A DNA stretch of 64,000 bases from Kiritimatiellia bacterium (lineage in GTDB: Bacteria; Verrucomicrobiota; Kiritimatiellia; RFP12; JAAYLN01). Under the pieces are notes generated by a model that saw only the letters and a program-made list of their open reading frames with translations, was not told where the DNA came from and ran no database searches. The stretch lies in the NCBI GenBank assembly GCA_017962605.1, contig JAGCUY010000038.1:350-64349 (forward strand), given 5' to 3'. The position numbers and the translations under genes were made by a program. Of the stretch, positions 1-64,000 are shown piece by piece. Positions within the stretch are counted from its first letter, which is position 1. Each line of letters begins with the position of its first letter.

Positions 1-1
1 C

Positions 2-598
2 AAAGGCGCCGCCGGTCCTGGCAACTACCCGCAGGCCTTTGGCGGCGACGGCACGGGTCTTGCGCCCGACCCCGAACTGCGCGAGCCTCTTGCCTTTCTG
101 CGCCTCTGCAGGGAACTGGGCATTGAGATAGTCTGCACGACCATCGCCAGCCCCTACTACGCGCCGCACGCGCAGCGTCCCGCCTACTTCCCCGTTTCCG
201 ATGGCTACCTCGCCCCCGAAGACCCGATGGTTGGCGTTGATCGGCAGATACGCGTGGTGGCGCAGGCAAAGGCGGCAATGCCAGACGTCGCCTTTGTCTC
301 GGCGGGCCTCACGGCGTTGCAGGAGTATCTGCCGCATGTGGCGCAGAGACTGGTCCGCGAAGGGCTGACCGACTTCGCCGGCTACGGGCGCATGGTGTTG
401 TCTTATCCCGACCTTCCCGCAGATGCGCTCAAAGGCGGGCCGCTGGAGAAGTGCCGCATCTGCCGCACCTTCGGCGACTGCACCACGGCCCCGCGCAACG
501 GCATCGTTTCGGGCTGCTACCCGTTAGACGGACACTATCGCTCCAGTGCCGATGCGCCACGGGTCCGCGCCTGCCGCTCGCCGGTTTTTCTCGGCTAG
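2..598 (+). CDS. NADH:flavin oxidoreductase (Old Yellow Enzyme-like), C-terminal part; 5' end lies outside the window
   Basis: Frame 2 is open from base 2 to TAG 596-598. The translation ...LGIEIVCTTIASPYYAPHAQRP... and the C-terminal Cys cluster CRICRTFGDC-x11-C resemble OYE / 2,4-dienoyl-CoA-reductase-type flavoenzymes (recognised from memory). Confidence 0.6.
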   Translation, partial: KGAAGPGNYPQAFGGDGTGLAPDPELREPLAFLRLCRELGIEIVCTTIASPYYAPHAQRPAYFPVSDGYLAPEDPMVGVDRQIRVVAQAKAAMPDVAFVSAGLTALQEYLPHVAQRLVREGLTDFAGYGRMVLSYPDLPADALKGGPLEKCRICRTFGDCTTAPRNGIVSGCYPLDGHYRSSADAPRVRACRSPVFLG

Positions 599-616
599 CC
601 GAATGAGAATAAAAAA
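585..616. terminator. Possible bidirectional hairpin terminator between the OYE-like gene and ssrA
   Basis: TTTTT-CTCGGCTAGCCGAATGAG-AATAAAAAA. A short stem (TTCTC/GAGAA) is flanked by a T-run on the plus strand and an A-run (a T-run on the minus strand) directly after the tmRNA CCA end. Confidence 0.35.
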
Positions 617-975
617 TGGTGGAGGTGGGGGGATTCGAACCCCCGTCCGAAACAGTTTCAACCTGGCATCTACGCGCGTGTCCCGTGTTTTGATCTCGAT
701 GGAGGAGGCGTCCGCGGGCAGGCAAGACCGCCATCATGCGACCGGTTTTTCCGGGCTCGCGGCGTTCGGTCGTCGGACTCCGCGGCGAGTCCTGCTATTG
801 CGCATACCCACTCAGCAGGCGTCGGTGGTTAAGCGAGGGTGCCTAAACTCAATTAGGCAGCCATGGCGAAATCATTGTTCGCATTTAGGTGTTTGCCGGT
901 TTTTTAACGAGGCCAACCGACATCCTCGGCGCGCAACCAAGTCCCGACATGCCCCGTCGAAACCAAGTCACCCCC
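617..975 (-). ncRNA. ssrA: tmRNA (SsrA)
   Basis: The minus strand starts GGGGGTGACTTGGTTTCGACGGGG and ends GGACGGGGGTTCGAATCCCCCCACCTCCACCA (T-arm, acceptor, CCA). The internal tag frame GCG AAC AAT GAT TTC GCC ATG GCT GCC TAA (plus coordinates 853-882) encodes ANNDFAMAA. Confidence 0.95.
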
Positions 976-993
976 ATGTAAAATGAGGTAAAT

Positions 994-1023
994 ATTATAG
1001 CAGAGACCACAATAATATTGCAA
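994..1023 (-). promoter_or_regulatory. Sigma-70-type promoter of ssrA
   Basis: -35 TTGCAA (1018-1023), an 18-nt spacer and -10 TATAAT (994-999) on the minus strand, about 18 nt upstream of the mature tmRNA 5' end. Confidence 0.5.
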
Positions 1024-1205
1024 GTTTTTTCACGCGCGCCTTGCGATGCTGACGCGAAGCCCTCACCGCCGGGGGGAAGAAGATACTGGAAGACCGCCAC
1101 AACTTCGCATTCTTCCGCGACGGCCTCCGCCAGTGCTACGAATACATCCTCACGAAGTAGGCGGCATTGTCGCCAAAAACATAAGCGGCGGCCCGGATGG
1201 TTCTT

Positions 1206-1634
1206 TCAGACGTTTGGATGCTTTTTTGTGGTTGTGACCCAATTCGCCAAAGTCAAGCCGTTAATCCGGCTGAAGTGGCTCTGGTTGTTCGTGACCAGTG
1301 TGTAGCCCCCGGCCTTCGCCGACGCCGCAATCATCATGTCCATTTCGCCGATTGGCAACCCCTGGCTTTCAAGAGCGACGCGGATGTCCGCGTATTCGGA
1401 AGCCGCTTCAGGTGTCCATGACACCACTTCGAAAATCTCGCAGAAAAGCTTCACAAGCGATTCGAGTTTCCGGGAGTTCTTTTTCCGCGCCCCGAAAAGC
1501 GCCTCCGCGACCGTTATGACTGAAATAGAGATGTTACCTTCGTTTGCCAACGCAGCCTTGCGCACTTCGGGGTGTCGCCCCGATACGAGGTAGCTGAGCG
1601 TGTCTGTGTCCAGCATGAAAGGACGGCGCTTCAT
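1206..1634 (-). CDS. vapC: PIN-domain toxin VapC
   Basis: 142-aa ORF. The N-terminal ...MLDTDTLSYL... and ...LVTNNQSHFSRI... fit a PIN ribonuclease toxin. Its start overlaps the stop of the upstream antitoxin ORF (ATGA). Confidence 0.85.
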   Translation of the reverse strand: MKRRPFMLDTDTLSYLVSGRHPEVRKAALANEGNISISVITVAEALFGARKKNSRKLESLVKLFCEIFEVVSWTPEAASEYADIRVALESQGLPIGEMDMMIAASAKAGGYTLVTNNQSHFSRINGLTLANWVTTTKKHPNV

Positions 1635-1885
1635 GGGAACAAGTTCCTTGCCTTTGGCGCAGAATTGCAGGGGCGGACGTCAAGAAAGTCCTGCTCGTCA
1701 GCGCCGATTTCGTCGCAGCGGGAAAAGAGTTCTTCGAGTGAGCAATCGTGGCGCAGGGGTTGCAGAAGCAGCCCATCACCGCACCGGCTGACGAGAACCT
1801 CGTCAGTGTCAAACCTGTATTTTTTCGGGATTCGCACAGCCTGCGACCCACCATTCTTGAAAACGCCTGTGACCATTCCGTCCAT
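1631..1885 (-). CDS. vapB: AbrB/SpoVT-type antitoxin VapB
   Basis: The ORF-track start (1891) is TTG, whereas ATG 1885 lies 6 nt after GGAGG. VTGVFKNGGSQAVRIPKKYRF is the swapped-hairpin DNA-binding motif of AbrB/MazE/VapB antitoxins. Confidence 0.8.
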   Translation of the reverse strand: MDGMVTGVFKNGGSQAVRIPKKYRFDTDEVLVSRCGDGLLLQPLRHDCSLEELFSRCDEIGADEQDFLDVRPCNSAPKARNLFP

Positions 1886-1902
1886 TTCCAACCTCCGCTT
1901 TC

Positions 1903-1925
1903 CAATTAAAAATGTTTATTAATTG
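1903..1925. promoter_or_regulatory. Palindromic candidate operator of vapBC
   Basis: Inverted repeat CAATTAA-N9-TTAATTG in the AT-rich stretch just upstream of the vapB RBS. This is the usual position for antitoxin autorepression. Confidence 0.35.
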
Positions 1926-1980
1926 TATATACTTTCATTTGAACCGTCAAGGCGGAAATGGAGGTTTGGTGCTGAAACAG

Positions 1981-2007
1981 AAGCGGCGGCCAGATGGGCC
2001 GCCGCTT
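1981..2007 (-). terminator. Hairpin terminator after the LamG gene
   Basis: 11-bp stem AAGCGGCGGCC / GGCCGCCGCTT with a 5-nt loop, about 25 nt past the stop at 2033. On the minus strand it is followed by TCTGTTTC. Confidence 0.5.
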
Positions 2008-2032
2008 GCGTCGATAATGTCGAAATGCGCCG

Positions 2033-4477
2033 CTACCTCACGACAATCGTGAAGGCGTTGGGGGCGCGGCCGAGGAACTGCGAGGGGGCGAGGACGCCCT
2101 TGGAGACGCGCAGCGCGTCGAACTCCATCTGGATGTTCGGCTGGTCGTAGGTGCCCTCGCCAATCATCAGCCGGTGGCCGGCGACGCGCTTCCTGAAGCG
2201 GGGGAACGTATGCTTCTCCTTTGTCCCGCCGGTCTTCAGCTGCACCGGCACCGGCGAATGGTCGTAGAAGAACTGCACGAAGGAGTTCGTCGCGACAGCC
2301 GGATCCGGCTCGAAGGTGAGGGCGTAGTGGTGCCACCTGCCATCGACCGCGAGGCCGGACGGGACATCCCATCCGCCGTAGGTTCCGCTGCTGGCCATCT
2401 GAAGGGTATTCGAGGCATTGTTCTGCCGGTAGAAGTACCAGTCGTAGTTCGTGTTGTCAATCTGCGAGAGACGCAGGATCGGGGCGTGCTGGGTAAGCGT
2501 CTTTGAATCGGCGGCGACGGCGCCGCTCGCCTCTACGATGTCGTCGAACTTCGCCAAGAACTCGACCGTGTAGGCGTCCGCCTCGAAGAACGGGACATTG
2601 GTGACGACGACGCGGCTCGTGTCCAGGCGGGCGGACCACTCGTTCGCCGCCCGTTCCGTGCCGTTGGTGCCGTCGAGGAGGAGCGTCCCGCGCGACTCCT
2701 TGACGAAGGTCGGCACGTTGCCGTCGGTGCGCGCCTCGCCGACGCCGGTCACGTTGAGGGCCGCGTTTGACGTGCAGGTGAAATCGTAGTTCTGCTCGAA
2801 GAGGGCGAGCAGCGAGGTGTCGCCCGCGCCGACGGGATGCGTGGTGAGGAACTCATCAGGCGTCAGTGCGCGGCGCGTCACGCGAATGTCGTCCACCCAC
2901 CCATCAAACCATTGGCTGCTGTCGCCGGAACTATTTACGCTTGCGCCGAAGAAGATGGAATAACCGGTAGCGACGGCGGGCAATGTACCGCTTTGCGTCT
3001 TGTCGAGCATATAGTCGAAGTAGAAGTTCATGGCCTGCGCCGCGCCATCAACGACGACCGCCACATGATGCCACTTGCCGTCGTCCGCGTTCGAGTACTG
3101 CGATCCGAGGTACTGGTTCGCATTGCCCGTTCTGGGCACGTAAAGCAGATTCGAACCGGTTGCATTGAAAATCACATTGAAATACGGCGTCGCGCTGAAC
3201 TTCATCAAGACCTGGCGGTCGCTGGTTGTGCCACGCACCATGCTTCGCGTCTTGTAGAACATCTCGACGGTGTAGCTCGCATTCGCCCCATCGCTGCCGT
3301 AGAGCTTCCCTGAGATGTATTGCATCTGGACATAATTCGCCTTGCGGACGTCATTCGTCTCCTGGTAAAACGAGGCGGCATCCTCAACCCAAGTATCCGT
3401 TTCGGACTTGGAAGCCATAACGGCACCAGCTTTCGTCTCCTTGTCGAAGCGCGAAGCATCCGCGCCGCTAACGGTCTTGTATTCGACTTTCTGGGCGCCC
3501 GGTGCGCGCATGTCGGAGAGGTTTATGTTGTTTGCCAGAACGCCGAACTCGCCTGGATCGAACGAGACGCGGACGAGTTCGTCCGGGTCCATGTCGAGCG
3601 GCTGCATCCGCAGGAACTGGTCGGGCGTCAGCGCAGCGCTGGAGACGCGTACCTCGTCGATGAGGCCGGGGAAGCGGCGGTAGCCATAGCCGCTGTTGAC
3701 GTAGTCGTCGTAGCCGCCGATGTAAATGGAGTTGTTGCTGCCGTATGAAATGTTGCCGGTCTTGTCGAGGGTGTAGGTCTTGTCGAGGGTGTGATCGACG
3801 TAAAGCCGGACTTTCTCCCCGTCGTAGGTGTAGGCGACATGGTGCCACGCGCCATCGTTGACCTTGGCGGACGTCGCGCTGCCCTGATAGCGCACCGTCG
3901 CGCCGTTCACGGTGTTGATGCGGAAGGCAAGACCGCCTAAACCGGCACTTTCAGTGTCCAGATAGAGTGCCCATCTCTCGCTCGTGAAGCCAGTCCCATT
4001 TACGCTGGCGACGATGGGTCCGAAATTTTGGGCGACATCCAAACCACCCGTGGTGCAGATGTAGGCCTCGACGGTGAAGGCCGACGTGCAGCCGGAAAGG
4101 AGCGACGCGGTGTTGGTAACAATGAGGCAGCCGCCATAGTAGGCAAGGGTGCCGGAGCCGCTGCCTTTGGCGGTGGTGAACTTCATCGCGGCGCGATTGG
4201 TGCGCGTCGTGCCCGTGACGGGGTCGTAAACGGCGAGGCCGGCGAACGGCCGAGCGAATTTGGGCATGTATTCGCCGTTGGCGGTGGAGCGGGTTTTATC
4301 TGCGAGCGCGTAAGCGGTGGCGTCGGCGCCGGAGACGGAGCCGCCGATGCTGACGCCTGCGGCGGTCGTGCCGGGGTCGCACTCGTCGAAGTGCCACCAG
4401 GCGATGGTGTCGGCGGCGGCGGGGAACGCGAGCACGCCAGCGGCGATAATTGAAAGAATTGACTTTGTTGTCTTCAT
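2033..4477 (-). CDS. Secreted protein with three LamG/concanavalin-like lectin domains
   Basis: The real start is ATG 4477 (RBS AAGGAGA; signal peptide MKTTKSILSIIAAGVLAFPAAA). Three units are marked by GAWHHVAYTYDG.., GKWHHVAVVVDG.., GRWHHYALTFEP.. and by IDEVRVSSAALTPDQFL / VDDIRVTRRALTPDEFL / FDALRVSKGVLAPSQFL. The protein ends ...APNAFTIVVR. Confidence 0.85.
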   Translation of the reverse strand: MKTTKSILSIIAAGVLAFPAAADTIAWWHFDECDPGTTAAGVSIGGSVSGADATAYALADKTRSTANGEYMPKFARPFAGLAVYDPVTGTTRTNRAAMKFTTAKGSGSGTLAYYGGCLIVTNTASLLSGCTSAFTVEAYICTTGGLDVAQNFGPIVASVNGTGFTSERWALYLDTESAGLGGLAFRINTVNGATVRYQGSATSAKVNDGAWHHVAYTYDGEKVRLYVDHTLDKTYTLDKTGNISYGSNNSIYIGGYDDYVNSGYGYRRFPGLIDEVRVSSAALTPDQFLRMQPLDMDPDELVRVSFDPGEFGVLANNINLSDMRAPGAQKVEYKTVSGADASRFDKETKAGAVMASKSETDTWVEDAASFYQETNDVRKANYVQMQYISGKLYGSDGANASYTVEMFYKTRSMVRGTTSDRQVLMKFSATPYFNVIFNATGSNLLYVPRTGNANQYLGSQYSNADDGKWHHVAVVVDGAAQAMNFYFDYMLDKTQSGTLPAVATGYSIFFGASVNSSGDSSQWFDGWVDDIRVTRRALTPDEFLTTHPVGAGDTSLLALFEQNYDFTCTSNAALNVTGVGEARTDGNVPTFVKESRGTLLLDGTNGTERAANEWSARLDTSRVVVTNVPFFEADAYTVEFLAKFDDIVEASGAVAADSKTLTQHAPILRLSQIDNTNYDWYFYRQNNASNTLQMASSGTYGGWDVPSGLAVDGRWHHYALTFEPDPAVATNSFVQFFYDHSPVPVQLKTGGTKEKHTFPRFRKRVAGHRLMIGEGTYDQPNIQMEFDALRVSKGVLAPSQFLGRAPNAFTIVVR

Positions 4478-4502
4478 GGTCGTTTCTCCTTGGAATGTTT
4501 TT

Positions 4503-4537
4503 CGGCTGCCGGCTGCCGAATGCAATCGGCGGCCGAG
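4503..4537. repeat. Heptanucleotide array (5 units) in the 5' leader of the LamG gene
   Basis: Hand-phased as CGGCTGC CGGCTGC CGAATGC AATCGGC GGCCGAG. It also forms an imperfect hairpin. Confidence 0.7.
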
Positions 4538-4549
4538 TTGATGCCAACT

Positions 4550-4578
4550 ATGATACCACACTCACATTAGAATAGCCA
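4550..4578 (-). promoter_or_regulatory. Extended -10 promoter of the LamG gene
   Basis: TGTGGTATCAT on the minus strand (plus 4550-4560) with a weak -35 TGGCTA 17 nt upstream. Confidence 0.4.
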
Positions 4579-4607
4579 TGCGCGATGCGCAAAAACTTTC
4601 GTGCGAG

Positions 4608-5750
4608 TTACGCAGGAGCGACGGCGTTGCGCCAGTCGCGCAGGGAGAGGCCGGTGGCCTTCTTGAAGGCGCGGCGGAGGGAGGAGGCGTCCTCGTAGCC
4701 GCACTCGGCCGCGATGGACTCGATGGGCTGCTCGCGGATGAGCAGCAGGGTCTTGGCGTGTTCGACGCGGGCGGCAGCAATCTCCTCGCCGATTGAGCGC
4801 CCCGTGGCCTCGCGGAAGCGGTATTCGGCACCGCGCCGGCTGCCGCCGATCTCGCGGCATATTTCCGCCGGAGTTAGTCCGACGCCAGATGTTTCGCGGA
4901 TGCGCGCGACGGCCCGCCGCACCGCGCCGTCTCGCCGCTTGAACTTGATTGTCGAATTGCGCCGGACAATGTGGGCGGCGCCGAACTTCACGATGCGGGG
5001 CGCGCAGTTGCCTGACATCGCCTCGTCAAGCAATTGCGCGGCGAGGTAGCCCGACTGCTCGAAGTCCGGCATGACGCTGGTGAGGGTCGGGGTGGCGTGG
5101 CGGCAGATGAGGGTGTCGTTGTCGATGCCGATGACGGCGATCTCGTCGGGAACCTCTATCTGCTCCATGGCGCAGGCCTGGAGGACGAGGTCGGCGGAAA
5201 TGTCATTGGCGGCGAGGAGTCCACAGGGCGTGGGGAGGGCGCGAAGCCAAGGGCGAATAGATGCGAAGAACGCGGCGATGGAGTCGGGGCCGCCAGGCTC
5301 AAAAGAGGCGAAAGTCCCGCCGGCCTTGGCGGCTTCGGCGGCCATGACCTTTCGACGGCGGTCGGACCAATCGCGGGGGATAATGTTTCCAACGAAGGCG
5401 AAATTGCGGAAACCGAGGGAGATCAGTTCGTGGGCGGCGAGGGCGGCGGTTCCGGAGGAGTCGTGGACGACGGCCATGCTGGGGCGGCGGAAACGCTTTG
5501 GGTTTGCGTCACAATAGACGACAGGGGTGTCGCGGAAATCCGAGGCCCTGAAGCCGGGGGTGTCCATGACGGAGCGCTCCACGATGCAGCCGTCGGGGCG
5601 CCAGAAAGCTATGGCTTTGGCGACGGGGAGGGCGGTGAGGCCGTGTTCAATCACCTGGACGCGCCATCCCGCAGAGGCGGCATAGCGGTAGATGCCGGCA
5701 AGGCGCGTCCGCCAGAAACGCCATGGATATTGGAAATAGACGATGTTCAC
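4608..5750 (-). CDS. XylR-like regulator (periplasmic-binding-protein-like sugar-binding domain + AraC HTH)
   Basis: 380 aa. The N-terminal two-thirds resemble a LacI/PBP sugar-binding fold. The C-terminus ...IESIAAECGYEDASSLRRAFKKATGLSLRDWR is an AraC-type HTH. The start codon at 5750 is GTG. Confidence 0.8.
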   Translation of the reverse strand: MNIVYFQYPWRFWRTRLAGIYRYAASAGWRVQVIEHGLTALPVAKAIAFWRPDGCIVERSVMDTPGFRASDFRDTPVVYCDANPKRFRRPSMAVVHDSSGTAALAAHELISLGFRNFAFVGNIIPRDWSDRRRKVMAAEAAKAGGTFASFEPGGPDSIAAFFASIRPWLRALPTPCGLLAANDISADLVLQACAMEQIEVPDEIAVIGIDNDTLICRHATPTLTSVMPDFEQSGYLAAQLLDEAMSGNCAPRIVKFGAAHIVRRNSTIKFKRRDGAVRRAVARIRETSGVGLTPAEICREIGGSRRGAEYRFREATGRSIGEEIAAARVEHAKTLLLIREQPIESIAAECGYEDASSLRRAFKKATGLSLRDWRNAVAPA

Positions 5751-5790
5751 TGATTCCCATTTTACACCATGGGGAAAGCTACCGCAAGGA

Positions 5791-5834
5791 GGGGCGGGGA
5801 AAGGGGCTAGGGGCTAGGGACTAGGGGCTAGGGG
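5791..5834 (+). repeat. G-rich heptad array (GGGGCTA family) with G-quadruplex potential
   Basis: GGGG C GGGG AAA then GGGGCTA GGGGCTA GGGACTA GGGGCTA GGGG. There are seven G3-4 tracts with 1-4-nt loops on the plus strand, in the divergent region between the XylR-like gene and the ACT gene. Confidence 0.8.
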
Positions 5835-5844
5835 AGAAGGAGCG

Positions 5845-5978
5845 CGACATTCGACAACCGACAGCCGACGACCAAGACGACTAGCGACAAACGACAAACG
5901 CGACTTGAGAGACATCCCGGCTCCCGAATCCCGCTACCGGATGTCTTCCCGCGTGTCGCTTGTCGCATGTCGCTTGTC
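5845..5978. repeat. Nested imperfect palindrome built from CGACANN / NTGTCGC heptads
   Basis: The left arm is CGACATT CGACAAC CGACAGC CGACGAC ... ACAAACG ACAAACG CGAC (5845-5904). The inner hairpin is AGACATCCCGG / CCGGATGTCT (5910-5946). The right arm is GTGTCGC TTGTCGC ATGTCGC TTGTC (5953-5978). Confidence 0.7.
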
Positions 5979-6039
5979 ATAATGAATCACGGCTACCGGC
6001 GCGCGACATTATTATTGATCCAACGATTGGGCATTAGGC

Positions 6040-6068
6040 TTGACGGAAGCGGCGCAATTTGGGAGAAT
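6040..6068 (+). promoter_or_regulatory. Candidate promoter of the ACT-domain gene
   Basis: -35 TTGACG (6040-6045), a 17-nt spacer and -10 GAGAAT (6063-6068). The start codon is 47 nt downstream. Confidence 0.4.
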
Positions 6069-6114
6069 TGTCATCAGGAAATCCAAACCAAGCCGCAAAA
6101 GCAAGGAGACCGCT

Positions 6115-6549
6115 ATGACCATCAAGCAAATATCGCTGTTCCTGGAGAACAAGCCCGGACATCTCGCCACGATATGCCGGACGCTCGCCGACGCCAAGAT
6201 CAACATCGTCACCCTCTCGCTTGCCGACACACAGCAGTTCGGCATCGTGCGGCTGATCGTGGATGACTGCGACAAGGCCTGCGCCGCCCTCAAGGCCGCC
6301 GGGATGGTCGTCAACGTCCGCGACGTCCTCGCCGTTGGCGTCCGCGACGAACCTGGCGGCATGACCAATCTCCTCGCCATCATCGAGAAGGCCGGCGTGA
6401 ACATCGAATACATGTATGCCTTTGCGGCGCATGTCGGCAAGGAGGCTATCCTGGTCTTCCGATTTGACGACGCCGAAAAGGCCGACGCCGCACTCAAGGC
6501 CGCCGGCGTGCCCGTCCTCGCGCCAGCCGACGTGCTGAATCTGCACTAG
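6115..6549 (+). CDS. ACT-domain (small-ligand-binding) protein, two ACT repeats
   Basis: ATG 6115 is preceded by AAGGAGA. MTIKQISLFLENKPGHLATICRTLADAKINIVTLS... and a second ...VRDEPGGMTNLLAIIEKAGVNIEYMYAF... match tandem ACT folds. Confidence 0.75.
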   Translation: MTIKQISLFLENKPGHLATICRTLADAKINIVTLSLADTQQFGIVRLIVDDCDKACAALKAAGMVVNVRDVLAVGVRDEPGGMTNLLAIIEKAGVNIEYMYAFAAHVGKEAILVFRFDDAEKADAALKAAGVPVLAPADVLNLH

Positions 6550-7784
6550 CGGCCGCCATCCGGCGTCCACGGCGACAGGGGCACCACGCGGTGCTCCGTG
6601 CATGACACGCCCTCCATCGAGGGCGGAATTCCCTTTTCCCGCCAGCGGCGCAGCGCCTCAAGCGGCCTGCGAATCTCCTGAATCCCCTTGCCGCCGAAGT
6701 GCTCGCGCCCAGGCAGGAGAAATAGCTGGCAGAAACCCAGCGCCGCCTCAGGGCCGCCCAAGCGCGTGGCAAGACGGCTGTAGTAGTCAAGAGTGGCGCC
6801 GCAGGGAACGCATGAGTCCTGCGTTCCGGCATAGACGACCATCTTCCCTCCCCTGTCGCGGAAGGCGTCGAGATTCTCATCCTCGGCATCCAGCTCAGGC
6901 GCAAGGGCTGCGAAATAGCGGTCGTAGTCCGGGCCGAAGTCCAGGGCGGCGTAGTCCACATCCGGCCCGAAGGCCCAGTTGAAGAGGTAGAGGTTTGAGC
7001 GGGCGAGGTCGAAGCGCGCGGCCGGCGGGATGCCGTCGAAGATTTTTGCGCCTGTGACTGCGTGGCGAGGGCCTCTGAACAGTTCCTCCAGCGCGGCCAG
7101 ATGTTCGCAGCCAAGCGACGAATCGCGGCGCGCCGCGATGGCGATTGCATCGGCGATGGTCGTATCGTCCCAGCGCGGCGCGGACACGAAGCGGCCGACA
7201 GCGCCGGGGAATTTCTCACGCGGCGCGAAGGCATCCAAGGAGGCGGCGCGGATCACAGCCAACTGCTCCTTGGAGAAAAGCGGCGAACCATCCTGGCGGA
7301 GCGTCCGCTGCCAGTTCCAGAGGAAGTAGGCGTGGAGACGTGTCCGGCAGTGCGCTGGGACGCCGGCGAGGATGCCGTCGTAGTCCTCGGGATAGCGCTG
7401 CGCCTCGGAGAATGCCTGCTGGCCGCCGGTGGATGCGCCGACGAAATAGGAGAACTCCGGAGAGCGCCCGTATTTGGCCGAGACGCACTCCTTGGCGGCC
7501 AACGTCATCACATGGGTGGCGCGGTGGCCGAAGTCGCGGAGGACGTCCTGGTTCCGCCATCCGGCGAGGCGGGTGTCAGGTGCGGTGCCGAGGTCGGTCA
7601 TCGCCGCGGCGTAGCCCTGGCGGGCGTACGGAAGCAGGGCGTCGTCGCGGAGGACGCCTCCCGCGCCGCCGCTCCCTACGCCGACGAAGCGCCCGTTCCA
7701 TGCGGACGGCAACATGAGAAGGACGCCGACGCCGGACTGCGGCGAGGTTTCGACGCGGAATGAAATTCTCTCAATTGCGTCCAT
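6546..7784 (-). CDS. Tannase / feruloyl-esterase-family alpha/beta hydrolase
   Basis: ...FVGASTGGQQAFSEAQRYPEDYDGILAGVPA... carries the G-x-S-x-G nucleophile elbow in the context typical of this family. ATG is at 7784 (the track start 7790 is TTG). No signal peptide is seen. The gene overlaps the mfd stop by 14 nt. Confidence 0.7.
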   Translation of the reverse strand: MDAIERISFRVETSPQSGVGVLLMLPSAWNGRFVGVGSGGAGGVLRDDALLPYARQGYAAAMTDLGTAPDTRLAGWRNQDVLRDFGHRATHVMTLAAKECVSAKYGRSPEFSYFVGASTGGQQAFSEAQRYPEDYDGILAGVPAHCRTRLHAYFLWNWQRTLRQDGSPLFSKEQLAVIRAASLDAFAPREKFPGAVGRFVSAPRWDDTTIADAIAIAARRDSSLGCEHLAALEELFRGPRHAVTGAKIFDGIPPAARFDLARSNLYLFNWAFGPDVDYAALDFGPDYDRYFAALAPELDAEDENLDAFRDRGGKMVVYAGTQDSCVPCGATLDYYSRLATRLGGPEAALGFCQLFLLPGREHFGGKGIQEIRRPLEALRRWREKGIPPSMEGVSCTEHRVVPLSPWTPDGGR

Positions 7785-10700
7785 TGCCAAGTGAGGAAAT
7801 CGCCCTGAATACCGAAGTGAGCTGCGCGTCGGCGTCCTTGCCGCGCAGGCGTGCGAAGTGGCCGCCGGCGCCGGGACGCGCCATGCCGCGAATGTCGTAG
7901 GGGCGGATTACGCCGCCTGCGGTCTCGACGCGCGTGACGCCGCGACGCGCGGCGACTATGCGAAGTTCGGCGATCCGCAGCATCCGCTGCGCCTCCAGCG
8001 GCGGCTTGCCGAAGCGCTCCTCCAGCTCCACGCCGAGGTCGCGGATTTCGCTTACGTTGGTCGCCTCGGCGATACGCCGGTAGATGCCCATGCGCAGAGG
8101 CTCGTCGTCGATGTAGGCGGCTGGGATGCAGGCCCTGGCCCGCTGCTCGCCTGAGTCGGCTTCGTCCCCTTCCCCGCCGGCGCCGGCATCGGCCACGTCG
8201 ATGAAGTCGAGGAGAAGATCGACGTTGACGATGTCCGGCAGCTTCTCGCCCTTGAGGCGGGCCACGGTTCGGCGAAGCAGCTGGCAGTAGAGGCCGAAGC
8301 CCACGGAGGCGATATGGCCGCTCTGCTCCGCGCCGAGGAGGTTGCCGGCACCGCGTATCTCCAGGTCGCGGAGGGCTAGGCCCAGGCCTCCGGAGAGACC
8401 GCCGTGGCGCTGCATGGCGCGGATGCGCTCGCGGGCGTCGCCGTCGATTACGCCCTGCTCCGGGATGAGCAGGAAGGCGTGGCCGCGCCGCGACGACCTG
8501 CCCACCCTGCCCCGCAGCTGGTAGAGTTCCGCGAGGCCAAAGCGGTCGGCGCGGTCGATGATGATCGTGTTGGCGCGGGGGATGTCCAGCCCGCTCTCCA
8601 CGATAGAGGTTGAAAGGAGAATGTCGCATTCGCCCGACTCGAAGCGCCGCATCGCCGCCGCCAGCTCCGCAGACTTCATCTGGCCGTGCGCGATTGTAAT
8701 TCGCGCCTCGGGGACGAGTTTCCGGAGGCGGTTGTAAACGAGGCCAATCGTGAAGACGCGGTTGTGGAGGAAAAATACCTGGCCGTCGCGGGCGAGTTCG
8801 CGCGTGATGGCGTCGCGGATGACGGCGTCGGAGTCGCGCACGACGCGGGTCTCGATTTCAAGCCGCTCCTGCGGGGGCGTCTGGAGCAGGGACATGTCGC
8901 GCGCTCCGGTCATGCTCATGTAGAGGGTGCGCGGAATCGGCGTGGCGCTAAGGGTCAGGACGTCCACAGACGAATTGAACAACTTCAGGCGCTCCTTGTG
9001 GCCAACGCCGAACCGCTGCTCCTCGTCTATGATGAGAAGCCCCAGCTTTGCGAAGGACACTTCCGAGGCGATGATGGCGTGAGTGCCGATGAGGATGTCA
9101 ACTGAACCAGAGGCGGCGGCGGCAAGAATTCGGCGGCGCGTGGCGGGCGTGCGCAGGCGGCTCACGGCCTCGATGGTAACGGGGAATGCGCCCATGCGCT
9201 CGCGGAAGGTGGCGTAGTGCTGCTCGGCGAGGATGGTGGTTGGAGCGAGAACCGCGACCTGGTAACCGTTCATCACGGCGATGAAGGCCGCGCGCATGGC
9301 GACCTCGGTCTTGCCGTATCCGGCGTCGCCGCAGATGAGGCGGTCCATCGGCCTCGGGCTGGACATGTCGCGCTTCACGGCCTCGATGCAGGTCACCTGG
9401 TCCTTGGTCTCCTTGAAGGGGAAGGAGGCCTCGAAGACGTCGAGCCAGGGCGGCGCGGGGTCGAAGGCTATGCCGGGGTTGGCGTCGCGCCGCGCCTGCA
9501 GTTCGAGGAGGACGGATGCGTAATCCACGACCGCCTTCTGCGCCTTTATGCACTCGCCCTTCCAGCGCGTCCCGCCGAGCTTGTGGAGGGTGACCTTCTG
9601 TCCGGCTACGCCAATGTAGCGCCCGAGCAGGTGCGCCTGCGAAAGCGGAACGTGGAGTTCCACGCCATCGGCGTATTCAACGCAGAAGGCGTCCTGCTCG
9701 CGGCCGTCGGCGCCAGTCGTCTTGACCATGCCCTTGAAGCGACCGATGCCGTGGTCGAGGTGGACGACAAGGTCGCCGGGCCTGAGTTCGTCGGGATGGT
9801 TCACGCGCTCGCCAGTAAAGCGGACGGACGGCGCGACGAAGCGGCGGACGCCTGCCTTGCGCGTGGCGTAGATGTCGGGCTGCGCGAGGACGGTCAGCTT
9901 CAGATCAGGCCAAGAGAAGCCGCCGGAAAGGAGGGCCTGGCGGAATTCGATGTCCGACTTGTGGCCGATTTCGCGGGAGAGCCAGTCAAGGCCGCCGGCT
10001 GTGTCTATGCAGACGAACACGCTCTCGCCGTCAGCGGCCCGCTCCTCAAGTCCGGCAAGAAGGCGGCGCCGCGCGTCGGCGCGGAGAAGCGGGTCGGAGG
10101 CGAGGCCCTCGAAGTCGGCAAGCCCCGGCGGCGGGAGCGGCGCGAGGGGGAGCGTAGGAACTCCCTGCGGCGCCGGCTCGCCAGTGTAGAGGCGGAGGAA
10201 TGGGGTGCGCTTCGAGATCGTTTCCTCAAGGCTGGCGAAAGGGTCGCCATTGGCAACGCCCTCGATTTGGAAGCGCGCTGACTCCCTGGCGGCGTCGTAT
10301 TCGAGCCAGATGAAGATTGAGCCTTCGCGCGCCTTCTCCAGCGGCATCACTGAAGGCAGCGACTCCGGCGAGCAGTTGGGGATCCATGCCTCGTCGCACG
10401 CCTCGTGCGAGCGCTGCGAAGCGGGGTCGAACTGGTGGATGGTCTCGATGTCGTCGCCGAAGAAGTCGATGCGGAGCGGGAATGGCGCAGTTGGCGGCCA
10501 AACGTCGATTAGGCCGCCGCGCACGGCGAAGGTGCCCTTCTCCTCGACGGTTGCGGCGCGGTGGTAGCCAAGGTCGGCAAGGCGCGAGGAGTAGTCGCCG
10601 AAGGGGATTGGCGAAGGGGTCGTGGAGGAGACGCGGATGCCGCCGGACGCGACGGCTTCGGGGTCGGGCAGCGGGGAAAGGAGGTCGGGCGCGGCCGCGA

Positions 10701-11052
10701 TGAATATGCGGCCTAGACGGCCAGCGTCGCCGACGAGGGCTCTGGCGAAGGCGAGGCGCATGCCGTCGCGGTCTGGGTCGTGCGAGCCCTGCGCCTCGGG
10801 AGGCTGGAGAAGAAGCGGCTCATTCGCTGGCGCGTTGTCAAAAACGCGGAGGTCGGAGAAGAGTCGTTCGCCCTCGCGGATGCCGGCGGTGATGGCGAAT
10901 ATGTCGCGGCCAGGGTTGAGGCGCGAGACGGCGAGCGCCACGAGTGCCGCAGAGGCGCCGGGGAGAGTGGGGAGGGCAAAGGACGCCCCCGCCGGTGCGC
11001 CTTCAAGCGCCCCGGCGACAGCTCCGCGCACCGCATCCGCTATGACTCTCAT
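7771..11052 (-). CDS. mfd: Transcription-repair coupling factor
   Basis: 1093 aa. It has helicase motifs GDAGYGKTEVAMRAAF and LLIIDEEQRFG, and the overall UvrB-homology / CarD-like / translocase / C-terminal domain layout of Mfd. Confidence 0.95.
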   Translation of the reverse strand: MRVIADAVRGAVAGALEGAPAGASFALPTLPGASAALVALAVSRLNPGRDIFAITAGIREGERLFSDLRVFDNAPANEPLLLQPPEAQGSHDPDRDGMRLAFARALVGDAGRLGRIFIAAAPDLLSPLPDPEAVASGGIRVSSTTPSPIPFGDYSSRLADLGYHRAATVEEKGTFAVRGGLIDVWPPTAPFPLRIDFFGDDIETIHQFDPASQRSHEACDEAWIPNCSPESLPSVMPLEKAREGSIFIWLEYDAARESARFQIEGVANGDPFASLEETISKRTPFLRLYTGEPAPQGVPTLPLAPLPPPGLADFEGLASDPLLRADARRRLLAGLEERAADGESVFVCIDTAGGLDWLSREIGHKSDIEFRQALLSGGFSWPDLKLTVLAQPDIYATRKAGVRRFVAPSVRFTGERVNHPDELRPGDLVVHLDHGIGRFKGMVKTTGADGREQDAFCVEYADGVELHVPLSQAHLLGRYIGVAGQKVTLHKLGGTRWKGECIKAQKAVVDYASVLLELQARRDANPGIAFDPAPPWLDVFEASFPFKETKDQVTCIEAVKRDMSSPRPMDRLICGDAGYGKTEVAMRAAFIAVMNGYQVAVLAPTTILAEQHYATFRERMGAFPVTIEAVSRLRTPATRRRILAAAASGSVDILIGTHAIIASEVSFAKLGLLIIDEEQRFGVGHKERLKLFNSSVDVLTLSATPIPRTLYMSMTGARDMSLLQTPPQERLEIETRVVRDSDAVIRDAITRELARDGQVFFLHNRVFTIGLVYNRLRKLVPEARITIAHGQMKSAELAAAMRRFESGECDILLSTSIVESGLDIPRANTIIIDRADRFGLAELYQLRGRVGRSSRRGHAFLLIPEQGVIDGDARERIRAMQRHGGLSGGLGLALRDLEIRGAGNLLGAEQSGHIASVGFGLYCQLLRRTVARLKGEKLPDIVNVDLLLDFIDVADAGAGGEGDEADSGEQRARACIPAAYIDDEPLRMGIYRRIAEATNVSEIRDLGVELEERFGKPPLEAQRMLRIAELRIVAARRGVTRVETAGGVIRPYDIRGMARPGAGGHFARLRGKDADAQLTSVFRAISSLGNGRN

Positions 11053-11122
11053 GCCCTTCTATAATAGCAAAAACCCCTTCTGCGGCAAAAAATCCCAAAA
11101 TTTAGTAGAATGGTTGTTCACC

Positions 11123-14100
11123 ATGAACCTTCTTAAACTTATTTTCGGCACCAAGACCCAACGCGAGCTCAAGAAGCTCTGGCCAATCGTTAAGCGCATC
11201 AACGAAATCGAGGCTTCCTACCAGAGCCTTTCTGATGACCAACTCAAGGCAAAGACCGCCGAGTTCCGCGCTCGCCTCGAAAAAGGCGAGACACTCGACG
11301 ACATCCTCCCCGAGGCATTCGCTACCGTCAAGAACGCCTGCCGCCGCCTCTGCGGCTCCAAGCGCATGGTCTGCGGACACGAACTCACATGGGAGATGGT
11401 TCCCTTCGACGTGCAGCTGATCGGCGGCATCGTCCTCCACCAGGGCAACATCTCCGAAATGCAGACCGGCGAAGGCAAGACCCTCGTCGCCACACTGCCC
11501 CTCTACTTGAACGCGCTCACCGGCAAGGGCGTCCACCTCGTGACCGTGAACGACTACCTCGCACTCCGCGACAGCCAGTGGATGGGCGCCATCTACGAGT
11601 ATCTGGGCCTCACCGTGGGCTGCATCCAGAACTCCATGAACAGCGCCCAGCGCCGCGAACAGTACGGGTGCGACATCACCTACGGCACCAACTCCGAATT
11701 CGGCTTCGACTACCTGCGCGACAACGGCATGGCCTACAAGCCCGAAGACCTCGTGCAGCGCGGCCACGAATTCGCCATCATCGACGAAGTTGACTCCATC
11801 CTCATCGACGAAGCCCGCACGCCGCTCATAATCTCCGGTCCTGCAGACGTCTCCTCGCACCAATACGACGAGCTGAAGCCCAAAATCGAGGGACTCGTCC
11901 GCCGCCAGCGCGACCTCTGCAACGCAATCGCCTCAGAGATTCGCGGCGCCCTTGACGCCGGAGACGAGGCGGAGGCCATGAACGGCCTCTACAAGCTCTA
12001 CCACGGCATGCCCAAGCACAAGCAGTTCCTCCACCTAATCGAGGACCCGGCCGTCCGCAAGCTTCACGAGCAGGTCGAGAGCATGATGCTCACCGAGATG
12101 CACAAGGACGAGGCGCGCGCACTTACCGAGCACCTTCTCTTCACCATCGACGAAAAGAGCCGCGAAGTCGCCCTCACCGACAAGGGCTGCGAGACACTCG
12201 ACCCCTCCAACCCCGAACTCTTCGTCATCCCAGACCTCGCGACGGCGATGTCGCAGCTAGACGGCGACAAGTCGCTCTCCGTCCAGGAGCGCACCGAGAA
12301 GCGCCGCACCATCCAGGCCGACTTCGCCCTGCGCTCCGAGCGCGTCCAGAACTGCGACCAGCTCCTCCGCGCCTACTGCCTCTACGAGAAGGACGTCGAT
12401 TACGTCGTGCAGAACAACCACGTCTTGATTGTCGATGAGTTCACGGGCCGCATCCTCCCCGGCCGCCGCTGGTCCGATGGTCTCCACCAGGCAGTCGAAG
12501 CCAAGGAAGGCGTGCAGATCGAACGCGAGACGCAGACCCTCGCCACCATCACCATCCAGAACTACTTCCGCCTCTACAAGAAGCTGGCCGGCATGACCGG
12601 CACCGCCGAAACCGAGGCCGGCGAGTTCAAGGAAATCTACAAGCTCGACGTCATCCCGATTCCGACGAACCGCCCGATCCGCCGCGTCGATTACAACGAC
12701 CTCATCTACAAGACGCAGCGCGAGAAGTTCGCCGCAATCATCCAGGAAGTCACCGACTGCCACGGGCGCGGCCAGCCTGTCCTGCTCGGCACGGTGAACG
12801 TCGATACTTCGGAACTTCTGTCCCGCCTTCTCCGCCATGCCGGAATTCCGCACAACGTCCTCAACGCGAAGAACCACGCCAAGGAGGCGGAGATCGTCGC
12901 CCAGGCCGGACAGCCGGGAATGGTCACGATCGCCACCAACATGGCCGGACGCGGCACCGACATCAAACTCGGCCCCGGCGTTGTCTGGGTTTCCGACGAC
13001 ACCATCAAGTCGCAGCTCACCCTCGACGAAAAGCCCAAAGGCCAACCCAAGACCCTCCGCGACCTCCTCGTTGACAGGCCCTGCGGCCTCCACGTAATCG
13101 GCTCCGAACGCCACGAGTCGCGCCGCATCGACCGCCAGCTGCGCGGCCGCTGCGCCCGCCAGGGCGACCCGGGCTCCTCCCGCTTCTACATCTCCCTCGA
13201 GGACTCCCTCATGCGCCTGTTCGGCTCCGAGCGCATGGCGAACATCATGACCCGCTTCGGGATGCAGGAGGGCGAGGCCCTCGAACACCCCTGGCTCAAC
13301 CGCTCAGTGGAGACGGCGCAGCGCCGCGTCGAGGAGCAGAACTTCTCCATCCGCAAGCGCACCCTCGAATACGACGACGTGATGAACAAGCAGCGCGAGG
13401 TGATATACACCTTCCGCAACAAGATCATCACCGCGCCGCCGGAGGACGTCCGCGCCAACATCCTCGACGTCGTGAACGACATCGTGATGACGCAGTGCGA
13501 GAAATACCTCTCCGACAAGAAGGCCGCCCAGCCCGAAGAGCTAATTGACTGGACGCACGCCAACTTCCCCGTCGCCATCGACCCCGCCTCGATTTCCGGC
13601 CTCGCTGGCGAACCGGAGGAGGCTGGCCGCATCATCTTCGGCAAAATAGAGGAGGCCTACGCGGAGAAGTGCTCCTTCGAGAACCAGGAGTCCCTCCCCT
13701 ACGTCGAGCGCATGATCCTTCTCCAGTCCATCGACAACCAGTGGCAGCAGTTCCTGCGCGCCATGGACGAGCTGCGCCACAGAGTGGGCCTGCGCGCCTA
13801 CGGCCAGCGCGACCCGCTCGTGGAATACAAGCGCGAGGCGTTTGGGATGTTCGAGGAGCTGATGGGCAACATCAAGATGCGCATCGCGCAGACCATCTTC
13901 CGCGCCTACACGTCGCCAGAGACGATTCAGCGGCTCCGCGCCTTCGTGAACAAGACGATGGCCACGCGCCAGCGCCAGCAGACCATGCACGCCGAAGTCA
14001 ATATCATTGCTGCGGCGCAGGCAGCCGCGCTTGCCCGCGCACGCGCCAGTGGCGCCCTGCCCCCAGGTGCCAGGATGCCAGGTCCAATGCCCATGCCCAG

Positions 14101-14287
14101 CGCCCCGATTTCCACGCCACCGCCAGGTGCTATTTCCACGCCGCCACCGGGTGCTCGTGGGCCAGCCCCTCGTCCCATGCCTGCGGCGCCGGCAGTGCCC
14201 GACCAGTTCAAGAACGTCGGGCGCAACGACCCCTGCCCCTGCGGTTCCGGCAAGAAATTCAAGAAGTGCCACGGCGCCGGCCTCTAA
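11123..14287 (+). CDS. secA: Preprotein translocase ATPase SecA
   Basis: It starts MNLLKLIFGTKTQRELKKLWPIVKRINE. It has Walker A MQTGEGKTLVATLP and the C-terminal zinc motif CPCGSGKKFKKCHG. The 500-nt upstream part of track ORF 10622.. is antisense to mfd and was discarded. Confidence 0.97.
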   Translation: MNLLKLIFGTKTQRELKKLWPIVKRINEIEASYQSLSDDQLKAKTAEFRARLEKGETLDDILPEAFATVKNACRRLCGSKRMVCGHELTWEMVPFDVQLIGGIVLHQGNISEMQTGEGKTLVATLPLYLNALTGKGVHLVTVNDYLALRDSQWMGAIYEYLGLTVGCIQNSMNSAQRREQYGCDITYGTNSEFGFDYLRDNGMAYKPEDLVQRGHEFAIIDEVDSILIDEARTPLIISGPADVSSHQYDELKPKIEGLVRRQRDLCNAIASEIRGALDAGDEAEAMNGLYKLYHGMPKHKQFLHLIEDPAVRKLHEQVESMMLTEMHKDEARALTEHLLFTIDEKSREVALTDKGCETLDPSNPELFVIPDLATAMSQLDGDKSLSVQERTEKRRTIQADFALRSERVQNCDQLLRAYCLYEKDVDYVVQNNHVLIVDEFTGRILPGRRWSDGLHQAVEAKEGVQIERETQTLATITIQNYFRLYKKLAGMTGTAETEAGEFKEIYKLDVIPIPTNRPIRRVDYNDLIYKTQREKFAAIIQEVTDCHGRGQPVLLGTVNVDTSELLSRLLRHAGIPHNVLNAKNHAKEAEIVAQAGQPGMVTIATNMAGRGTDIKLGPGVVWVSDDTIKSQLTLDEKPKGQPKTLRDLLVDRPCGLHVIGSERHESRRIDRQLRGRCARQGDPGSSRFYISLEDSLMRLFGSERMANIMTRFGMQEGEALEHPWLNRSVETAQRRVEEQNFSIRKRTLEYDDVMNKQREVIYTFRNKIITAPPEDVRANILDVVNDIVMTQCEKYLSDKKAAQPEELIDWTHANFPVAIDPASISGLAGEPEEAGRIIFGKIEEAYAEKCSFENQESLPYVERMILLQSIDNQWQQFLRAMDELRHRVGLRAYGQRDPLVEYKREAFGMFEELMGNIKMRIAQTIFRAYTSPETIQRLRAFVNKTMATRQRQQTMHAEVNIIAAAQAAALARARASGALPPGARMPGPMPMPSAPISTPPPGAISTPPPGARGPAPRPMPAAPAVPDQFKNVGRNDPCPCGSGKKFKKCHGAGL

Positions 14288-14308
14288 GGCTCGAAACACC
14301 GCCGAAAG

Positions 14309-14337
14309 TGGACTTTTTGCGCGTGTTTTGGTATCAT
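14309..14337 (+). promoter_or_regulatory. Extended -10 promoter of purM
   Basis: TGGTATCAT (-10 TATCAT at 14332-14337) with -35 TGGACT 17 nt upstream. Confidence 0.4.
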
Positions 14338-14398
14338 TGATGCCAATTTTTACGGTGTATTCGCCGTATTTTACCCTTGTAGAGTAGGATCCAGCACA

Positions 14399-15529
14399 AT
14401 GACAACTAAAAAGCCCGCGCCTAAGGCGACCGCCACAGCAACCAAGTCAGAACCCGTCGCAAAGGAAGTCACTAAAAAGCCTTCCTCATACGCAAATGCG
14501 GGCGTTGACATCGACTCCAAAATGGAGGGCATCCGCTCCGTAAAGAAGATGGTCTCCTCCACTGCCACCAAGGGTTCAGTCGGCGGCATCGGCAATTTCG
14601 GCGGCCTCTTCAAGTCACCCGGCGCAGACTACCTCCTAGTTGGCTCCACGGACGGCGTAGGCACCAAGCTCAAAGTGGCCTGCCTGGCCAAGCGCCATGG
14701 CACCGTTGGCGAAGACCTTGTCAACCACTGCGTGAACGACATCCTCGTGCAGGGCGCCGAGCCTCTCTTCTTCCTCGACTACGTTGGCGCCTCCCAGTTC
14801 AACGGCCATATTTTCCAGGACATCGTATCCGGCCTCGTGCGCGCCTGCAAGCAGAATGGCTGCGCCCTCCTCGGCGGCGAAACCGCCGAGCTCCCCGGCG
14901 TCTATCCGCATGGCGAATACGACCTCGTGGGGACAATCGTCGGCGCAGTGAAGAAGACGCGCGTCATCACCGGCGAGAAAATCAAGCCGGGCGACGTCAT
15001 CATCGGCCTTGCCTCGGGCGGCCTCCAGACGAACGGCTTCACCCTCGCGCGCCATGTCATTTTCGATGTGTGCGGCCTCACGGTGAACGACCTCCTCCCC
15101 GGCACCAGGACGCGCATTGCCGACGCCCTCCTCGCCACGCACCGCAGCTTCCTCAAGCCGATGAAGGCCCTCATGGCCAAGATGCAGATCCACGGCATGG
15201 CCCACATCACCGGCGGCGGATTCGTGGACAACATCCCGCGCGTCCTGCCCCCGAAGTGCCAGGCCGTCATCGACCGCTCCTCTTGGAAAGTCCCGCCGAT
15301 TTTCGACTTCATCGAGAAGGTCGGCAAGGTCGATCACGATGAGATGTACCGCGTCTTCAACATGGGCATTGGCTTCGTCGTAATCGTTGACCGCAGGAAG
15401 GCCCAGGAGGCCATGGCCATCCTCCGCAAGGCCAAGGTCCAGCCTTCGATTATCGGAGAAATCGTGGCGAAGCCGCGCGGCGTCTCCTTCAAGGATTCCG
15501 CCAAGGAGCAGCAGGCGCAAAAAGCCTAG
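14399..15529 (+). CDS. purM: Phosphoribosylformylglycinamidine cyclo-ligase (AIR synthase)
   Basis: Contains SYANAGVDID, GIGNFGGLF, DGVGTKL and AHITGGG motifs. It has an N-terminal extension of about 28 aa rich in Lys/Ala/Thr. Confidence 0.95.
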   Translation: MTTKKPAPKATATATKSEPVAKEVTKKPSSYANAGVDIDSKMEGIRSVKKMVSSTATKGSVGGIGNFGGLFKSPGADYLLVGSTDGVGTKLKVACLAKRHGTVGEDLVNHCVNDILVQGAEPLFFLDYVGASQFNGHIFQDIVSGLVRACKQNGCALLGGETAELPGVYPHGEYDLVGTIVGAVKKTRVITGEKIKPGDVIIGLASGGLQTNGFTLARHVIFDVCGLTVNDLLPGTRTRIADALLATHRSFLKPMKALMAKMQIHGMAHITGGGFVDNIPRVLPPKCQAVIDRSSWKVPPIFDFIEKVGKVDHDEMYRVFNMGIGFVVIVDRRKAQEAMAILRKAKVQPSIIGEIVAKPRGVSFKDSAKEQQAQKA

Positions 15530-15547
15530 CGCCCCATTTGTTCGTCA

Positions 15548-16348
15548 CTAGCGCCCAGCCGCCTTCCCCGCGACAATCAGCGTCCCGGGGATTGCGGCCA
15601 GTTCACCTTCGTTGTCGGCCCAGTCAGGGCTGGTGTAGGGCGGAGTGCCGTCACTCTGCTCGGCAGGCTCGCTAAGAACCGTGACCTCAAGCCCTGCGGC
15701 GCGGAACCAGTTGAACCATGAAGAGACCGGATAGGCGCGTGAAATCACCTCGACGCGCCCGTCCTTTGTGCGCACGTCATCCGGAGGCGAGAAGTAATGC
15801 GGGAGGAAGAGCCCCATGCCGCAGACGTTGCCATCCTCGTCGATGTTCTCCTCCCAGTCGCCGTTGTAGAGCGGATGGACGGTGGAGATTACAAGCGACC
15901 CGCCAGGCTTCAGGAATTTTGCGCACTGCATGATTGTCGCGCCAGGGTCCTCGATGAACTCGAAGGCGTGCGAGGAGTGAATCAAGTCGAAGAGTCCATC
16001 GACCTTCTCCGCAAAGCGCTCTATTGGCGCGTTGCGGAGAGTTATCTCAACACCTTCCGCAGCGGCGAGCCTCCGCGCGGCGTCCAGCTGCTCGCGGGAT
16101 ATGTCCATGGCCGTGCAGTCTAGGCCGCGCCTTGCGAGGAATATGGAGTTCTGCGCGGCGCCGCAGCCCAACTCCAAGGCGCGCATTCCACGATGCAGCG
16201 GGGGCAGGATGCGTAGGCGGGAATCTCCAGGAATCTGCGGACCGTAGTGGAAGTCGTCAAGCGAGATGCTCATCACACGCTGGTATTCAGCGGAGAGTCC
16301 ATTCCAATAGGTGCGCTGAAGTTTTTGCATATAAAGGAAGAACGACAC
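15548..16348 (-). CDS. Class I SAM-dependent methyltransferase
   Basis: LELGCGAAQNSIFLARRGLDCTAMDIS is SAM-binding motif I / post-I. The start is ambiguous (GTG 16348 or ATG 16330). Confidence 0.8.
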   Translation of the reverse strand: MSFFLYMQKLQRTYWNGLSAEYQRVMSISLDDFHYGPQIPGDSRLRILPPLHRGMRALELGCGAAQNSIFLARRGLDCTAMDISREQLDAARRLAAAEGVEITLRNAPIERFAEKVDGLFDLIHSSHAFEFIEDPGATIMQCAKFLKPGGSLVISTVHPLYNGDWEENIDEDGNVCGMGLFLPHYFSPPDDVRTKDGRVEVISRAYPVSSWFNWFRAAGLEVTVLSEPAEQSDGTPPYTSPDWADNEGELAAIPGTLIVAGKAAGR

Positions 16349-16417
16349 GCGGGAATCGCCGTTCCCGCGCCCAGAGGAACAGCCGGGGCAAACCGTCCCG
16401 GCCCGGCCAGCGGCCTG

Positions 16418-16642
16418 CTAGATTTCGATTGAGTTGAGGCAGCCCTTCAGCGCGACCAGCTCTTCGGCGCTCAGGGTAATGCCCTTGCCCATCTTCTCAT
16501 GGTCGGGCGACCAATCGCGAAGATCATACTTGGGCTCGCCATCGTTCCACGAAACGACGTTGAGCTCCTTCGTCCAGTTCTTTGAACCTTCCGAGAGGAC
16601 GCACAGGGTCTTCTTGATTTCGAATTTGAATTCCTTTGGCAT
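16418..16642 (-). CDS. YdbC / PC4-like small ssDNA-binding-fold protein
   Basis: FKFEIKKTLCVLSEGSKNWTKELNVVSWNDGEPKYDLRDWSPDHEKMGKGITL matches, from memory, the YdbC (PC4-like) family. The RBS AAGGAGA lies 6 nt before ATG 16642. The gene is visibly lower in GC than its neighbours. Confidence 0.65.
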   Translation of the reverse strand: MPKEFKFEIKKTLCVLSEGSKNWTKELNVVSWNDGEPKYDLRDWSPDHEKMGKGITLSAEELVALKGCLNSIEI

Positions 16643-16679
16643 AGTGTTCTCCTTAAATTGCATTATGCAATTTGAAATT

Positions 16680-16708
16680 ATTATACCACATTTCCCTACT
16701 GGCGTGAA
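16680..16708 (-). promoter_or_regulatory. Extended -10 promoter of the YdbC-like gene
   Basis: TGTGGTATAAT (plus 16680-16690) with -35 TTCACG 17 nt upstream. It overlaps the 3' end of the upstream CDS. Confidence 0.45.
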
Positions 16709-17802
16709 CGCCAGGCGAGAATCATGTCGTCGCAGTCAAACGTGGCGGCGATCAAAGCCGTCCGCACCCACATCCCGTTGCGCATCTGGCGCCAGTATTT
16801 GGCGCGGGGGTCGGAATCACAGTCCGTTGAAATCTCGTCGCGGCGCGGCAGCGGGTGCATTAGTATTGCGTTAGCGCCCATCAGCGCCATTTCCGCAGCG
16901 CCGATCTTGAAGCGCGAGGTGTCTATGCGGGCGCTCTCGCCCTTGGTTGCGTCCCACTCGTCCTGGATGCGCGTCATGTAAACGGCATCGACGCGCGGCA
17001 GCCAGGCGCGCATGTCGTCGGAGAGCACAACCTCGTTGCCACGCGCCTTTAGCATGGCCACGATGTCGTCGCCTATCTGGAGTTGCGGCGGCGCCACGAA
17101 CACATGGCGCATGCCCTCGTAGTTCGTGAGGAGGTTTGAGAGGGAGCGCACCGTGCGGCCACGCGCGAGGTCGCCCACATACATGACAGTGCGGTTCGCC
17201 AGGCCGCCCTTCTTCTCGAAGGAGCGGTTGAGCGTGTAGATGTCGAGCAGCGCCTGCGTTGGATGCTGGTCCTTGCCGGAGCCCGCGTTGATTATGGGAA
17301 CGGGGCGGTCCGATTGCGAGAGGGCGTGCGCCATCCGCTCCGCAAGCCCCTTCTCCTGCGTGCGCATGATGATGAGGTCGAAGTAGGAGCTGAAGGTGCG
17401 GATGGAGTCCTCGCGGCTCTCGCCCTTGAATTCGCTTGACACTGCGGCGTCGCGCACTTCCCCGGTCTTGATGCCAAGTATCTGGCAGGCGCTCAGGAAA
17501 GAAAGGAAAGTGCGGCTGGATGGCTGCGTGAAGTAGATCATCGCGCGCTTGTGCGACAGCAGGCCCTGGAGGAAGTCCATGCCGTCGCGGCTCTTCGCGA
17601 TGAAGCGTATTTTCGTGGCGAGGTCGCAGATGCGGTCAAGCTCCTTGCGTCCGAACTGCTGAGCGAAGAGCGTGTGGAAGGGCATGCCGTCCGGCCGCGC
17701 CAGCAGCGGGACCTTGCCCTCAATGGACAGAGCCGAATAGTCGGCCCAGGAAATATCGTGAAGTGATGACATGGCAAAACAGATGGCGGTTTTAAAGTCC
17801 AT
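16696..17802 (-). CDS. pyrB: Aspartate carbamoyltransferase-like protein (Asp/Orn transcarbamylase fold)
   Basis: It has SSRTF in place of canonical STRTR, plus HPTQALLD and HPLPR. The layout favours ATCase. It has an N-terminal extension of roughly 50-60 aa. Confidence 0.65.
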   Translation of the reverse strand: MDFKTAICFAMSSLHDISWADYSALSIEGKVPLLARPDGMPFHTLFAQQFGRKELDRICDLATKIRFIAKSRDGMDFLQGLLSHKRAMIYFTQPSSRTFLSFLSACQILGIKTGEVRDAAVSSEFKGESREDSIRTFSSYFDLIIMRTQEKGLAERMAHALSQSDRPVPIINAGSGKDQHPTQALLDIYTLNRSFEKKGGLANRTVMYVGDLARGRTVRSLSNLLTNYEGMRHVFVAPPQLQIGDDIVAMLKARGNEVVLSDDMRAWLPRVDAVYMTRIQDEWDATKGESARIDTSRFKIGAAEMALMGANAILMHPLPRRDEISTDCDSDPRAKYWRQMRNGMWVRTALIAATFDCDDMILAWRSRQ

Positions 17803-17867
17803 CTATTCTACCAATTCTCCAGCCTCCGCGACAAACATGTCTCCCTTGATGCGGAGAACGACCATCC

Positions 17868-20800
17868 CTACCTCATCATCAGCACGAAGGGGTTGACCTT
17901 GCGCCAGGTGACGCGCACCATGGCGGGGCTTGTCGCGGCGTCGTAGGTGTAGGAAAGCGACTCGACGACCTGCGCGTTCGACCACTGCGTTCCATCCCAC
18001 TCCTCCAGCTTGTAGCCATTAGGGGCGTCGTTGCCCGCTTCAACAGAGAAGGTGTAGGTGCCCTCGACGGCGTATGCGCCGGGGGCGGGGGTGGCGGTGA
18101 CGTCGAGGTCGTCGCCAACGGCCACCACGACGTTCGTGAAGGCCAGTTCGCCGAAGTATCGGGCGCTATCGACCTGGCGGTTGCGGACAAGCTCCTCGTT
18201 CGCGAGCGGGCGGTCGTAATAGCGGTAGGACTTCACGGTGCCGGTGAACGCCTGCGCTCCGTTATTGCCGCCGGCGCCGAGATAGGTCACGGCGACGGTT
18301 GTGGGTTCGAGGCCGAATCCGGACGTGGGGAGTCGCGAGGGGTTCCTCCAGCGCGTCGTTGTCGCGGGCGGAATCTCGGTGCCGTAGAACGCGGCCATGT
18401 AGCCGTCGCCCATGATGCCGGTCGCGTAGGTGAGATTGGCACCGAGATCGAGGCACGGGTCGCAGCGGGAGTCCGCAGTGGTGCCGGAGAACCCATGCGC
18501 GGCGAGGTCGACCCAAGAGTTCTTGTTGTTGCTGACGAACGAGAACGAGCCCGCCTTGTTCCAGGCGCCGGAGGCCATGAACACGTAGCCGCGCGGGGTG
18601 TCTCCGTTGTCGAGAGAGCCGCCGTTGTTCAGAGAATTGCCAATGCCCTCAACGAGCGTCTGCTGCGTCGATTTCGGCGAGACGACGAACGCTACGTAAT
18701 TGCTGAAAAACGATCTGTTGGCGAACGTAAAGCCGTTGTCCGTCCAAGTGCTGTCGCCGAGCCACGTGCTGGCACCGCCTTTTTTGATAAAGGACATGTC
18801 CCAGCCGCCAAACGGCGCGGAGTTTGCCCACGCCTTGGAGAGGCACGAGAAGCGATTGGTGACGTCGGGCAGCTCCGCCCCGATGTTCTTGATGCCGTCG
18901 TAGTTCAGGACAAGGCCGCCCGCGACGTAGTCCGTGATGTCGTAGTCTGCGGCTGTGAAGAGGGCGCCGGCCGCCTTCCACTGCCACGTAAGGCGAACCT
19001 TGGCGGGAGAGGTGGCAACGACATACTCGAAGGAGAGGACGCCGTCGTGCAAAACCGGCGAGTCCCAGCAACCTTCGGAGGCGTTCCACGCCTCCAGCGT
19101 GTAGCCGGTGCAGGCGAACTCGATGCCGCGCGCGTCGGTGCGGGTGGCTGGGGCGGTGAAGGTGTAGGTGCCGGAAATCTCGTAGGGTCCGATCTTCTCG
19201 TTGCCGTCCATGCCGAGACGCGATGAAGTCACCAAGACGTTCGTCACGGGCATCACGCCGTGGAATCGGTAGTCGTCAACCATCCGGTTGTGCTCAAGTT
19301 CCGCATCGGTGAGGACGCGGCCGTAGAAGCGGAAACTCTGAAGCGTACCGGTGAACTTGCGCCCCGAATTGTCGACTATGCCACCGATGCCGAAGTCGGT
19401 GGCGTTTTGGACAATCGGCGGTCCGGCCGTAAAGTCGCGGCGTGACGCGAGGAATCCGTTTACCACTGTCTGCTCTGTCGGGACGGATGTTCCCATGAAG
19501 GCCGCGCCGAACGTGTCGGCGAGAACCGCCGTGCAGTAGCGGACGGGAAGGCCGCGGAACTGCCCAGGCTTGGGACGCGTGTTGGAGTCTCCATAGCCGT
19601 GGACGGTCCAGTCGAACCATTCGTTGTAATAACTCGTGTCGAGGTCCCTGCGGAGGGAAAGCGAGCCGGCCTTGTTGAATTCCACACCCATGGCGTAGTA
19701 GATGTATGCCTCGTTGGAGTCGCTGCTTCCGTTGTAGGCTTTCTGGCCAAGACCATTTGCATCCACGGCCACTTGGATCGTCTGGTTCGACGGCAGGGTG
19801 AATGCCGCGCCGGGATGGAAGTAGGACTGGCGCTCAAAATGGTAACCGTCGTCGCGCCACTCGCCAGGGTCGGCACCCTCGGTGTTGATGACCTGGAGCG
19901 TCATGTCCCAGCCGCCGGCAGGGGCGAGGTTCTTCCATGCGGTCATGTTACTACTATGCGGCTGGTCGGCGCCGAGGTTGCGGATGCCGTCGTAGTGGAG
20001 GAGAAGGCCGTCCTGCACATAGTCGGCGGTCGTGTAGCGCGTCACGATGCCGTCGCCGGCCGTCCACTGCCAGGTGATGCGAACCCGCGACGTTTCCGTC
20101 ACGGCGCAGGACAGGGAGCCGCTGTGGTCTTCCGGGGCGCCCCAGTCGCCGGTGGCATCGTCCCATGCTTCGAGCGTGTAGCCCGTGCAGGTGTAGGCAC
20201 GTCCATCAACCGTCTTCGAAGCAGGGGTGGAGAAGGTATAGCCGCTGGCATCGACCGCATAGGCACCGGCCTTCTCGTTGCCCGAAACGTTGGCAACCGC
20301 CGAGGCGATCACCGCATTCGTCACGGGAATTGCGGAAACAAGCTTGCCGAAGAAACGGGCGTCGTCAACGGCGCGGTTCCAGATGAGTTCATCGGTGGAG
20401 AGAACTTTGTTTGAATAAAGGCGAAAGCTCTTGATAGAGCCATTTAACGAATCAGAACCATTTGGTTGCCCACCAATTGCCCAGCTCCCCATAGTACGAG
20501 AAGGAAAGACAACATCCGTCTTGGTTGGATAACGCCCCGGCGTTGAAGTCGGTTCTTCAGTACCCGAAAAGGCCGCCGTGTAAGTTTCGTTGGCCAAAGC
20601 CGTAAGATACGAGAATTCAGTGCCGTTCCATTTGGGGCGGTCCGTCGTATATGCATGCGTGTTGTACCAAATCTGCTTTGTATTTTTATCACGGATTGAT
20701 ACAGACCATGTTTGCCAGTATGTGTTGTCGCTCCCCACCTGCCCTGGGAACCACACGTATCCAAGAGAACTTATATTAGCACACGTGGCATCCATCAGCA

Positions 20801-21143
20801 CTTGAGTCGTCTGCTTTCCAGGGACGACAAGATTACTGGACATCTCGCGGAATACCGTGCCGTTGTTGAACAGATAGCCATTATCAAGCCAATTCGTCGT
20901 GGCACCGCTTGTTTTCGCGTAGAAGGACAAGTCATGCGTCCCAGGGTTTGCAAGGTTCACCCACGTTGTCGTTGTCATGGAGTGCGGCTGGTCGATGCCA
21001 ACATTGCGGATGCCGTCATAGTTCAGCACAAGGCCCTCCTGCACATACGAGTCGGCGTCGTAGTTGCCCGTAGTCCAATACTTGACGCCGGCGTGGGCGG
21101 AGGCGGCGGCGAGGGCGCAGAGCGCGAGGGCGAGTTTCTTCAT
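17868..21143 (-). CDS. Secreted protein of three ~350-aa modules (jelly-roll/LamG-like + InlB-B-repeat-like)
   Basis: The start is ATG 21143 (signal peptide MKKLALALCALAAASAHA). Each module opens with YVQEGLVLNYDGIRNVG / YVQDGLLLHYDGIRNLG / YVAGGLVLNYDGIKNIG. Each closes with SFRLYSNKVLSTDELIWNRAVDDARFFG-type and CTGYTLEAW...TWQW-type segments. The protein ends ...KVNPFVLMMR. Confidence 0.85.
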   Translation of the reverse strand: MKKLALALCALAAASAHAGVKYWTTGNYDADSYVQEGLVLNYDGIRNVGIDQPHSMTTTTWVNLANPGTHDLSFYAKTSGATTNWLDNGYLFNNGTVFREMSSNLVVPGKQTTQVLMDATCANISSLGYVWFPGQVGSDNTYWQTWSVSIRDKNTKQIWYNTHAYTTDRPKWNGTEFSYLTALANETYTAAFSGTEEPTSTPGRYPTKTDVVFPSRTMGSWAIGGQPNGSDSLNGSIKSFRLYSNKVLSTDELIWNRAVDDARFFGKLVSAIPVTNAVIASAVANVSGNEKAGAYAVDASGYTFSTPASKTVDGRAYTCTGYTLEAWDDATGDWGAPEDHSGSLSCAVTETSRVRITWQWTAGDGIVTRYTTADYVQDGLLLHYDGIRNLGADQPHSSNMTAWKNLAPAGGWDMTLQVINTEGADPGEWRDDGYHFERQSYFHPGAAFTLPSNQTIQVAVDANGLGQKAYNGSSDSNEAYIYYAMGVEFNKAGSLSLRRDLDTSYYNEWFDWTVHGYGDSNTRPKPGQFRGLPVRYCTAVLADTFGAAFMGTSVPTEQTVVNGFLASRRDFTAGPPIVQNATDFGIGGIVDNSGRKFTGTLQSFRFYGRVLTDAELEHNRMVDDYRFHGVMPVTNVLVTSSRLGMDGNEKIGPYEISGTYTFTAPATRTDARGIEFACTGYTLEAWNASEGCWDSPVLHDGVLSFEYVVATSPAKVRLTWQWKAAGALFTAADYDITDYVAGGLVLNYDGIKNIGAELPDVTNRFSCLSKAWANSAPFGGWDMSFIKKGGASTWLGDSTWTDNGFTFANRSFFSNYVAFVVSPKSTQQTLVEGIGNSLNNGGSLDNGDTPRGYVFMASGAWNKAGSFSFVSNNKNSWVDLAAHGFSGTTADSRCDPCLDLGANLTYATGIMGDGYMAAFYGTEIPPATTTRWRNPSRLPTSGFGLEPTTVAVTYLGAGGNNGAQAFTGTVKSYRYYDRPLANEELVRNRQVDSARYFGELAFTNVVVAVGDDLDVTATPAPGAYAVEGTYTFSVEAGNDAPNGYKLEEWDGTQWSNAQVVESLSYTYDAATSPAMVRVTWRKVNPFVLMMR

Positions 21144-21189
21144 GGTGTTGATCCTGGTTAAGTTTATTGTTGTCGGCATGGCCCGCAGG

Positions 21190-22446
21190 TCACACGACCT
21201 CGCGGATGTCTATTATTATACACCACTGGCAAACCCAAAAGTTATACAATTTGGAAAAATAATATTTCGCGTGTTCCTTCCGCCATTGGCGCATCGAGAC
21301 GCCATATCGGCGAGTGAACAGTTTGTGGAGGGCGATTTCCGAACGAAAGCCGCATTGGAAGTAGATCGCGCCTATGGGCACGTCTGGGCGCGCGAGAAGC
21401 GACAGCACTCGCTCCAGGCGGACATGCAAAATCTCGTCAAGAACCGAATGCCCCATCGCCTCGCGGAAGCGTAGGTCAAAGAGGCGGCGGGTGCCGGGGA
21501 AACGCGCGGCGAGTTTTTCCGCCGTGAGGCCGTCGCACGCCTCGGTGCGAATCATCTCAACGGCCTTGGCGACGCTCGGCTCGCGCCGGCCTCTACCGCG
21601 CGTGGAGTCGCGCCGCGTCACCATCAGCGGGCCAATGGAAACGGAAGTGGCCAATGCATTCCCAAGCATCTTCGCCGCTTCGTAGCCGAAGCGCTCGAAG
21701 TCAAGCCGGACGCTAGTCACAGATGGCGCAGGAGGCTTCCACTTCTGCTCGATGTCGTTTACCCCGACGAAGGTGAGATCATGCGGAACGAGGCGGTGTT
21801 CCTCGATGGCGAAGCCGGACACGTCGGCGGCGGTGAGGTCTGTGGCGCAGAATACGCCGCAGCGTGGCGGCAGTCCACGCACGAAGTCGTGTAGGCGCGA
21901 AACGCGCTCCGCATCCGACTCCCTGCGATACTGGAATGGGAAGAAGGGCAGCTTGGCCTCTCGGGCCAAGAAGGCAAAGGCCGAACCGCGCTCCCGAGAC
22001 CAGAGGCGGTTCCAGCGGCCGCCAATGAAGGCGAGCGCTTCCGGATTGCCCGACATCAGTTCGCGAAAGGCGAAGCGTGCGATTTCCGCGTTATCCATCA
22101 CCACGCGCGCTACGCCCTGCCGGCACAGTTCCCGCGATGGATCGACATATACAACGGGAATTTTCCCAAACAGGCGCGGCGAAGGATTCAGGCGGCCGCC
22201 AGAGTTCACAACACATCCAAGCGGATGGAGGCGGCGCAGCGTCTCACGCAGGGCGGAGGTCAGCTGCGCCTCATCTATTGTCACCTCAAGGGCCTTCCAC
22301 CCATGCGCAGCAGCATGGCGACGCACTCCCGCCATCTCGGCGGCGACACTCCGCGCTTCAAAATGCGTCGAATGCAAATACAGGATGCCGTTGAAGGGAG
22401 CATCCCTTCTTTTTCCATCATCCTGAATCAAACGGCGGGTGGTCAC
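21190..22446 (-). CDS. XylR-like regulator (sugar-binding domain + AraC HTH), second copy
   Basis: The N-terminus GILYLHS..AAHGWKALEV aligns with NIVYFQY..ASAGWRVQVI of the first copy. The AraC HTH is ...FQCGFRSEIALHKLFTRRYGVSMRQWRK. The GTG start overlaps the aconitase stop (GTGA). Confidence 0.8.
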   Translation of the reverse strand: MTTRRLIQDDGKRRDAPFNGILYLHSTHFEARSVAAEMAGVRRHAAAHGWKALEVTIDEAQLTSALRETLRRLHPLGCVVNSGGRLNPSPRLFGKIPVVYVDPSRELCRQGVARVVMDNAEIARFAFRELMSGNPEALAFIGGRWNRLWSRERGSAFAFLAREAKLPFFPFQYRRESDAERVSRLHDFVRGLPPRCGVFCATDLTAADVSGFAIEEHRLVPHDLTFVGVNDIEQKWKPPAPSVTSVRLDFERFGYEAAKMLGNALATSVSIGPLMVTRRDSTRGRGRREPSVAKAVEMIRTEACDGLTAEKLAARFPGTRRLFDLRFREAMGHSVLDEILHVRLERVLSLLARPDVPIGAIYFQCGFRSEIALHKLFTRRYGVSMRQWRKEHAKYYFSKLYNFWVCQWCIIIDIREVV

Positions 22447-24365
22447 AAGGTCGCGAGAAGTCCGCCGGCGAGAATGGCCTTGCGCTCACGCTCTGAGAGG
22501 TTGGCCGTGACAACGAAGTCAAAGTCCTTTGTCTCGTCGCGAAGCGTGATGGCGGTGCCGCCCTCGATGGCCGCGCGCAGGCCATGCGCCACGATGCGGT
22601 CGCCCTGCGCCACGCGGTCGTAGTCGGCCGGGTCTGAGAAGATGCACGGCACAATGCCGAAGTTCACGAGGTTGGCCTTGTGGATGCGCTCGATGGACTT
22701 CGCCACGACGAGGCGGACACCCAGGAACATCGGGCACATGGCCGCATGCTCGCGGCTTGACCCCTGCCCATAGCTCTCACCCGCCACGATTACGTTGGCG
22801 AGGCCATCGCCCTTGTTGGCGAGGGCGCGGTCGTGGAAGGTCGCGTCAACGGGCTCAAAGACGTAGTGCGCGTAGAGCGGGACGTTGGAGCGGAACTTCA
22901 GGCGGGCTCCGGCCGGCATGATGTGGTCGGTCGTGATCTTGTCGCCGACCTTGATCGTGGCCACGGCCGCAAGGTCATCGGGCAACGGCGTGCCTTTCGG
23001 GACTTCGCCGATGTTCGGGCCGCGCACGATTTCCGCGCCAGGGACGCCCACACCGGCGGTATCGCGGTAGAGGAACATCGAGTCGTCGAGGGTGAAGCGC
23101 TCCGGGAGCGAGACAGGTTGCGGCGCCAGCGGGCGCGGGTCCGCGAATGCGCCGGCGAGGGCCGACGCCGCGGCAGTCTCGGGGCTGACCAGATAGACCT
23201 GCGCGCTCTTCGTGCCGGAGCGCGCCTCGAAGTTTCGGTTGTTCGTGCGGAGGCTGACGGCGTTGGTGGATGGCGACATGTGCGCGCCAATGCAGAAGCC
23301 GCAGGCATTCTCGAGGATTCTGCAGCCAGAGGCGATAAGCGTGGAGAGCAGACCTTCGTCGGCGAGCATCCGGAAAACCTGGCGCGAGCCGCACGCGATG
23401 CCGACTTCGACATCGGCCGCGACACGCTTGCCTTCGAGCATCTTTGCGACTGTCTTGATGTCGCGGTATGACGAATTGGTGCAGGAGCCGATCATCACCT
23501 GGTTGACCTTCATCCCGGCCAGCGACGCGACCGTGACGACGTTGCCAGGCGAGTGCGGCGCGGCGGCAAGCGGCTCAAGAGCGGAGAGGTCGATGTCGAA
23601 AATCTCATCGTAGGTGGCGTCGGCGTCCGGCGCGAGCGGGACGAAGTCGGCGCCACGCCCCTGCGCCTCCAGGAAGGCGCGGGTCACGTCGTCGGATGGG
23701 AAGAGTGAAGTGGTGACTCCCAGTTCCGCGCCCATGTTGCAGATTGTGGCGCGGGATGGGACGTCGAGCGTGGCCACGCCGGGGCCGAAGTATTCGACGA
23801 CCTTGCCGACGTTGCCCTTGGTGCCGTAGCGCTCAAGGACCTTCAGGATTACGTCCTTGGCAGACACACCGGGGCGGAGCGCACCTGTGAGGCGGACGCC
23901 GATGGTGCGCGGCCAGGCAATGTGGAAGGGGCCGCCGCCCATCGCCACTGCCACGTCGATGCCGCCCGCGCCCATGGCGAACATGCCGATGCCGCCGCCT
24001 GTGGGCGTGTGGGAATCGGAGCCGATCAGCGTCTTGCCCGGGATGCCGAAGCGCTCAAGGTGAAGCTGGTGGCAGATGCCGTTGCCGGGCTTGGAGTAGA
24101 TCACGCCATAGCGCCGCGCCACCGACTGGAGATAGTCGTGGTCGTCGGCGTTCTCAAACCCCACCTGGACGGTGTTGTGATCGACGTAGCTTACGGCCAG
24201 TTCGGCGCGCACGCGGTCAAGGCCCATGCTCTCGAACTGGAGGTAGGCCATTGTGCCGGTGGCGTCCTGCGTGAGGCACTGGTCAATGCGGATTGCGACC
24301 TCCTCGCCGGGGTTCGTGCCGCCGGCGACGCGGTGCGCGGAAAGGATTTTCTGAGTGAGGTTCAT
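22443..24365 (-). CDS. Aconitate hydratase (single-chain ~640-aa form)
   Basis: It starts MNLTQKILSAH at ATG 24365. It has IDQCLTQDATG, GSDSHTPTGGG, GSCTNSSY and the swivel-domain motif GESYGQGSSREHAA of the aconitase superfamily. Confidence 0.9.
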   Translation of the reverse strand: MNLTQKILSAHRVAGGTNPGEEVAIRIDQCLTQDATGTMAYLQFESMGLDRVRAELAVSYVDHNTVQVGFENADDHDYLQSVARRYGVIYSKPGNGICHQLHLERFGIPGKTLIGSDSHTPTGGGIGMFAMGAGGIDVAVAMGGGPFHIAWPRTIGVRLTGALRPGVSAKDVILKVLERYGTKGNVGKVVEYFGPGVATLDVPSRATICNMGAELGVTTSLFPSDDVTRAFLEAQGRGADFVPLAPDADATYDEIFDIDLSALEPLAAAPHSPGNVVTVASLAGMKVNQVMIGSCTNSSYRDIKTVAKMLEGKRVAADVEVGIACGSRQVFRMLADEGLLSTLIASGCRILENACGFCIGAHMSPSTNAVSLRTNNRNFEARSGTKSAQVYLVSPETAAASALAGAFADPRPLAPQPVSLPERFTLDDSMFLYRDTAGVGVPGAEIVRGPNIGEVPKGTPLPDDLAAVATIKVGDKITTDHIMPAGARLKFRSNVPLYAHYVFEPVDATFHDRALANKGDGLANVIVAGESYGQGSSREHAAMCPMFLGVRLVVAKSIERIHKANLVNFGIVPCIFSDPADYDRVAQGDRIVAHGLRAAIEGGTAITLRDETKDFDFVVTANLSERERKAILAGGLLATL

Positions 24366-24403
24366 CGAAGATGCTTGGAAGTTTTGCGCTGACGCGCCTA
24401 TTT

Positions 24404-24494
24404 CAAATCTCAAATCTTGAATCTCAAATCTTGGATTCCAAATTTCAAATTTCAGATTTCAAATTACAGATTCAAGATTCAAGATTCAAAAAAC
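24404..24494. repeat. AT-rich heptanucleotide array, 13 units
   Basis: Hand-phased as CAAATCT CAAATCT TGAATCT CAAATCT TGGATTC CAAATTT CAAATTT CAGATTT CAAATTA CAGATTC AAGATTC AAGATTC AAAAAAC. It abuts the stop of the upstream oxidoreductase gene and ends about 38 nt before the aconitase start. Confidence 0.9.
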
Positions 24495-25651
24495 TATTTT
24501 GAGATGAGGTCGTTGAAGCCGAGGTCCGTCCCGACCATCTGCACGCCGACCACCACTCCGTCGCCGCGCACGACTTTGAAGCGGGCAGAGCCTGCCGGCG
24601 GCTTCCCACCAGTCACCTTGGCGAGTGTGGCGTAGGAGTTCTGCTCGGCGGTCTGGCCCCATGCGCAGATGGTTATTCCCTCGCATGTCATGCGCGTGGG
24701 GTATTGCTTCGGCGTGTAAATGGATGGCTCGGTGGTTTCGGAGGCGATCACGGCGTTGCGTCCGGCAATCCTCCCCTGCTCTATCGCGGCCATTACCGAG
24801 GAGCGCGTGATTGCGCCGAACTGGACGCAGTCGCCGGCGGCATAGACATCGGGGGCGCTCGTCTGGAGCGTCTCATCCACGCAGATGCCACGGTCGGTGG
24901 AAAGGCCCGCGGATTGCGCCAGCGAGAGGTTTGCCTTGGAGCCGACGGAGAGGATGACCATGTCGACGTCAAGCGTGGACTTCGCGCCGGCGAGGCGCAG
25001 GCAGACCTTGGAGGCGATCTGTGATGCGCCAGTCACCGAGGCGTCGGTAATGACCTCGACGCCTGCGTCGGTCACGCGCTTGCGGAGAATCTTCTCCGCG
25101 GGCTCGTCGAGAAGCGGACGCAACAGGCGCGGGCCTTTCTCGACAATGATGGCCTTCTTGCCGGCCTTAGTGGCACGCAATGCGGCCTCGACGCCAATCA
25201 GGCCGCCACCGATGATGGCTATGGTCTGGCCGCGCTTGCAGTGGCGCGCGATCTTGCGGGCGTCCTCCGCCGACCAAAGCGTATAAAGCGATGGCGAGGC
25301 CATGAGTCCCGGGATGATGGGCTTCAGCGGGTTGGCGCCGCCAGCCAGGACGAAGGCGTCGAAGAGCTCCTCGCCGTCGAGAGTCTTGAGGAGGTGGTTC
25401 TCAAGGTCGATGCCGGTGACGGCAGTGTCAAGCCTAAGCTCAATGCCGTTCTTCGCATACCACTCTACAGGGTGGAGCGGCGGCGGGTTGTCGTCGCGGC
25501 CGGAAAATGCCACTGCCGGGAGCGATGGCCGCCCGTATGGGGGGATGCTCTCGCGGGAGAAGAGCGCCACTGCCTCTGCACCGGCCTTGCGCGCGGACAT
25601 CGCCGCCTCTATTCCAGCGGGTCCTGCTCCAATTACTGCTATGCGCTTCAT
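24494..25651 (-). CDS. NAD(P)/FAD-dependent pyridine nucleotide-disulfide oxidoreductase (ferredoxin/rubredoxin-reductase-like)
   Basis: Contains MKRIAVIGAGPAGIEAA (FAD GxGxxG), IAIIGGGLIGVEAA (NAD GxGxxG) and YAAGDC. Its start overlaps the nfo stop (ATGA). Confidence 0.85.
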   Translation of the reverse strand: MKRIAVIGAGPAGIEAAMSARKAGAEAVALFSRESIPPYGRPSLPAVAFSGRDDNPPPLHPVEWYAKNGIELRLDTAVTGIDLENHLLKTLDGEELFDAFVLAGGANPLKPIIPGLMASPSLYTLWSAEDARKIARHCKRGQTIAIIGGGLIGVEAALRATKAGKKAIIVEKGPRLLRPLLDEPAEKILRKRVTDAGVEVITDASVTGASQIASKVCLRLAGAKSTLDVDMVILSVGSKANLSLAQSAGLSTDRGICVDETLQTSAPDVYAAGDCVQFGAITRSSVMAAIEQGRIAGRNAVIASETTEPSIYTPKQYPTRMTCEGITICAWGQTAEQNSYATLAKVTGGKPPAGSARFKVVRGDGVVVGVQMVGTDLGFNDLISK

Positions 25652-26502
25652 AGTTCCTTCAGTCTCCTTATCTCATCGGCCCATTTGGCCTCGTCGGGCG
25701 TCTCTAGCACGAGCGATATGCCGTCGAAGCGGGAGTCGTCCATGATTCTTTTAAAAGTCTGCCAGCCCAGTTGGCCCTCGCCAATTTGGGCATGCCTGTC
25801 GGTATGCGAGCCGCATTCCACCTTGGTGTCGTTGAGGTGCATTCCGCGCAGCCGCCCGAAGCCGACGATGCTGTCAAAGTCGGCGAAGGCGCGGCGGAAG
25901 CCGTCTGGGGTCGCAATGTCGAATCCGGCGCCGTAGGCATGGGCGGTGTCGATGCAGACGCCCACGCGGGACTTGTCGGCGACATGCTCGATGATGAGCG
26001 CCAGCTCCTCGAAGCGCGAACCCAAATAGGACCCCTGCCCCGCCGTGTTCTCCAGGACGATGTCCACTTCCGGAACTGCCGCCAGGACCTTGTCGATGCT
26101 GTCCGCGACGCGCAGGCAGGCATCCTCAGGCGTTCCGATCTTGACGTAGCTGCCGGGGTGGACGTTGATCATAGTGAGCGACAGCTGGCGGCACTTCTCC
26201 ATTTCGCTCACGAGCGACTCGATGGACTTTTCGCGCGCATCGTCCATTGGCGAAGCCAGGTTGACCAGGTATCCAGCATGAGGCAAAATGTAGCGAGGCT
26301 CGATGCCTGACTTGGCCAAGTTGGCGGCAAAGGCCTTGACCGCAGCGTCGCCGATTTTCGGCGCAGTCCACATCCTCTGCGACTTAACGAACAGGGCGAA
26401 TGCGCCGGCGCCGATGGCGGCGGCGTTCAGTGGCGCGTTGTAGATGCCCCCGGCGGTGGAGACATGCGCCCCAACGAACTTCCCCTTGTGGCGGTCAACC
26501 AT
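25648..26502 (-). CDS. nfo: Deoxyribonuclease IV (AP endonuclease, family 2)
   Basis: Contains GAHVSTAGG, NVHPGSY, LENTAGQG, CIDTAHAYGAG and MHLND motifs. 284 aa. Confidence 0.93.
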   Translation of the reverse strand: MVDRHKGKFVGAHVSTAGGIYNAPLNAAAIGAGAFALFVKSQRMWTAPKIGDAAVKAFAANLAKSGIEPRYILPHAGYLVNLASPMDDAREKSIESLVSEMEKCRQLSLTMINVHPGSYVKIGTPEDACLRVADSIDKVLAAVPEVDIVLENTAGQGSYLGSRFEELALIIEHVADKSRVGVCIDTAHAYGAGFDIATPDGFRRAFADFDSIVGFGRLRGMHLNDTKVECGSHTDRHAQIGEGQLGWQTFKRIMDDSRFDGISLVLETPDEAKWADEIRRLKEL

Positions 26503-27142
26503 AGAACCCTGCCTTTCTCAAAGACTCCTCCGTAAGGCCGCCACCAGAGGCAGGTCGAGAGAGAATCCGCGCCACGTATTTGCCGATGACGTCGGCCTCG
26601 AGGTTCACAGGCGAACCGGCGGCGAGACGGTCAAGGCTCGTGGCTTTCAGCGTGTGCGGGATGACATTCACGGCAATCATTGCGTCGCCGACCTCGGTAA
26701 GGGTGAGGCTCACGCCGTCTATGGCGACGGATCCTTTTTCCACGCAGATGCGCGCGAAGCCGGGGGTGCATGAAATGCGGATGACGCGGTCGCGGCCTGC
26801 TGGCGCGACCTCCGCGACAACGCCGACCTCGTCCACATGCCCCTGCACGATATGGCCGCCGAAGCGACCGTCGGCGCGCATGGCGCGTTCGAGATTCAGC
26901 GGAGCGCCTATCGCCAAAGAGCCAAGCGCCGTGCGCCGCAGGGTTTCGTCGAGGAGGTCGGCTTCAAATCCATTCGGGGAAAGGGCGGCGACTGTGAGGC
27001 ATGTGCCCTGCACCGCCACGCTCTCTCCTAGGGCAAGCGGGTCGTCATCGGAAAAGGGCGCGCCTACGGCAAGGCGCCAGCCGCCGCCATTGCGGCGGCG
27101 ACCTTCCAGCGTCCCGACTTTTTCTATCAGACCGGTGAACAT
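26495..27142 (-). CDS. ribE: Riboflavin synthase
   Basis: MFTGLIEKVGT... plus the second lumazine-binding repeat ...GGHIVQGHVDEVG... 215 aa. It overlaps nfo by 8 nt. Confidence 0.93.
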   Translation of the reverse strand: MFTGLIEKVGTLEGRRRNGGGWRLAVGAPFSDDDPLALGESVAVQGTCLTVAALSPNGFEADLLDETLRRTALGSLAIGAPLNLERAMRADGRFGGHIVQGHVDEVGVVAEVAPAGRDRVIRISCTPGFARICVEKGSVAIDGVSLTLTEVGDAMIAVNVIPHTLKATSLDRLAAGSPVNLEADVIGKYVARILSRPASGGGLTEESLRKAGFYG

Positions 27143-27208
27143 TGCCCTTTGCTTCCGAATTTCCTAACACGCATGATACAAAAAAACGCGCAGTTTAGCA
27201 ACTGGCTT

Positions 27209-29326
27209 CTACTTGCCGGCTCCGCCAGATGCCAGCTCGACTGTCAGGACATTGCGGTCGCCTGTGCGGGAATAGGAGATGGACGATGACATCTTCTTCA
27301 CCATCAGGATTCCCAGGCCACCGATGGGACGCTCGGCGGCCCCAAGGGACGTGTCGGGGTCGGTGTGGGCGAGCGGGTCATAGGGCGTGCCGTTATCAGA
27401 GAAGACAATCTTCACGCCGTCCTGGTTCTCAAGCTGCCCGATTTCCACGCTGAATTCGGTTGCCCCGGAGTGCTTGACGATGTTCGAGCATATTTCATCG
27501 AGGATGATGTGGAGCTGGGGAAGTTGCTTCCCGTTACCTATTCCCTGTTCCCCGTTAACTGTTCCCCGTTCCCCGTTCCCCATTACCTCGTCTAAAAAAT
27601 CGCTTGCGTCGGCGATGCCGTCCTGGGTCGGCGGGAAGGTGCGCGTTGCTCCGCGCCGCGAGCCGTTGAACCGGATTATAAGCTGCGTGCAGTCATCCGC
27701 CTGCTCCACGCCTAGGCCGTGTGCCTCCACGCAGGCCATGATCGCGCTAAGCAGGCCGGAACGGGCGCCGTCAAAGAGAGGCATCCCGTTCGCAATCATC
27801 CCGGCGATCGCGCTCTCAAGCCGCTCCTCGCCGAAGAGTTCGTTTTTGGCGTCCGGCTGTTCGGTGATGCCGTCGGTGTAGAGGTATATCGCGTCCCCGG
27901 GCGAAAGCTGAAGCGTCTCGCAGCGGTATTTCATTCCAGGCATCATGCCAAGGACAAGACCCGGCTTGGTGCGCAGGTAGCTTGTCCGGCGACCATCGGC
28001 ACCGGGCTTGCCCGAGATAAGTATGGGCGGATTGTGTCCGGCGTTGACGAATGACACCACGCCGGTTTCAAGATCAAGTTCGCCGACCCAGGCCGTGACG
28101 AACATGTTGGCGCCGTTGTCCCGGCTGAGCGATTCGTTTGCCTCGGCCACGACATCGGCCAACTGGCGGCCAGCCTGCGAGATTCCCTTTATCGACGCCT
28201 TTGCGCGCATCATGAATAGCGCGCCCGGCACGCCCTTCCCGCTCACGTCGGCAATCAGGAACGTGAATTTATTCGGCGCGGAGAAGAAGAAGTCGTAGAA
28301 GTCGCCGCCCACGTCCTTCGCGGGGTCCATGTCAGCGAAGATGTCCATTCGCCGCTCGTCCGAAAAAGGCGGGAAGGTGCGCGGTATGGCGCTTTCCTGG
28401 ATGTCTGCGGCCATCGTCATCTCCTTTGCCCTCTGCGCCGCGAGATGGTCTTTGACATAGCCTGTAATCACGATGCCGACGAGAATCGAGGCCAGAATGA
28501 GCGCCATGCCGTTCAAGAACGCGGAGGTCGCCACGAGGACGCGCCTTTCGACAACCGCCGTGTGCCTTGGGATGACGATGTAAACCGGGAAGCCCTCGAT
28601 CATGCGCTTCTCGCAATAGAAGTCTTTGCCGGGATCCTGCCACTGGCCCCCTTCGTGTCCCGCCTCGGGGTGCGAGATGATGGTGCCGTTGCCGGTGGTG
28701 ATGTATATTCCGCCGTCGTCGCCGGTCACATGCCAGCCGTGCGTCAGCCCGGTGACGGCTGTCCGCGCGAGGTGGCGGACTGTCGGCTCCTGAGCGCCGA
28801 CCTGCACGAAGCCCCCGTCTGGCATCCAGACCCCCACGTACTTGACCATCTCGCCATAGAGCGTGTTGGGCAGCAGCGGCTGCGAAAGCTCGTATTTGTC
28901 GTCGAGCAGCGCCGCGAACTCCCGCGCCTGCCCGGTCGCGGTGCGGAAATTGAACGCCCCGACCGAGGAGCGGCGGGCGCTGTGCGAGAGCGTCCCGTCC
29001 GCGTCGGCGATCGTTATCTCGTCAACGCGGAGGTCGTCGGCAAGTGCGCGAAGGCGGCGGCACGACTCGTCTGGATCGTTCCACCACGCCTCCTCGCGCA
29101 TCTCGTAAATCTTGTCGCGCAGGGCCATCGCCTGGCGGAACATCCGCCCGTCAACGCGCTCGCGGATATCGACGGCCACGTCGTTGAACACATTGTCGAA
29201 TAGGCGGTGCATATCGCGCTTTGTCATGTGCTCGTGGAGCAGCCACGTAAGGAACAATGACGCCACAAAGGCGCCCGCGACCGCGCCGACAAGGCGCCAC
29301 GACAGTTTCTTCTGCGCCGAGGTCAT
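27209..29326 (-). CDS. Membrane sensor fusion: extracytoplasmic domain + PP2C (SpoIIE/RsbU-type) phosphatase + RsbW/SpoIIAB-type HATPase kinase
   Basis: Two TM segments (LVGAVAGAFVASLFLTWLL; AFLNGMALILASILVGIVITGYV) flank a region of about 250 aa. PP2C motifs are VGGDFYDFF, IADVSGKG, NAGHNPP and YTDGITE. The C-terminal kinase motifs are LDEICSNIVKHSG, SDNGTPYDP and GGLGILMV. Confidence 0.88.
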   Translation of the reverse strand: MTSAQKKLSWRLVGAVAGAFVASLFLTWLLHEHMTKRDMHRLFDNVFNDVAVDIRERVDGRMFRQAMALRDKIYEMREEAWWNDPDESCRRLRALADDLRVDEITIADADGTLSHSARRSSVGAFNFRTATGQAREFAALLDDKYELSQPLLPNTLYGEMVKYVGVWMPDGGFVQVGAQEPTVRHLARTAVTGLTHGWHVTGDDGGIYITTGNGTIISHPEAGHEGGQWQDPGKDFYCEKRMIEGFPVYIVIPRHTAVVERRVLVATSAFLNGMALILASILVGIVITGYVKDHLAAQRAKEMTMAADIQESAIPRTFPPFSDERRMDIFADMDPAKDVGGDFYDFFFSAPNKFTFLIADVSGKGVPGALFMMRAKASIKGISQAGRQLADVVAEANESLSRDNGANMFVTAWVGELDLETGVVSFVNAGHNPPILISGKPGADGRRTSYLRTKPGLVLGMMPGMKYRCETLQLSPGDAIYLYTDGITEQPDAKNELFGEERLESAIAGMIANGMPLFDGARSGLLSAIMACVEAHGLGVEQADDCTQLIIRFNGSRRGATRTFPPTQDGIADASDFLDEVMGNGERGTVNGEQGIGNGKQLPQLHIILDEICSNIVKHSGATEFSVEIGQLENQDGVKIVFSDNGTPYDPLAHTDPDTSLGAAERPIGGLGILMVKKMSSSISYSRTGDRNVLTVELASGGAGK
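27531..27586 (-). repeat. GGGGAAC-type heptad array inside the phosphatase-kinase CDS
   Basis: On the plus strand: CCGTTAC CTATTCC CTGTTCC CCGTTAA CTGTTCC CCGTTCC CCGTTCC CCATTAC. The coding strand reads GGGGAACGGGGAACGGGGAAC... and encodes MGNGERGTVNGEQGIGNG. Confidence 0.85.
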
Positions 29327-30003
29327 TGTCCGGCCCTCCTTGCCTCGATTGCCTCGTCAAGCGCCGCCTTTAGCTGCGCGTTCCCCTTCTTCACCGCAAT
29401 GCCGAAGTTCTCCCGCGTCTCAAGGCGGGAGGCAGCGAGCTTGCCGTCGGATTTTTCCGCAATCAGTTTCACCGAGCAGCTGTCGTAGAAGACAGTGTCC
29501 ACCAGCCCGGCTTTCAAATCCTCGACGGCCTGAGAGAAATAGCCGTAGCGGATTGAATCGATGTTGTGCGCGCAGAGGTAGAAGTCGTAGGTGGAGGCGT
29601 CCATCGTGGCAACGCGCATCTGCTCGGCAAGGATCATCGTCGGCATGGGTTCGCCGGCGCGGTAGAGGAACATCCCGCCCTCGACCGCGTATGGGATTGT
29701 GAAATCAACCGTCTGGCGTCGGCCTTCCGTAATCGTTATGCCGGAGGCGGCCAGGTCGGCTTCCCCGGTGCTGACCATAGGCAGCAGCTCAGGGAACTTT
29801 GCCCGGCGGATCTCAAGTTCCCGGCCAAGTTTGGCGGCCGCCTCCCGGGCGATGTCGATTTCAAGGCCGACGACCTCCCCCGTCGCCTCGTCGCGGTAGG
29901 AGTATGGCGGGGTGTCGGTTGTCGTCACAAGGACTAGCGGTGCCTCGGCGGCCGCAATCAACGCCGCTAACGCAGCGCCGAAGAGGACTATGCTTCGTTT
30001 CAC
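29323..30003 (-). CDS. Periplasmic solute-binding protein (amino-acid ABC type, family 3)
   Basis: The signal peptide is MKRSIVLFGAALAALIAAA. ...TTDTPPYSYRD...GLEIDIAREAAAKLG...ASGITITEGR... fits the SBP_bac_3 fold. The GTG start lies 2 nt after the STAS stop, and the stop overlaps the phosphatase start (ATGA). No transporter genes are adjacent. Confidence 0.8.
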   Translation of the reverse strand: MKRSIVLFGAALAALIAAAEAPLVLVTTTDTPPYSYRDEATGEVVGLEIDIAREAAAKLGRELEIRRAKFPELLPMVSTGEADLAASGITITEGRRQTVDFTIPYAVEGGMFLYRAGEPMPTMILAEQMRVATMDASTYDFYLCAHNIDSIRYGYFSQAVEDLKAGLVDTVFYDSCSVKLIAEKSDGKLAASRLETRENFGIAVKKGNAQLKAALDEAIEARRAGQ

Positions 30004-30005
30004 GG

Positions 30006-30299
30006 TTAGACAATCGTAAAGATCGAGCTCATTCCGGTAATGTCGAAGACGCTCTGCACTGTGGGGTTTGGATGGGCGACTGTCATCTTGCCGCCACAGG
30101 CCATCATCGCCTTCTGCGCAGTCATCAGGATGCGCAGGCCGGCGGATGAGATGTATTCGAGCTCGGCGAAATCGAAGTTGACTTCCATGATGCCGTCGAG
30201 TTTGAGTTCGGCCTCGAGATCGGGCGCGGTGTTGGTGTCGAGTCGGCCGCCCACCTTCAGCGTGAGCGCGTTGCCATTAAGTTGCTTTTCTATGTTCAT
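30006..30299 (-). CDS. STAS-domain anti-sigma-factor antagonist (RsbV/SpoIIAA-like)
   Basis: MNIEKQLNGNALTLKVGGRLDTNTAPDLE...FAELEYISSAGLRIL has the conserved phosphorylatable Ser context. The start is ATG 30299. Confidence 0.85.
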   Translation of the reverse strand: MNIEKQLNGNALTLKVGGRLDTNTAPDLEAELKLDGIMEVNFDFAELEYISSAGLRILMTAQKAMMACGGKMTVAHPNPTVQSVFDITGMSSIFTIV

Positions 30300-30374
30300 T
30301 GTTTTTCCACCGCGCATATTCTAGCAAAAACGCGGCGACGGCGCGTGATTGGCAAAAAAAGAAACCCTTCCACA

Positions 30375-30403
30375 TGCCGCGAAGCGGCGATTTTTGGTAT
30401 TAT
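30375..30403 (+). promoter_or_regulatory. Extended -10 promoter of the FAD-dependent oxidoreductase gene
   Basis: TGGTATTAT (-10 TATTAT at 30398-30403) with a poor -35. The short leader carries GAGGT before ATG 30420. Confidence 0.35.
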
Positions 30404-30419
30404 TATTGTAGAGGTAATC

Positions 30420-32210
30420 ATGGGAAAGACACCCTTTGCAACAGAAACCATCGATGTTGATTTCTGCGTCGTCGGCGGCGGCATCGCCGGCATCTGCGCG
30501 GCCATTGCGGCCGCGCGCCGAGGAGCCTCCGTGGCCCTCATCCACGACCGCCCCGTGTTCGGCGGCAACGCCTCGTCTGAGGTCAGGATGTGGCTCTGCG
30601 GCTGCGTCGGCAAGAACCTCCACGAGACGGGCATCGTCGAAGAGCTCCAGCTCGACAATCTGTTCTTCAACCCCTCGCGCAACTACTCCCTCTGGGACGC
30701 GGTCCTCTACGGCGCAGTCCGCAAGGAGTCGCGCATCAACGCGATTCTCAACTGCTCCTGCTGCTCTGCCGAGATGGATGGCAACCGCATCGTATCCGTC
30801 ACCGGCTGGCAGACGACCACCCAGAGCTGGAAGGTAGTCCGCGCCCCGCTCTTTGCCGACTGCTCGGGCGACAGCGTCCTCGCGCCACTCGCCGGCGCCG
30901 ACTTCCGCATCGGTCGCGAGGCCCGCGCCGAGTTCGGCGAGTCGCTTGCCCATGACGAATCCGACTCACACACAATGGGGATGAGCTGTCTCATCCAGGC
31001 GCGCGAATGCGCCTCACCGCAGCCATTCACACCCCTGCCCTGGGCGCGCCGCTTCCCCGGCGGCGCCGGCCTCAAGGATCGTTTCCGCAACTTCGACCCT
31101 GGCAACAACTACTGGTGGCTCGAACTCGGCGGCATGGGCGACTCCATCGCCGACACAGAGCGCGTCCGCGACGATCTCGTCGCCACCGCACTCGGGCTCT
31201 GGGACTACTACAAGAACGACGGCGACCACGGCGCGGCCAACTGGGCGCTTGACTGGCTCGGCTTCCTCCCCGGCAAACGCGAGAGCCGCCGCTGCCTCGG
31301 CGACGTCATCCTCACACAGAACGACCTCGTCGAGCGCCGCGAGTTCCCCGACGCCGTTGCCTACGGCGGGTGGCCGCTCGACGACCACGACCCGCACGGC
31401 TTCGAGGGAACAACGCCCTCCAACATCTCTATAAAAATCGACACCCCCTACCAGATTCCCTACCGCTGCCTCTACTCGCGCAACGTCGGGAACCTGTTCT
31501 TCGCCGGACGCAACATCAGCGTCTCCCATGCCGCGCTTTCATCCACGCGCGTCATGTGCACATGCGGCGTAGTCGGCCAGGCCGTCGGCACCGCGGCGAC
31601 CATTGCCGCCAGCCACGGTACCACCCCGCGCGGCATCTACGAAAGCCACATCGGGGAACTGCGCCAGGCCCTCCTCGAAGACGACTGCTATATCCCCGGC
31701 GCCACCCGCGCCATTCCCGAAGCCGCACGCAAGGCGACTCTCTCGCTTGAACTTCCCGCCGGCACCCGTCCTGTCGGCGCAGTCCTTCAGACAGCGCCTC
31801 TCCTCAATGGGATCGACCGCCCCGTAGGCGATGTCGACAACGGCGCCACCATCCCAGTTGGCGCCGCTCTCGACCTGACCTTCGACGCGCCGCGCCAGGT
31901 TTCCTCAATCCGCATCGTCTTCGACAGCGATTTGAACCGCCTTGGCGCGAACAAGTTCAACACGCCTTCCAACTACCCGCTCAACGCCGCCAAGGTCGCC
32001 ATGCCCGCGCCGCTGACCCGCGACTTCCGCGTGGAGGCGCTCGATGCCGCCACCGGCGCATGGCGCCTTGTTGTCCGCATCGCCAACAACCACAGGCGGC
32101 TCGTCACCATCCAATGCGGCGGCGCGCCAGCGACGGCCCTGCGTCTAGTTCCCGAGCGCCTCTGGGGCGGCGGGGAAGTCTGCCATCTCTTCGCCTTCGA
32201 CTTTACTTGA
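30420..32210 (+). CDS. FAD-dependent oxidoreductase (FAD_oxidored-type) with C-terminal jelly-roll-like add-on
   Basis: VDFCVVGGGIAGICAAIAAARRGASVALIHDRPVFGGNASSE is an FAD GxGxxG motif. The start is ATG 30420, within the longer track ORF 30282... Confidence 0.85.
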   Translation: MGKTPFATETIDVDFCVVGGGIAGICAAIAAARRGASVALIHDRPVFGGNASSEVRMWLCGCVGKNLHETGIVEELQLDNLFFNPSRNYSLWDAVLYGAVRKESRINAILNCSCCSAEMDGNRIVSVTGWQTTTQSWKVVRAPLFADCSGDSVLAPLAGADFRIGREARAEFGESLAHDESDSHTMGMSCLIQARECASPQPFTPLPWARRFPGGAGLKDRFRNFDPGNNYWWLELGGMGDSIADTERVRDDLVATALGLWDYYKNDGDHGAANWALDWLGFLPGKRESRRCLGDVILTQNDLVERREFPDAVAYGGWPLDDHDPHGFEGTTPSNISIKIDTPYQIPYRCLYSRNVGNLFFAGRNISVSHAALSSTRVMCTCGVVGQAVGTAATIAASHGTTPRGIYESHIGELRQALLEDDCYIPGATRAIPEAARKATLSLELPAGTRPVGAVLQTAPLLNGIDRPVGDVDNGATIPVGAALDLTFDAPRQVSSIRIVFDSDLNRLGANKFNTPSNYPLNAAKVAMPAPLTRDFRVEALDAATGAWRLVVRIANNHRRLVTIQCGGAPATALRLVPERLWGGGEVCHLFAFDFT

Positions 32211-32224
32211 AGGGTTGAGCCCCC

Positions 32225-34270
32225 TCATTCCGTCGTGTCTTCGCCGACTTGAGGCAACCCCTTTACGGGGTTGCCGTAAAGTCTCTCCCCCACTTGCCTA
32301 GCGGCGGCGCAAAGCTCACGGTATGGGCGGTCGCAGCCATCAACGAAGCCGCACTGGTAGGCCTCGCCGTCGCCGCGACCAATCAGCGGCTGGTCGCGCC
32401 ACTGGAACCAGTGGCAGCCCACTATCAGCGGGTGGCGAAGCGCGCCTTCCACGAAGCGCGCGTATGAGCGACCGCGCTCTGCCTGGTCTCCAACCGGACA
32501 GAGGCTTGCCTTGAACATGCCGCGATCCATGCAGCCGAAGTGGAACTCGCCCAGCAGGATGGGCCGCTCATGCCCCTTCCCGAACATCCGCCCGGAGATG
32601 TTGGCGACGGAATTGGCGTAGGCGTTCACGGTGACTACGTCGCAGTATTTGGCGGCCGTCCGCCACAGCACGCCCGCCTGGCGGAAACCCACGAACCGCG
32701 AGCCGAGGTAGAGTTTGCCTGGAGCCGCCCGCTCCAGTTCCTCCTTGCAGAGGCGGAAGTAGAGGTCCAGATATGGCTCGGCTCTCTTTTCGCCGACTTC
32801 TGGAATCCATTTCTGGAACTGGAGTTCGTTGTCGATGAAGAAGCCGATGCAGAGCGGATCGCGCGCGGCGCGGCGCAGGGTCGCGTCCTCTGCGAACTTG
32901 GCTCGGATTGCGACACGCATGTTCTTCTCAAAATCTGGATCCTCGAAATCGTAGATGTGGAACTTCGCATGGCGCTTCACGCCCTTTGCCCTTTCCAGAA
33001 CGCTGACGACGTAAGGCATCTTGGCCGAATCAAGCAGCTCGCGGGCGCTCCAGTTGCCGATGGTGTTGATGCCCCAGGCGGAGAGCCTGCGCTGCACGAA
33101 GGCATAGTAGTCGGGGAGGTAGTCATCCTTGCCGAACTTCTTCGCCAGATTCCAGGCGGGGTAGGCCATCATCCGGCTTGGCGGGACGGGCGTCTCGTGC
33201 CAGTTGGGGTGCTTTGTGCCATCGGAGGCGTCGGCGTTGTCGCGGATGACGTCTATGCCCGTCGAGAGGAAGAGATGGCCTTCGGGAGTCACCAGCCACC
33301 AGCGTCCGCCATGACGCGCGGTGCGGAAGTGGCCGGTGGCGCGAAGGCGCGGGCCGTCGCGCCACCCGCCGAACTTGTCCCACGACGCCGGACGCGGCGC
33401 TGCGGCTAGTTTCGCCTCCTCGCGGGAAAGGTCGGAGCGGAGTTCGTCATCGGAATGCACCTTGGCTGGCCAATCGGAGTGGCGGTATTGGCCGTAGCGG
33501 TCAATGAATGGGAAGAAATCGGTGGCCGGAGGAGGCGATGGCAGCGGCTCGCCCTCAAGCCGCAGGTTGGTGAGGCGGCAGTTCACCACCCACTTGAACT
33601 CGTCCTCAAAGGGCCACTGGCACTGGAACTCCACGCAGTTGATGTGTTCCGTATCGACCAGGCGCGGCCCCGGAGCGCCCTCCGGCGTGGCGTAGGCGGG
33701 ATGCGGAAGGAGAATGCGCATGGTGGCATTCTCGCCTGGGTCAAGGCCGATGCCGGTGTTTGCGGCGAGGTTCTTTGTGAAATTGGCGGCGGCATGGTCG
33801 GCTGCGGCGCTGTCTGCGCCGCCGCTGGAGATGTGCATGGTGAGGCGCATCTGGCGGTCGGTGGCTAGGTTCTCGACATCAACGGCAAGGTAGCGCGCCT
33901 TGGAGAAGTCAAAGCAGCGGGAGCCCTCTGGCGGGTCAAGGCGAAGGCCGCATGACCACTCGGCGCTCGGCATTCGCAGGATGACGGCGTTGTCGCCATC
34001 TTCCAGCACAGTTGCACCGTGAATGGCGCGGAGGGTGCATGAGGCGAAGGAAAAGGGCGGGGCTGACGGCAAAGTAGAATCAATGGGTTCTGGACTGCCT
34101 ATGTGCTCTGGACTGTCTAGATGCTCTAGACTGTCTAGACGCTCTAGGTCTTCTAGATGCTCTAGATTTCCCGGTTGCTCCTGACCCGCCAAGCCTCCCT
34201 GCCCGAAGTGGCGGTAGGCCAGCCAGGACGCAACGATGATTATGGTAAAAATGATCAGAAGTTGTTTCAT
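32225..34270 (-). CDS. Glycosidase-like TIM-barrel protein, paralogue 1 (GH42/agarase-like; family unresolved), N-terminal membrane anchor + CBM-like domain
   Basis: It has FPFIDRYGQYRHSDWPAKV...GGWRDGPRLRATGHFRTARHGGRWWLVTPEGHLFLSTGI and the C-terminal block HWFQWRDQPLIGRGDGEAYQCGFVDGCDRPYRE. The N-terminal TM segment is LLIIFTIIIVASWLA. Confidence 0.75.
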   Translation of the reverse strand: MKQLLIIFTIIIVASWLAYRHFGQGGLAGQEQPGNLEHLEDLERLDSLEHLDSPEHIGSPEPIDSTLPSAPPFSFASCTLRAIHGATVLEDGDNAVILRMPSAEWSCGLRLDPPEGSRCFDFSKARYLAVDVENLATDRQMRLTMHISSGGADSAAADHAAANFTKNLAANTGIGLDPGENATMRILLPHPAYATPEGAPGPRLVDTEHINCVEFQCQWPFEDEFKWVVNCRLTNLRLEGEPLPSPPPATDFFPFIDRYGQYRHSDWPAKVHSDDELRSDLSREEAKLAAAPRPASWDKFGGWRDGPRLRATGHFRTARHGGRWWLVTPEGHLFLSTGIDVIRDNADASDGTKHPNWHETPVPPSRMMAYPAWNLAKKFGKDDYLPDYYAFVQRRLSAWGINTIGNWSARELLDSAKMPYVVSVLERAKGVKRHAKFHIYDFEDPDFEKNMRVAIRAKFAEDATLRRAARDPLCIGFFIDNELQFQKWIPEVGEKRAEPYLDLYFRLCKEELERAAPGKLYLGSRFVGFRQAGVLWRTAAKYCDVVTVNAYANSVANISGRMFGKGHERPILLGEFHFGCMDRGMFKASLCPVGDQAERGRSYARFVEGALRHPLIVGCHWFQWRDQPLIGRGDGEAYQCGFVDGCDRPYRELCAAARQVGERLYGNPVKGLPQVGEDTTE
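34087..34171 (-). repeat. In-frame 18-nt tandem repeat (~4.7 units) in paralogue 1
   Basis: GTTCTGGACTGCCTATGT GCTCTGGACTGTCTAGAT GCTCTAGACTGTCTAGAC GCTCTAGGTCTTCTAGAT GCTCTAGATTTCC. It encodes NLEHLEDLERLDSLEHLDSPEHIGSPEP after the membrane anchor. Confidence 0.85.
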
Positions 34271-34325
34271 AAAGGTTAGCTGCTTATTTTCGCGATTGTT
34301 ATCGACATCAATCGGTGGCCGAACG

Positions 34326-34365
34326 CCGACTGCCGATTACCGGCTACCGGCTGCCGATTGCCGCC
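34326..34365. repeat. Heptad array spanning the stop codon of paralogue 2
   Basis: CCGACTG CCGATTA CCGGCTA CCGGCTG CCGATTG CCGCC. The stop (TAA, 34337-34339) lies inside unit 2, and the array encodes the C-terminal ...RRQSAAGSR. Confidence 0.75.
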
Positions 34366-35830
34366 GGCATTCGTAAAGTTGCTCCCCAATCTCGCGGACC
34401 GCTGCGATCACTTCACGGTAGGGGCGGTCGCAGACATCGACGAGGCCAATGGCGAAGGCCTCGCCGTCGTCGCGGCCAATGAGCGGCTGGTCGCGGTATT
34501 GGAACCAGTGGGCGCCTACCACCAGCGGGTTTGAAAGCGCGCCGTGCATGAAGGCACGGAGGGCCTCGGCGCGAGCCTCCTGCGAGGGAAGAGCCACAGG
34601 CCCCGCCGCGAACATACCTCGGTCCAGGCACCCGAAGGTGAATGTGCCAATAAGCAGCGGACGCTCCGGCGCGGCCGGAGTGCAGAGCGGCCGCAGTCCT
34701 GATGCGTCGCGTAGATGGACATCGGCGATGAGAACGTCGGCGAACTCCGCCGCCGCGTCCCATGCGGTTGCAGGATGCTCCATTCCCGCGAAGGCCGCCG
34801 GGAAGAAAAGGCGCTTGGGGGCAAGCTCCTTGATGGCGGCGCGCGCGGCGCGGAAGTAGCGCCGCAGCCATTCGAGGCGGAAGGCCTCGGCATCGGCGGC
34901 GAAGCCCGCGCCGGGAAGCGGCGCAGGCAGGCTGGCCAGCTGCGGCCATGTGGCAAGGCACGTGCCCCAGGCGGCGTTGATGGCGGCCAGGGAGCCATAT
35001 TTGGCGTGGACGCCCTCGAAAAAGGCGTTCTTCGCGGGCGAGGCGCGGAAGTCCTGCGCCATCATCACGGGGATCATCGTCCCAAACGCAAGCTCGTTGT
35101 CAATTGAGAGCCCGATGCAGAATGGGTCTTCTACTGCGGCGGCCACGGCCCGCTCGCGATGCGCCTGTGCTAGGACGCCCTCGCGGAAGCGCTCTTCGAA
35201 GTCGGGGTGGAAAACATCGTAGATGCGCGTGCCAGGAAGACGCGGGGCGCGGGCGGGCGACTCCAACTCCAGAAGGTAGGGCGTGCGGCCGACGGCGGGG
35301 AGGCGCCATGCACCCCAGCGGCCAATCGTGTTGAAGCCCCATGACACGAGCCTCGCGTGAATTAGGCGGTAGTAGTCGGAGAGATAGTCGGCCTTGCCGA
35401 ACTTGCGCTGGAGGTTCCAGTGAGTGAATGCCATGCCGCCGTTTTTGGGCGGGGGCGTCTCATACCATTCAGGGTGGCGGTGGCCGTTGGCAATGTCGGT
35501 CTGGTGGCGCAGGGTGTCCACACCGAAGGAAAAGAACAGGTGGCCTTCAGGTGTGACAAGCCACCAGCGGCCATTGACCTTCTCCGTGCGGAATGCGCCG
35601 GTGGCCTCAAGCGCAGGGCCGTCGCGCCAGCCGCCGAAAGAGTCCCATGCTGCCGGCGCGGGGCCAAGAGATGCGCGTTCGGCGGCGAGGTCTGCGGCGA
35701 AGTCGCTTTCGTCATGGACCTTCTCCGGCCAGTCGGCGTGGGCGAACTGGCCGAAGCGGTCGATGAAGGGATGCTTCAGCGCGGCGTATGGAACCGCCGG
35801 GGAGTTGAGTGTGTAGCGGGGTGTGACCAT
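34337..35830 (-). CDS. Glycosidase-like TIM-barrel protein, paralogue 2 (lacks signal/anchor and N-terminal domain)
   Basis: It starts MVTPRYTLNSPAVPYAALKHPFIDRFGQFAHADWPEKV..., about 20 aa before the conserved block. The C-terminal block is HWFQYRDQPLIGRDDGEAFAIGLVDVCDRPYRE. No SD is seen before the ATG. Confidence 0.7.
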   Translation of the reverse strand: MVTPRYTLNSPAVPYAALKHPFIDRFGQFAHADWPEKVHDESDFAADLAAERASLGPAPAAWDSFGGWRDGPALEATGAFRTEKVNGRWWLVTPEGHLFFSFGVDTLRHQTDIANGHRHPEWYETPPPKNGGMAFTHWNLQRKFGKADYLSDYYRLIHARLVSWGFNTIGRWGAWRLPAVGRTPYLLELESPARAPRLPGTRIYDVFHPDFEERFREGVLAQAHRERAVAAAVEDPFCIGLSIDNELAFGTMIPVMMAQDFRASPAKNAFFEGVHAKYGSLAAINAAWGTCLATWPQLASLPAPLPGAGFAADAEAFRLEWLRRYFRAARAAIKELAPKRLFFPAAFAGMEHPATAWDAAAEFADVLIADVHLRDASGLRPLCTPAAPERPLLIGTFTFGCLDRGMFAAGPVALPSQEARAEALRAFMHGALSNPLVVGAHWFQYRDQPLIGRDDGEAFAIGLVDVCDRPYREVIAAVREIGEQLYECRRQSAAGSR

Positions 35831-35880
35831 AGGGAATTAGGGAATAGGGGCTAGGGAGTAGGGAATAGGGGCTAGGGGGA
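35831..35880 (+). repeat. TAGGGNN heptad array (7 units) abutting the start codon of paralogue 2; G-quadruplex potential
   Basis: (T)AGGGAAT TAGGGAA TAGGGGC TAGGGAG TAGGGAA TAGGGGC TAGGGGG on the plus strand. The sense strand of the flanking genes therefore reads as a C-rich leader ending ...CTAATTCCCT-ATG. Confidence 0.9.
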
Positions 35881-35928
35881 AAATGGGTGTGTGAGATTCG
35901 GCTATCGATTGCAATCGGCCACCGATTG

Positions 35929-37755
35929 CTAACGATTATTGTATCTTATTTCATACATTTCCTCGCCGACGGACCGCGCGACTTCCGCAAGTTGGCCGTA
36001 TGGCCTGTCGCATACATCGACGAACCCGATCTGGTAGTTTTCACCATCGCCGCGCCCGACAAGGGGCTGGTCACGATACTGGAACCAGTGCGACCCAACG
36101 AAGAGCGGGTGCCTGAGCGCGCCTTCCACGACGCGGCGGAAGCTCCTGCCCCGTTCACACTGGTCGCCAACCGGACAGAGCCCCGGCGAGAACATCCCCC
36201 GGTGCATCGTGCCGAAGTGGAACTCGGAGTGCAGCACCGGGCGATCGAAATTGTGGGCCGCGTAGTTGCCCTCGCCGAAGACCGCGACGCTGTTGACGTA
36301 TGAGTTCACCGAAATCACGTCGCACCACTTAGCCGCAGCCTGCCAGAGGGCGGCGGAGTTGCGCAGGCTCTTGAAGCGGCAGCCGAGGTAGAGTTTTCCG
36401 GGCGCGGCATTCGTCAGCGCCTCCTTGCAGGCCTTGAAGTAGGGTTCGTAGTATGCCGAGTCGTCAGGGAAGGACAGCTCGTTGTCGATGAAGAACCCTA
36501 TGCACATCGGGTCCGTGGCGGCATGGGCCAGCGCAGACCCCTGCACGGCGAAGGCGGCCGACACTGCGGCGCGCATTTTCGCGGCGAAGGTGTCGTCAAT
36601 GGTGTCGTAGAAGCCACTTGAGAGGTATGGCAGACCGGAGGGCTTGGAAACGGCGACGATTGCGTATGGCTTGCGCGAGAGTTTCGTGAGATCCCCGTCC
36701 GTCCAGTTGCCGAGGGTGTTTATTCCCCAGGAGTCGAGACGTTGGATGACGAAATCGTAGTAGTCATCCTTGAAGTCTGTCTTGCCGAACTTCTCGCGGA
36801 GGTTCCATGTCGGGAACGACATCGACGACTGCGCAGCGCTCACATACCAATTGGGATGGAGACGGCCGTCTGGCGCGTCGCTGTCGATCTTGACCACGTT
36901 GATGCCAAGCGAATAGAAAAGGTGGCCGGAGGGCGTGACGAACCACCACTTGCCATTCACCTTTTCCGTCCGGAAATGTCCCGTCGCCTCAAGCTGCGGC
37001 CCGTCCTGCCAGCCACCGTATTCGTCCCACGAATCGGGCGCGGCCCTAAGGCTGGCGCGCTCTGCGGCGAGGTCGGCGCGGAGTTCGTCGTATGACGAGA
37101 CCTTGCTTTTCCACTTGCCGTGAGCGAACTGCCCGAACTTATCGACGAAGGGCAGATAGGCGCCCGGCGCCACGCCGCGCGCCCAGTCCGGGGTTCCCGT
37201 CAGCCGCATGTTGGAGATGCGGCAGTTGATGAGGCCGGAGAACTGCCCTTCGTAGGGCCATACCACGAGAAACGCGATGTTCGTGATTGCGGAGGTGTCC
37301 AGCGTCCTGACGCCTTTGGCACCGCTTGGGAACGAATAGATGGCCCGATGCGGGAGCTGGAGTTTCAGCGTTGCCTTTTCTCCAGGATCGAGCGCGATGC
37401 CGGCGTAGGCGTCGCCGGAAGCGTCCTTGATTTGGAGGCATATCCGCTGCTGGTGGTCTGCCAGGCTCTCAATGTCGGCCGCGAGATAGCGTCCGGAAGA
37501 GAGATCGAAGGACGCCTTCCCCGGCGGCGGCAGGAGACGGAGGCCGGACGAATATTCGGCGCTTGAACTGCTCAGGACAACCGCCCCACCGGACTCATAC
37601 GCGAGCCGTCCGCTGTTCACGGCCTCCACCCTGCCGCGAGCAAGCGAGAGTTCATCTCCGCCCCCATCGCCAGCGGCTGCGGGGCTTGTAGCCGGCATCG
37701 CAACCAGCGCCGCCGCTATGATTGCGGCGGCGCGTTGTCTTGACGATTTAGCCAT
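35929..37755 (-). CDS. Glycosidase-like TIM-barrel protein, paralogue 3 (signal peptide + CBM-like N-domain)
   Basis: The start is ATG 37755 (MAKSSRQRAAAIIAAALVAMPATSPAAA). It has LPFVDKFGQFAHGKWKSKV...GGWQDGPQLEATGHFRTEKVNGKWWFVTPSGHLFYSLGI and the C-terminal block HWFQYRDQPLVGRGDGENYQIGFVDVCDRPY. Confidence 0.78.
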   Translation of the reverse strand: MAKSSRQRAAAIIAAALVAMPATSPAAAGDGGGDELSLARGRVEAVNSGRLAYESGGAVVLSSSSAEYSSGLRLLPPPGKASFDLSSGRYLAADIESLADHQQRICLQIKDASGDAYAGIALDPGEKATLKLQLPHRAIYSFPSGAKGVRTLDTSAITNIAFLVVWPYEGQFSGLINCRISNMRLTGTPDWARGVAPGAYLPFVDKFGQFAHGKWKSKVSSYDELRADLAAERASLRAAPDSWDEYGGWQDGPQLEATGHFRTEKVNGKWWFVTPSGHLFYSLGINVVKIDSDAPDGRLHPNWYVSAAQSSMSFPTWNLREKFGKTDFKDDYYDFVIQRLDSWGINTLGNWTDGDLTKLSRKPYAIVAVSKPSGLPYLSSGFYDTIDDTFAAKMRAAVSAAFAVQGSALAHAATDPMCIGFFIDNELSFPDDSAYYEPYFKACKEALTNAAPGKLYLGCRFKSLRNSAALWQAAAKWCDVISVNSYVNSVAVFGEGNYAAHNFDRPVLHSEFHFGTMHRGMFSPGLCPVGDQCERGRSFRRVVEGALRHPLFVGSHWFQYRDQPLVGRGDGENYQIGFVDVCDRPYGQLAEVARSVGEEMYEIRYNNR

Positions 37756-37760
37756 CGTCT

Positions 37761-40490
37761 TTAGAGCATGATGATCATTGTGTGCGGCTTTGACTGGCAC
37801 TCGTAGCAGCCAATGTCAATGGCCTTGCCAAACACACGCGGCTTGCCCGCAAGATCGACAGACGGAATGACAGAAGGATCAACGCCCTTGTCATAAAGCG
37901 CCCCGCCAGTTTTCGGACGGAAATCGCCATTCACGAAGTTGTTGAAAATATTATTCACGGATGCGACTGTGCAATACTGGTTGAACGCCACGTCGTCCAT
38001 GACGCAATTGACGACGTTCATATGAGACTCAAAGTTCACCGAGGTGTATTTTCCTGCTACGGTCTCGTAGTTCCCGGCGAAGACCGTGTTGCGGATCGTA
38101 GTAGTCCAGGAGTTGCAGAATGAGCCGGCAGACGATGATGTGATTTCGCCGTCAACGGTGTTCGCCACGACTGTGCAGTTTTCGACCACGGCCTGCTCAT
38201 TACCACCGCCGAAGCGGATGCCGGCCGCTCCGCGCTTGTCGCTCGCCGATGGCACGTAGGTGTTGTAGGCGACAAGCGTGTTGTACATCTTGCCCTTCGA
38301 CCCGTAGGGGAAGAACACCGCGCCGCCAGCATAGGCGTCCGAGGAAGACGTGCCGGTCACAAGGTTGTTCGAGACGACGCAGTGGGTGAGAATGCTTGTC
38401 CCGGCAGATCCGGCGATTTCCACACCGGCGCCAGCGGCGTTGCCGCCATCCGCAACGGCGAGGCCGCCGCGTATGACGCAGTTGGAGACAACGCCGGCCG
38501 CAATGCGCAGGTTGCCGCCATACTGGTTCCTCACGCAGCCGTTTGCGATTGTCAGGTTCTCAACGCGGGCGTCGGCGTTGTTCACCTCCATCGTGCGGTG
38601 GTAGTAGGTGTCGGGCGTGGCGACTGTGTTGCTGACAACAACCGCGTCGGGCGTGGCGCCAAGGCCGCGGATGGTGATGGCCTTGTTGAAGGAAATCTGG
38701 TCACTTGTCGAGTGGACGCCCTCGCCGAGAAGCAGCGTGTATCCATCAAGTGAGGCCTGGACGGCCGTCTTGAGGTTGCCGTAGCCCTTTTCCGGTGTGT
38801 CGTAGGGGAAGATGCCGCTTGCAACGTTTCCGGGTGTCACATACACTGTGGACGAAGCCACGCGCGCGTAGCCATCGTATGTCATTTCCGCGTATTCATC
38901 CTCGCACTCGTTCGTCGCGGCAATCTTTACGGTGTAAATGCCGGGCGCCGAGTAGGCGTGTGATATCGTCAGGGCTGAAGTTGATTCCTCGGCAGAGCCG
39001 TCGCCGAAATCGTAGGTGAAGACAATGTTCTCGGGCGAGGCCGAATTGTCGGTCGAGTGCGTGAATGTGACCGTTGCCGGAGCGAAGGTCTGGCTGTAGG
39101 TGGCGCCGTCGATGTGGACGATCATGTCCGGCTTCTGGAACTCATAGCAGCCAATGTCGATGGTGCCGCTCGTGCGCAGCTTGCCGTCGAGGTCCGTCGT
39201 TGAAGCGGACGCGCCGCGCGGGTCGGCGACGCCTGCGTCAAGTAGCGCGGAGCCGGACGCCGGACGGTAGTCGCCGTTCTCGTAGTCGGTGAAGTCTTCT
39301 TCTGTAATGGTTATCACGCCGAAATCACCGTCCGTCACGATGCGGGCGGAGTTAGATGAGGCACAGCCATAAAACTCAGCTGATGCGTTGTTCGGCAGGT
39401 TGCCGCTCCATTCGCTTTCGTTCCCGAAGATGACCACGTTGAAGAAGTGCTGGTTGTTGTTCCAGGCCCAGCAACCGTAGTTCTCGTTGCTCACAATGGT
39501 GGAGCTGTAGAGGTAGGCCGTGCCGGTCATCAGGACGCCGCCGCAATGGCTCCCCACGACAAGGCAGTCCTCGGCGATGGCCGTCGAGGAACCAAGCGCG
39601 AGGCTGCCGCCGTTGTTGTCATGCGTGTCCGATCCTCCGACGAGCCGGCAGCGCGACATCTTCGCCGTCGAGTCCATATAGACGTTCGCGCCCTTCTTGT
39701 CGTTGGCCTGGACGGTGCCGTTGGAAATAACGCAATCGACCATCTGCCCGCCGCCGTTCATGCGGACGTTGCCACCGTCGTTGAGCGCCGTGCCACCATA
39801 GATGACGCAATTGGAGACGATGCCGCCATACTGGTAGATGTTGCCGCCGATGTTGTCGTCACAGATGCCGCCATAAATGGTGCAGTTGCGAACCGTGCCG
39901 TTATCAAGATAGACATTGCCGCCACGCTTGTGGGTGGAGCCACCGTAGATTTCACAGTCATCAACGACCGCAGCGGAATTGTTCACGTAGAGGTTGCCGC
40001 CTGCGGTATTGCCGTTAGCCTTGGCCGTGCCGTCGCGGACGACGCAGTTCGTGAGGGTGCCACCAGACATCTCAATGGCGCCGCCCTTGTCGGCCTGCCA
40101 GGTGCCTTCACCAACGATGGTGACATTTTCAAGCCACGAACCAGCGGCCATGCGGAGGGTGCGGTATTCGCCGTGAGATTCAAGGACGACATCCGCGCGC
40201 GTTGCGCCTTCCCCAATGAGCTTGGCCTTGAGGTTCGGCCCCCACTTCGCATTGTCCGTCTGGGCGACATAGTCGGGATAGCCGGTTTGGTATGTTCCCG
40301 CCGCGACATGGATGACATCACTGCTGTTTGTAGCAGTGATAATCGCCTTGTCTACCGTCGCGAAGGGAGCTTCGGCGGAGGTGCCGGCGTTGTTGTCGTC
40401 ACCAGTGGTGGCGACATAGTAATCTGCCGCGAATGCGGCGGTGGACGCGGCCACGGCGAACGCCGCCAGTGGCAGGATGCATTGCTTCAT
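37761..40490 (-). CDS. Secreted right-handed parallel beta-helix protein with PKD-like insert
   Basis: The signal peptide is MKQCILPLAAFAVAASTAAFA. ADYYVATTGDDNNAGTSAEAPFATVDKAI is a DUF1565-like helix start. There are many GGN(V/I/L)Y-type rungs, a PKD-like unit (...TYDFGDGS...YSAPGIYTVKIAATN) and two IDIGCYE cap motifs. The protein ends ...SKPHTMIIML. Confidence 0.85.
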   Translation of the reverse strand: MKQCILPLAAFAVAASTAAFAADYYVATTGDDNNAGTSAEAPFATVDKAIITATNSSDVIHVAAGTYQTGYPDYVAQTDNAKWGPNLKAKLIGEGATRADVVLESHGEYRTLRMAAGSWLENVTIVGEGTWQADKGGAIEMSGGTLTNCVVRDGTAKANGNTAGGNLYVNNSAAVVDDCEIYGGSTHKRGGNVYLDNGTVRNCTIYGGICDDNIGGNIYQYGGIVSNCVIYGGTALNDGGNVRMNGGGQMVDCVISNGTVQANDKKGANVYMDSTAKMSRCRLVGGSDTHDNNGGSLALGSSTAIAEDCLVVGSHCGGVLMTGTAYLYSSTIVSNENYGCWAWNNNQHFFNVVIFGNESEWSGNLPNNASAEFYGCASSNSARIVTDGDFGVITITEEDFTDYENGDYRPASGSALLDAGVADPRGASASTTDLDGKLRTSGTIDIGCYEFQKPDMIVHIDGATYSQTFAPATVTFTHSTDNSASPENIVFTYDFGDGSAEESTSALTISHAYSAPGIYTVKIAATNECEDEYAEMTYDGYARVASSTVYVTPGNVASGIFPYDTPEKGYGNLKTAVQASLDGYTLLLGEGVHSTSDQISFNKAITIRGLGATPDAVVVSNTVATPDTYYHRTMEVNNADARVENLTIANGCVRNQYGGNLRIAAGVVSNCVIRGGLAVADGGNAAGAGVEIAGSAGTSILTHCVVSNNLVTGTSSSDAYAGGAVFFPYGSKGKMYNTLVAYNTYVPSASDKRGAAGIRFGGGNEQAVVENCTVVANTVDGEITSSSAGSFCNSWTTTIRNTVFAGNYETVAGKYTSVNFESHMNVVNCVMDDVAFNQYCTVASVNNIFNNFVNGDFRPKTGGALYDKGVDPSVIPSVDLAGKPRVFGKAIDIGCYECQSKPHTMIIML

Positions 40491-40570
40491 TTGTTTTTGA
40501 ACCTTTCTCAGTTCGTTTGGTTAATAATTTGGCAGGAGGCCGCGACTACGCCACAGCACTGCACGAGTAA

Positions 40571-40599
40571 ATAATACCAAACCACCAGCCCGCCGTCAA
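40571..40599 (-). promoter_or_regulatory. Sigma-70 promoter of the beta-helix gene
   Basis: -35 TTGACG (40594-40599), a 17-nt spacer and -10 TATTAT (40571-40576) preceded by TGG. The leader is about 70 nt. Confidence 0.5.
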
Positions 40600-40684
40600 G
40601 TAATTTTTTTCGCCCAAGTTTGGTTGAAAAGTGCAATATCAAATGGAACGAAATTCAAAGGGTCAAAGAATGGGCAAGGAAAAC

Positions 40685-41803
40685 TCACGAAGAAGGTCGG
40701 GAGAGGCACTGCGGGTGGCGCCAGGCAAGAGTGCCCGCCCAGATGGCGAAGGATACGATTAGCGTCTTCTGCGATGTCGGGACATACGGGCTGAATGGAA
40801 TGGACTTGAGATTGATGCAGAGGGCGAAGACGGTGACCACCACGGCAAACCAAACCAGCCAGACGATGTCAGCCAACTTGCCTCGCCGGAGACAGGCTAT
40901 GAGAACGGCAATCCCGCCGCCGACTGACATGAAGCAGCCAATGTTGTGGATGTCCATGTTGACGTTCTCCGGCACGAAGGCGATGGCGCACAGCCCCGCA
41001 ACATTGACCGCCCCGCCCCAGCCAATGGCGAAGCGCCGCCAGCCGCGCTCTTCGCGGACAAGCCGCGCCCACACCGTCCCAACCGAAATGCCTGAGAGGA
41101 GCATTCCGGCAATGAACCACCAGTGGCAAGCGGGGTATGGCACATTGCGGACCTCCGTGCGGCCAAGGGCGCTCAGCATTTGAAGGAACGGGTTGTAGCC
41201 GCCGCCCGGATAGAGGAATCCGGCAATGGTGAAGCAGGCGAAGGCCGCCGCGCCGAGGATTAGCACCAGGGGCCTTGCGTCGATGCGCCCGCTTGGGAAG
41301 CGCCATTCGCCATGCCAGAGCAACGACGCCAGGAGAAGGAACTCTGACGCGAGATAGGTGGGGCGAATGAGCGAGTCGCAAGCCGCCGCGCCAAGGAAGC
41401 CGCCGCCAATCATCATGTCCGAGAAAAACAGGAGTCCGATGCCGGCGAAGTAGATGACGCGACGCGACGCCAGCGCCGTGGCGAAGGAAAGCGCAGTCAG
41501 GGTCGAGTAGATGCCGACGGCCCACTGCCCGGCTGGCTTAAGGACAGGAGCTCCAAGCCTACCGTAAACGAAAAGGACGAGCGGGAGGGCCACGGCGAGA
41601 AAGACGCGACCATCGGGGCGCGCCTCGCGCAGCTGCCCGACAGTCCAAAGGCCATGGGCCAAGCCGAATCCCGCGACGCCAATCAGGAACTCTGAGGAGT
41701 CCCTTGGCGCAGCGCGTATGGCCAGGAAGTAATCCCCTATGAGAACTGCGGAGCAGAACCCCGCCAGCATCCAGCACCGCCGCCATGAGAACCAGTTGCC
41801 CAT
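40685..41803 (-). CDS. Polytopic membrane protein: YhhN (lysoplasmalogenase-like) N-half + DUF998/Frag1-like C-half
   Basis: 372 aa with about 10 hydrophobic segments. AVLIGDYFLAI and GLLFFSDMMIGG fit the two YhhN signature motifs. The C-half opens with QMLSALGRTE, as in DUF998-type proteins (from memory, moderate certainty). Confidence 0.6.
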   Translation of the reverse strand: MGNWFSWRRCWMLAGFCSAVLIGDYFLAIRAAPRDSSEFLIGVAGFGLAHGLWTVGQLREARPDGRVFLAVALPLVLFVYGRLGAPVLKPAGQWAVGIYSTLTALSFATALASRRVIYFAGIGLLFFSDMMIGGGFLGAAACDSLIRPTYLASEFLLLASLLWHGEWRFPSGRIDARPLVLILGAAAFACFTIAGFLYPGGGYNPFLQMLSALGRTEVRNVPYPACHWWFIAGMLLSGISVGTVWARLVREERGWRRFAIGWGGAVNVAGLCAIAFVPENVNMDIHNIGCFMSVGGGIAVLIACLRRGKLADIVWLVWFAVVVTVFALCINLKSIPFSPYVPTSQKTLIVSFAIWAGTLAWRHPQCLSRPSS

Positions 41804-41831
41804 TTCCTTGTGTTTCCTTTATAAAGTGTGG

Positions 41832-43268
41832 CTACAACCCAAGCAACTGGCTAAAGGGAACGATTGCGTCAAAGAAACCTTCGGTCTCCACGATTGGCGC
41901 GAGCGCTCCGTCATACACTAGCACGGGACGCGCGGATTTTCCGCGAGGCATTGAAAGTTTCGAGATTTTCCCCTCTACCTCGTCAATGACTTCCCGACCG
42001 ATTTCCCGCTTGCGCTTGATTTCAACCACGTAGTTGCTGTGCTTGGTTTGCAAAAGGAGATCAATTTGGAGCCCACCTTCCCCGTCGCTCTTTCTCCGGC
42101 GCGAATAAGGTGCTGCAGACTCTATCAGTGAATTGCCTATGTGAAGCGGGTCTATAAGGGCTGCGAAGTGGTTGAGTACAAGGTTTTCAAACTGCAGCCC
42201 CATGATGGCATCCCATCCGTCCAGCGCCTCCAATGCCACGAACCTGAAGGCTCCAGAGTCAATGATTTCCTTTCTGGGTTCTATGTGCCGCAAATAGAAT
42301 CGCGAGTAGTTGTCCTTCAGTCGATACCGTGCCTCCCGCACCACATGCCCCGTCTCCGGATTCTTTCCGGCGTCGGATGCGACAAGCCCTGCCTCCTCCA
42401 ACTGTTCCATGGCCTCGCTAATCTTCCCGCCCTTGCCAGCCTTGATGGCCGCCGCAGTCTCTGAAACAGAAAGCGCACGCCCGGCGAGCGCCCGGACAAT
42501 CTTTCCAGAGAGGGTCGGCAGTTTGGTTATGACATCCGAGAACATCTCGTCGAAGTCAATGCGGAGAATCGAATTTGGACGGAACGCAAGCCGCGCAATA
42601 TTTTCCGATGCGGAAGCGCCGGGGTCAATTTCCTTCAGGTATCTGGGAACGCCGCCGGTAACGGACAGCACATCGACGATCTCCCGCGTCTCCACCCTTG
42701 CCGCAGCGCGCCCCCAGAATTTCACGCATTCCTTCAATGGCAGTTCCTTCACGACAATGTCCAGCGAGCGGCGTCCGAAGAATGCGCCGTTCTCGACGAA
42801 ATGCTCCTTGATCCAGCCTGAAACGCTTCCGCAAACAACAACAATCAGGCGATCGTGCCTTGACCAGTAGTCATCCCATGCGATTTTCAAAAGGTCGGCA
42901 AACGTTTCGTCGTAATGTCCAAGCCAGGACACTTCATCAAGCAGGACAACCGTCCGCTCACCATCATTGATTTCACGGTCCAGTCGAATGAAGGCTTTGA
43001 GCCAATTGTCAGGGATGCTGTCCTCCGCCCGTGTCTGTGCGGCAAGTTCCCTTGCGAAAGTCTTCAATTCCGTCGCATCGGAATACCCAGGTTTTGGGCG
43101 GACGCCTTCAATTCGAATGAAACGCGCCTTTGACTTTTTCGCAAACATTTCTATGAGGGTGGATTTGCCTATGCGACGGCGGCCGCGGCAAGTCACAAGC
43201 GACCCGCCTCGCTTGCCCCAAAGGGCCATCAAATCACCAATTTCCCCTTCGCGTCCAAAGAAATCCAT
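41832..43268 (-). CDS. AAA ATPase - wHTH - PD-(D/E)xK nuclease-like protein (archaeal-ATPase/DUF234 type), copy 1
   Basis: Walker A is CRGRRRIGKSTLI and Walker B is VVLLDEVSWL. The wHTH-like segment is LSVSETAAAIKAGKGGKISEAMEQLEEAGLVAS. The C-terminal GGLQIDLLLQTKHSNYVVEIKRK is a D..(E)xK nuclease-fold signature. The gene is visibly lower in GC than its neighbours. Confidence 0.8.
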   Translation of the reverse strand: MDFFGREGEIGDLMALWGKRGGSLVTCRGRRRIGKSTLIEMFAKKSKARFIRIEGVRPKPGYSDATELKTFARELAAQTRAEDSIPDNWLKAFIRLDREINDGERTVVLLDEVSWLGHYDETFADLLKIAWDDYWSRHDRLIVVVCGSVSGWIKEHFVENGAFFGRRSLDIVVKELPLKECVKFWGRAAARVETREIVDVLSVTGGVPRYLKEIDPGASASENIARLAFRPNSILRIDFDEMFSDVITKLPTLSGKIVRALAGRALSVSETAAAIKAGKGGKISEAMEQLEEAGLVASDAGKNPETGHVVREARYRLKDNYSRFYLRHIEPRKEIIDSGAFRFVALEALDGWDAIMGLQFENLVLNHFAALIDPLHIGNSLIESAAPYSRRRKSDGEGGLQIDLLLQTKHSNYVVEIKRKREIGREVIDEVEGKISKLSMPRGKSARPVLVYDGALAPIVETEGFFDAIVPFSQLLGL

Positions 43269-43297
43269 GGCAAAAACTCCTATACTATTTGCGAATA

Positions 43298-43326
43298 ATT
43301 ATATCATGAAAAGGGTGATTTGGCGA
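43298..43326 (-). promoter_or_regulatory. Candidate promoter of ATPase copy 1
   Basis: -10 TATAAT (plus 43298-43303), a 17-nt spacer and -35 TCGCCA (43321-43326). The RBS TAGGAG lies before ATG 43268. Confidence 0.4.
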
Positions 43327-43329
43327 CCA

Positions 43330-43427
43330 TTTTTTGGTTCACCTATTCGCAAAAAAGCCGATTAGGTGAACCAAAATCACCTCGTTTTTTGGTTCACCTA
43401 TTCGCGAAAAAACCGATTAGGTGAACC
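43330..43427. repeat. Two 43-nt hairpin-forming direct repeats (55-nt period) just upstream of the ATPase-1 promoter
   Basis: Unit 1 (43330-43372) is TTTTTTGGTTCACCTATTCGCAAAAAAGCCGATTAGGTGAACC. Unit 2 (43385-43427) is TTTTTTGGTTCACCTATTCGCGAAAAAACCGATTAGGTGAACC. Each has arms GGTTCACCTATTCGC / G(C)CGATTAGGTGAACC around an A6 loop. Confidence 0.9.
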
Positions 43428-43816
43428 TGGAGAGACAACGAACCCTTGCATTTGGTGTAAGAAAGCGATTGTTGGAAACATGTTTTTGGTGTATATCCGC
43501 CTAGCGTGGACTACTTCGGTTCTTCCAAGTTTTTTGTGGAACGTGAATCTACATTGTTCACAAATATCAATGCCATTGTTTCAGCCGCAAAGGACGCAGA
43601 GTCCACAAAGGCATTTCGCCCTCGACTGCGGAAGCATTCCCAGTAGGCGCTACCGCGCCGAACATTGGAAACTGCCGGGGATGCGCGGAACGCATTTCGC
43701 GGCGAAACTGTCGCCACGCTGAAGCGAGCTTCGCGCGTCGCCAGCCCTGCCGCACGGCCTGTGGCCGCCCCCGGCAGATTGGGAAGGCCGCCTTGCGGCA
43801 TGGGAAAGCCAGGAAA

Positions 43817-43872
43817 GTCAAAGGTCGAAGGGCGAAGGTCGAAGGGCGAAGGGCGAAGGGCAAAGGTCGGGA
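43817..43872. repeat. GNCGAAG heptad array, 8 units
   Basis: GTCAAAG GTCGAAG GGCGAAG GTCGAAG GGCGAAG GGCGAAG GGCAAAG GTCGGGA. Confidence 0.9.
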
Positions 43873-43958
43873 GGGACGCGCTTTGTCGCGTCCGGTGAGA
43901 TTTGGGAGGGACGCGCTTTGTCGCGTCCGCAGTGGCCCGGACGAAGCCGGGCCCTCCC
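43869..43958. repeat. REP-like pair of 26-nt hairpin repeats plus a third hairpin
   Basis: GGGAGGGACGCGCTTTGTCGCGTCCG occurs at 43869-43894 and 43904-43929 (stem GGACGCG/CGCGTCC). It is followed by GGCCCGG-ACGAAG-CCGGGCC, and by CCCTCCC complementary to the second GGGAGGG. Confidence 0.8.
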
Positions 43959-44010
43959 TTCCAAGACAGGAAATAGCAAACGATCAAAACGGTCAAAGTA
44001 ACAATGCATT

Positions 44011-44100
44011 TTAAATTGTCTGTCCCTTTATGCGGTCACATGCGAGCCAGCTGGCCCAGGCAGCGAAGGAGACGATGAGGACTTTTTGAGCGCGAGAATC
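44011..44100 (-). pseudogene. Possible 3' remnant of a paralogue of the YhhN/DUF998-like membrane protein
   Basis: The minus-frame translation ...TSISTTLFDSRAQKVLIVSFAAWASWLACD.. aligns without gaps to the C-terminus ...KSIPFSPYVPTSQKTLIVSFAIWAGTLAWRH of 40685-41803. I counted about two-thirds nucleotide identity over 51 nt, with many third-position differences. No upstream part remains. Confidence 0.3.
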
Positions 44101-44179
44101 GAACAATGTTGTGGAAATGGACGTCCACGTTTTCCGAGCCGTGCGTGATGCCGCATAACTCTGCCGCGTGGATCGCGCT

Positions 44180-46042
44180 TCATTCGCCAGCGGCAAGCCT
44201 AAGTATTTTGCCACGCAGTTCCGCATCAGTTTTGGGATTTTCAGAAAGAACAAGGTTTCTGTCCTCCTCAAGGCGGACCATTATGGAACTGGCAATCTCT
44301 CGCACATCTCCAATAGGCGTATTGTCCGAGCGCTTTTCTAATCGTGCGACGAGTCGCCACAGGCGCAGGCAATCGAACGACAATCTGGTCATCCGCACAT
44401 TGAAGGAAAGCGCAGGATCACCAGCCACGGCTTCTTCCGCCCTGCGCCATAGTTCAACGCCGAGGTCGATGGCGTCGTCAGTGATTGCGGTGCTTTCGGG
44501 ACCAAGGTAACTGGTGAGCGGGTGTTTGCCAGATGCGGAGTGTTTCAGCTGCAACTGGTGCGTCTCCTCGAACCATTCGCGCACGAACGGCGCCGCAGGG
44601 CCGTAGAAGCCGACGAAGAAGTCATCAAGAAGCGGCTTGAGCGGCTGAGCGGGGTTCCACATAAGCTTCGCGGTTATCCAGGTCTTGAGTTCGGCAAAGT
44701 CGGCGTGGCTACCCCTGTTGTCGCCCTGGGAAAAGAGATAGCGGACGTTGTTGTCGTGGAAGAAGCGGATGTTTTCGGCAAGGGCGTAAACGTTAGGGTA
44801 GGGGATGGTGTAATTTGCGTAGTTGACTGTGTAGTCCCAAATGAAAATGCGGTCATTTTGAAGACTCCACTCTTTTAAATCGCGCCGGAAGTCCACACAC
44901 CCTCTCCATTCGCTTTCCGCAATCGGGAGCGCGAAGTCGCATCCGAGGGTGCATATGCATACAATGACGTTGCGGCGAAGGCGCGTCTTGGCCGGCGGCT
45001 TGCGCGACCACATGTAGGCGAGCGTCTCAACAACGGCGTCCGGGAATTCCTTCTCAACATCCTCAGCAACGGCGTTGACGAATCGGAAAAGCGTTCCAGC
45101 CTGCGAGTCCTCCTCCTTGTTCACGGCACTGCAGTCTGGGCACTGGCAGACGTTGCCGTGGTCTTGCTGCGATACGCCGTAGAACCTGGCGCCGGGGTCT
45201 TGGCGGATACGCGCAAGGACGTTGGATGTCACGATGCGCAGCACATCGGGGTTCGTGAGGCATGGTTGCCAGCTGGTGCCGCGCGGCGGGCCGTTGGTGG
45301 AGCGTTTCCCGTCAAGCATGCAGTAGTATTCGGGATGTTCCGCGAAGTATTCGCCGGGAGGGATTAGTTCACCGAAGGTGTGCGCTATCGCAAGTCCTTT
45401 TCCAAAGCGCCAGTCATCGCCGCCATATTTTGCGGCGATGGTGCCCCACTTGTGGCCATTGGCGCGGAGGCGCGCCTCGAACTCCGGGTGACGGCGCACA
45501 TCGTACCAGAAGGGCTCGCGCATCTCAAAGGCCGGAACCTGCGATTCGTCGAAGCCATTCGGCAGGGCAATGCGGTCGAGGCGTGGAATCCGCGAATGCC
45601 ACGAAGAATACCAGCGGCACCCCGCGAAGCGCTCCAGCACCTCATAGACGCCATAGAGGACGCCGCGCTCGCCGCCGCCCTCGATGAGGAGGCGGTCGCC
45701 GGAGACGGCGATGCGGAAGGCGTCCGCGTTAAGCGGTTGAGCGCCAATCCCCGTTCCCCGTTCCCCGTTTCCTGTTCCCCTCGTCGCCAGCACCACGGCC
45801 TTGCCCGTGGTGCTGGCGACGACCGGCAACTCAACGCCCGTCGTCTCGCAGACGAAGCGCCGCAGCTCCTGCGCGGCGTATTGGACGCACTCGCCGGCAT
45901 CCCCGGCCACGACGATGGCGCATTCGGCGGGCTTGCCGCGTTCGGCCAGGATGAACTCGTCGGCGAAAGATGGCGCTGCCACTAGCTCCGCGAGGACTGA
46001 AATTGAGATGCCAACGGCGAAGGCGCAGAATGATTTTCCCAT
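44180..46042 (-). CDS. DUF4838-domain protein (GH20/GH67-N-like glycan-processing family), secreted
   Basis: The signal peptide is MGKSFCAFAVGISISVLAELVAAPSFA. ...RGVLYGVYEVLERFAGCRWYSSW... is the hallmark N-terminal block of DUF4838 proteins (from memory). Confidence 0.8.
   Translation of the reverse strand: MGKSFCAFAVGISISVLAELVAAPSFADEFILAERGKPAECAIVVAGDAGECVQYAAQELRRFVCETTGVELPVVASTTGKAVVLATRGTGNGERGTGIGAQPLNADAFRIAVSGDRLLIEGGGERGVLYGVYEVLERFAGCRWYSSWHSRIPRLDRIALPNGFDESQVPAFEMREPFWYDVRRHPEFEARLRANGHKWGTIAAKYGGDDWRFGKGLAIAHTFGELIPPGEYFAEHPEYYCMLDGKRSTNGPPRGTSWQPCLTNPDVLRIVTSNVLARIRQDPGARFYGVSQQDHGNVCQCPDCSAVNKEEDSQAGTLFRFVNAVAEDVEKEFPDAVVETLAYMWSRKPPAKTRLRRNVIVCICTLGCDFALPIAESEWRGCVDFRRDLKEWSLQNDRIFIWDYTVNYANYTIPYPNVYALAENIRFFHDNNVRYLFSQGDNRGSHADFAELKTWITAKLMWNPAQPLKPLLDDFFVGFYGPAAPFVREWFEETHQLQLKHSASGKHPLTSYLGPESTAITDDAIDLGVELWRRAEEAVAGDPALSFNVRMTRLSFDCLRLWRLVARLEKRSDNTPIGDVREIASSIMVRLEEDRNLVLSENPKTDAELRGKILRLAAGE
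45744..45780 (-). repeat. GGGGAAC-type heptad array inside the DUF4838 CDS
   Basis: On the plus strand: CCAATCC CCGTTCC CCGTTCC CCGTTTC CTGTTCC CC. The coding strand encodes RGTGNGERGTGIG and shares GGGGAACGGGGAACGGGGA with 27531-27586 in the same reading frame. Confidence 0.85.
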
Positions 46043-46091
46043 TGAGATTCCACTGATGGTTCCCAGACTTATGCTAATGCCGGTTTCTTGC

Positions 46092-48194
46092 CTACCTCAT
46101 TATTACCATGGTGAACGGAGGCGCTTCAAGGCACTCGTAGCAGCCGATGTCCGGCGCGGCGCCGAACACGCGCGCGTTTCCGAAAAGGTCGATCGCAGAC
46201 GCCATCCAGCCTTCCGTTCTCCCCGCGTCGACGCAGGGCGAGGTCGGTTTCAGCGAGTAGTCGCCGCCAGCGGCGTTTTTGAACTTTGGGTTCGCAACGA
46301 AGCAACCGTTGGCCACCATCATGTGTTCCGTTGCGCCGGGCCACGAAAGGCAGTTGAGCCAGGTGCCGAAATCGTCTGACCAGTCGCGGTCGGCTTCCGA
46401 TCCGTTCGTCTTGTTGTCCGCCAGGACCGTGTTGACGATACGGCCCCCCCAGCTCTGGCAGAGGCCACCTCCGGCGTAGTCCTCGTCCGTTCGGTTCGCG
46501 GCGACGGTGCAGTTGGCCACTTCCCAGGCGTTCGACGAGGCGCAGTAGAGCGCACCGCCCTGTCGTCCGGAATGGTTCCCCGCGAAGAAGGAATTGCGGA
46601 TGGTGAAGGGCGTCGCGTTGTCATCCGGGATTTCCTTAAGGTAAACGGCGCCTCCCATGTAGGCGGAGGTGTTGTTCGTGAAAACGCAGCGTTCAAACGT
46701 CGCGAATACGGGCGTCGTGTCATTCGGCGCGGTGGCGATGGCGCCGCCATATCTCCCGTAGTTGCCCGCGAAAACGCAATTTGTGGAGGCACAACGACCG
46801 CCTGTCGCCTGGGCGCGGAGCATCACGGCACCGCCAACAGCCGATGTAGCGGCGCGGTTACCTTCGAATAGGCAACTGTCGAGCGTGAGTTTCGCCGAGC
46901 CAATCAGGTAGATTCCACCGCCGCCGCGCAGATTCGAGCCCTTGGCAACCGTGTTGGAGACGAACGTGCAGTTCACGAATGAGGCATCGGCTCCGGCGCT
47001 TCTGATATACGCCGCGCCGCCACCGGCCTCGTCGGCCTTGTTGGCATCGAAAAGGCAATTCTCAACGCGCAACGCCCCGAGGATGTAGAGTGCGCCGCCA
47101 CCATAGACGTCGCCACTGCCGCTCACGGAATTGCGCAGGAAGCGGCAGTCGGTGATAAGACCTCCGCTCGCTCCGATTTGGATTGCCCCGCCTGCTTGTT
47201 TGACGATGTTGTCTGAAAATTCACAGTCGGCCACAAAGGGATTGGCTCCTTCAAGCATAACCGTCGCGGAGCCGTTTTCGGAGGCGTTGCCCGAGACGAT
47301 GCAGTTTGTCATGCAGAAATTGTCCTTGGGCGTATAAACCGCGCCGCCCGTGCTGGTGTCCGTCTGGACATTGCCACGAATGGTGCAGCCCTCGATGTAG
47401 CCCACGCCGGCGACGCCCGCGAACCGGACGGCCGTGTTCGTCTGCACAGTGCAGTCGATAAGTCGCCCAAGGCCGGAGAATGTCCCGTTCGCCTCGTCGG
47501 CCATGACAGGCGCGGCGTATTTGGCCGTCGCCGTGTTGCCCTGAATTAGGCATTTGCGTGCCGTCGCGTTCGTTGCGCAGAAGGTTATGCCACAGCCATG
47601 ATAGCCAGCGGCGTTGTTGCTTATGACGCAATCGACGAGCAAGGCACCTTCGCTCAAAAGCGTCACACCCGCAGCCTTTCCCTTGTAATTCGTGCCTGAA
47701 TAGGCGTTTGTGCATCCGCGCACGATGCAGTTCGTGACGATGGTCGGAATATTGTGTCCAGCTGTCCCAATGGCGATTCCACCCGCGCTACCTGTTTGGC
47801 CGGTTGTGTTGGATGTGACGCCTCTCTGCAAGGTGATGCCATCCACCGTGACTGCGCCATTGGCAATCATAACTTTGAAGGCACCGTGGGCATCAAGGAC
47901 TACATCTTCGGGATTCCCCGTTGAGCCGCGAACGATGACGCGACGCGATTCGGATGTGCCCGCCGTCATCCTGAGAGTGTCGGAAAGGGTATAGACACCC
48001 GGCGCGATGACGATTTCCCCGGCGGTGTTCTTGTTGTGCAGCTGTTCGAATGCCTTTGCGGGCGTGGCGAATGGCGCCGCCGCACTCGTGCCATCGTTGT
48101 CATCGCTGCCAGATGGCGCAACATAGTATGTGGCCGCAGACGCCCCGATGGCGCAAAGCGCGGACAAGAGAACTGCTGACTTCGTTATGTTCAT
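46092..48194 (-). CDS. Secreted beta-helix protein with Pmp-like GGA(I/V/L) repeats
   Basis: The signal peptide is MNITKSAVLLSALCAIGASA, followed by TYYVAPSGSDDNDGTSAAAPFATPAKAF. There are at least 9 rungs of type GGAVY / GGAIQ / GGALY / GGAAY / GGGIY / GGAVM / GGAIA. A DIGCYEC cap is present. The protein ends ...EAPPFTMVIMR. Confidence 0.85.
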   Translation of the reverse strand: MNITKSAVLLSALCAIGASAATYYVAPSGSDDNDGTSAAAPFATPAKAFEQLHNKNTAGEIVIAPGVYTLSDTLRMTAGTSESRRVIVRGSTGNPEDVVLDAHGAFKVMIANGAVTVDGITLQRGVTSNTTGQTGSAGGIAIGTAGHNIPTIVTNCIVRGCTNAYSGTNYKGKAAGVTLLSEGALLVDCVISNNAAGYHGCGITFCATNATARKCLIQGNTATAKYAAPVMADEANGTFSGLGRLIDCTVQTNTAVRFAGVAGVGYIEGCTIRGNVQTDTSTGGAVYTPKDNFCMTNCIVSGNASENGSATVMLEGANPFVADCEFSDNIVKQAGGAIQIGASGGLITDCRFLRNSVSGSGDVYGGGALYILGALRVENCLFDANKADEAGGGAAYIRSAGADASFVNCTFVSNTVAKGSNLRGGGGIYLIGSAKLTLDSCLFEGNRAATSAVGGAVMLRAQATGGRCASTNCVFAGNYGRYGGAIATAPNDTTPVFATFERCVFTNNTSAYMGGAVYLKEIPDDNATPFTIRNSFFAGNHSGRQGGALYCASSNAWEVANCTVAANRTDEDYAGGGLCQSWGGRIVNTVLADNKTNGSEADRDWSDDFGTWLNCLSWPGATEHMMVANGCFVANPKFKNAAGGDYSLKPTSPCVDAGRTEGWMASAIDLFGNARVFGAAPDIGCYECLEAPPFTMVIMR

Positions 48195-48254
48195 TGTGTA
48201 CTCCTTGACTTGCTAGGGATTATTCGGGACACGCGCCCCAATTTCGCGGAAATA

Positions 48255-48283
48255 ATAATAACACCAAAAGGAAAAGTTGTCAA
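48255..48283 (-). promoter_or_regulatory. Sigma-70 promoter of the Pmp-like beta-helix gene
   Basis: -35 TTGACA (48278-48283), a 17-nt spacer and -10 TATTAT (48255-48260). The RBS AAGGAG precedes ATG 48194. Confidence 0.55.
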
Positions 48284-48356
48284 ACACTTCCGCAAAAACC
48301 ACCATATTAGCCTACATAATTGAGGCTAGGATGCCACGCTTAATGCCTTGCCCAGA

Positions 48357-48450
48357 GACATTCGACATCCGGCATCCGACATCCCGGACGACAACCGACC
48401 ATCGAAAAGTCGAATGTCGGGGCGGGTGTCGGTTGTCGGCCGTCGGATGT
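48357..48450. repeat. Nested imperfect palindrome of GACATCC / CGGNTGT heptads (same word family as 5845-5978)
   Basis: The left side is GACATTC GACATCC GGCATCC GACATCC then GGACGACAACCGAC. The right side is GTCGGTTGTCGGCC then GTCGGATG, phased as CGGGTGT CGGTTGT CGGCCGT CGGATGT. It lies between the stop of ATPase copy 2 and the next promoter. Confidence 0.8.
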
Positions 48451-48477
48451 TCCGAAACCTTGATGCGACGGGCCGTT

Positions 48478-49893
48478 TCAGGCATCGGCGAAGAGGTCGT
48501 CGAGCGTCACCTCGGACTGGATGTCGTTCCAGTATGCGTTGCGGACAAGGCCATGCGTGGTGACCATCGTCACGTGAATGGACTTGCCGGGGCCGACCAT
48601 CTTTGAAAAAGCCTCGGCACGGTTCGCAATCTTGCAGTCCTCCTCGGCGTCAATGGCGTATTCGCCCCTTGACCATTTCATCTCGCACATGTTCACTATG
48701 CCGTCCGCCCTTGCAAGCAGCAGGTCGATCTGCGCCCCGCGCAACTCGCGCGACGCTGTGCGTTTCCACGAATAGACATCGGTGTGGACACCCGATATCC
48801 CAAGCGCCTTCTTTATCTGCGGGACATGCTCAAGGCAGAGCCGCTCGAACGCGAAGCCACGCCATTCGTTCTTCTCGCCCTGACCTACCGATTCCGTCCA
48901 GTAATCCCCGTCCCGCGAATGGTTCCCTCTGACAAACCGCAGCCAGAAAAGCGAAAAGTTGTCGGTCAGCTGGTAGAGGCCACCATTGACGCCGCCGGCC
49001 GGCAGATAGTGGCGGATGAGCCCGGATTCCTCCAAGTCGGCCAGCTGGAGCGTGAGGTTCCCGCTGCTTTGCGCGCCTAGCGCCTCCACGAGTTCGTCGC
49101 GGCCCAATCCATCCCGCCTCGCACCCAACGCGGCGACAATCTTCTCGTATGGCCCCGGATTCGAATAGAGCGACGCATAGAGCTCCTCGAACTCGTTGCG
49201 CAGCCCGTCGCCTTTCCCGAAGAAAAGCCCGTCGAAATTCTGGCCGGGGCTTTTCCCTTTTTCAAGAAGGCTCCAGTAGTATGCGACTCCCCCAAGGGCC
49301 ATGTAGCACTCGGCGATGTGCGTCCGCCCGTATCCAAGTCCCAGTTCCTTCGCGTATGCCTCGCATTCCGCAAGCGTGAAAGGCTGGAGTTTTATTTGCG
49401 TCCTGATCCGGTTGTAGAGTCCGCCGGCGTTTCGGTTGAGTTTCTTGACGATCCACGATGTCGCCGAGCCGCACGCGATAAGCAGGATGTCCTTGCGGCC
49501 GCTTGCCCACTCGTTCCAAAAGCTTTCGAGAGCCGTCAGGAACCCGGAACCATGCGTGTCCATCCATGGCATCTCGTCAATGAACACGGCCTTTTTCCCT
49601 TCCGGCTCCGACTCCAGGAACATTTCAAGTTCATTGAACGCCTGAAGCCATGAGGTCAGCTTTGGACATTTCTCCCAGCCGTGCCTGATGAGGGCGAAGC
49701 GGAACTTGTCGAGCTGTTCTCGCTTAACGCCCTTCTTGACACCGGCCACATGGAACGCGAACTTGTAGCCGAACACTTCGTTCACCAGAAACGTCTTCCC
49801 TATACGGCGCCTGCCATATATTGAGACGAACTCCGAATACGGGGATTCCCAAGCAGCCCTCAACCGCCTGGTCTCTTCTTTTCTGCCAATCAT
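48478..49893 (-). CDS. AAA ATPase - wHTH - PD-(D/E)xK nuclease-like protein (DUF234 type), copy 2
   Basis: The start is ATG 49893 (RBS AGGAGG); the upstream part of track ORF ..50046 reads through repeats. Walker A is IYGRRRIGKTFLV and Walker B is AVFIDEMPWM. The wHTH-like segment is LGRDELVEALGAQSSGNLTLQLADLEESGLIRHY. The nuclease signature is GAQIDLLLARADGIVNMCEMKWS. Confidence 0.8.
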   Translation of the reverse strand: MIGRKEETRRLRAAWESPYSEFVSIYGRRRIGKTFLVNEVFGYKFAFHVAGVKKGVKREQLDKFRFALIRHGWEKCPKLTSWLQAFNELEMFLESEPEGKKAVFIDEMPWMDTHGSGFLTALESFWNEWASGRKDILLIACGSATSWIVKKLNRNAGGLYNRIRTQIKLQPFTLAECEAYAKELGLGYGRTHIAECYMALGGVAYYWSLLEKGKSPGQNFDGLFFGKGDGLRNEFEELYASLYSNPGPYEKIVAALGARRDGLGRDELVEALGAQSSGNLTLQLADLEESGLIRHYLPAGGVNGGLYQLTDNFSLFWLRFVRGNHSRDGDYWTESVGQGEKNEWRGFAFERLCLEHVPQIKKALGISGVHTDVYSWKRTASRELRGAQIDLLLARADGIVNMCEMKWSRGEYAIDAEEDCKIANRAEAFSKMVGPGKSIHVTMVTTHGLVRNAYWNDIQSEVTLDDLFADA

Positions 49894-49928
49894 CCAGTCT
49901 TGCCTCCTTGCCGAAAATATATGGAAAC

Positions 49929-49957
49929 ATAATACCACAGCAAGGCAACTTTGGCAA
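49929..49957 (-). promoter_or_regulatory. Extended -10 promoter of ATPase copy 2
   Basis: TGTGGTATTAT (-10 TATTAT at plus 49929-49934), a 17-nt spacer and -35 TTGCCA (49952-49957). The -35 lies inside the first repeat unit. Confidence 0.5.
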
Positions 49958-50080
49958 GCGAACTCGCAATTTTCGTGAGTTCGTCGGCCAAAGTTCTCGT
50001 TTTTAAGCGACTTTGGCAAGTGAACTCGCGGTTTTTGTGAGTTCATCGTCCAAAGTTCTCGTTTTTAAGCGACTTTGGCC
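49948..50080. repeat. 62-nt tandem direct repeat, 2.15 copies, each a long imperfect hairpin, overlapping the ATPase-2 promoter
   Basis: Unit A is 49948-50009, unit B is 50010-50071 and a partial unit C is 50072-80. In unit A the arms ACTTTGGCAAGCGAACTCGC / GTGAGTTCGTCGGCCAAAGT surround the loop AATTTTC, followed by TCTCGTTTTTAAGCG. Confidence 0.92.
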
Positions 50081-50186
50081 ATTGAGCACACCACTCGCCC
50101 AACCCGTAATTGATATTTGTGATTTGTGAACAATTGTGTCAATTGAGATTTGTGAACATTGGTCATGGGGCAGATGGGGGAGGGCG

Positions 50187-51236
50187 CTACAGACTGTCGC
50201 CTGGAATGAAGGTGAGTTCCGGGCGCGGCAGCGCGGGGCGCTTCCCTTCAAGCACCGCCAACGTATAGTCGGCTGCGGCGTCGGCGCAGACCGTCGGGTC
50301 GCACTCGATGCGGGCTAGCGGAACTCCCGCCACCGGCTCGTCGCCTCGGTTGCAGTAGGTGACGACCTTCACGTCATCCGGGATGCGCAGCCCCGCCTCC
50401 AGCAGCGCGACGATTCCGCCCGATGCGAGGTAGTCGTCGTCAAAGAGAATGGCGTTTGGAGGATTGCGCCTGTTGCGCTCGACGGCGAAGAACCTGGCCA
50501 CGGCGGCATGGCCGCATCGACGCACGTCGGACATCGACCAGGGCGAGTCATCGTCCCACCGGCAGAGGACGCGCCGCACCTCAAGTCCGGCGGCGGTCAT
50601 CGTCTGCTTGAATTCGCGGTCGATTCGTCGCTCGTAGTCGAACTCGACGACACGCCGGACACCGCACGAACGCATTGCGGAGGCCATGTCGGCAAAGGCG
50701 CGGCTGAAGTTTGGGCGAATCGCGGCGTTGGTGCCGGCCGTTCCGGCGGGGCCGAAGTCCAGCGCGGCGTAGGGGACGCTCGCGGCGGCGAGGCATGCCG
50801 CTATCTGGCGCGAGCTGGAAAGCCCAATCGCAAACGAGGCGCCGTTGGCGAGCTGTCGCAGAAGCGGAGCGAGGTCTGCGGAGCCGTCATGGGCGCCCGC
50901 GATGCCGACGGGCACGAAGTCCCATCCGGCGGAGCAGAAGCGCGCGGAGAGGCGCAGCGACACCTCCTGCTCGAAATAAGAGCCGTGCGCGCCCAAGTCG
51001 ATGAATAGGATGCGCCCCTTCCATGGCGGGGCTGCGCGGTCGGCCACCACTGCGCCCACGTTCTGGCGAAGGACAACCAGCCCTTCGTCGCGAAGGCGCC
51101 TCAGCGCGTGGCGGATTGCGTATTCGCCGGCTCCGAAGCGGATGCGGAGGGTGTCGAGGTCGGGAAGAGTCGCGCCGGCCCGCCAAAGACCATCGGCGAA
51201 CTCGCGGCGCAGCGCGCTGGCGATTCTATCTGACAT
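50187..51236 (-). CDS. GntR-family HTH + periplasmic-binding-protein-like sugar-binding regulator
   Basis: The wHTH is ...LPDLDTLRIRFGAGEYAIRHALRRLRDEGLVVLRQNVGAVV. The C-terminal roughly 270 aa look LacI/PBP-like. The start is uncertain (ATG 51236 or 51248; the track start 51344 is unlikely). Confidence 0.72.
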   Translation of the reverse strand: MSDRIASALRREFADGLWRAGATLPDLDTLRIRFGAGEYAIRHALRRLRDEGLVVLRQNVGAVVADRAAPPWKGRILFIDLGAHGSYFEQEVSLRLSARFCSAGWDFVPVGIAGAHDGSADLAPLLRQLANGASFAIGLSSSRQIAACLAAASVPYAALDFGPAGTAGTNAAIRPNFSRAFADMASAMRSCGVRRVVEFDYERRIDREFKQTMTAAGLEVRRVLCRWDDDSPWSMSDVRRCGHAAVARFFAVERNRRNPPNAILFDDDYLASGGIVALLEAGLRIPDDVKVVTYCNRGDEPVAGVPLARIECDPTVCADAAADYTLAVLEGKRPALPRPELTFIPGDSL

Positions 51237-51255
51237 GCATCTATGCATGCCGCCG

Positions 51256-51284
51256 ATGATACCACATCGCCCCATCCCTCGCAA
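51256..51284 (-). promoter_or_regulatory. Extended -10 promoter of the GntR-type regulator
   Basis: TGTGGTATCAT (plus 51256-51266) with -35 TTGCGA 17 nt upstream. It implies a very short or absent leader. Confidence 0.45.
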
Positions 51285-51497
51285 GCAATAAAATACCTGG
51301 CAGATAGGAGAAACACGCAACTCGCTCTGTGAACTCGCCACCACGGTTGTGATAATTTGACATGCCTGGTGCCTTTTGATAGCCTAGTCGCGTTTGGTTT
51401 CAAAATGGACAACGAATTCATCAAATCCGCAGTGGCAGACATAGAATCAACGCCTGACTTGCTTGAACGCTCGCTCAAGCTTGCAGGGAGGTAGAGA

Positions 51498-51671
51498 ATG
51501 GCTAGCGAAGGGAAGGAACCCATCCGGCTAACATGGGCGGAGTGGCAGCGGGGGCGCGCCGCAAAGCGCGAAGCTCTGGCCAAAAAGGGACTCTCCGAGC
51601 CATGCCGCCGTTCCACGGCAAAGCCCGCAGCCAGGGCGGCGGCTCTGGCGCAGAGCGCCTTGAAGGCTTAG
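51498..51671 (+). CDS. Hypothetical small basic protein (57 aa)
   Basis: ATG 51498 lies 6 nt after GGGAGG. The translation is MASEGKEPIRLTWAEWQRGRAAKREALAKKGLSEPCRRSTAKPAARAAALAQSALKA. It is below the ORF-track size cut-off and I recognise no family. Confidence 0.25.
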   Translation: MASEGKEPIRLTWAEWQRGRAAKREALAKKGLSEPCRRSTAKPAARAAALAQSALKA

Positions 51672-51677
51672 GGAATC

Positions 51678-52646
51678 TCACCGCCTCGGGTGGAACTTGC
51701 GGTGGACGTCAAGGACCCGCTCGACATCGACGTGGGTGTATATCTGCGTAGTGGCGATGTCGGCGTGGCCAAGCATTTCCTGGATCGGGCGGATGCCCGC
51801 GCCATGCGACAGCAAATGAGAGGCGAAGCAGTGGCGCAGCGTATGCGGGTGGACATGCCCCCATATCCCCGCCTTCTTCGCCGCCTCCACCACGATGTTC
51901 CAGAGCATCTGCCGCGTCAACGGCTTCCCGCCCCTCGACGAGAGGAAAAGGCATACGGCTCCGCGCTCCTTGTCCAGCGCCGGACGTCCAGCCTCAAGAT
52001 AGCGCACGATCGCCCCAATGGCGCTTTGTCCAATCGGGACGACTCTCTCCTTGCTCCCCTTCCCTATGCACCGCAGCATGGCTTCTGGGAGGTTCACATC
52101 GTCAAGGCGAAGCGAAATCAACTCCGAGGCGCGAAGCCCGCAGGCGTAGAGAAGCTCCATCATCGCCCTGTTGCGGAGGTCGAGCGGCTTGTCGCCGTCA
52201 AAGGCCGAGACAATGGCCGCCGCCTGCTCTTCGGTAAGGCAGTCGGGAAGATGGCGCGGCAGCTTGGGACGCTCTATCGCCTCGGTTGGGTTGTTCTTGA
52301 CCGCGCCTTCCCCGACGAGCCAGCCGTAGAATGTGCGGAGGGCCATCAGGCGACGCGAGAGCGTGGTGGGCGCAAGGCGGCGGTCGCGTTCTGCGGCGAT
52401 GAAGTCGAGGACGTCGCGGCGCGTGGCATCCAGTAGGTCGCGACCACGCTGAGGCTGCGACAGGAAGGTGGCGAAAATGGAGACGTCGCGGCGGTAGGCG
52501 GCGCCGGTGTTGGCGGACAGGCCAAGGGCCAGCGCCATCTGCGCAGCCAGTTCAGCGGCTTCCGTGCGCTCGGGGGCCGGACTACTGGGCCTTCTTCGGT
52601 TCTCCCTTGAAGTCGTTGGCATCGTAGCCAATGTCCTTGATTGCAT
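51678..52646 (-). CDS. Tyrosine recombinase, XerC/XerD family
   Basis: It has GLSANTGAAYRRDVSIFATFL (N-terminal SAM-like domain) and the catalytic region ...HPHTLRHCFASHLLSHGAGIRPIQEMLGHADIATTQIYTHV. The start is uncertain (ATG 52646 or 52622, TTG 52667) and overlaps the upstream CDS. Confidence 0.85.
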   Translation of the reverse strand: MQSRTLATMPTTSRENRRRPSSPAPERTEAAELAAQMALALGLSANTGAAYRRDVSIFATFLSQPQRGRDLLDATRRDVLDFIAAERDRRLAPTTLSRRLMALRTFYGWLVGEGAVKNNPTEAIERPKLPRHLPDCLTEEQAAAIVSAFDGDKPLDLRNRAMMELLYACGLRASELISLRLDDVNLPEAMLRCIGKGSKERVVPIGQSAIGAIVRYLEAGRPALDKERGAVCLFLSSRGGKPLTRQMLWNIVVEAAKKAGIWGHVHPHTLRHCFASHLLSHGAGIRPIQEMLGHADIATTQIYTHVDVERVLDVHRKFHPRR

Positions 52647-52917
52647 GCTCGATGTTCTTGATGCCAAGCTTCATCGAATCATAGTGGACTGTCAAAACGC
52701 CGTCCTTGAAGGTTGCTCCGGCGGCATCGACGCCGTCGATTGCGCCAATCGCGGCGCGGATCTCAGCCTGGACAGCGGCCGTGGTGGCCTGCGGGACGCG
52801 CACCTCGGTCACGCGGATGTCTCGCTGGCGGCAGCCAGCGAGGATCGCTGCGGCGCATAGCGCCACCGCCGCATATTTGAAACCCGAAACCCGAAAACCG
52901 AAAACCGAACTATTCAT
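52582..52917 (-). CDS. Lipoprotein with HMA-like (ferredoxin-fold) domain lacking the CxxC metal motif
   Basis: ATG 52917 follows TAGGAGG. The lipobox is AAILAGC. ...VRVPQATTAAVQAEIRAAIGAIDGVDAAGATFKDGVLTVHYDSMKLGIKNIEHAIKDIGYDA resembles a heavy-metal-associated fold. Confidence 0.6.
   Translation of the reverse strand: MNSSVFGFRVSGFKYAAVALCAAAILAGCRQRDIRVTEVRVPQATTAAVQAEIRAAIGAIDGVDAAGATFKDGVLTVHYDSMKLGIKNIEHAIKDIGYDANDFKGEPKKAQ
52879..52910 (-). repeat. GAAA(C/A)CC heptad array inside the lipoprotein signal-peptide coding region
   Basis: GAAACCC GAAACCC GAAAACC GAAAACC GAAC on the plus strand. It encodes ...SVFGFRVSGFK... directly after the start codon. Confidence 0.85.
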
Positions 52918-52933
52918 TTTGCCTCCTAAGAGA

Positions 52934-53308
52934 TTACACACTCTCATCGTCCTTGATCTTGATCGTGCGGAAGCGCCGGACACCCGAGGGCAGCGGCCTC
53001 ACGCCCTTCTTTGCAATCACATGCTCGCATGTCGCCTCCGGACAGCCATGCTCGAAGGCGACGCAGCACTTGATCTGCTGGCAGAAGCCGTTGAGATTGT
53101 CGGGGTCAAGGGCGATGTTCTGATCCTTGGCCATGCGGATGGAAATCTTTATCGCCGTCGGGCGCTTCAGCCAGGTCGAGCAGCAGCAGGGGCGGCCGCA
53201 AAGGCCAATCCCGCCCAGCTTCGCCGCGAGGTCGCGGTTGTAATAGGCCGATTGCTTGTTGGCGCGCCCGGGGCCTTGCGCGTTTTTCTGCTGGGGGTAG
53301 GTGTTCAT
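52934..53308 (-). CDS. Cys-rich protein equal to the C-terminal half of RicT/YaaT (PSP1 family); the N-terminal PSP1 domain is absent
   Basis: AKLGGIGLCGRPCCCSTWLKRPTAIKISIRMAKDQNIALDPDNLNGFCQQIKCCVAFE parallels the B. subtilis YaaT segment ..MLGGIGPCGRMLCCSTFLGDFEPVSIKMAKDQNLSLNP.KISGLCGRLMCCLKYE (recalled from memory). There is an ATGA overlap with the holB stop. Confidence 0.7.
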   Translation of the reverse strand: MNTYPQQKNAQGPGRANKQSAYYNRDLAAKLGGIGLCGRPCCCSTWLKRPTAIKISIRMAKDQNIALDPDNLNGFCQQIKCCVAFEHGCPEATCEHVIAKKGVRPLPSGVRRFRTIKIKDDESV

Positions 53309-54330
53309 TTTCGCCTTGCTCCAAAATCGATGCGGTCAAACCAGTATGGGAATACCATTGCGTCAGGGAGGTTGCGCTCCTCCAGCTGGGCGGCGAGGCT
53401 TTCGACGGCCTCGACATTGGCGATTGCCGTGGCGAGCGGGATGCGCGCGGCGCGTTCGCGAATGGCGTCCGCGTATGCGGCGTAGTGTATTGGGGCATCG
53501 CCGCCGGCGGCGGCCACGGCCAGGAGGTCGCGGAGCCAGCGCTGGATCGTCACGATAAGCAGCGAGCGCTTCTGACGGTATAGGGCCGTGACGCGCGCCT
53601 CCTCCTCGTCCTTGTCAACATTGACGCCCTCGTCCTCGGTGTCGGCGGCTTCGGCCTTGGCTTCCTCCTCTGCCTCTTCGCGCATTTCCTCGAGGATGGC
53701 GAGCGCCTTCTGCGAGTAGGCATTGGCGGCGAAGGGGCCGGTGGCGCCAATTGAAGAGAGGAGGTCCAGCAGCGGCTCGAAGTACTTTGGCTCAAGCTCA
53801 GCGGGCGGTGAGGAAAGGGCTATCGACTCGCAGCGCGACGTGATGGTTGGCAGCAGGGTCTGCGGCGCGTCGGTGAGGAGAAGCAGAAGCGTCTGCGGCG
53901 GCGGCTCCTCCAGTGTCTTAAGAAGGGCGTTGGCCGCCGCGTTGTTGAGACGGTCTGCAAACTCGATGACGCCGAACTTCCAGCCGCCGAGGAGTGCCGT
54001 CTCGTTGAGCCACGGTATGAAATACGGGGGCGGGATCTTGTTGTCGGTGCCGGGAGGCCCGCGCCGCATCTGGTCAACGGAGATGACGCGCGACTTTTTC
54101 ATCGGGCGGAGCCAAAAGGCATCGGGGAAGGTGCGGGCGGCGATTTGGCGGCAGGAGTCGCATTGGCCGCAGGGGCTGGCGCCGCCGCCCTTGCACGCCA
54201 CGAGCTGCATGGCGAATGTGGCGAAGTCGGCGGCGGCCCCGCGCGGCGGCCCCACGATGATGTAGGCGTGCGCAAGGCGTCCGGAGGCGAAGGCCGTGCG
54301 GAAATAAGCCTGTGCCTCGGCCATCAACAT
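53305..54330 (-). CDS. holB: DNA polymerase III subunit delta'
   Basis: Contains GRLAHAYIIVGPPRG..., the zinc-module remnant CGQCDSCRQIAARTFPDAFWLRP, and LKTLEEPPPQTLLLLLT. Confidence 0.9.
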   Translation of the reverse strand: MLMAEAQAYFRTAFASGRLAHAYIIVGPPRGAAADFATFAMQLVACKGGGASPCGQCDSCRQIAARTFPDAFWLRPMKKSRVISVDQMRRGPPGTDNKIPPPYFIPWLNETALLGGWKFGVIEFADRLNNAAANALLKTLEEPPPQTLLLLLTDAPQTLLPTITSRCESIALSSPPAELEPKYFEPLLDLLSSIGATGPFAANAYSQKALAILEEMREEAEEEAKAEAADTEDEGVNVDKDEEEARVTALYRQKRSLLIVTIQRWLRDLLAVAAAGGDAPIHYAAYADAIRERAARIPLATAIANVEAVESLAAQLEERNLPDAMVFPYWFDRIDFGARRK

Positions 54331-55001
54331 GGCGAACCCTCTTTGTGCGTGGCATCAGCCCCAAAAGGAGCGAAGCGCCGTTCCGCTTCGCACCAGATGG
54401 CGGCGGCGGTTTCCTCAAGCGGGCGCTCGGTGTCGATGCGCACGATGCGACCGGGGGCGGCGGCAGCGATGGCCTCGAAGCCCTCACGCACGCGGCGGTG
54501 AAAGTCGTCTTCCTCACGCTCGAAGCGGTCCGCGCCCACGCCAGTGCCGTAGCGGGCGTCGAGGCGGCCATTGCGCGTCTCGACGGATGCCTCCAAAAGG
54601 AAGGTCAGGTCTGGCACGAGGCCGCCGGTGGCGAAGTCGATGAGAGCGCGGAGGGAGGCGAGGTCGAAGCCGCGCCCGTAGCCTTGGTAGGCAAGGGTGG
54701 AGTCGGAGAAGCGGTCGCATAGCACCCATGCGCCGCGCTCAATGGCCGGCCTGATCACGTTGCTGATCAACTGGGCCCGGCTGGCGCAGAAGAGCAGCGC
54801 CTCCGCCTCCGGCGTAGGCGGCTCGCCGCCGGCGTCGAACTGCAGCAGGCCGCGTATGGCCTCGCAGAGCGGGGTCCCGCCCGGCTCGCGGGTCAGCACC
54901 GTCTCCACGCCGAGGCCGCGCAGGCGTTCGGCGAGGAGGGCGATGTGGGTGGTCTTGCCGCAGCCTTCGCCGCCTTCAAAAGATATGAAGCAGCCGGTCA
55001 C
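54324..55001 (-). CDS. tmk: dTMP kinase
   Basis: It has the FISFEGGEGCGKTTHIALL P-loop and the DRFSDSTLAYQG motif. The GTG start overlaps the cysS stop (GTGA). Confidence 0.93.
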   Translation of the reverse strand: MTGCFISFEGGEGCGKTTHIALLAERLRGLGVETVLTREPGGTPLCEAIRGLLQFDAGGEPPTPEAEALLFCASRAQLISNVIRPAIERGAWVLCDRFSDSTLAYQGYGRGFDLASLRALIDFATGGLVPDLTFLLEASVETRNGRLDARYGTGVGADRFEREEDDFHRRVREGFEAIAAAAPGRIVRIDTERPLEETAAAIWCEAERRFAPFGADATHKEGSPC

Positions 55002-56455
55002 AGTTTCTGAACCTTCTGCCCCTGCTTGGTGTCCTTGACTTCCCAGCCCATTCCCTTGAGCTGGTCACGGAGCTGGTCGGAGGCGGCCCAGTCCTTGGCG
55101 GTGCGGGCTGCCGCGCGGGCGTCGAGAAGCGACTGGACTTCGGCAGGGATCGCCTCTTCGGCGGCGGGCTTGCCGACGTAGATGAAGGCGAGCACTTCGT
55201 CCATGCGGCGGAGGGCGGCCTCGATTGGCACGGCGATGGCCGCCGCCTCACCGGGCGCAGCGGCGTCAAGGGCGGCGTTGCCGTCGCGGACAAGGCCGAA
55301 GAGCGCCGCCAGGGCATTGGGGGTGTTGAGGTCGTCGGTGAGCGCCGCCGAGAAGGCTTCGAGGGCCTTGGACGCCGCCGTGGCAGGCGCAGTCTGAAGG
55401 ACTGCGCCGACAGGACGGGAGGGCTCGCCAATGGAAACGGCATCGGTTCCCTTCGCCTCGGCGAGGCGCTGGGTAAAGGCGTCGATGCGGGAGAGGGCGG
55501 AGCGGGCCGCCGCCAGCGCGTCGAAGGTGAAGTTCAGTGTCTGGCGGTAGTGGCCGTTCACGAGGACGAAGCGGATCTCGCGGCCTGTCCAGCCACGGTT
55601 AAAGAGGTCGCGGAGGGTGTAGAAGTTGCCGAGAGACTTCGACATCTTCTCGCCGTTGAGGCGCAGGTGGGCGCAGTGCATCCAGAGGCGGGCGAAGGGC
55701 TTGCCGGTGGCGCCTTCCGCCTGCGCCGTCTCGTTGGCGTGGTGCGGGAAGAGGTTGTCGATGCCGCCGGTGTGGATGTCGAAGGTCTCGCCGAGATACT
55801 TCATCGACATCGCCGAGCACTCGATGTGCCAGCCCGGGCGGCCAGGCCCCCAGGGGGAATCCCATACGACGTCGCCGTCGTCGTCTGAGTGCGCTTTCCA
55901 GAGGGCGAAGTCGCCAACGGCGACCTTGTCGTATTCATCCTGCGAGACACGGGCGCCGCCCTGCATGCCTTCGAGGTCGATGTGGGCCGGATGGCCGTAG
56001 CCGGCGAACTTGGCCACGGAGAAATAGACCGAGCCGTCGTCGGACTTGTAGGCAAGGCCCTTGTCGAAGAGCGCATGGATGAGGGCCAGCATCTCGGGAA
56101 TGTGGTCGGTCGCGGCGGGGTATTTGGCGGCCGGAGTGATGCCGAGCGACTTGATGTCCTCGAAGAAGGCGTCGATGTAGGGCTTGGTGTATTGCTTCAG
56201 CGGGATGCCGGCGGCCTTGGCGCCGCGGATGGTCTTGTCATCCACGTCGGTGAGGTTCATGATCTGCGTGACCTTGTAGCCGGCGAAGGCTAGGGCGCGG
56301 TGCAGGATGTCCTCGAAGACGTATGCGCGGAAGTTGCCGATGTGGGCGAAGTTGTAAACGGTGGGGCCGCAGGTGTACATCCTCGCCTCGCCCTCGTGGA
56401 GCGGCTCGAATGGGCGCACTGTGCGCGTTGCGGTGTCGTAGAAGTTCAGTTGCAT
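54998..56455 (-). CDS. cysS: Cysteine--tRNA ligase
   Basis: It has the HIGH-type motif AHIGNFRAY, KMSKS (GEKMSKSLGN) and a C-terminal DALR-like region. 485 aa. Confidence 0.97.
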   Translation of the reverse strand: MQLNFYDTATRTVRPFEPLHEGEARMYTCGPTVYNFAHIGNFRAYVFEDILHRALAFAGYKVTQIMNLTDVDDKTIRGAKAAGIPLKQYTKPYIDAFFEDIKSLGITPAAKYPAATDHIPEMLALIHALFDKGLAYKSDDGSVYFSVAKFAGYGHPAHIDLEGMQGGARVSQDEYDKVAVGDFALWKAHSDDDGDVVWDSPWGPGRPGWHIECSAMSMKYLGETFDIHTGGIDNLFPHHANETAQAEGATGKPFARLWMHCAHLRLNGEKMSKSLGNFYTLRDLFNRGWTGREIRFVLVNGHYRQTLNFTFDALAAARSALSRIDAFTQRLAEAKGTDAVSIGEPSRPVGAVLQTAPATAASKALEAFSAALTDDLNTPNALAALFGLVRDGNAALDAAAPGEAAAIAVPIEAALRRMDEVLAFIYVGKPAAEEAIPAEVQSLLDARAAARTAKDWAASDQLRDQLKGMGWEVKDTKQGQKVQKL

Positions 56456-56466
56456 GGTCGTTTTTC

Positions 56467-58401
56467 CTAGTTTTTCCTAAGGCGTTCGATGAACTCGTGG
56501 CATTCGCCGACGGACTGCCCTTCAATGCAGATGCGGTGCCAGAGTTCGAGGTTGATGAGAATCCAGAGGCGGAAGTTGTGGTCGGCCTTGCCGCCGATAT
56601 GCTCCTCGACGAGGCGGTCGATGGCCTCCTGGCGGAAGAGGCCGAGCTCGACGAAGCGCGACTCGCGGAAGAGGTTCCGCTGGAAGGGCGCGAGGTCGGA
56701 GCGCAGCCACTTCGCAATTGGGAAGCCGAATCCCTGCTTGGGGCGGTCGACGAGATCGGCGCCCATGTAGCGCTTGGCGACGTTGCGGAGGATGTACTTG
56801 AGGCCGCGGCCGGTGCCGCGCAGCTTGATGGAGCAAGGCAGCGAGGCGGCAAACTCGGTGACGCGGTAGTCGATCAGCGGCGGACGCACTTCAATGGAGT
56901 GCGCCATCGACATGCGGTCGGTGATGGCCAGCAGCTGGTCGGGGATGCGCGTCATGAGGTCGGTGTAGAGCATCCGGTCGAGGTATTCGGAGGCCGTGCC
57001 GTCGTCGAAGTATTTCAGGATCTGGCGCACCGAGTCGGTGTCGGCGATGCGGCGCTGGGCGTCGTCGGTGAAGAGGTCGTCCTTCTGCTCCTGGGTGAAG
57101 CGCAGGACGGACATCGAGCGTGCGTAGGCGTCGCCTGGCGTGCGGGCATGGCCGCCGATGTCGTTGAGCCAGCGCAACTTTCCGGCTAGGCTCTTGTAGC
57201 CGAAGGATTCGGGGATGAGGCCGATAAGCGGGGCTGCCACGCCGCGACGCAGGAAGCCGGGAACAAGTCCGTAGAGCCGCGCAAGCTTCTGCCCTGCGAA
57301 GCGGTCGTAGCCGGCGAAGTTCTCGTCGCCGCCGTCGCCGGAGAGGACGACCTTGTCGTATTTGGCGGCAAGCTGCGAGACGAGGTAAACGCCCACGCCG
57401 AAGGGGTCGGCTGGCTCGTCCATGTGGAAAACCATCTCCGGCAGGTTGGCGACGAGGTCGGCCTCCACGGTTTCCGTCTTCCAGTCGAGTCCGTATTGGC
57501 GCGCGATCTTCTCAGCCCACGGCAGTTCGTTGATCTGGTCGTTCACGCCGATGGAGAAGGTGTGGAAGCTCTTGCCGGTTATCTTGGCCGTCATGGCCGT
57601 GATGAGCGAAGAGTCGATGCCGCCGGAGAGGAAGGTGCCAACGGGAACGTCGGATAGCAGGTGGAGCGAGATCGTATCGAGGAGGAGGGACTCGAGCTTG
57701 TCGGTGAGTTCCTTCTCGGTGCCGTCGATTTTGTCGCGGAAGGTGTCGAGGCTCCAGTAGCGGCGCGTGGTGACGGCGCCGTCCTGCCAGATGGCGTAGG
57801 TGGCGGCCGGGAGCTTGCGGACGCCATCGAAGAGCGAGCGGTCGTCTGGGAGGTAGCGCAGCGACATGTAATGCCACAGACCTTCGAGATCGACCTTGCG
57901 CTCAAGCAGGCCCGACGCGAGGACGGACTTCGGCTCGGAGGCGAATGCGAATGATGCGCCGTTCGAGGCGTAGAAGAGGGGCTTCTGGCCGAGGTGGTCG
58001 CGGGCCATGACCAGGCGGCGGCGTGGCGCGTCCCAGATTGCGACGGCGAACATGCCTCGAAGGTCGGCGAAGCAGTTCTCGCCCTTCTCCTCGTAGAGGT
58101 GGAGGATGACCTCGACGTCGGTGGCAGTCTTGAAGGAGTGCCCCCTGCCCTTCAGCTGGTCGCGCAGCGTGGGGCTGTTGTATATCTCCCCGTTGCAGAC
58201 GAGCCACAGGGTGCCTTCCTCGTTGGGGATGGGCTGGTGGCCGCCGGCGAGGTCATTGATGCTCAGGCGGCGCTGCCCAAGGGAAATCGTGGCCTCCGAG
58301 TGGAAGCCCTCGTCATCGGGGCCGCGATAGGCCATGATGTCGGTCATGGCCTTGATGCGGCTCTCGTGATTTTCGCAAATTAGCCCGGCAATCCCGCACA
58401 T
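56467..58401 (-). CDS. asnB: Asparagine synthase (glutamine-hydrolysing), long AsnB-type amidotransferase
   Basis: It has the N-terminal nucleophile MCGIAGLI and the PP-loop FLSGGIDSS. 644 aa. Confidence 0.9.
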   Translation of the reverse strand: MCGIAGLICENHESRIKAMTDIMAYRGPDDEGFHSEATISLGQRRLSINDLAGGHQPIPNEEGTLWLVCNGEIYNSPTLRDQLKGRGHSFKTATDVEVILHLYEEKGENCFADLRGMFAVAIWDAPRRRLVMARDHLGQKPLFYASNGASFAFASEPKSVLASGLLERKVDLEGLWHYMSLRYLPDDRSLFDGVRKLPAATYAIWQDGAVTTRRYWSLDTFRDKIDGTEKELTDKLESLLLDTISLHLLSDVPVGTFLSGGIDSSLITAMTAKITGKSFHTFSIGVNDQINELPWAEKIARQYGLDWKTETVEADLVANLPEMVFHMDEPADPFGVGVYLVSQLAAKYDKVVLSGDGGDENFAGYDRFAGQKLARLYGLVPGFLRRGVAAPLIGLIPESFGYKSLAGKLRWLNDIGGHARTPGDAYARSMSVLRFTQEQKDDLFTDDAQRRIADTDSVRQILKYFDDGTASEYLDRMLYTDLMTRIPDQLLAITDRMSMAHSIEVRPPLIDYRVTEFAASLPCSIKLRGTGRGLKYILRNVAKRYMGADLVDRPKQGFGFPIAKWLRSDLAPFQRNLFRESRFVELGLFRQEAIDRLVEEHIGGKADHNFRLWILINLELWHRICIEGQSVGECHEFIERLRKN

Positions 58402-58406
58402 AGTAT

Positions 58407-58510
58407 CTCAAATTCCAGATCACAAATTTGAAATTACAAATTCCAAATTCTAACTAACTACTAACAACCTACTAGCCACTAACAACTAACAACTAGCGAC
58501 TAACCACTAA
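58407..58510. repeat. Heptanucleotide array, ~15 units in two word blocks
   Basis: CTCAAAT TCCAGAT CACAAAT TTGAAAT TACAAAT TCCAAAT then TCTAACT AACTACT AACAACC TACTAGC CACTAAC AACTAAC AACTAGC GACTAAC CACTAA. It overlaps the epimerase stop codon and ends 6 nt before the asnB start. Confidence 0.9.
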
Positions 58511-59523
58511 AGCAATCCCTGCTCCTTATACCACTCGAATGTGCGGCGCAGGCCTTCGTCGAGGCCGACCTTGGGATCGTAGCCAAGTTCCGTGCGGGCG
58601 CGGGTGATGTCGAAGGCGCGGTTCTGGCGGAACCAATCGACGCGGCGCGGGTGCAGCGGCGGCGCGATATGCAGAGGCTTGCAGATGGCCTGGCAGATGT
58701 GGCCTGCGGCCACGACCGGCCATGTCGGGTAATGGCGGAAACGCACCGTCGTCCCCATCGCCTTCGCGGTGCGCTCCACGAGGTCGCGGATCGACACGTA
58801 TTCGGCGTCGGCCGCCAGGTAGGCGCGGCCGTTGCTCTTCTCGTTCTTCTCGTCCATAGCCAGCACGAAGACATCGACGAGGTTGTCGATGTAAACGGGG
58901 TGGTAGAGGGTCTTGCCGTCGCCGATCATCGGGAAGACGCCCTTGGCGACGCGGCGGAAGATCATGTTGAAGCGCTCGGGGTCGCCCGGCCCGTAGATGG
59001 CCGACGGCCTCACGATCGACGCCTTCAGCTTTCCAGACTTCACGAACTCAAGCGTGACCGGCTCGGCCTTGTATTTCGACATCTGGTAGTAGTCGGCCGG
59101 CGCGATGTTGTGATCCTCGTCGGTCGGCGGGTTCAGGACGTTGCCGTGGATGCCGCAGGTGGAGCAATAGACGAACTTCTTCACGCCCGCCTTGGCCGCC
59201 TCCTCAAGGCAGATGCGCGTGCCGCCGATGTTCACGTCATCATAGTAAGATTCCGGAACGTCCATCTCGCGGAAGGCGGCGGCGATGTGCTGGACGTAGT
59301 CCACGCCCTTCATGCAGCGGGCGACGCACTCGCGATTGGTCACGCCCTGGGGGTCGAGGACGACCTCCGCGCCAAGCGACTCAAGCTCCTTCACGCTGTT
59401 GAAGCCTTTCGCCACGCCGGGCTTGTAGTCCATGGCCACCACCTGGTGGCCCTGCGAAAGCAGCCGCTTCACAAGCGCCTTGCCGGTGAATCCCGTTCCG
59501 CCAGTAACAAGTATCTTTGCCAT
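58507..59523 (-). CDS. NAD-dependent epimerase/dehydratase (extended SDR)
   Basis: The start is ATG 59523. It has ILVTGGTGFTGKAL (Rossmann motif) and the YQMSKYKAE catalytic YxxxK. Confidence 0.9.
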   Translation of the reverse strand: MAKILVTGGTGFTGKALVKRLLSQGHQVVAMDYKPGVAKGFNSVKELESLGAEVVLDPQGVTNRECVARCMKGVDYVQHIAAAFREMDVPESYYDDVNIGGTRICLEEAAKAGVKKFVYCSTCGIHGNVLNPPTDEDHNIAPADYYQMSKYKAEPVTLEFVKSGKLKASIVRPSAIYGPGDPERFNMIFRRVAKGVFPMIGDGKTLYHPVYIDNLVDVFVLAMDEKNEKSNGRAYLAADAEYVSIRDLVERTAKAMGTTVRFRHYPTWPVVAAGHICQAICKPLHIAPPLHPRRVDWFRQNRAFDITRARTELGYDPKVGLDEGLRRTFEWYKEQGLL

Positions 59524-59549
59524 TGTTTCTCCGTCTGGTAAGTTGAAGG

Positions 59550-60509
59550 TTAAAATTCGAACATCGCAGAAATCATCATGTGGTCGCTCGTCCAACTCTT
59601 GGGCGAAACGGCCGGGGAGTGGAACTCCGCCTTGCCCTTGGCGAACATGTAGTCGAAGCATGTCGCCGGATACCACTTCGATTCGGGCATGGTATTGCGG
59701 TCAAGCACGCCGTCGAAGCAGTCCCGGAAGCCGGCCTCCAGCATCGTGGGGACCGTTGCCTCGCCGTCGCATTGCTTGTCGAAGATGCTCGTGTTGAAGT
59801 CGCCGGCCACGATGACCTCCTCAACGCGGCGGCCGCCGTAGCTGCGCTTCTCCAGTTCGCGGGCGAAGTCGGCCAGCTCGCGCGCCGAGACCTCGCGCAT
59901 CTTGCGGTTCTGCGCTGGCTGCGCGTCGGCGTCCGGCGCGTCCTTGGGGATGTAGTTGCTCTTCAGGTGGACTCCCACCACGGCGCAGAGCGTGCCGCCG
60001 AAGTCATAGACGGCCCAAACATAGCCGCGCGGGGGATAAACGCCCGCCCTGCCCTTCCAGCGGCGCCAGCCGGAGTCGATGGGGGTGAAGCGGGAGACGA
60101 TGGCGTTCTGGTGCGGCGGCACGGACGCGTCTGGCGCGGACACGAACTCCGTAACCGCATCCACGCTCCAACCCTTGAGCGCCTCGTTGGTGCAGAGCAT
60201 CATGCAGGTCGCGCCGTCGCGGACCTCTTCCAGCAAGAGGACATCCGGCTTCTGCCAGGCGATGAAACGCGCTGCGGAACCGATGCGCTTGAATTCCTGC
60301 TGCGGCTTGCGATCCTCGGGCTTTAGAATGGGATAGCCAGAGGGAAACCACTTCATGTTCCATGCGGCGATGCGCACGGAACTCGGCCCCGCCGGGACAT
60401 CGGAGGCGACGGGACGGCTTCCGCCGAACTGGCATCCGGAGAAGAGGCCAACCAGCGCCACTGCCACCGCCGCGAGGGCTGCTTTTAGAATAGGTTTCCT
60501 CATTTGCAT
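59550..60509 (-). CDS. Endonuclease/exonuclease/phosphatase (EEP) family lipoprotein
   Basis: The lipobox is LVGLFSGC. It has IAAWNMKW..., LLLEEV... and the C-terminal SDHMMISAMFEF typical of the EEP fold. Confidence 0.82.
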   Translation of the reverse strand: MQMRKPILKAALAAVAVALVGLFSGCQFGGSRPVASDVPAGPSSVRIAAWNMKWFPSGYPILKPEDRKPQQEFKRIGSAARFIAWQKPDVLLLEEVRDGATCMMLCTNEALKGWSVDAVTEFVSAPDASVPPHQNAIVSRFTPIDSGWRRWKGRAGVYPPRGYVWAVYDFGGTLCAVVGVHLKSNYIPKDAPDADAQPAQNRKMREVSARELADFARELEKRSYGGRRVEEVIVAGDFNTSIFDKQCDGEATVPTMLEAGFRDCFDGVLDRNTMPESKWYPATCFDYMFAKGKAEFHSPAVSPKSWTSDHMMISAMFEF

Positions 60510-60549
60510 GGTGCGTTTATAATATCATAATCTGCGCGCGAACTCAATG

Positions 60550-60584
60550 CCCCGCCGCCGCTCCGAAACGGAGCGGCGGCGGGG
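60550..60584 (-). terminator. GC-rich hairpin terminator after the glutamine synthetase gene
   Basis: A perfect 16-bp stem CCCCGCCGCCGCTCCG / CGGAGCGGCGGCGGGG lies 36 nt past the stop at 60620. There is no clear U-tract. Confidence 0.5.
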
Positions 60585-60619
60585 CGTTTACCTGGGCATT
60601 GCCCTATCTGCCATGGAAT

Positions 60620-62743
60620 CTAGTAGAGGAAGAGCATGTCGCGGTATTTCGGCAACGGCCAGCGGGCTGCCGAGACGCGCCGCTCAAGCGAATCGACTGC
60701 CGTGCGGAGCGCCTGCATGGAGGAAAGGATGTCGGCCTCTGCGGCCGGCGTCACTCCGCCAAGGGCCTCGTCGAGTTTGGCGATCCCCGCCTTGAGGGCG
60801 TCCATCCCGCTTCCGAGTTCCACCAGGCTGTCGTGGAGCGCGGTGGTTCCGCAGGAGACTCCGACCTGTGTGGCGATTTCGTAGGCCTTCGCCGTTTCGA
60901 GGTATTCGGCCTTGGCCGCCGGCAGCACCATTTCTGAGGCGATGTCGCGGGCGCAGGCACCCTCAATCCGCACCTTCTTCGAGTATTCCTCAAGGAAGAT
61001 TTCATGGCGGCTTTCGAGTTCGCGCTTGGTCATCACGCCGTATTTCTCAAAGAGGGCGTAGTTCTCCTTCTTGGCGAGGGCCTTGAGGGCAGACGGCGTG
61101 TCAGGCGCATTCGGGAGACCGCGCTTCTTCGCCTCGTCCATCCACTCGGCCTCGTAGCCGTTGCCGTTGAAGACGACGCGCTTGTGCTCCTTGAGCGAGG
61201 TCTGCAGGATCTTCTGGAGTGCGTTGTGGAAGGCGGCGGTATGCTCGCCCGGCTTCGCCTTTCCGGCGACCTTGGCCTTCTCCAGTTCGCCGGCAATGCG
61301 GTCAACGGCCTCGGCGACGATGGTGTTGAGGACGGTCATCGGCCCTGAGCAGCAGACGCTCGACCCCGGTGCGCGGAACTCGAACTTGTTGCCCGTGAAG
61401 GCGAACGGCGAGGTGCGGTTGCGGTCGGTCGCGTCCTTCGGGATCTGCGGCAAGGTGTCCACGCCGATCTTCATCGGTTCGCCGGCGGCCTTGGACTTCT
61501 TGTCCTCGGCCTTCTTCGGCTCGGCCAGCCTGTCGAGGACCTCGGCGAGCTGGTCGCCAACATAGAGGGATATGACTGCCGGCGGCGCCTCGTTTGCGCC
61601 AAGGCGGTGGTCGTTGCCGGCGCCGGCGACCGATGCGCGCAGCAGGTCGGCATGCTTGTCCACGGCCTCGATGATGGCGCAGAGCATCGTGAGGAACACC
61701 GCGTTCTCATGCGGATTGCTTCCCGGGTCGAGGAGGTTCTTGCCGCCGTAGCTGACCGACCAGTTGTTGTGCTTGCCGGAGCCGTTCACGCCGGCGTAGG
61801 GCTTCTCGTGGAGCAGGCACTTCAGGCCGTGCTTCTCCGCGACGTTCCGCAGGGTGTCCATCACGATCATGTTGTGGTCGCTGGCGAGGTTCAGCTCCTC
61901 GAACTGCGGGGCAAGCTCGAACTGCGCCGGCGCGACCTCGTTGTGGCGCGTCTTGGCCGGGATGCCGAGTCTCCACAGTTCGCGCTCCACGTCGTTCATG
62001 AAGGAAAGGATGCGGTCGGGTATGGTGCCGAAGTAGTGGTCCTCAAGCTGCTGTCCCTTCGCCGACGGTGCGCCGAAGAGCGTCCGCCCGGTAAGGACGA
62101 GATCAGGGCGCTTCTTCCAGTATTCCTTGTCGATCAGGAAGTATTCCTGCTCCGCGCCGAGTGTGCATGCGGAGTGGGCCTCGTCGCGGCCGAAGAGCCC
62201 CATCAGGCGCTTCAGCGACTTGTCGAGGGCCTGCATGGAGCGCAGGAGCGGCGTCTTCTTGTCAAGCGACTCGCCCGTGTAGGCGCAGAAGGCCGTGGGG
62301 ATGCAGAGGGTCGCGCCGTTGGAGTGGCGTTTGATGAAGGCGGGGCTGGTCGGATCCCAGGCGGTGTAGCCACGCGCCTCGAATGTCGAGCGGATGCCGC
62401 CCGATGGGAAGGACGACGCATCCGGCTCGCCCACGATGAGGTTCTTGCCGGAGAACTGCATGATTGGCTCGCCGTCCTTGAGTTCGAGGAAGGAGTCGTG
62501 CTTCTCGGCGGTGGAGCCAGTCATGGGGAGGAACCAGTGGGTGTAGTGGGTTGCGCCCCTGTCCATCGCCCAGTGGCGAATGCCGTGGGCGACCTCGCCC
62601 GCAATGGAGGGATCTAGCGGCTTGCCCTCGCGGATCGTGGCCTGGAGCTTTTTGGCCGTGTCCTTGCTCAAGTATGTTTTAATGGCATCTTCGCCGAAAA
62701 CGTCGGCTCCGAAGTCAGTTGCCGCCTTTGTTTCTTCCGTCAT
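60620..62743 (-). CDS. glnN: Glutamine synthetase type III
   Basis: 707 aa. The N-terminal ...GIRHWAMDRGATHYTHWFLPMTGSTAEKHDSFL... and the overall length and layout match GSIII. Confidence 0.93.
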   Translation of the reverse strand: MTEETKAATDFGADVFGEDAIKTYLSKDTAKKLQATIREGKPLDPSIAGEVAHGIRHWAMDRGATHYTHWFLPMTGSTAEKHDSFLELKDGEPIMQFSGKNLIVGEPDASSFPSGGIRSTFEARGYTAWDPTSPAFIKRHSNGATLCIPTAFCAYTGESLDKKTPLLRSMQALDKSLKRLMGLFGRDEAHSACTLGAEQEYFLIDKEYWKKRPDLVLTGRTLFGAPSAKGQQLEDHYFGTIPDRILSFMNDVERELWRLGIPAKTRHNEVAPAQFELAPQFEELNLASDHNMIVMDTLRNVAEKHGLKCLLHEKPYAGVNGSGKHNNWSVSYGGKNLLDPGSNPHENAVFLTMLCAIIEAVDKHADLLRASVAGAGNDHRLGANEAPPAVISLYVGDQLAEVLDRLAEPKKAEDKKSKAAGEPMKIGVDTLPQIPKDATDRNRTSPFAFTGNKFEFRAPGSSVCCSGPMTVLNTIVAEAVDRIAGELEKAKVAGKAKPGEHTAAFHNALQKILQTSLKEHKRVVFNGNGYEAEWMDEAKKRGLPNAPDTPSALKALAKKENYALFEKYGVMTKRELESRHEIFLEEYSKKVRIEGACARDIASEMVLPAAKAEYLETAKAYEIATQVGVSCGTTALHDSLVELGSGMDALKAGIAKLDEALGGVTPAAEADILSSMQALRTAVDSLERRVSAARWPLPKYRDMLFLY

Positions 62744-62995
62744 TTTCTTGGTTCCTTAGTAATGGAGAGTGGGGGTCGGTCGTCATTGGCCGCCGGAATC
62801 CACACATAATGTAAAGCACGACCCGTGCCAAAGTATTTCGAGGGCGAAAACGGGCCTTGATATTACATCCAGTGTAAAGCCGACGCCAAGCCGCTGCAAA
62901 AAAATGGAGGGGCAGCAAGTCTGGAAATTATGGCTGGAAGCGAGTATCATAATTATGCTTGTTTTTACTGATACCAACTAAGGTTCCCAAAACTT

Positions 62996-64000
62996 ATGAA
63001 CGCTATCCCCAGACCCGAACATCCGCGCCCCCAGTTCAAGCGCGACACCTGGATCAACCTCAACGGCGAATGGTCTTTTGACTTCGACTTCGGCGGCAGC
63101 GGCCGCGACAAGGGCCGCGAGCTCTTCCTCTCAAAGGGCTTCGACAAGAAGATCACCGTTCCCTTCTGCCCCGAAAGCCCGCTCTCCGGCGTCAACTACA
63201 AGGACTTCATCTCCGACATGTGGTATCACCGCAAGGTGGCCATTCCCGCCGCATGGGACGGGATGCGCGTCATCCTCCACTTCGGCGGCGTCGATTACGA
63301 GTGCGAGGCATACATCGACGGCGTGAGCGTCGCCAACCCGCATTTCGGCGGCTCCGCCTCCTTTGAGTTCGACATCACGCCATTCGTGCGCGCCGGCGCC
63401 GAGCACGACCTCGTGGTGCGCGTCCACGACGACCCCCGCCACTCAGGCCAGCCGCGCGGCAAGCAGTGCGACCAGTTCAAGTCGCATGGATGCTCCTACA
63501 CCCGCACCACCGGCATCTGGCAGACGGTCTGGCTAGAGGCCGCGCCAATGCTAGGGCTGAAGTCATGCCAGATCATCCCGGACTTCGACGGCTCCCGCTT
63601 CATCGTCACGCCCAAGTTCTTCGCGATGGAGCACCAGTTCCGCTTCCGCGCCACGCTGCTTGACGGCGACCGCGCCGTGGTGGTGGCCGATGCGCCGGCG
63701 CTGGACGGCGTTCCCGCGATTCTCGAGGTGAAGGAGCCGAAGCCGTGGTCGCCGGAGTCGCCATTCCTCTACGGCCTGCGCCTTGAAACAGTGGCGCCGG
63801 GTGGCGGCATCGAGGACTCCGTCAGCTCCTACGCCGGTCTGCGCAAGATCCACATAGAAGGCAACCGCTTCTTCCTCAACAACAAGCCGCTTTATTTCCG
63901 CCTGGTCCTCGACCAGGGCTTCTACCCCGATGGAATCTGGACAGCGCCGACCGACGAGGCCCTGCGCCGCGACATCGAGCTTTCCATGGCGGCCGGCTTC
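62996..64000 (+). CDS. Glycoside hydrolase family 2 protein (beta-galactosidase/glucuronidase-like), N-terminal part; 3' end lies outside the window
   Basis: The frame is open from ATG 62996 to the window end. MNAIPRPEHPRPQFKRDTWINLNGEWSFDFD... and ...VILHFGGVDYECEAYIDGVSV... are typical of the GH2 sugar-binding domain. Confidence 0.85.
   Translation, partial: MNAIPRPEHPRPQFKRDTWINLNGEWSFDFDFGGSGRDKGRELFLSKGFDKKITVPFCPESPLSGVNYKDFISDMWYHRKVAIPAAWDGMRVILHFGGVDYECEAYIDGVSVANPHFGGSASFEFDITPFVRAGAEHDLVVRVHDDPRHSGQPRGKQCDQFKSHGCSYTRTTGIWQTVWLEAAPMLGLKSCQIIPDFDGSRFIVTPKFFAMEHQFRFRATLLDGDRAVVVADAPALDGVPAILEVKEPKPWSPESPFLYGLRLETVAPGGGIEDSVSSYAGLRKIHIEGNRFFLNNKPLYFRLVLDQGFYPDGIWTAPTDEALRRDIELSMAAGF

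Follow-up and report, generated by a model that had tools for sequence, protein, structure and literature searches.

Four large proteins encoded in the 64-kb window (the whole stretch of DNA analysed here) end in the same kind of short hydrophobic tail, which looks like an apparently undescribed address label whose destination is probably the cell surface. The reading that we favor, at a probability of about 0.55, is that the tail is a short linear motif, portable and confined to one lineage, that forms a free C-terminal strand and acts as a new sorting or docking tag. Within this reading, we infer the sorting or docking function, the binding by strand addition, and the surface destination.

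All four are minus-strand genes, and their translations read exactly as the preliminary description had claimed when it reported that they end alike. Gene A (2033..4477) encodes an 814-aa secreted protein with three LamG_3 domains (Pfam Laminin_G_3, 3.8e-40) followed by the tail. Its predicted Sec signal peptide, MKTTKSILSIIAAGVLAFPAAA (4412..4477, minus strand), was called by eye and with a crude hydrophobicity rule, and its C-terminus, ..GRAPNAFTIVVR, closes with the tail AFTIVVR (2036..2056, minus strand) before a TAG stop (2033-2035). A GC-rich hairpin 24 nt 3' of this stop indicates that the protein terminates there, and readthrough, or an extension beyond the stop, was therefore rejected. 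Gene B (17868..21143, minus strand) encodes a 1091-aa secreted protein with weak LamG matches (Pfam/NCBIfam), built of three tandem modules that each consist of a LamG-like and an Ig-like domain ending "VR(L/V)TW"; it terminates in ..RKVNPFVLMMR, of which PFVLMMR (17871..17891, minus strand) is the tail, followed by TAG. The 909-aa secreted product of gene C (37761..40490, minus strand) is a beta-helix/PKD protein (Pfam PKD) with a choice-of-anchor Q cap at residues 859-899 (37794..37916, minus strand; NCBIfam NF041518, 44.5 bits against a cut-off of 25), and it ends ..CYECQSKPHTMIIML, with the tail HTMIIML (37764..37784, minus strand), whose terminal Leu is a rare variant, and a TAA stop. Gene D (46092..48194, minus strand) encodes a 700-aa secreted right-handed beta-helix protein of polysaccharide-lyase-like fold (Pfam Beta_helix and PMP repeats; Foldseek matches to PL6 lyases, Pel9A, and GH136), in which a choice-of-anchor Q cap (residues 646-687; 46134..46259, minus strand; NF041518, 32.7 bits against a cut-off of 25) precedes the end ..CYECLEAPPFTMVIMR, with the tail PFTMVIMR (46095..46118, minus strand) and a TAG stop. 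By eye, each of the four proteins has a Sec-type N-terminus, in agreement with the claim that all carry signal peptides, and no other coding sequence with such an end was found among 47 greedily chosen window ORFs, again as claimed. The nearest miss in the window is a cytoplasmic STAS protein (30006-30317) that ends ..SIFTIV.

Across 248 distinct tails, the consensus is [G>P,A]-[L/F/T/M]-phi4-[R>K,Q,H]-COOH. The tail always forms the last 7-8 residues of the protein and lies 2-6 residues beyond the last folded domain. Position -7 is Gly in 70% of the 248 tails (F, H, A, or P in the window proteins, and His in 10 D-family tails), while the terminal residue is R in 70% and K in 11% (R or K in 81%), the rest being Q, H, Y, or N; terminal Y, F, and L are rare variants, with Tyr ending 3% of the tails. 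Since K, Q, H, N, Y, and rarely L are tolerated at the end, the Leu end of C falls inside the range of the family. The consensus proposed earlier, (P/A)-(F/H)-(T/V) followed by four to five hydrophobic residues and R or L, needs correcting at the position where the window proteins have F, H, A, or P, which is Gly (70%) in the wider family.

The expression [FH][TV][ILMV]{3,5}[RL], given in the preliminary description, has no internal match in the 19,421 residues of the 47 window ORFs and ends 4 of these 47 ORFs (binomial p ~1e-12). A broader tail expression, with a background of 7.6e-4 of internal positions, ends 49 of 354 genes in Kiritimatiellae-type loci. It also matches 10 of 313 neighboring genes that were not used for locus finding, against 0.24 expected (~40-fold, p 1e-13), and in metagenome loci 58 of 231 further genes match the tail pattern. 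The regex scan proposed for this purpose hence finds the tail enriched at C-termini in the window as well as in the fetched loci. Tails number four in the 64-kb window and 5-6 in the sampled loci of each of three MAGs; as no HMM can be built on so short a motif, the genome-wide count is only extrapolated, from loci biased towards LamG genes. When the tail is set against signal-peptide status, the second comparison proposed, tail genes are enriched in the fetched loci (odds ratio 5.2, p 2e-6, with a crude signal-peptide call). With the same kind of crude predictor, ~78% of full-length tail proteins score positive for a signal peptide, and 28 of 115 signal-peptide calls in the LamG-biased loci carry the tail.

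The tail is a portable module on unrelated folds, as had been suggested: the Pfam and NCBIfam domains of its carriers differ, and it is common to homologues of three unrelated C-terminal domains. Specifically, it follows "..LDPSQFLGR" at the end of LamG_3 carriers, it stands at a fixed 11-13 residues after the beta-helix cap "DIGCYE" in choice-of-anchor Q carriers, and it comes after the Ig-like domain end "VRLTWxW" in B-family carriers. The carriers are signal-peptide proteins of LamG, beta-helix, PKD, InlB-repeat, or BspA-LRR type, representing at least six fold types, and further examples combine DUF2341 or Flg_new_2 with LamG, contain a DUF1565 beta-helix or BspA LRR_5, or have no Pfam match (several cases). 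The tail pattern is present in 23-24 of 26 homologues of A's last LamG domain, in 62 of 120 D homologues, and in 106 (strict) to 121 (loose) of 150 B-family representatives clustered at 50% identity, from a family of 721 clusters at E<=0.001 in a representative library. Absence from orthologues, which had been named as evidence against the idea, was looked at: the tail is retained by orthologues of A from many MAGs of gut Kiritimatiellae, and a D orthologue (P0002, 78% identical) ends QGTCVFIR, with the same pattern and a different sequence. Judged from the sequences compared, it is the pattern of the tail that is conserved, while the sequence itself changes.

The tail is confined to exported proteins and to a single lineage. 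The MAGs in which it occurs are Kiritimatiellae-type ones from rumen, herbivore gut, and human gut, and the window itself is of Kiritimatiellae origin; LamG homologues of the Armatimonadetes, whose sequences finish with the domain, lack the tail, as do Bacteroidales loci. No Pfam or NCBIfam model covers it, and we found no paper that describes it or that links a "Kiritimatiell-" name to a sorting signal. Some tail proteins, P0224 and P0310 among them, are in-frame fusions of an ECF sigma domain, a TM helix, and an ectodomain, so that at least some carriers may remain tethered to the inner membrane; such tethering would be as compatible with docking or regulation in the periplasm as with export to the surface.

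The structure prediction proposed in the preliminary description returns the tail as an unpacked coil in the AlphaFold2 monomers of both A and D. In the model of D (mean pLDDT 90), the last 10 residues have a mean pLDDT of 65 and no secondary structure, and in a model of the last 199 aa of A, residues 192-199 are coil with pLDDT <50. The tail is predicted to lie outside the fold in both proteins tested; these are monomer models, with which packing in an oligomer would still be compatible.

The position of the tail within its carriers can be compared with that of known anchors. C and D are both members of the choice-of-anchor Q family, above its 25-bit cut-off; the family is defined as preceding alternative anchors, and we verified this alternation here. 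In the choice-of-anchor Q homologue P0026, the tail's position is taken by a T9SS type A sorting domain (28.5 bits), P0061 has a GC-type dockerin after the choice-of-anchor Q domain (a weak match, below the curated cut-off), and P0078 has, by eye, a PEP-CTERM-like end (a hydrophobic stretch, then RRRRA) ~120 residues after the cap. In this comparison, the stop of tail proteins follows the model by 12-13 residues; NF041518 as a whole ends 10-13 residues before the stop, and the tail lies outside the model. Judged by domain order, the tail sits in the slot that known anchors fill in homologues of other phyla; it is also found on proteins without this domain (A, B, and LRR proteins).

The tail resembles tripartite signals (PEP-CTERM/exosortase, LPXTG/sortase, GlyGly-CTERM/rhombosortase, and MYXO-CTERM/myxosortase) in standing at the extreme C-terminus, in occurring many times per genome on signal-peptide proteins that are otherwise unrelated, and in presenting a signature, a hydrophobic run, and a basic residue in that order; of the published criteria for such signals, it shares numbers 1, 2, 6, and 7 (Haft, bioRxiv 10.1101/2023.06.07.544157). 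It differs in that its run of 5-6 hydrophobic residues makes no TM helix, in having one basic residue where the tripartite signals have a cluster of 2-5, and in lacking a motif of three invariant residues, with only Gly -7 and Arg -1 standing out; moreover, an intramembrane sortase-type enzyme could not hold it in the membrane. Because of the short run and the single basic residue, a tripartite TM-helix signal was rejected, and the earlier judgment that the tail is too short for PEP-CTERM, LPXTG, or GlyGly-CTERM stands. One tail-bearing MAG also encodes a classical PEP-CTERM protein (L010 7016-7513), and this coexistence indicates that the tail is a separate signal. Neither in the window nor in the examined loci did we find a gene for an exosortase, sortase, rhombosortase, or CPBP protease.

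The T9SS CTD (TIGR04183/PF18962) shares its types of cargo with the tail (choice-of-anchor Q beta-helices, BspA-LRR, and LamG proteins) as well as its position (P0026), and its last strand is also a short hydrophobic run with Lys/Arg (..NKLILLR in P0072 and ..KKIMLLK in P0047). However, this CTD is a folded beta-sandwich of ~70-100 residues, whereas the tail consists of 7-8 unstructured residues. Since neither TIGR04183 nor PF18962 matches A-D or the tail-bearing homologues (with P0026, at 28.5 bits, as positive control), the tail is no T9SS CTD, as had been stated from the outset. T9SS machinery (SprA, PorV, PorU, and others) was not found in the examined loci; the system has been described in Bacteroidota and related members of the FCB group and, to our knowledge, is not known from PVC bacteria.

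The Omp85/BamA beta-signal (polar-x-G-x-x-hydrophobic-x-hydrophobic) is likewise C-terminal and strand-forming, is itself read by strand pairing, and has, as the tail does, a Gly about six residues before its last hydrophobic residue. The tail, however, is not a barrel's last strand: its hydrophobic residues are contiguous rather than alternating, it ends in Arg rather than in an aromatic residue (Tyr in 3%), and its carriers are soluble multidomain beta-helix/LamG proteins. An outer-membrane beta-signal was rejected on these grounds; no outer-membrane barrel of this lineage that could serve for comparison was found in the examined loci. A type 1 secretion signal was rejected in view of the Sec-type signal peptides on all four window proteins and most homologues. 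Type 1 secretion handles RTX-type cargo with a C-terminal signal of ~50 aa and no N-terminal Sec signal peptide. The likeness of G-F-T-L-(I/F)-V-R to a prepilin-type class III signal is superficial. The prepilin signal is N-terminal (G|FTLIE), with Glu at +5 and a hydrophobic helix of ~20 residues; the tail is C-terminal, with no Glu at +5 and 5 hydrophobic residues after the Gly, and the active site of the prepilin peptidase faces the cytoplasm, which is the wrong topology for the tail.

The tail consists of a hinge Gly (less often Pro, Ala, or His) and 5-6 mostly beta-branched hydrophobic residues, and it closes with an Arg that bears the free carboxylate and is less often replaced by Lys, Gln, or His. 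It marks a subset of the Sec-exported proteins of gut Kiritimatiellae, namely large glycan-binding proteins that are non-enzymatic or lyase-like. In the mechanism that we propose, the unstructured tail would, after Sec export, add itself as a beta-strand to a dedicated receptor of the envelope, which would recognize the C-terminal carboxylate together with the Arg and would deliver or tether the carrier at the outer membrane or the cell surface. The tag would then play the role of the T9SS CTD, PEP-CTERM, or dockerin on homologues in other phyla, and tail-less exported neighbors (GH5, GH127, GH2, and GH109) would stay periplasmic. A bolder version, to which we give somewhat less than even odds, is that the seven residues G-phi5-R-COOH may be a complete periplasm-to-surface address label, read by a dedicated receptor/translocator in a new sorting pathway of gut Kiritimatiellae. 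With the same reserve, and by analogy, such a pathway could be the bacterial counterpart of PTS1/KDEL and a functional replacement for T9SS or exosortase. PTS1 (-SKL, Pex5), KDEL, and PDZ ligands likewise consist of a few free C-terminal residues, are portable, and are invisible to domain HMMs. They are recognized with the carboxylate, in another kingdom or compartment and by other chemistry, and the analogy is drawn from general knowledge only. We know of no bacterial periplasm-to-surface system of the PTS1/KDEL type.

As for the genes nearby, an AraC-family regulator with a Peripla_BP_3 sugar-binding domain (4608..5750, minus strand; Pfam) lies directly upstream of A, and a second one (21190..22446, minus strand; Pfam) directly upstream of B; an AraC/Peripla_BP_3 regulator adjoins a LamG-tail gene in 16 related loci. 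Exported glycoside hydrolases adjoining tail genes carry no tail. All-against-all clustering of 445 ORFs from 47 loci returned as recurrent neighbors AraC regulators, glycoside hydrolases, GFO/IDH oxidoreductases, RND pumps, and signal peptide-bearing families without a Pfam match. No receptor, protease, or transporter for the tail was found in the 64-kb window or among these recurrent neighbors, consistent with the earlier remark that the window holds no plausible processing enzyme, and two long contigs added nothing on a processing enzyme or receptor.

Should the tail prove to be an address label, the glycan-capturing proteins exposed on the surface of an abundant, uncultured group of bacteria of the herbivore and human gut could be predicted with a single regular expression. 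A diderm bacterium would then sort exported proteins by a seven-residue signal, which would imply a recognition machine of a kind undescribed in bacteria. The tail would then offer a handle for finding this reading machine, through tail-peptide pull-downs or phylogenetic profiling, and, given a host, it might be used for the display or retention of heterologous proteins. It also exposes an annotation blind spot, since the motif is too short for Pfam/NCBIfam HMMs and hundreds of tail-bearing protein clusters are therefore currently unlabelled.

Among the other explanations, the one that survives best, and that we still regard as unlikely, takes the tail as a docking strand for assembly rather than sorting. 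The tail would be donated as a beta-strand into a scaffold or neighboring subunit, giving multi-protein glycan-capturing complexes in the periplasm or at the surface, by analogy with cohesin-dockerin pairs and the C-terminal donor strands of type V pili. The all-hydrophobic, beta-branched-rich run between Gly/Pro and Arg "gatekeepers", the linker of only 2-6 residues, and the freedom of the tail in the monomer models would suit such a strand, as would the dockerin in the same slot of planctomycete-type homologues and the carriers themselves, binding modules and lyase-like proteins whose genes have glycoside hydrolase genes as neighbors. However, no scaffold with repeated acceptor domains was found in ~1.2 Mb of loci, a non-alternating hydrophobic strand would be unusual at a sandwich edge, and the use of the tail by one lineage on many unrelated folds is left unaccounted for, unless the scaffold is lineage-specific.

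More doubtful is a minimal membrane-interface anchor that needs no machinery, in which the five hydrophobic residues would insert into one leaflet of either membrane, outer or inner, with the Arg and the carboxylate at the head groups. A hydrophobic run with one basic residue would be a miniature of the TM-plus-Arg design of tripartite signals, and the short linker would set the last domain on the membrane; yet 5-6 residues, often including Thr, Ser, or Cys, offer little partitioning energy and no leaflet-spanning helix, the Gly at -7 and the beta-branched composition suggest a protein-bound strand, and a terminal Gln, His, Asn, or Tyr is hard to square with snorkelling. Just as improbable, in our judgment, is a quality-control or regulatory signal that a protease or PDZ-type sensor of the periplasm (Prc/CtpA, DegS/DegP class) would recognize, serving the turnover of mislocalized cargo or the triggering of fused ECF sigma factors. 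Free hydrophobic C-termini are classical ligands of periplasmic PDZ proteases, and fusions of ECF, TM, and ectodomain parts do exist among the carriers, where a signal at the C-terminus might control regulated proteolysis; but PDZ ligands normally end in a hydrophobic residue, whereas 81% of the tails end in Arg or Lys, a degron on so sizeable an exported share (28/115 signal-peptide calls, in LamG-biased loci) would be costly, and the anchor-slot position after choice-of-anchor Q would be left unexplained.

That the likeness is trivial, with the tail as no more than the closing beta-strand of each domain's own structure, or as a DNA element that lies at the ends of genes and is translated with them, is largely refuted and highly improbable: its strand-like composition, the nine final nucleotides common to three of the four window genes, and a Gly at the equivalent offset in the internal module junctions of B speak for it, but the tail lies outside both AlphaFold2 folds and Armatimonadetes LamG homologues end at the domain boundary without it (the two grounds on which a last structural strand was rejected), the B junctions lack the hydrophobic run, the enrichment statistics speak against chance, the nucleotide information is confined to codon position 2, and the AGG bias is found in non-tail genes too.

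Specifically, the last nine nucleotides of A, B, and D are (G/A)TG AGG TAG, in accordance with the ending RTG AGG TAG first reported for three of the four genes. The further idea that AGG is a trait of the tail fails, since non-tail genes ending in Arg also use rare Arg codons there: in related loci, their last codon is AGG in 8/45 and AGA in 7/45 cases, compared with 8% and 3.5% internally. Within the tail codons, only position 2 carries information; the tail is therefore no nucleotide element, and a nucleotide signal RTG AGG TAG was rejected both for this reason and because non-tail genes that end in Arg have a rare Arg codon in last place just as often. A mild enrichment was seen for TAG stops (23/46 vs 68/273, p 0.001).

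Translation of the window confirmed the four similar C-terminal ends claimed in the preliminary description, all encoded on the minus strand: A (2033-4477) ends ..GRAPNAFTIVVR, B (17868-21143) ends ..RKVNPFVLMMR, C (37761-40490) ends ..CYECQSKPHTMIIML and D (46092-48194) ends ..CYECLEAPPFTMVIMR. We refer to these last 7-8 residues, a Gly/Pro/Ala/His hinge with five to six hydrophobic residues and usually a terminal Arg, as the tail. Each of the four proteins carries a predicted Sec-type signal peptide at its N-terminus. Pfam and NCBIfam assign three LamG_3 domains to A, a weak LamG match to B, PKD and choice-of-anchor Q (NF041518, 44.5 bits) to C, and Beta_helix, PMP repeats and choice-of-anchor Q (32.7 bits) to D. 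The choice-of-anchor Q matches in C and D stop 10-13 residues short of the stop codon, and the tail itself is not spanned by any model in Pfam or in NCBIfam (release 20, June 2026). In B and its relatives, a ~360-aa module is repeated three times in tandem, with a LamG-like domain beginning DYVQDGLxxxYDGIRN ahead of an Ig-like domain terminating VRLTWxW (alignment A5); relatives reach 3113 aa (P0346, among those listed).

The pattern proposed for these ends, [FH][TV][ILMV]{3,5}[RL], is found at the C-terminus of 4 of the 47 window ORFs and has no internal match in their 19,421 residues (p about 1e-12), which agrees with the claim that no other coding sequence in the window ends this way. The only near-miss, ..SIFTIV, terminates a cytoplasmic STAS protein (30006-30317). 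This gene lies in a partner-switching module on the minus strand (27209-30317), together with a SpoIIE-type phosphatase fused to a HATPase_c_2 kinase domain (27209-29326) and a probable solute-binding protein, called from its N-terminus only (29323-30003).

The preliminary description had proposed looking for C-terminal enrichment and for an association with signal peptides, and both were found in loci from related genomes. Specifically, 46 loci from species-representative genomes were fetched with a LamG alignment and their ORFs called. A broad tail regex matched the ends of 49 of 354 genes in Kiritimatiellae-type loci vs 1 of 89 in loci set aside as other taxa (Bacteroidales, Armatimonadetes, and L034 and L036, the matched genes of these last two later being found to bear the tail). 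Among neighbouring genes not used for locus finding, 10 of 313 carry the tail, against 0.24 expected from the regex's internal match rate of 7.6e-4 (p 1e-13). Signal peptides, by a crude call, are enriched among the tail genes of the fetched loci (odds ratio 5.2, p 2e-6), and those without a signal-peptide call are mostly truncated or over-extended ORFs. A further 65 metagenome loci yielded 58 tails in 231 genes.

Carriers typed by Pfam include LamG_3, DUF2341+LamG, PKD, Flg_new_2+LamG and BspA-type LRR_5 proteins; others are choice-of-anchor Q beta-helices (Pel9A-like, DUF1565) and several proteins without a Pfam match. All of these architectures are typical of cell-surface or adhesin-type proteins. 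In the fetched loci, the tail was never present on adjoining exported glycoside hydrolases (GH5, GH127+GH5, GH2, GH109-like) or on two neighbouring signal-peptide families without a Pfam match.

The claim that the tail behaves as a portable module is upheld by its recurrence on three unrelated families. In the D family, 62 of 120 homologues terminate 11-14 residues past the D[IM]GCYE cap, as P-x-[G/H]-[T/L/F]-phi4-[R...]; 23-24 of the 26 proteins homologous to the last LamG domain of A finish ..LDPSQFLGR-x(2-4)-G-phi5-R; and 106 (strict) to 121 (loose) of 150 B-family representatives, clustered at 50% identity, finish ..VRLTWxW-x(2-5)-G-phi5-R. A logo pooled from 248 distinct tails has G (70%), P (8%), A (7%) or H (3%) at position -7, L, F, T or M at -6, I, L, V, M or F at -5 to -2, and R (70%), K (11%), Q (5%), H (4%) or Y (3%) at -1, with P, K and S frequent at -8 and -9. 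Relative to this logo, the window's hinge residues F/H/A/P and the terminal Leu of C are minority variants. Between close orthologues the sequence shifts while the pattern stays, as in D (PPFTMVIMR) vs the 78%-identical P0002 (PQGTCVFIR); turnover of this kind is the evolutionary mode of signal-like sequences.

Structure prediction had been proposed to see whether the tail is an exposed strand; AlphaFold2 predicts it to be unstructured in the monomer. The model of D, built on a 35-sequence alignment, is a confident beta-helix (mean pLDDT 90; Foldseek neighbours are PL6 lyases, Pel9A and GH136-type beta-helices), with its last ten residues in coil at pLDDT 65, and in A's last LamG domain the tail (residues 192-199) is coil at pLDDT below 50. 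In addition, Armatimonadetes LamG homologues have no tail and terminate right where the domain does (..PRALSPDEIAALARE), and at the junctions between the modules of B the Gly is present and the hydrophobic run is missing. Together, these observations indicate that the tail is not part of the fold. Nor is it a DNA element, since the tail codons hold information only at the second codon position (a T, which yields hydrophobic residues), positions 1 and 3 being free. A rare Arg codon, AGG, does stand at the tail end as had been claimed, but it is not tail-specific, since genes whose products end in Arg strongly over-use AGG, AGA and CGA as their final sense codon with or without the tail (L004-L049). 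TAG stops show a mild, ~2x excess in tail genes (23/46 vs 68/273).

Choice-of-anchor families take their name from the alternative C-terminal anchors that they precede. This was confirmed here: P0026 has a T9SS type A sorting domain after choice-of-anchor Q, P0061 has a GC-type dockerin there (a weak match, under the curated cut-off), and other homologues have, by eye, PEP-CTERM-like or dockerin-like terminal segments. Tail-bearing choice-of-anchor Q members terminate 12-13 residues past the model; the tail therefore sits in the position of a sorting or anchoring module. Compared with the seven criteria that Haft (bioRxiv 10.1101/2023.06.07.544157) gives for tripartite C-terminal sorting signals, the tail agrees in its location, its multiplicity, the signal peptide of its carriers and their lack of relationship to each other, but lacks a signature motif, a hydrophobic segment of TM length and a basic cluster, the last two absences agreeing with the claim that it is not a TM-helix-plus-basic anchor. 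Nor is it a T9SS CTD, again as claimed: it has 7-8 residues vs ~80 and no TIGR04183/PF18962 match, although its composition recalls the CTD's last strand. An OMP beta-signal, a T1SS signal and a prepilin signal were each rejected as its identity. One tail-bearing MAG encodes a protein with a classical PEP-CTERM end (..VPEPTSGLLSLFGLAALALRRRKRV; L010 7016-7513), so the tail is a separate signal rather than a degenerate PEP-CTERM, and an exosortase-type system probably coexists with it there.

Altogether, the tail is a C-terminal motif that is portable, specific in position and restricted to one lineage, and it is carried by exported proteins of surface type. The finding is real and robust, and apparently undescribed so far; literature searches found no description of it. 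We class it with the portable sorting signals found at the C-termini of prokaryotic surface proteins, from which its recognition mechanism must differ because it is so reduced. Our preferred reading, to which we give a probability of roughly 0.55, is that the tail acts as a sorting or docking signal: a dedicated receptor would bind the hydrophobic run, beta-branched and non-alternating between the Gly/Pro hinge and the terminal Arg with its carboxylate, as an added strand, and the proteins would be destined for the outer membrane or cell surface.

Some loci encode in-frame ECF sigma fusions with the tail (L005 621-3881, L013 8963-12181, L014 7304-10591, P0224 and P0310), found in several independent assemblies. 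Sigma regions 2 and 4 are followed by a single TM helix, a linker of low complexity, a signal-peptide-like segment that retains its own Met, a LamG- or B-type ectodomain, and the tail. They may work as single-chain transmembrane sigma sensors, or be translated from an internal start. Since such fusions may stay tethered to the inner membrane, they keep alive two other readings: that the tail is a dockerin-like assembly strand, which is possible but rather unlikely, and that it is a protease/PDZ quality-control or regulatory signal, which we consider improbable. About equally doubtful is a minimal interfacial anchor. A trivial explanation is very hard to credit.

The window derives from an 82-kb scaffold of a ruminant gastro-intestinal metagenome, and proteins that cluster with its housekeeping proteins at 90% identity or more bear the name Kiritimatiellae bacterium. 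Tail-bearing loci come from MAGs of rumen, hindgut and human gut labelled Kiritimatiellae/Kiritimatiellaeota, Lentisphaerae in one case, or "Verrucomicrobia bacterium", which we take to be an older, coarser name. Tail genes are located in polysaccharide-utilisation-like clusters. By Pfam, AraC/Peripla_BP_3 regulators lie directly upstream of A (4608-5750) and B (21190-22446), both on the minus strand, and a regulator of this type beside a tail-bearing LamG gene forms a conserved regulator-cargo pair in 16 related loci.

Paralogous PF01637 (ATPase_2)/AAA_14 ATPases flank D (41832-43268 and 48478-50046) and adjoin tail-gene clusters elsewhere (L050 13936-15345; L052 13768-16546), with a shared end ..(V/I)TLDDLF... 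In L050, a LamG-tail gene seems to be broken into two adjoining ORFs (8668-9918 and 10001-11116) through a frameshift, a pseudogene or an assembly error, with an intact paralogue at 4791-7292. Directly downstream of C are three tandem minus-strand paralogues without a Pfam match (32225-34270, 34337-35830 and 35929-37800), a family also present in L011, L015 and L023. Finally, the window contains a minus-strand tmRNA gene (617-975; tag peptide ANNDFAMAA), adjoined by a PIN-domain (VapC-like) gene (1206-1634).

Follow-up and report, generated by a model that had tools for sequence, protein, structure and literature searches.

Many of the short spacers in a 64,000-nt stretch of a Kiritimatiellia contig, the window analyzed here, had been interpreted in a sequence-only reading as degenerate tandem arrays of a 7-nt unit, which raises the question of whether this period is real and what kind of feature the arrays represent. 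Tandem Repeats Finder (TRF) was run on the window, with 20 third-order Markov simulations as controls. TRF rows of periods 7, 14, and 21 numbered 19, 7, and 6 in the window, compared with simulation means of 2.1, 0.3, and 0.05, respectively. A lag-match scan over lags 2 to 24, in which 26 or more of 35 bases had to match at a given lag, returned 13, 12, and 4 regions at lags 7, 14, and 21. A single region at lag 18 was the sole exception outside the multiples of 7; no region was found at any other of these lags in the window, and close to none in 30 Markov simulations. The proposed excess was thereby borne out, and the excess repeat period in the window is confirmed as 7, accompanied only by 14 and 21. 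The comparison with neighboring periods covered the window and sister loci. Across about 2.3 Mb of other bacterial DNA, period 7 also led the non-triplet periods, though at approximately 10 arrays per Mb, compared with about 200 per Mb here; its lead there matches the findings of Mrazek et al. (2007) as summarized in PMC4679880 and PMC4692102.

Individual loci were evaluated by their lag-7 match fraction and by the number of such windows expected per 64 kb. Eleven of the 12 loci originally listed passed this test, with fractions of 0.61-0.92 and 0-0.075 windows expected, and the use of a different word at each locus was likewise supported. The passing intervals were 5803-5834, 5845-5904, 5953-5978, 24404-24494, 27531-27586, 34326-34365, 35831-35880, 43817-43872, 45744-45780, 48357-48450, 52879-52910, and 58407-58510, although the sub-array at 48400-48450 was marginal by itself (0.65 windows expected). 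The CGGCTGC-type candidate at 4503-4537 (minus strand, as are all arrays described below) was rejected, as its fraction of 0.57 is expected in about 12 windows per 64 kb and TRF found only 2.3 copies (4503-4518); this sequence is probably part of the 5' leader of gene 2033-4480. An assembly artefact was ruled out, since the same arrays were found in independent assemblies from different samples.

The distribution of the arrays differed sharply between intergenic and coding DNA. Autocorrelation of the intergenic sequence peaked at lags 7, 14, and 21 (0.33, 0.32, and 0.31, against a background of about 0.265), whereas coding DNA showed period 3 only. Of the 3,486 intergenic bases, 525 (15.1%) belonged to arrays, compared with 164 (0.29%) of the 57,225 bases in coding DNA, so that arrays are about 50 times denser in non-coding DNA. 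Their location mostly between same-strand genes was upheld, and the contact with upstream stop or downstream start codons was confirmed at four loci (24366-24493, 34326-34365, 35831-35880, and 58402-58506). The further claim that a period of 7 is incompatible with coding held in part: the depletion is strong, but the stop-free words GGGGAAC and GGTTTTC run in frame within three genes. Arrays within genes consisted of stop-free words only, had total lengths that preserve the reading frame, and were located in protein linkers and loops.

Several intergenic arrays were arranged as inverted pairs. In the 283-nt spacer past the stop codon of gene 6034-6603, a (CGACAAG)x4 array at 5950-5978 (TRF period 7/14, 86-93% matches; lag-7 fraction 0.84) provides the 5' arm of an extended stem-loop hairpin, and its near reverse complement, a (TTGTCGN) array of about eight units at 5845-5904 (TRF rows 5852-5873 and 5877-5900; lag-7 fraction 0.62, 0 expected), provides the 3' arm. 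The predicted fold spans 146 nt with a dG of -68.1 kcal/mol (z -4.9). The 13-unit array at 24403-24494 (TRF periods 7, 14, and 21) occupies the spacer from the stop codon of a Pyr_redox_2 gene (24494) to the start of an aconitase-family gene (24365). Its units, ordered as (GAATCTT)x3, (AAATTTG)-type, and (AAGATTY)x4, form an inverted pair with a stem of about 24 bp (predicted dG -38.9, z -4.6). Additionally, about 27 nt past the stop codon of gene 48478-50046 begins the pair at 48357-48450, composed of about six (CGACANC) units (48400-48450) followed by (GGATGTC)x4 (48357-48384, with a TRF row); its lag-7 fraction was 0.61 over 94 nt, with 0 expected, and its predicted fold had a dG of -53 (z -2.5). 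The mirrored words had been noticed before, but their long hairpins had been missed. Shuffled controls folded far less well than the inverted array pairs (z -4.9 and -4.6), and the sense orientation was the more stable in three of four pairs; selection acting on the RNA would be consistent with this, which counts against slippage as the whole account. No array hairpin was called by a scan for intrinsic terminators (a GC-rich stem-loop and T-run), and the U-run of the hairpin at 24366 precedes the stem instead of following it.

Other arrays lie upstream of genes or fill whole spacers. The (CCCCTAG)x4.7 array at 5802-5834 (TRF 92% matches; lag-7 fraction 0.92) has a C-rich sense strand, precedes the AraC-type regulator gene 4608-5750 by about 50 nt, and shares 87% identity over 39 nt with the array at 35840-35878. 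The latter belongs to the (CCCCTAN/TCCCTAN)x7 array at 35829-35880 (TRF periods 7, 14, and 21), which directly abuts the start codon (ATG) of gene 34337-35830, lacks a Shine-Dalgarno sequence, and is predicted to be unpaired in an unstructured RNA (fold z -0.4). At the other end of the same gene, about six (CGGNAGY) units at 34325-34365 (TRF period 7; lag-7 fraction 0.73) straddle the stop codon, encoding the final 7-9 residues of the product (..QSAAGSR*) and making up part of the 66-nt spacer. The 105-nt spacer between the epimerase and AsnB genes is filled from stop codon to start codon by two abutting arrays at 58407-58510, about eight (GTTAGTN) units and then about six (AATTTGN) units (TRF periods 7, 14, and 21). 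The (CGCCCTT/CGACCTT)x7 array at 43817-43872 (TRF period 7 at 89%, period 14 at 91%; predicted fold z 0.04) sits within 911 nt (43269-44179) that contain no convincing gene, where the ORF 43511-43996 has a low-complexity translation and no Pfam match.

Within genes, a (GGGGAAC)-type array with a 21-nt super-period at 27530-27588 (TRF periods 7 and 21) encodes GNGERGTVNGEQGIGNG in gene 27209-29326, and this peptide lies within the linker that joins the SpoIIE phosphatase domain to the HATPase domain (Pfam limits 352-553 and 600-696). The array is identical in the sister strain L178. A (GGGGAAC)x5 array at 45744-45780, found by TRF and translation, encodes RGTGNGERGTG in the N-terminal domain of a DUF4838 protein (44180-46042) and is 92% identical to 27563-27588 over 26 nt. 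The third, a (GGTTTTC/GGGTTTC)x4.4 array at 52879-52910 (TRF 95% matches), forms codons 3-13 of a small lipoprotein gene with a Pfam HMA domain (start 52917) and lies within a gene call of 111 aa; the signal peptide reads MNSSVFGFRVSGFK..LAGC. Its length is equal in the related strains L170 and L171.

Comparisons between strains provided further insights into how the arrays change. In the epimerase-AsnB spacer, the (GTTAGTN) units number about 8 in the window, 12.1 in L171, and 16.6 in L170, with spacer lengths of 133 nt in L171 and 164 nt in L170, while the (AATTTGN) part is constant across all three. In L178, the array at 24403-24494 has gained 6 nt (one extra partial unit) in its 3' arm and retained the hairpin. 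The array at 34325-34365 is present in L175 and L176 and missing from L178, where the protein has 490 instead of 497 aa. The array at 35829-35880 has the same length but a changed unit order in L175, is replaced by other pyrimidine-rich heptamers (CATCTCT, CGTCACT) in L176, and has no spacer to occupy in L177. Whole units were gained, lost, and reshuffled between sister strains whose flanking genes are 96-99% identical. No array variation was found among strains over 99.8% identical, which indicates that the arrays change fast relative to species divergence but are not hypermutable.

In more distant relatives, at 77-83% protein identity, no arrays were found at the orthologous sites compared. 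For example, at the Pyr_redox_2/aconitase-family site, relatives of about 83% identity have an array-free spacer of just 9 nt, and those at 83% have none at the epimerase-AsnB site. The arrays are therefore young insertions, and they have lengthened spacers of about 10-80 nt to 100-165 nt. Arrays with an 8-nt unit also occur in close relatives, which shows that the clade has no single fixed period.

The best reading of these observations is that the arrays are heptanucleotide microsatellites generated by slippage and belong with the 7-nt long simple sequence repeats (LSSRs) of many prokaryotes and the STRRs of cyanobacteria, a reading to which we assign a probability of about 65%. The arrays would arise as DNA is replicated and repaired, through slipped-strand mispairing or local unequal exchange, and the unit-number differences between strains support the role of slippage substrate that had been suggested for them. 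Identity at the super-period exceeded that at 7 nt in several arrays (period 14 at 100% in 24406-24433 and 91% in 43821-43869; period 21 at 92% in 35830-35877), which means that blocks of two or three units were duplicated anew after the units had diverged. Selection would then filter arrays out of coding DNA. The 7-nt step may be mechanistically favored, possibly as the DNA length held by the polymerase, as reportedly proposed by Mrazek. Favored seeds may have been units able to adopt non-B forms, such as G4N3 words or words containing the palindromes CTAG, AATT, CCGG, or TCGA. With regard to function, we infer that most arrays would be neutral or nearly neutral spacer filler. The inverted pairs, as predicted RNA hairpins of 20-45 bp directly past stop codons, could act as 3' stabilizers, processing sites, or barriers, and the C/U-rich arrays before Shine-Dalgarno-less starts, which cannot fold, could serve as open leaders.

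STRRs of heterocystous cyanobacteria were reportedly described by Mazel et al. in 1990. They have a 7-nt unit and several word families, each at many intergenic loci, and their suggested likeness to the present arrays was substantiated by unit length, intergenic location, and the dispersal of several heptamer families: a unit is common to five pairs of unlinked loci, where 0.76 pairs would be expected by chance (P about 4e-4). In contrast, the words differ from those of STRR1-3, and the host, an uncultured bacterium known from a metagenome whose closest relatives are Kiritimatiellae MAGs, is indeed not a cyanobacterium. STRR arrays are also usually purer than the arrays here, and each family is far more numerous. 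The view that such heptamers are peculiar to heterocystous cyanobacteria was overstated, however. According to summaries of Mrazek et al. (2007), heptanucleotides are the most abundant LSSR class in most prokaryotic genomes (PMC4679880, PMC4692102), and they have also been described in Xanthomonas (PMC4692102), Beggiatoaceae, and Bacteroidetes (PMC4679880). Hence, instead of a separate occurrence, the arrays are a known kind of feature in a new lineage, the Kiritimatiellae of the PVC superphylum, for which no earlier report was found. As in the LSSRs so described, the units here are head-to-tail heptamers in excess over non-triplet periods, mainly intergenic and depleted in coding DNA, patchy in phylogeny, and variable in copy number between strains, and a slippage origin has been proposed for both. 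The differences are the absence of Kiritimatiellae from the lineages in the literature found, the very high density (about 15% of intergenic bases), the degeneracy of many arrays, and the presence of several inverted pairs.

Recurrence of words at unlinked loci, an observation absent from the sequence-only reading, is not predicted by pure slippage from random seeds. It would be explained if the arrays were functional cis-elements in operon spacers, presenting a 5-nt core every 7 nt to a trans-acting factor, with unit number as a tuning knob for translation or transcript fate. Such a factor could be a protein that binds RNA or DNA, either of the S1, Csp, or CsrA-like kind or specific to the lineage. 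Word families are common to unlinked loci and across species, as the TGTCG/CGACA and GGGGAAC families were found at further loci and in another species. The variation within units is clustered at one or two positions (e.g., TNGYTAG and TGTCGNN), yet the same pattern is expected from re-amplification of a few variant units. Arrays also abut Shine-Dalgarno-less starts, as TAACTGA repeats do in marine Beggiatoaceae, some Cyanobacteria, and Bacteroidetes, where one dominant word occurs in 2-6 copies per site (PMC4679880). The present arrays, in contrast, are longer, use many words, and in many cases lie past stop codons, and the TAACTGA word was not seen among them. A relative at 86% identity carries different pyrimidine-rich heptamers at the same site upstream of gene 34337-35830, which counts for such a role and against pure slippage. 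Nevertheless, at least eight unrelated words in 64 kb would need many factors, no candidate binding protein was identified, near relatives that are otherwise syntenic lack arrays at orthologous sites, and orientation is inseparable from strand because nearly all genes lie on one strand. This explanation is therefore considered unlikely.

Also quite unlikely is a word-specific process in this Kiritimatiellae clade that goes beyond generic slippage, in which a protein or RNA would bind 7-mer arrays (8-mer in relatives) or an enzyme would generate them. If so, the arrays would constitute a regulatory layer in operon spacers, with hairpin barriers past stops and unstructured C/U landing pads before starts; evolution could adjust the setting through unit number, and the footprint of the factor would determine the repeat period.

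It is more doubtful that the arrays rich in G or C (CCCCTAG, GGGGAAC, CGCCCTT) work by forming G-quadruplex (G4) or i-motif structures at the DNA or RNA level, a role suggested for GGGNATC in Xanthomonas and for GGGGAYT in Nostoc (PMC4692102). Those repeats are likewise intergenic G3-4N3 heptamers, with some inverted pairs and with length and sequence varying between close species at conserved positions (PMC4692102), and GGGGAAT arrays occur in the relative L087. Only three canonical motifs (G3+N1-7 x4) were present in the window, two of which are heptamer arrays: four or more G3+ tracts separated by loops of 1-7 nt were found only at 5791-5834, opposite the C-rich sense strand, and at 35832-35887 on the plus strand. 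However, most arrays are AT-rich or otherwise unable to form such structures, the GGGGAAC coding arrays lack the motif, and only about one third of the arrays are of the G-run type, with G4 assignment here being motif-based. Additionally, Rehm et al. reported no clear common function for the quadruplex heptamers (PMC4692102).

The hairpin arrays might instead derive from a small mobile or dispersed palindromic element, REP/BIME- or MITE-like, with arms that are 7-periodic by chance. The hairpins at 5840-5985 and 48345-48465 both lie past stop codons and share 71% identity, mainly in the 3' arm, including the units AATGTCG and CGGTTGT, and a further TGTCG array is found just past the end of the window. 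The REP/BIME of enterobacteria are imperfect hairpins between co-directional genes, just past stop codons and with no T-run, a placement that the array hairpins resemble. REPs nevertheless form a single conserved sequence family with no internal 7-nt periodicity, whereas the array hairpins have no common consensus. What the two hairpins share is confined to the periodic units, with no shared non-periodic termini or flanks and no visible target-site duplications. Their lengths and loops differ, and in the relative L172 the TGTCG/CGACA word is present with no inverted partner, which renders this origin highly improbable.

Least credible is the action of the arrays as phase-variation (contingency) switches, where a one-unit change would shift the frame or promoter spacing and turn surface proteins on or off: although 7 is not a multiple of 3, surface-type proteins are among the neighboring genes, and one array lies in the first codons of the lipoprotein gene, the length of that array is constant in three strains differing by 5-8% elsewhere, most arrays sit next to genes with housekeeping roles (AsnB, aconitase family), and no array was found between the -35 and -10 of promoter-like sites in a scan of the window. 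A strong promoter-like site, TTGACA-17-TATTAT, was observed at 48283-48255, with the inverted pair at 48357-48450 upstream of it.

The excess of seven-nucleotide tandem arrays, first perceived from the sequence alone, was confirmed within the window by two approaches, each compared with Markov controls. Run with a low score threshold, Tandem Repeats Finder (TRF) returned 19 rows at period 7, seven at period 14, and six at period 21, where 20 third-order Markov simulations gave mean counts of 2.1, 0.3, and 0.05, respectively. An independent lag scan, which called regions with at least 26 of 35 bases matching at a given lag, identified 13 regions at lag 7, 12 at lag 14, and four at lag 21; all other lags from 2 to 24 yielded none except for a single region at lag 18, and the simulations produced almost none. 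Chance or a composition artefact was therefore ruled out by the simulations. Tested one by one, the loci listed in the sequence-only reading had lag-7 match fractions of 0.61-0.92, for which 0-0.075 such windows are expected per 64 kb, except for 4503-4537, which failed with a fraction of 0.57 (about 12 such windows are expected, and TRF found no more than 2.3 copies). The sub-array at 48400-48450 was marginal alone and became significant when joined with 48357-48384. An assembly artefact was also ruled out, as the same arrays were present in ENA, NCBI, and Logan assemblies of different samples. Part of the 82-kb metagenome scaffold ENA ERZ28653423 scaffold_496 is identical to the window.

The arrays were concentrated in spacers. 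Genes were mapped by combining ORFs, Pfam matches, and publicly available gene calls, and almost all of them fell on the minus strand; arrays occupied 15.1% of the intergenic bases versus 0.29% of the coding bases. The separate autocorrelation of the two compartments, a check proposed along with the sequence-only reading, showed peaks at lags 7, 14, and 21 in intergenic DNA, whereas coding DNA showed period 3 only. The exceptions within genes (all words are given as read on the minus strand) included in-frame (GGGGAAC)n arrays encoding GNGERGT-type peptides in a domain linker of a SpoIIE/HATPase protein and in a loop of a DUF4838 protein, a (GGTTTTC)4.4 array spanning codons 3-13 in the signal peptide of an HMA lipoprotein, and a (CGGNAGY)6 array that encodes the C-terminal residues of gene 34337-35830 and contains its stop codon. 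None of the in-gene words contains a stop codon in any frame; read from the sequences, six of the 11 intergenic sub-arrays have TAG or TGA in each of their units. Stop-free words in genes versus stop-bearing words in spacers is the pattern that would be expected from a selection filter. The word GGGGAAC itself is not restricted to coding DNA, since a (GGGGAAC)x7 array was found between genes, 5' of a GFO_IDH_MocA gene, together with an ATGTCGN array at positions 1-120 of locus L167. These positions correspond to about 2.3-2.45 kb past the right end of the window; a match through CysS extended the sequence on that side by 2.4 kb. The in-frame arrays had constant lengths across the sister strains compared. 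In contrast to the 7-nt arrays, triplet-multiple repeats do vary within genes: an in-frame 9/18-nt repeat at 34089-34169, encoding an LEHLGS-type peptide near the N-terminus of gene 32225-34270, has one additional 18-nt unit in the comparison locus L178.

Two structural sub-classes were distinguished among the minus-strand spacer arrays. In the first, inverted array pairs begin at or just past a stop codon and are predicted to form long hairpins. These included (CGACAAG)4 ... (TTGTCGN)8 at 5840-5985 (fold dG -68.1 kcal/mol, z -4.9), (GAATCTT)3 - (AAATTTG)n - (AAGATTY)4 at 24366-24493 (dG -38.9, z -4.6), (CGACANC)6 ... (GGATGTC)4 at 48345-48465 (dG -53, z -2.5), and two smaller stems at 58402-58506 (z -2.8). 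The antisense folds were weaker than the sense folds in three of the four pairs, which hints at RNA-level selection, though G+U-rich strands fold better anyway. In the second sub-class, the arrays are C-rich and G-poor and predicted to be unable to fold. For example, (CCCCTAG)5 at 5802-5834 is non-folding, (CCCCTAN)7 at 35829-35880 abuts an ATG that lacks a Shine-Dalgarno sequence, and (CGCCCTT)7 at 43817-43872 has a fold z of about 0. Only three canonical G-quadruplex motifs were found in the window, two of which are the complements of the arrays at 5802-5834 and 35829-35880.

Several conventional roles were considered for these elements. A match to known RNA families was limited to the tmRNA at 617-975 (minus strand; tag peptide ANNDFAMAA), the sole Rfam match in the window. 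None of the array hairpins was called by the terminator scan or is followed by a T-run, which argues against terminators. A promoter-like TTGCGG-17-TAAAAT seen by eye just downstream of the CCCCTAG array received no call in a scan of 5751-6033 and was set aside. The 48357-48450 pair is located upstream of a strong promoter-like site, TTGACA-17-TATTAT.

Comparison with sister strains, at about 92-97% nucleotide identity, revealed the whole-unit differences that the sequence-only reading had proposed to look for. The epimerase-AsnB spacer was shortest in the window (105 nt) and longer in the sister loci L171 (133 nt) and L170 (164 nt), with about 8, 12.1, and 16.6 GTTAGTN units, respectively, while the adjoining AATTTGN array was constant in all three. 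In L175, a relative with 98% protein identity, the CCCCTAG array was equal in length to that of the window and changed in unit order, with four identical units where the window has a duplicated 21-nt block. The hairpin at 24366 was retained in L178 with six additional bases in its 3' arm (dG -41.9), and unrelated sequence in L178 replaced the array at 34326 and its spacer, giving a protein of 490 versus 497 residues. Among contigs of more than 99.8% identity, no array differences were seen. Orthologous spacers of relatives sharing 77-86% protein identity were 3-80 nt long and array-free, except in L176, where different heptamers, again rich in pyrimidines (CATCTCT and CGTCACT), occupy the same spacer position. 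Identity at the 14- and 21-nt super-periods was above that of the 7-nt period, which shows that multi-unit blocks were duplicated locally again and again. Taken together, the sister-strain changes, the array-free relatives, and the super-periods show that the arrays are young and were made in place, with unit changes outpacing point substitutions. Such turnover by unit changes is the same as in microsatellites and VNTRs.

The supposition of a non-cyanobacterial host was borne out by gene matches and gene content. Among GTDB species genomes, SecA was matched best by a Kiritimatiellae MAG (68% identity), followed by Lentisphaerae and Verrucomicrobia, and AsnB and Pyr_redox homologues at 77-85% identity carry the NCBI names Kiritimatiellae or Kiritimatiellia. 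The window also encodes Laminin_G_3 and beta-helix surface proteins, DUF4838, and AraC/GntR sugar regulators, consistent with this placement. Judged from these sequences, the host is a PVC bacterium with a G+C content of 62% and not a cyanobacterium. Across about 2.3 Mb surrounding SecA or CysS in other bacteria, the most frequent non-triplet period was again lag 7, with 24 arrays versus seven at lag 8 and at most three each at lags 4, 5, 10, or 11. The density was about 10 arrays per Mb there versus about 200 per Mb in the window. Array-bearing loci, with words particular to each, were found in Verrucomicrobia subdivision 3, Bacteroidales, and Prevotella, among others. The array-carrying clade is narrow, because the nearest GTDB relatives (L007-L010; SecA identity 60-68%) had no arrays near SecA. 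Both 7-nt and 8-nt arrays were present in relatives of the window organism such as the following, with period-8 arrays at 1112-1168, 12690-12797, and 14115-14459 of L087, 66-110 and 1543-1638 of L173, 11736-11816 of L174, and 15027-15091 of L177. The octamer words AAACCGTC and AAAYGGTT were common to different genomes at non-orthologous sites, and no period-8 array was found in the window.

Families of STRR heptamers occur in the cyanobacteria Calothrix and Nostoc, and of the STRR criteria the window lacks only those of taxon and words. The analogy to STRRs drawn in the sequence-only reading was right, and its claim of a separate phenomenon was too strong, since the heptamer class is widespread in prokaryotes. 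As summarized in PMC4679880 and PMC4692102, Mrazek et al. (2007) found heptanucleotides to be the most abundant class of long SSRs in most prokaryotic genomes, and proposed that slippage by this step is favored as the polymerase contacts about 7 nt of DNA. GGGNATC and GGGGAYT quadruplex-type repeats in Xanthomonas and Nostoc include inverted pairs and vary in length among close species (PMC4692102), and the TAACTGA repeats of Beggiatoaceae, some Cyanobacteria, and Bacteroidetes lie immediately 5' of start codons (PMC4679880). All tested defining features of the general prokaryotic heptanucleotide long-SSR class were found in the window. Our preferred reading, with a probability of about 0.65, is that the arrays are heptanucleotide microsatellites: slippage would create them, those in spacers would be tolerated as filler, those in coding DNA would be removed by selection, and the sub-classes that form hairpins or stay unstructured may secondarily affect transcripts.

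The recurrence of words is not explained by plain slippage. CCCCTAG, GGGGAAC, AAATTTG-type, and TGTCG/CGACA-type words each recurred at two loci, and five locus pairs had a common unit versus 0.76 expected under a composition-preserving null (P about 4e-4). Further copies were found in the GH2 gene of a sister strain and, for CGACATC, in L172 of another species. Two explanations remain for the recurring words. Some words may be intrinsically expansion-prone, with G-run or short-palindrome units capable of non-B structures, or word-specific selection or binding may lie behind them; position-specific variation within units, considered as a sign of a binding core, came from too few separate mutations to serve as a test. 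A classical mobile element is an unlikely source, because no flanks or termini common to the arrays were found, and the two CGACA/TGTCG hairpins likewise do not share termini.

The window adds a PVC lineage, far from the cyanobacteria, to a question dating from 1990, that of the 7-nt preference and STRR-like function. In the literature searched, neither Kiritimatiellae nor Verrucomicrobia had a report of tandem or heptamer repeats. What stands out is how dense the arrays are, the hairpins formed by inverted arrays, the recurrence of word families, and the split between 7-nt and 8-nt arrays among relatives. At 15% of spacer DNA, the arrays are dense enough for a population-style study, and sister strains already display unit gain and loss, word turnover at a fixed site, and recurring word families. 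The arrays could also serve as VNTR strain markers for uncultured Kiritimatiellae. For annotation, they give rise to false ORFs (e.g., 43511-43996), lengthen or shorten protein ends (e.g., 497 versus 490 aa), and match the positions of contig breaks in short-read metagenome assemblies. The short same-species metagenome contigs L004, L168, and L169 stop inside heptamer arrays, at about 24420 and about 58470 of the window, and contigs with close homologues of gene 34337-35830 reach just 2-3 kb. The arrays may interrupt assembly from short reads or be a sign of strain heterogeneity.

Other repeats and variable regions were also observed. Three tandem paralogous genes at 32225-37800 (681, 497, and 623 aa), some homologues of which have a weak Glyco_hydro_42 match, are separated by array-filled spacers. 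The 1103-aa protein at 17868-21179, with a weak Laminin_G_3 match, is hypervariable, sharing 59-71% nucleotide identity with L178 while the flanking genes share 96-98%. A 35-nt segment, 97% identical between 31765-31799 (plus-strand gene 30420-32210) and 55385-55419 (minus-strand gene 54998-56455), lies in two unrelated genes, an FAD-dependent oxidoreductase and CysS, in the same frame (peptide RPVGAVLQTAP). It includes the palindrome GGCGCAGTC-N5-GACTGCGCC, falls in a CysS loop that varies among sister strains (474 aa in L171 versus 485), and looks like a small in-frame palindromic insertion. At 49945-50079, the 5' end of the ATPase_2 gene 48478-50046 carries a 62-nt unit in 2.1 tandem copies with hairpins inside. 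Its paralogue, the ATPase_2 gene 41832-43268, is preceded at 43330-43440 by a hairpin repeat in two copies (GGTTCACCTAATCGG..TAGGTGAACC with an A-run). Both repeats may act as operators or terminators linked to this gene family.
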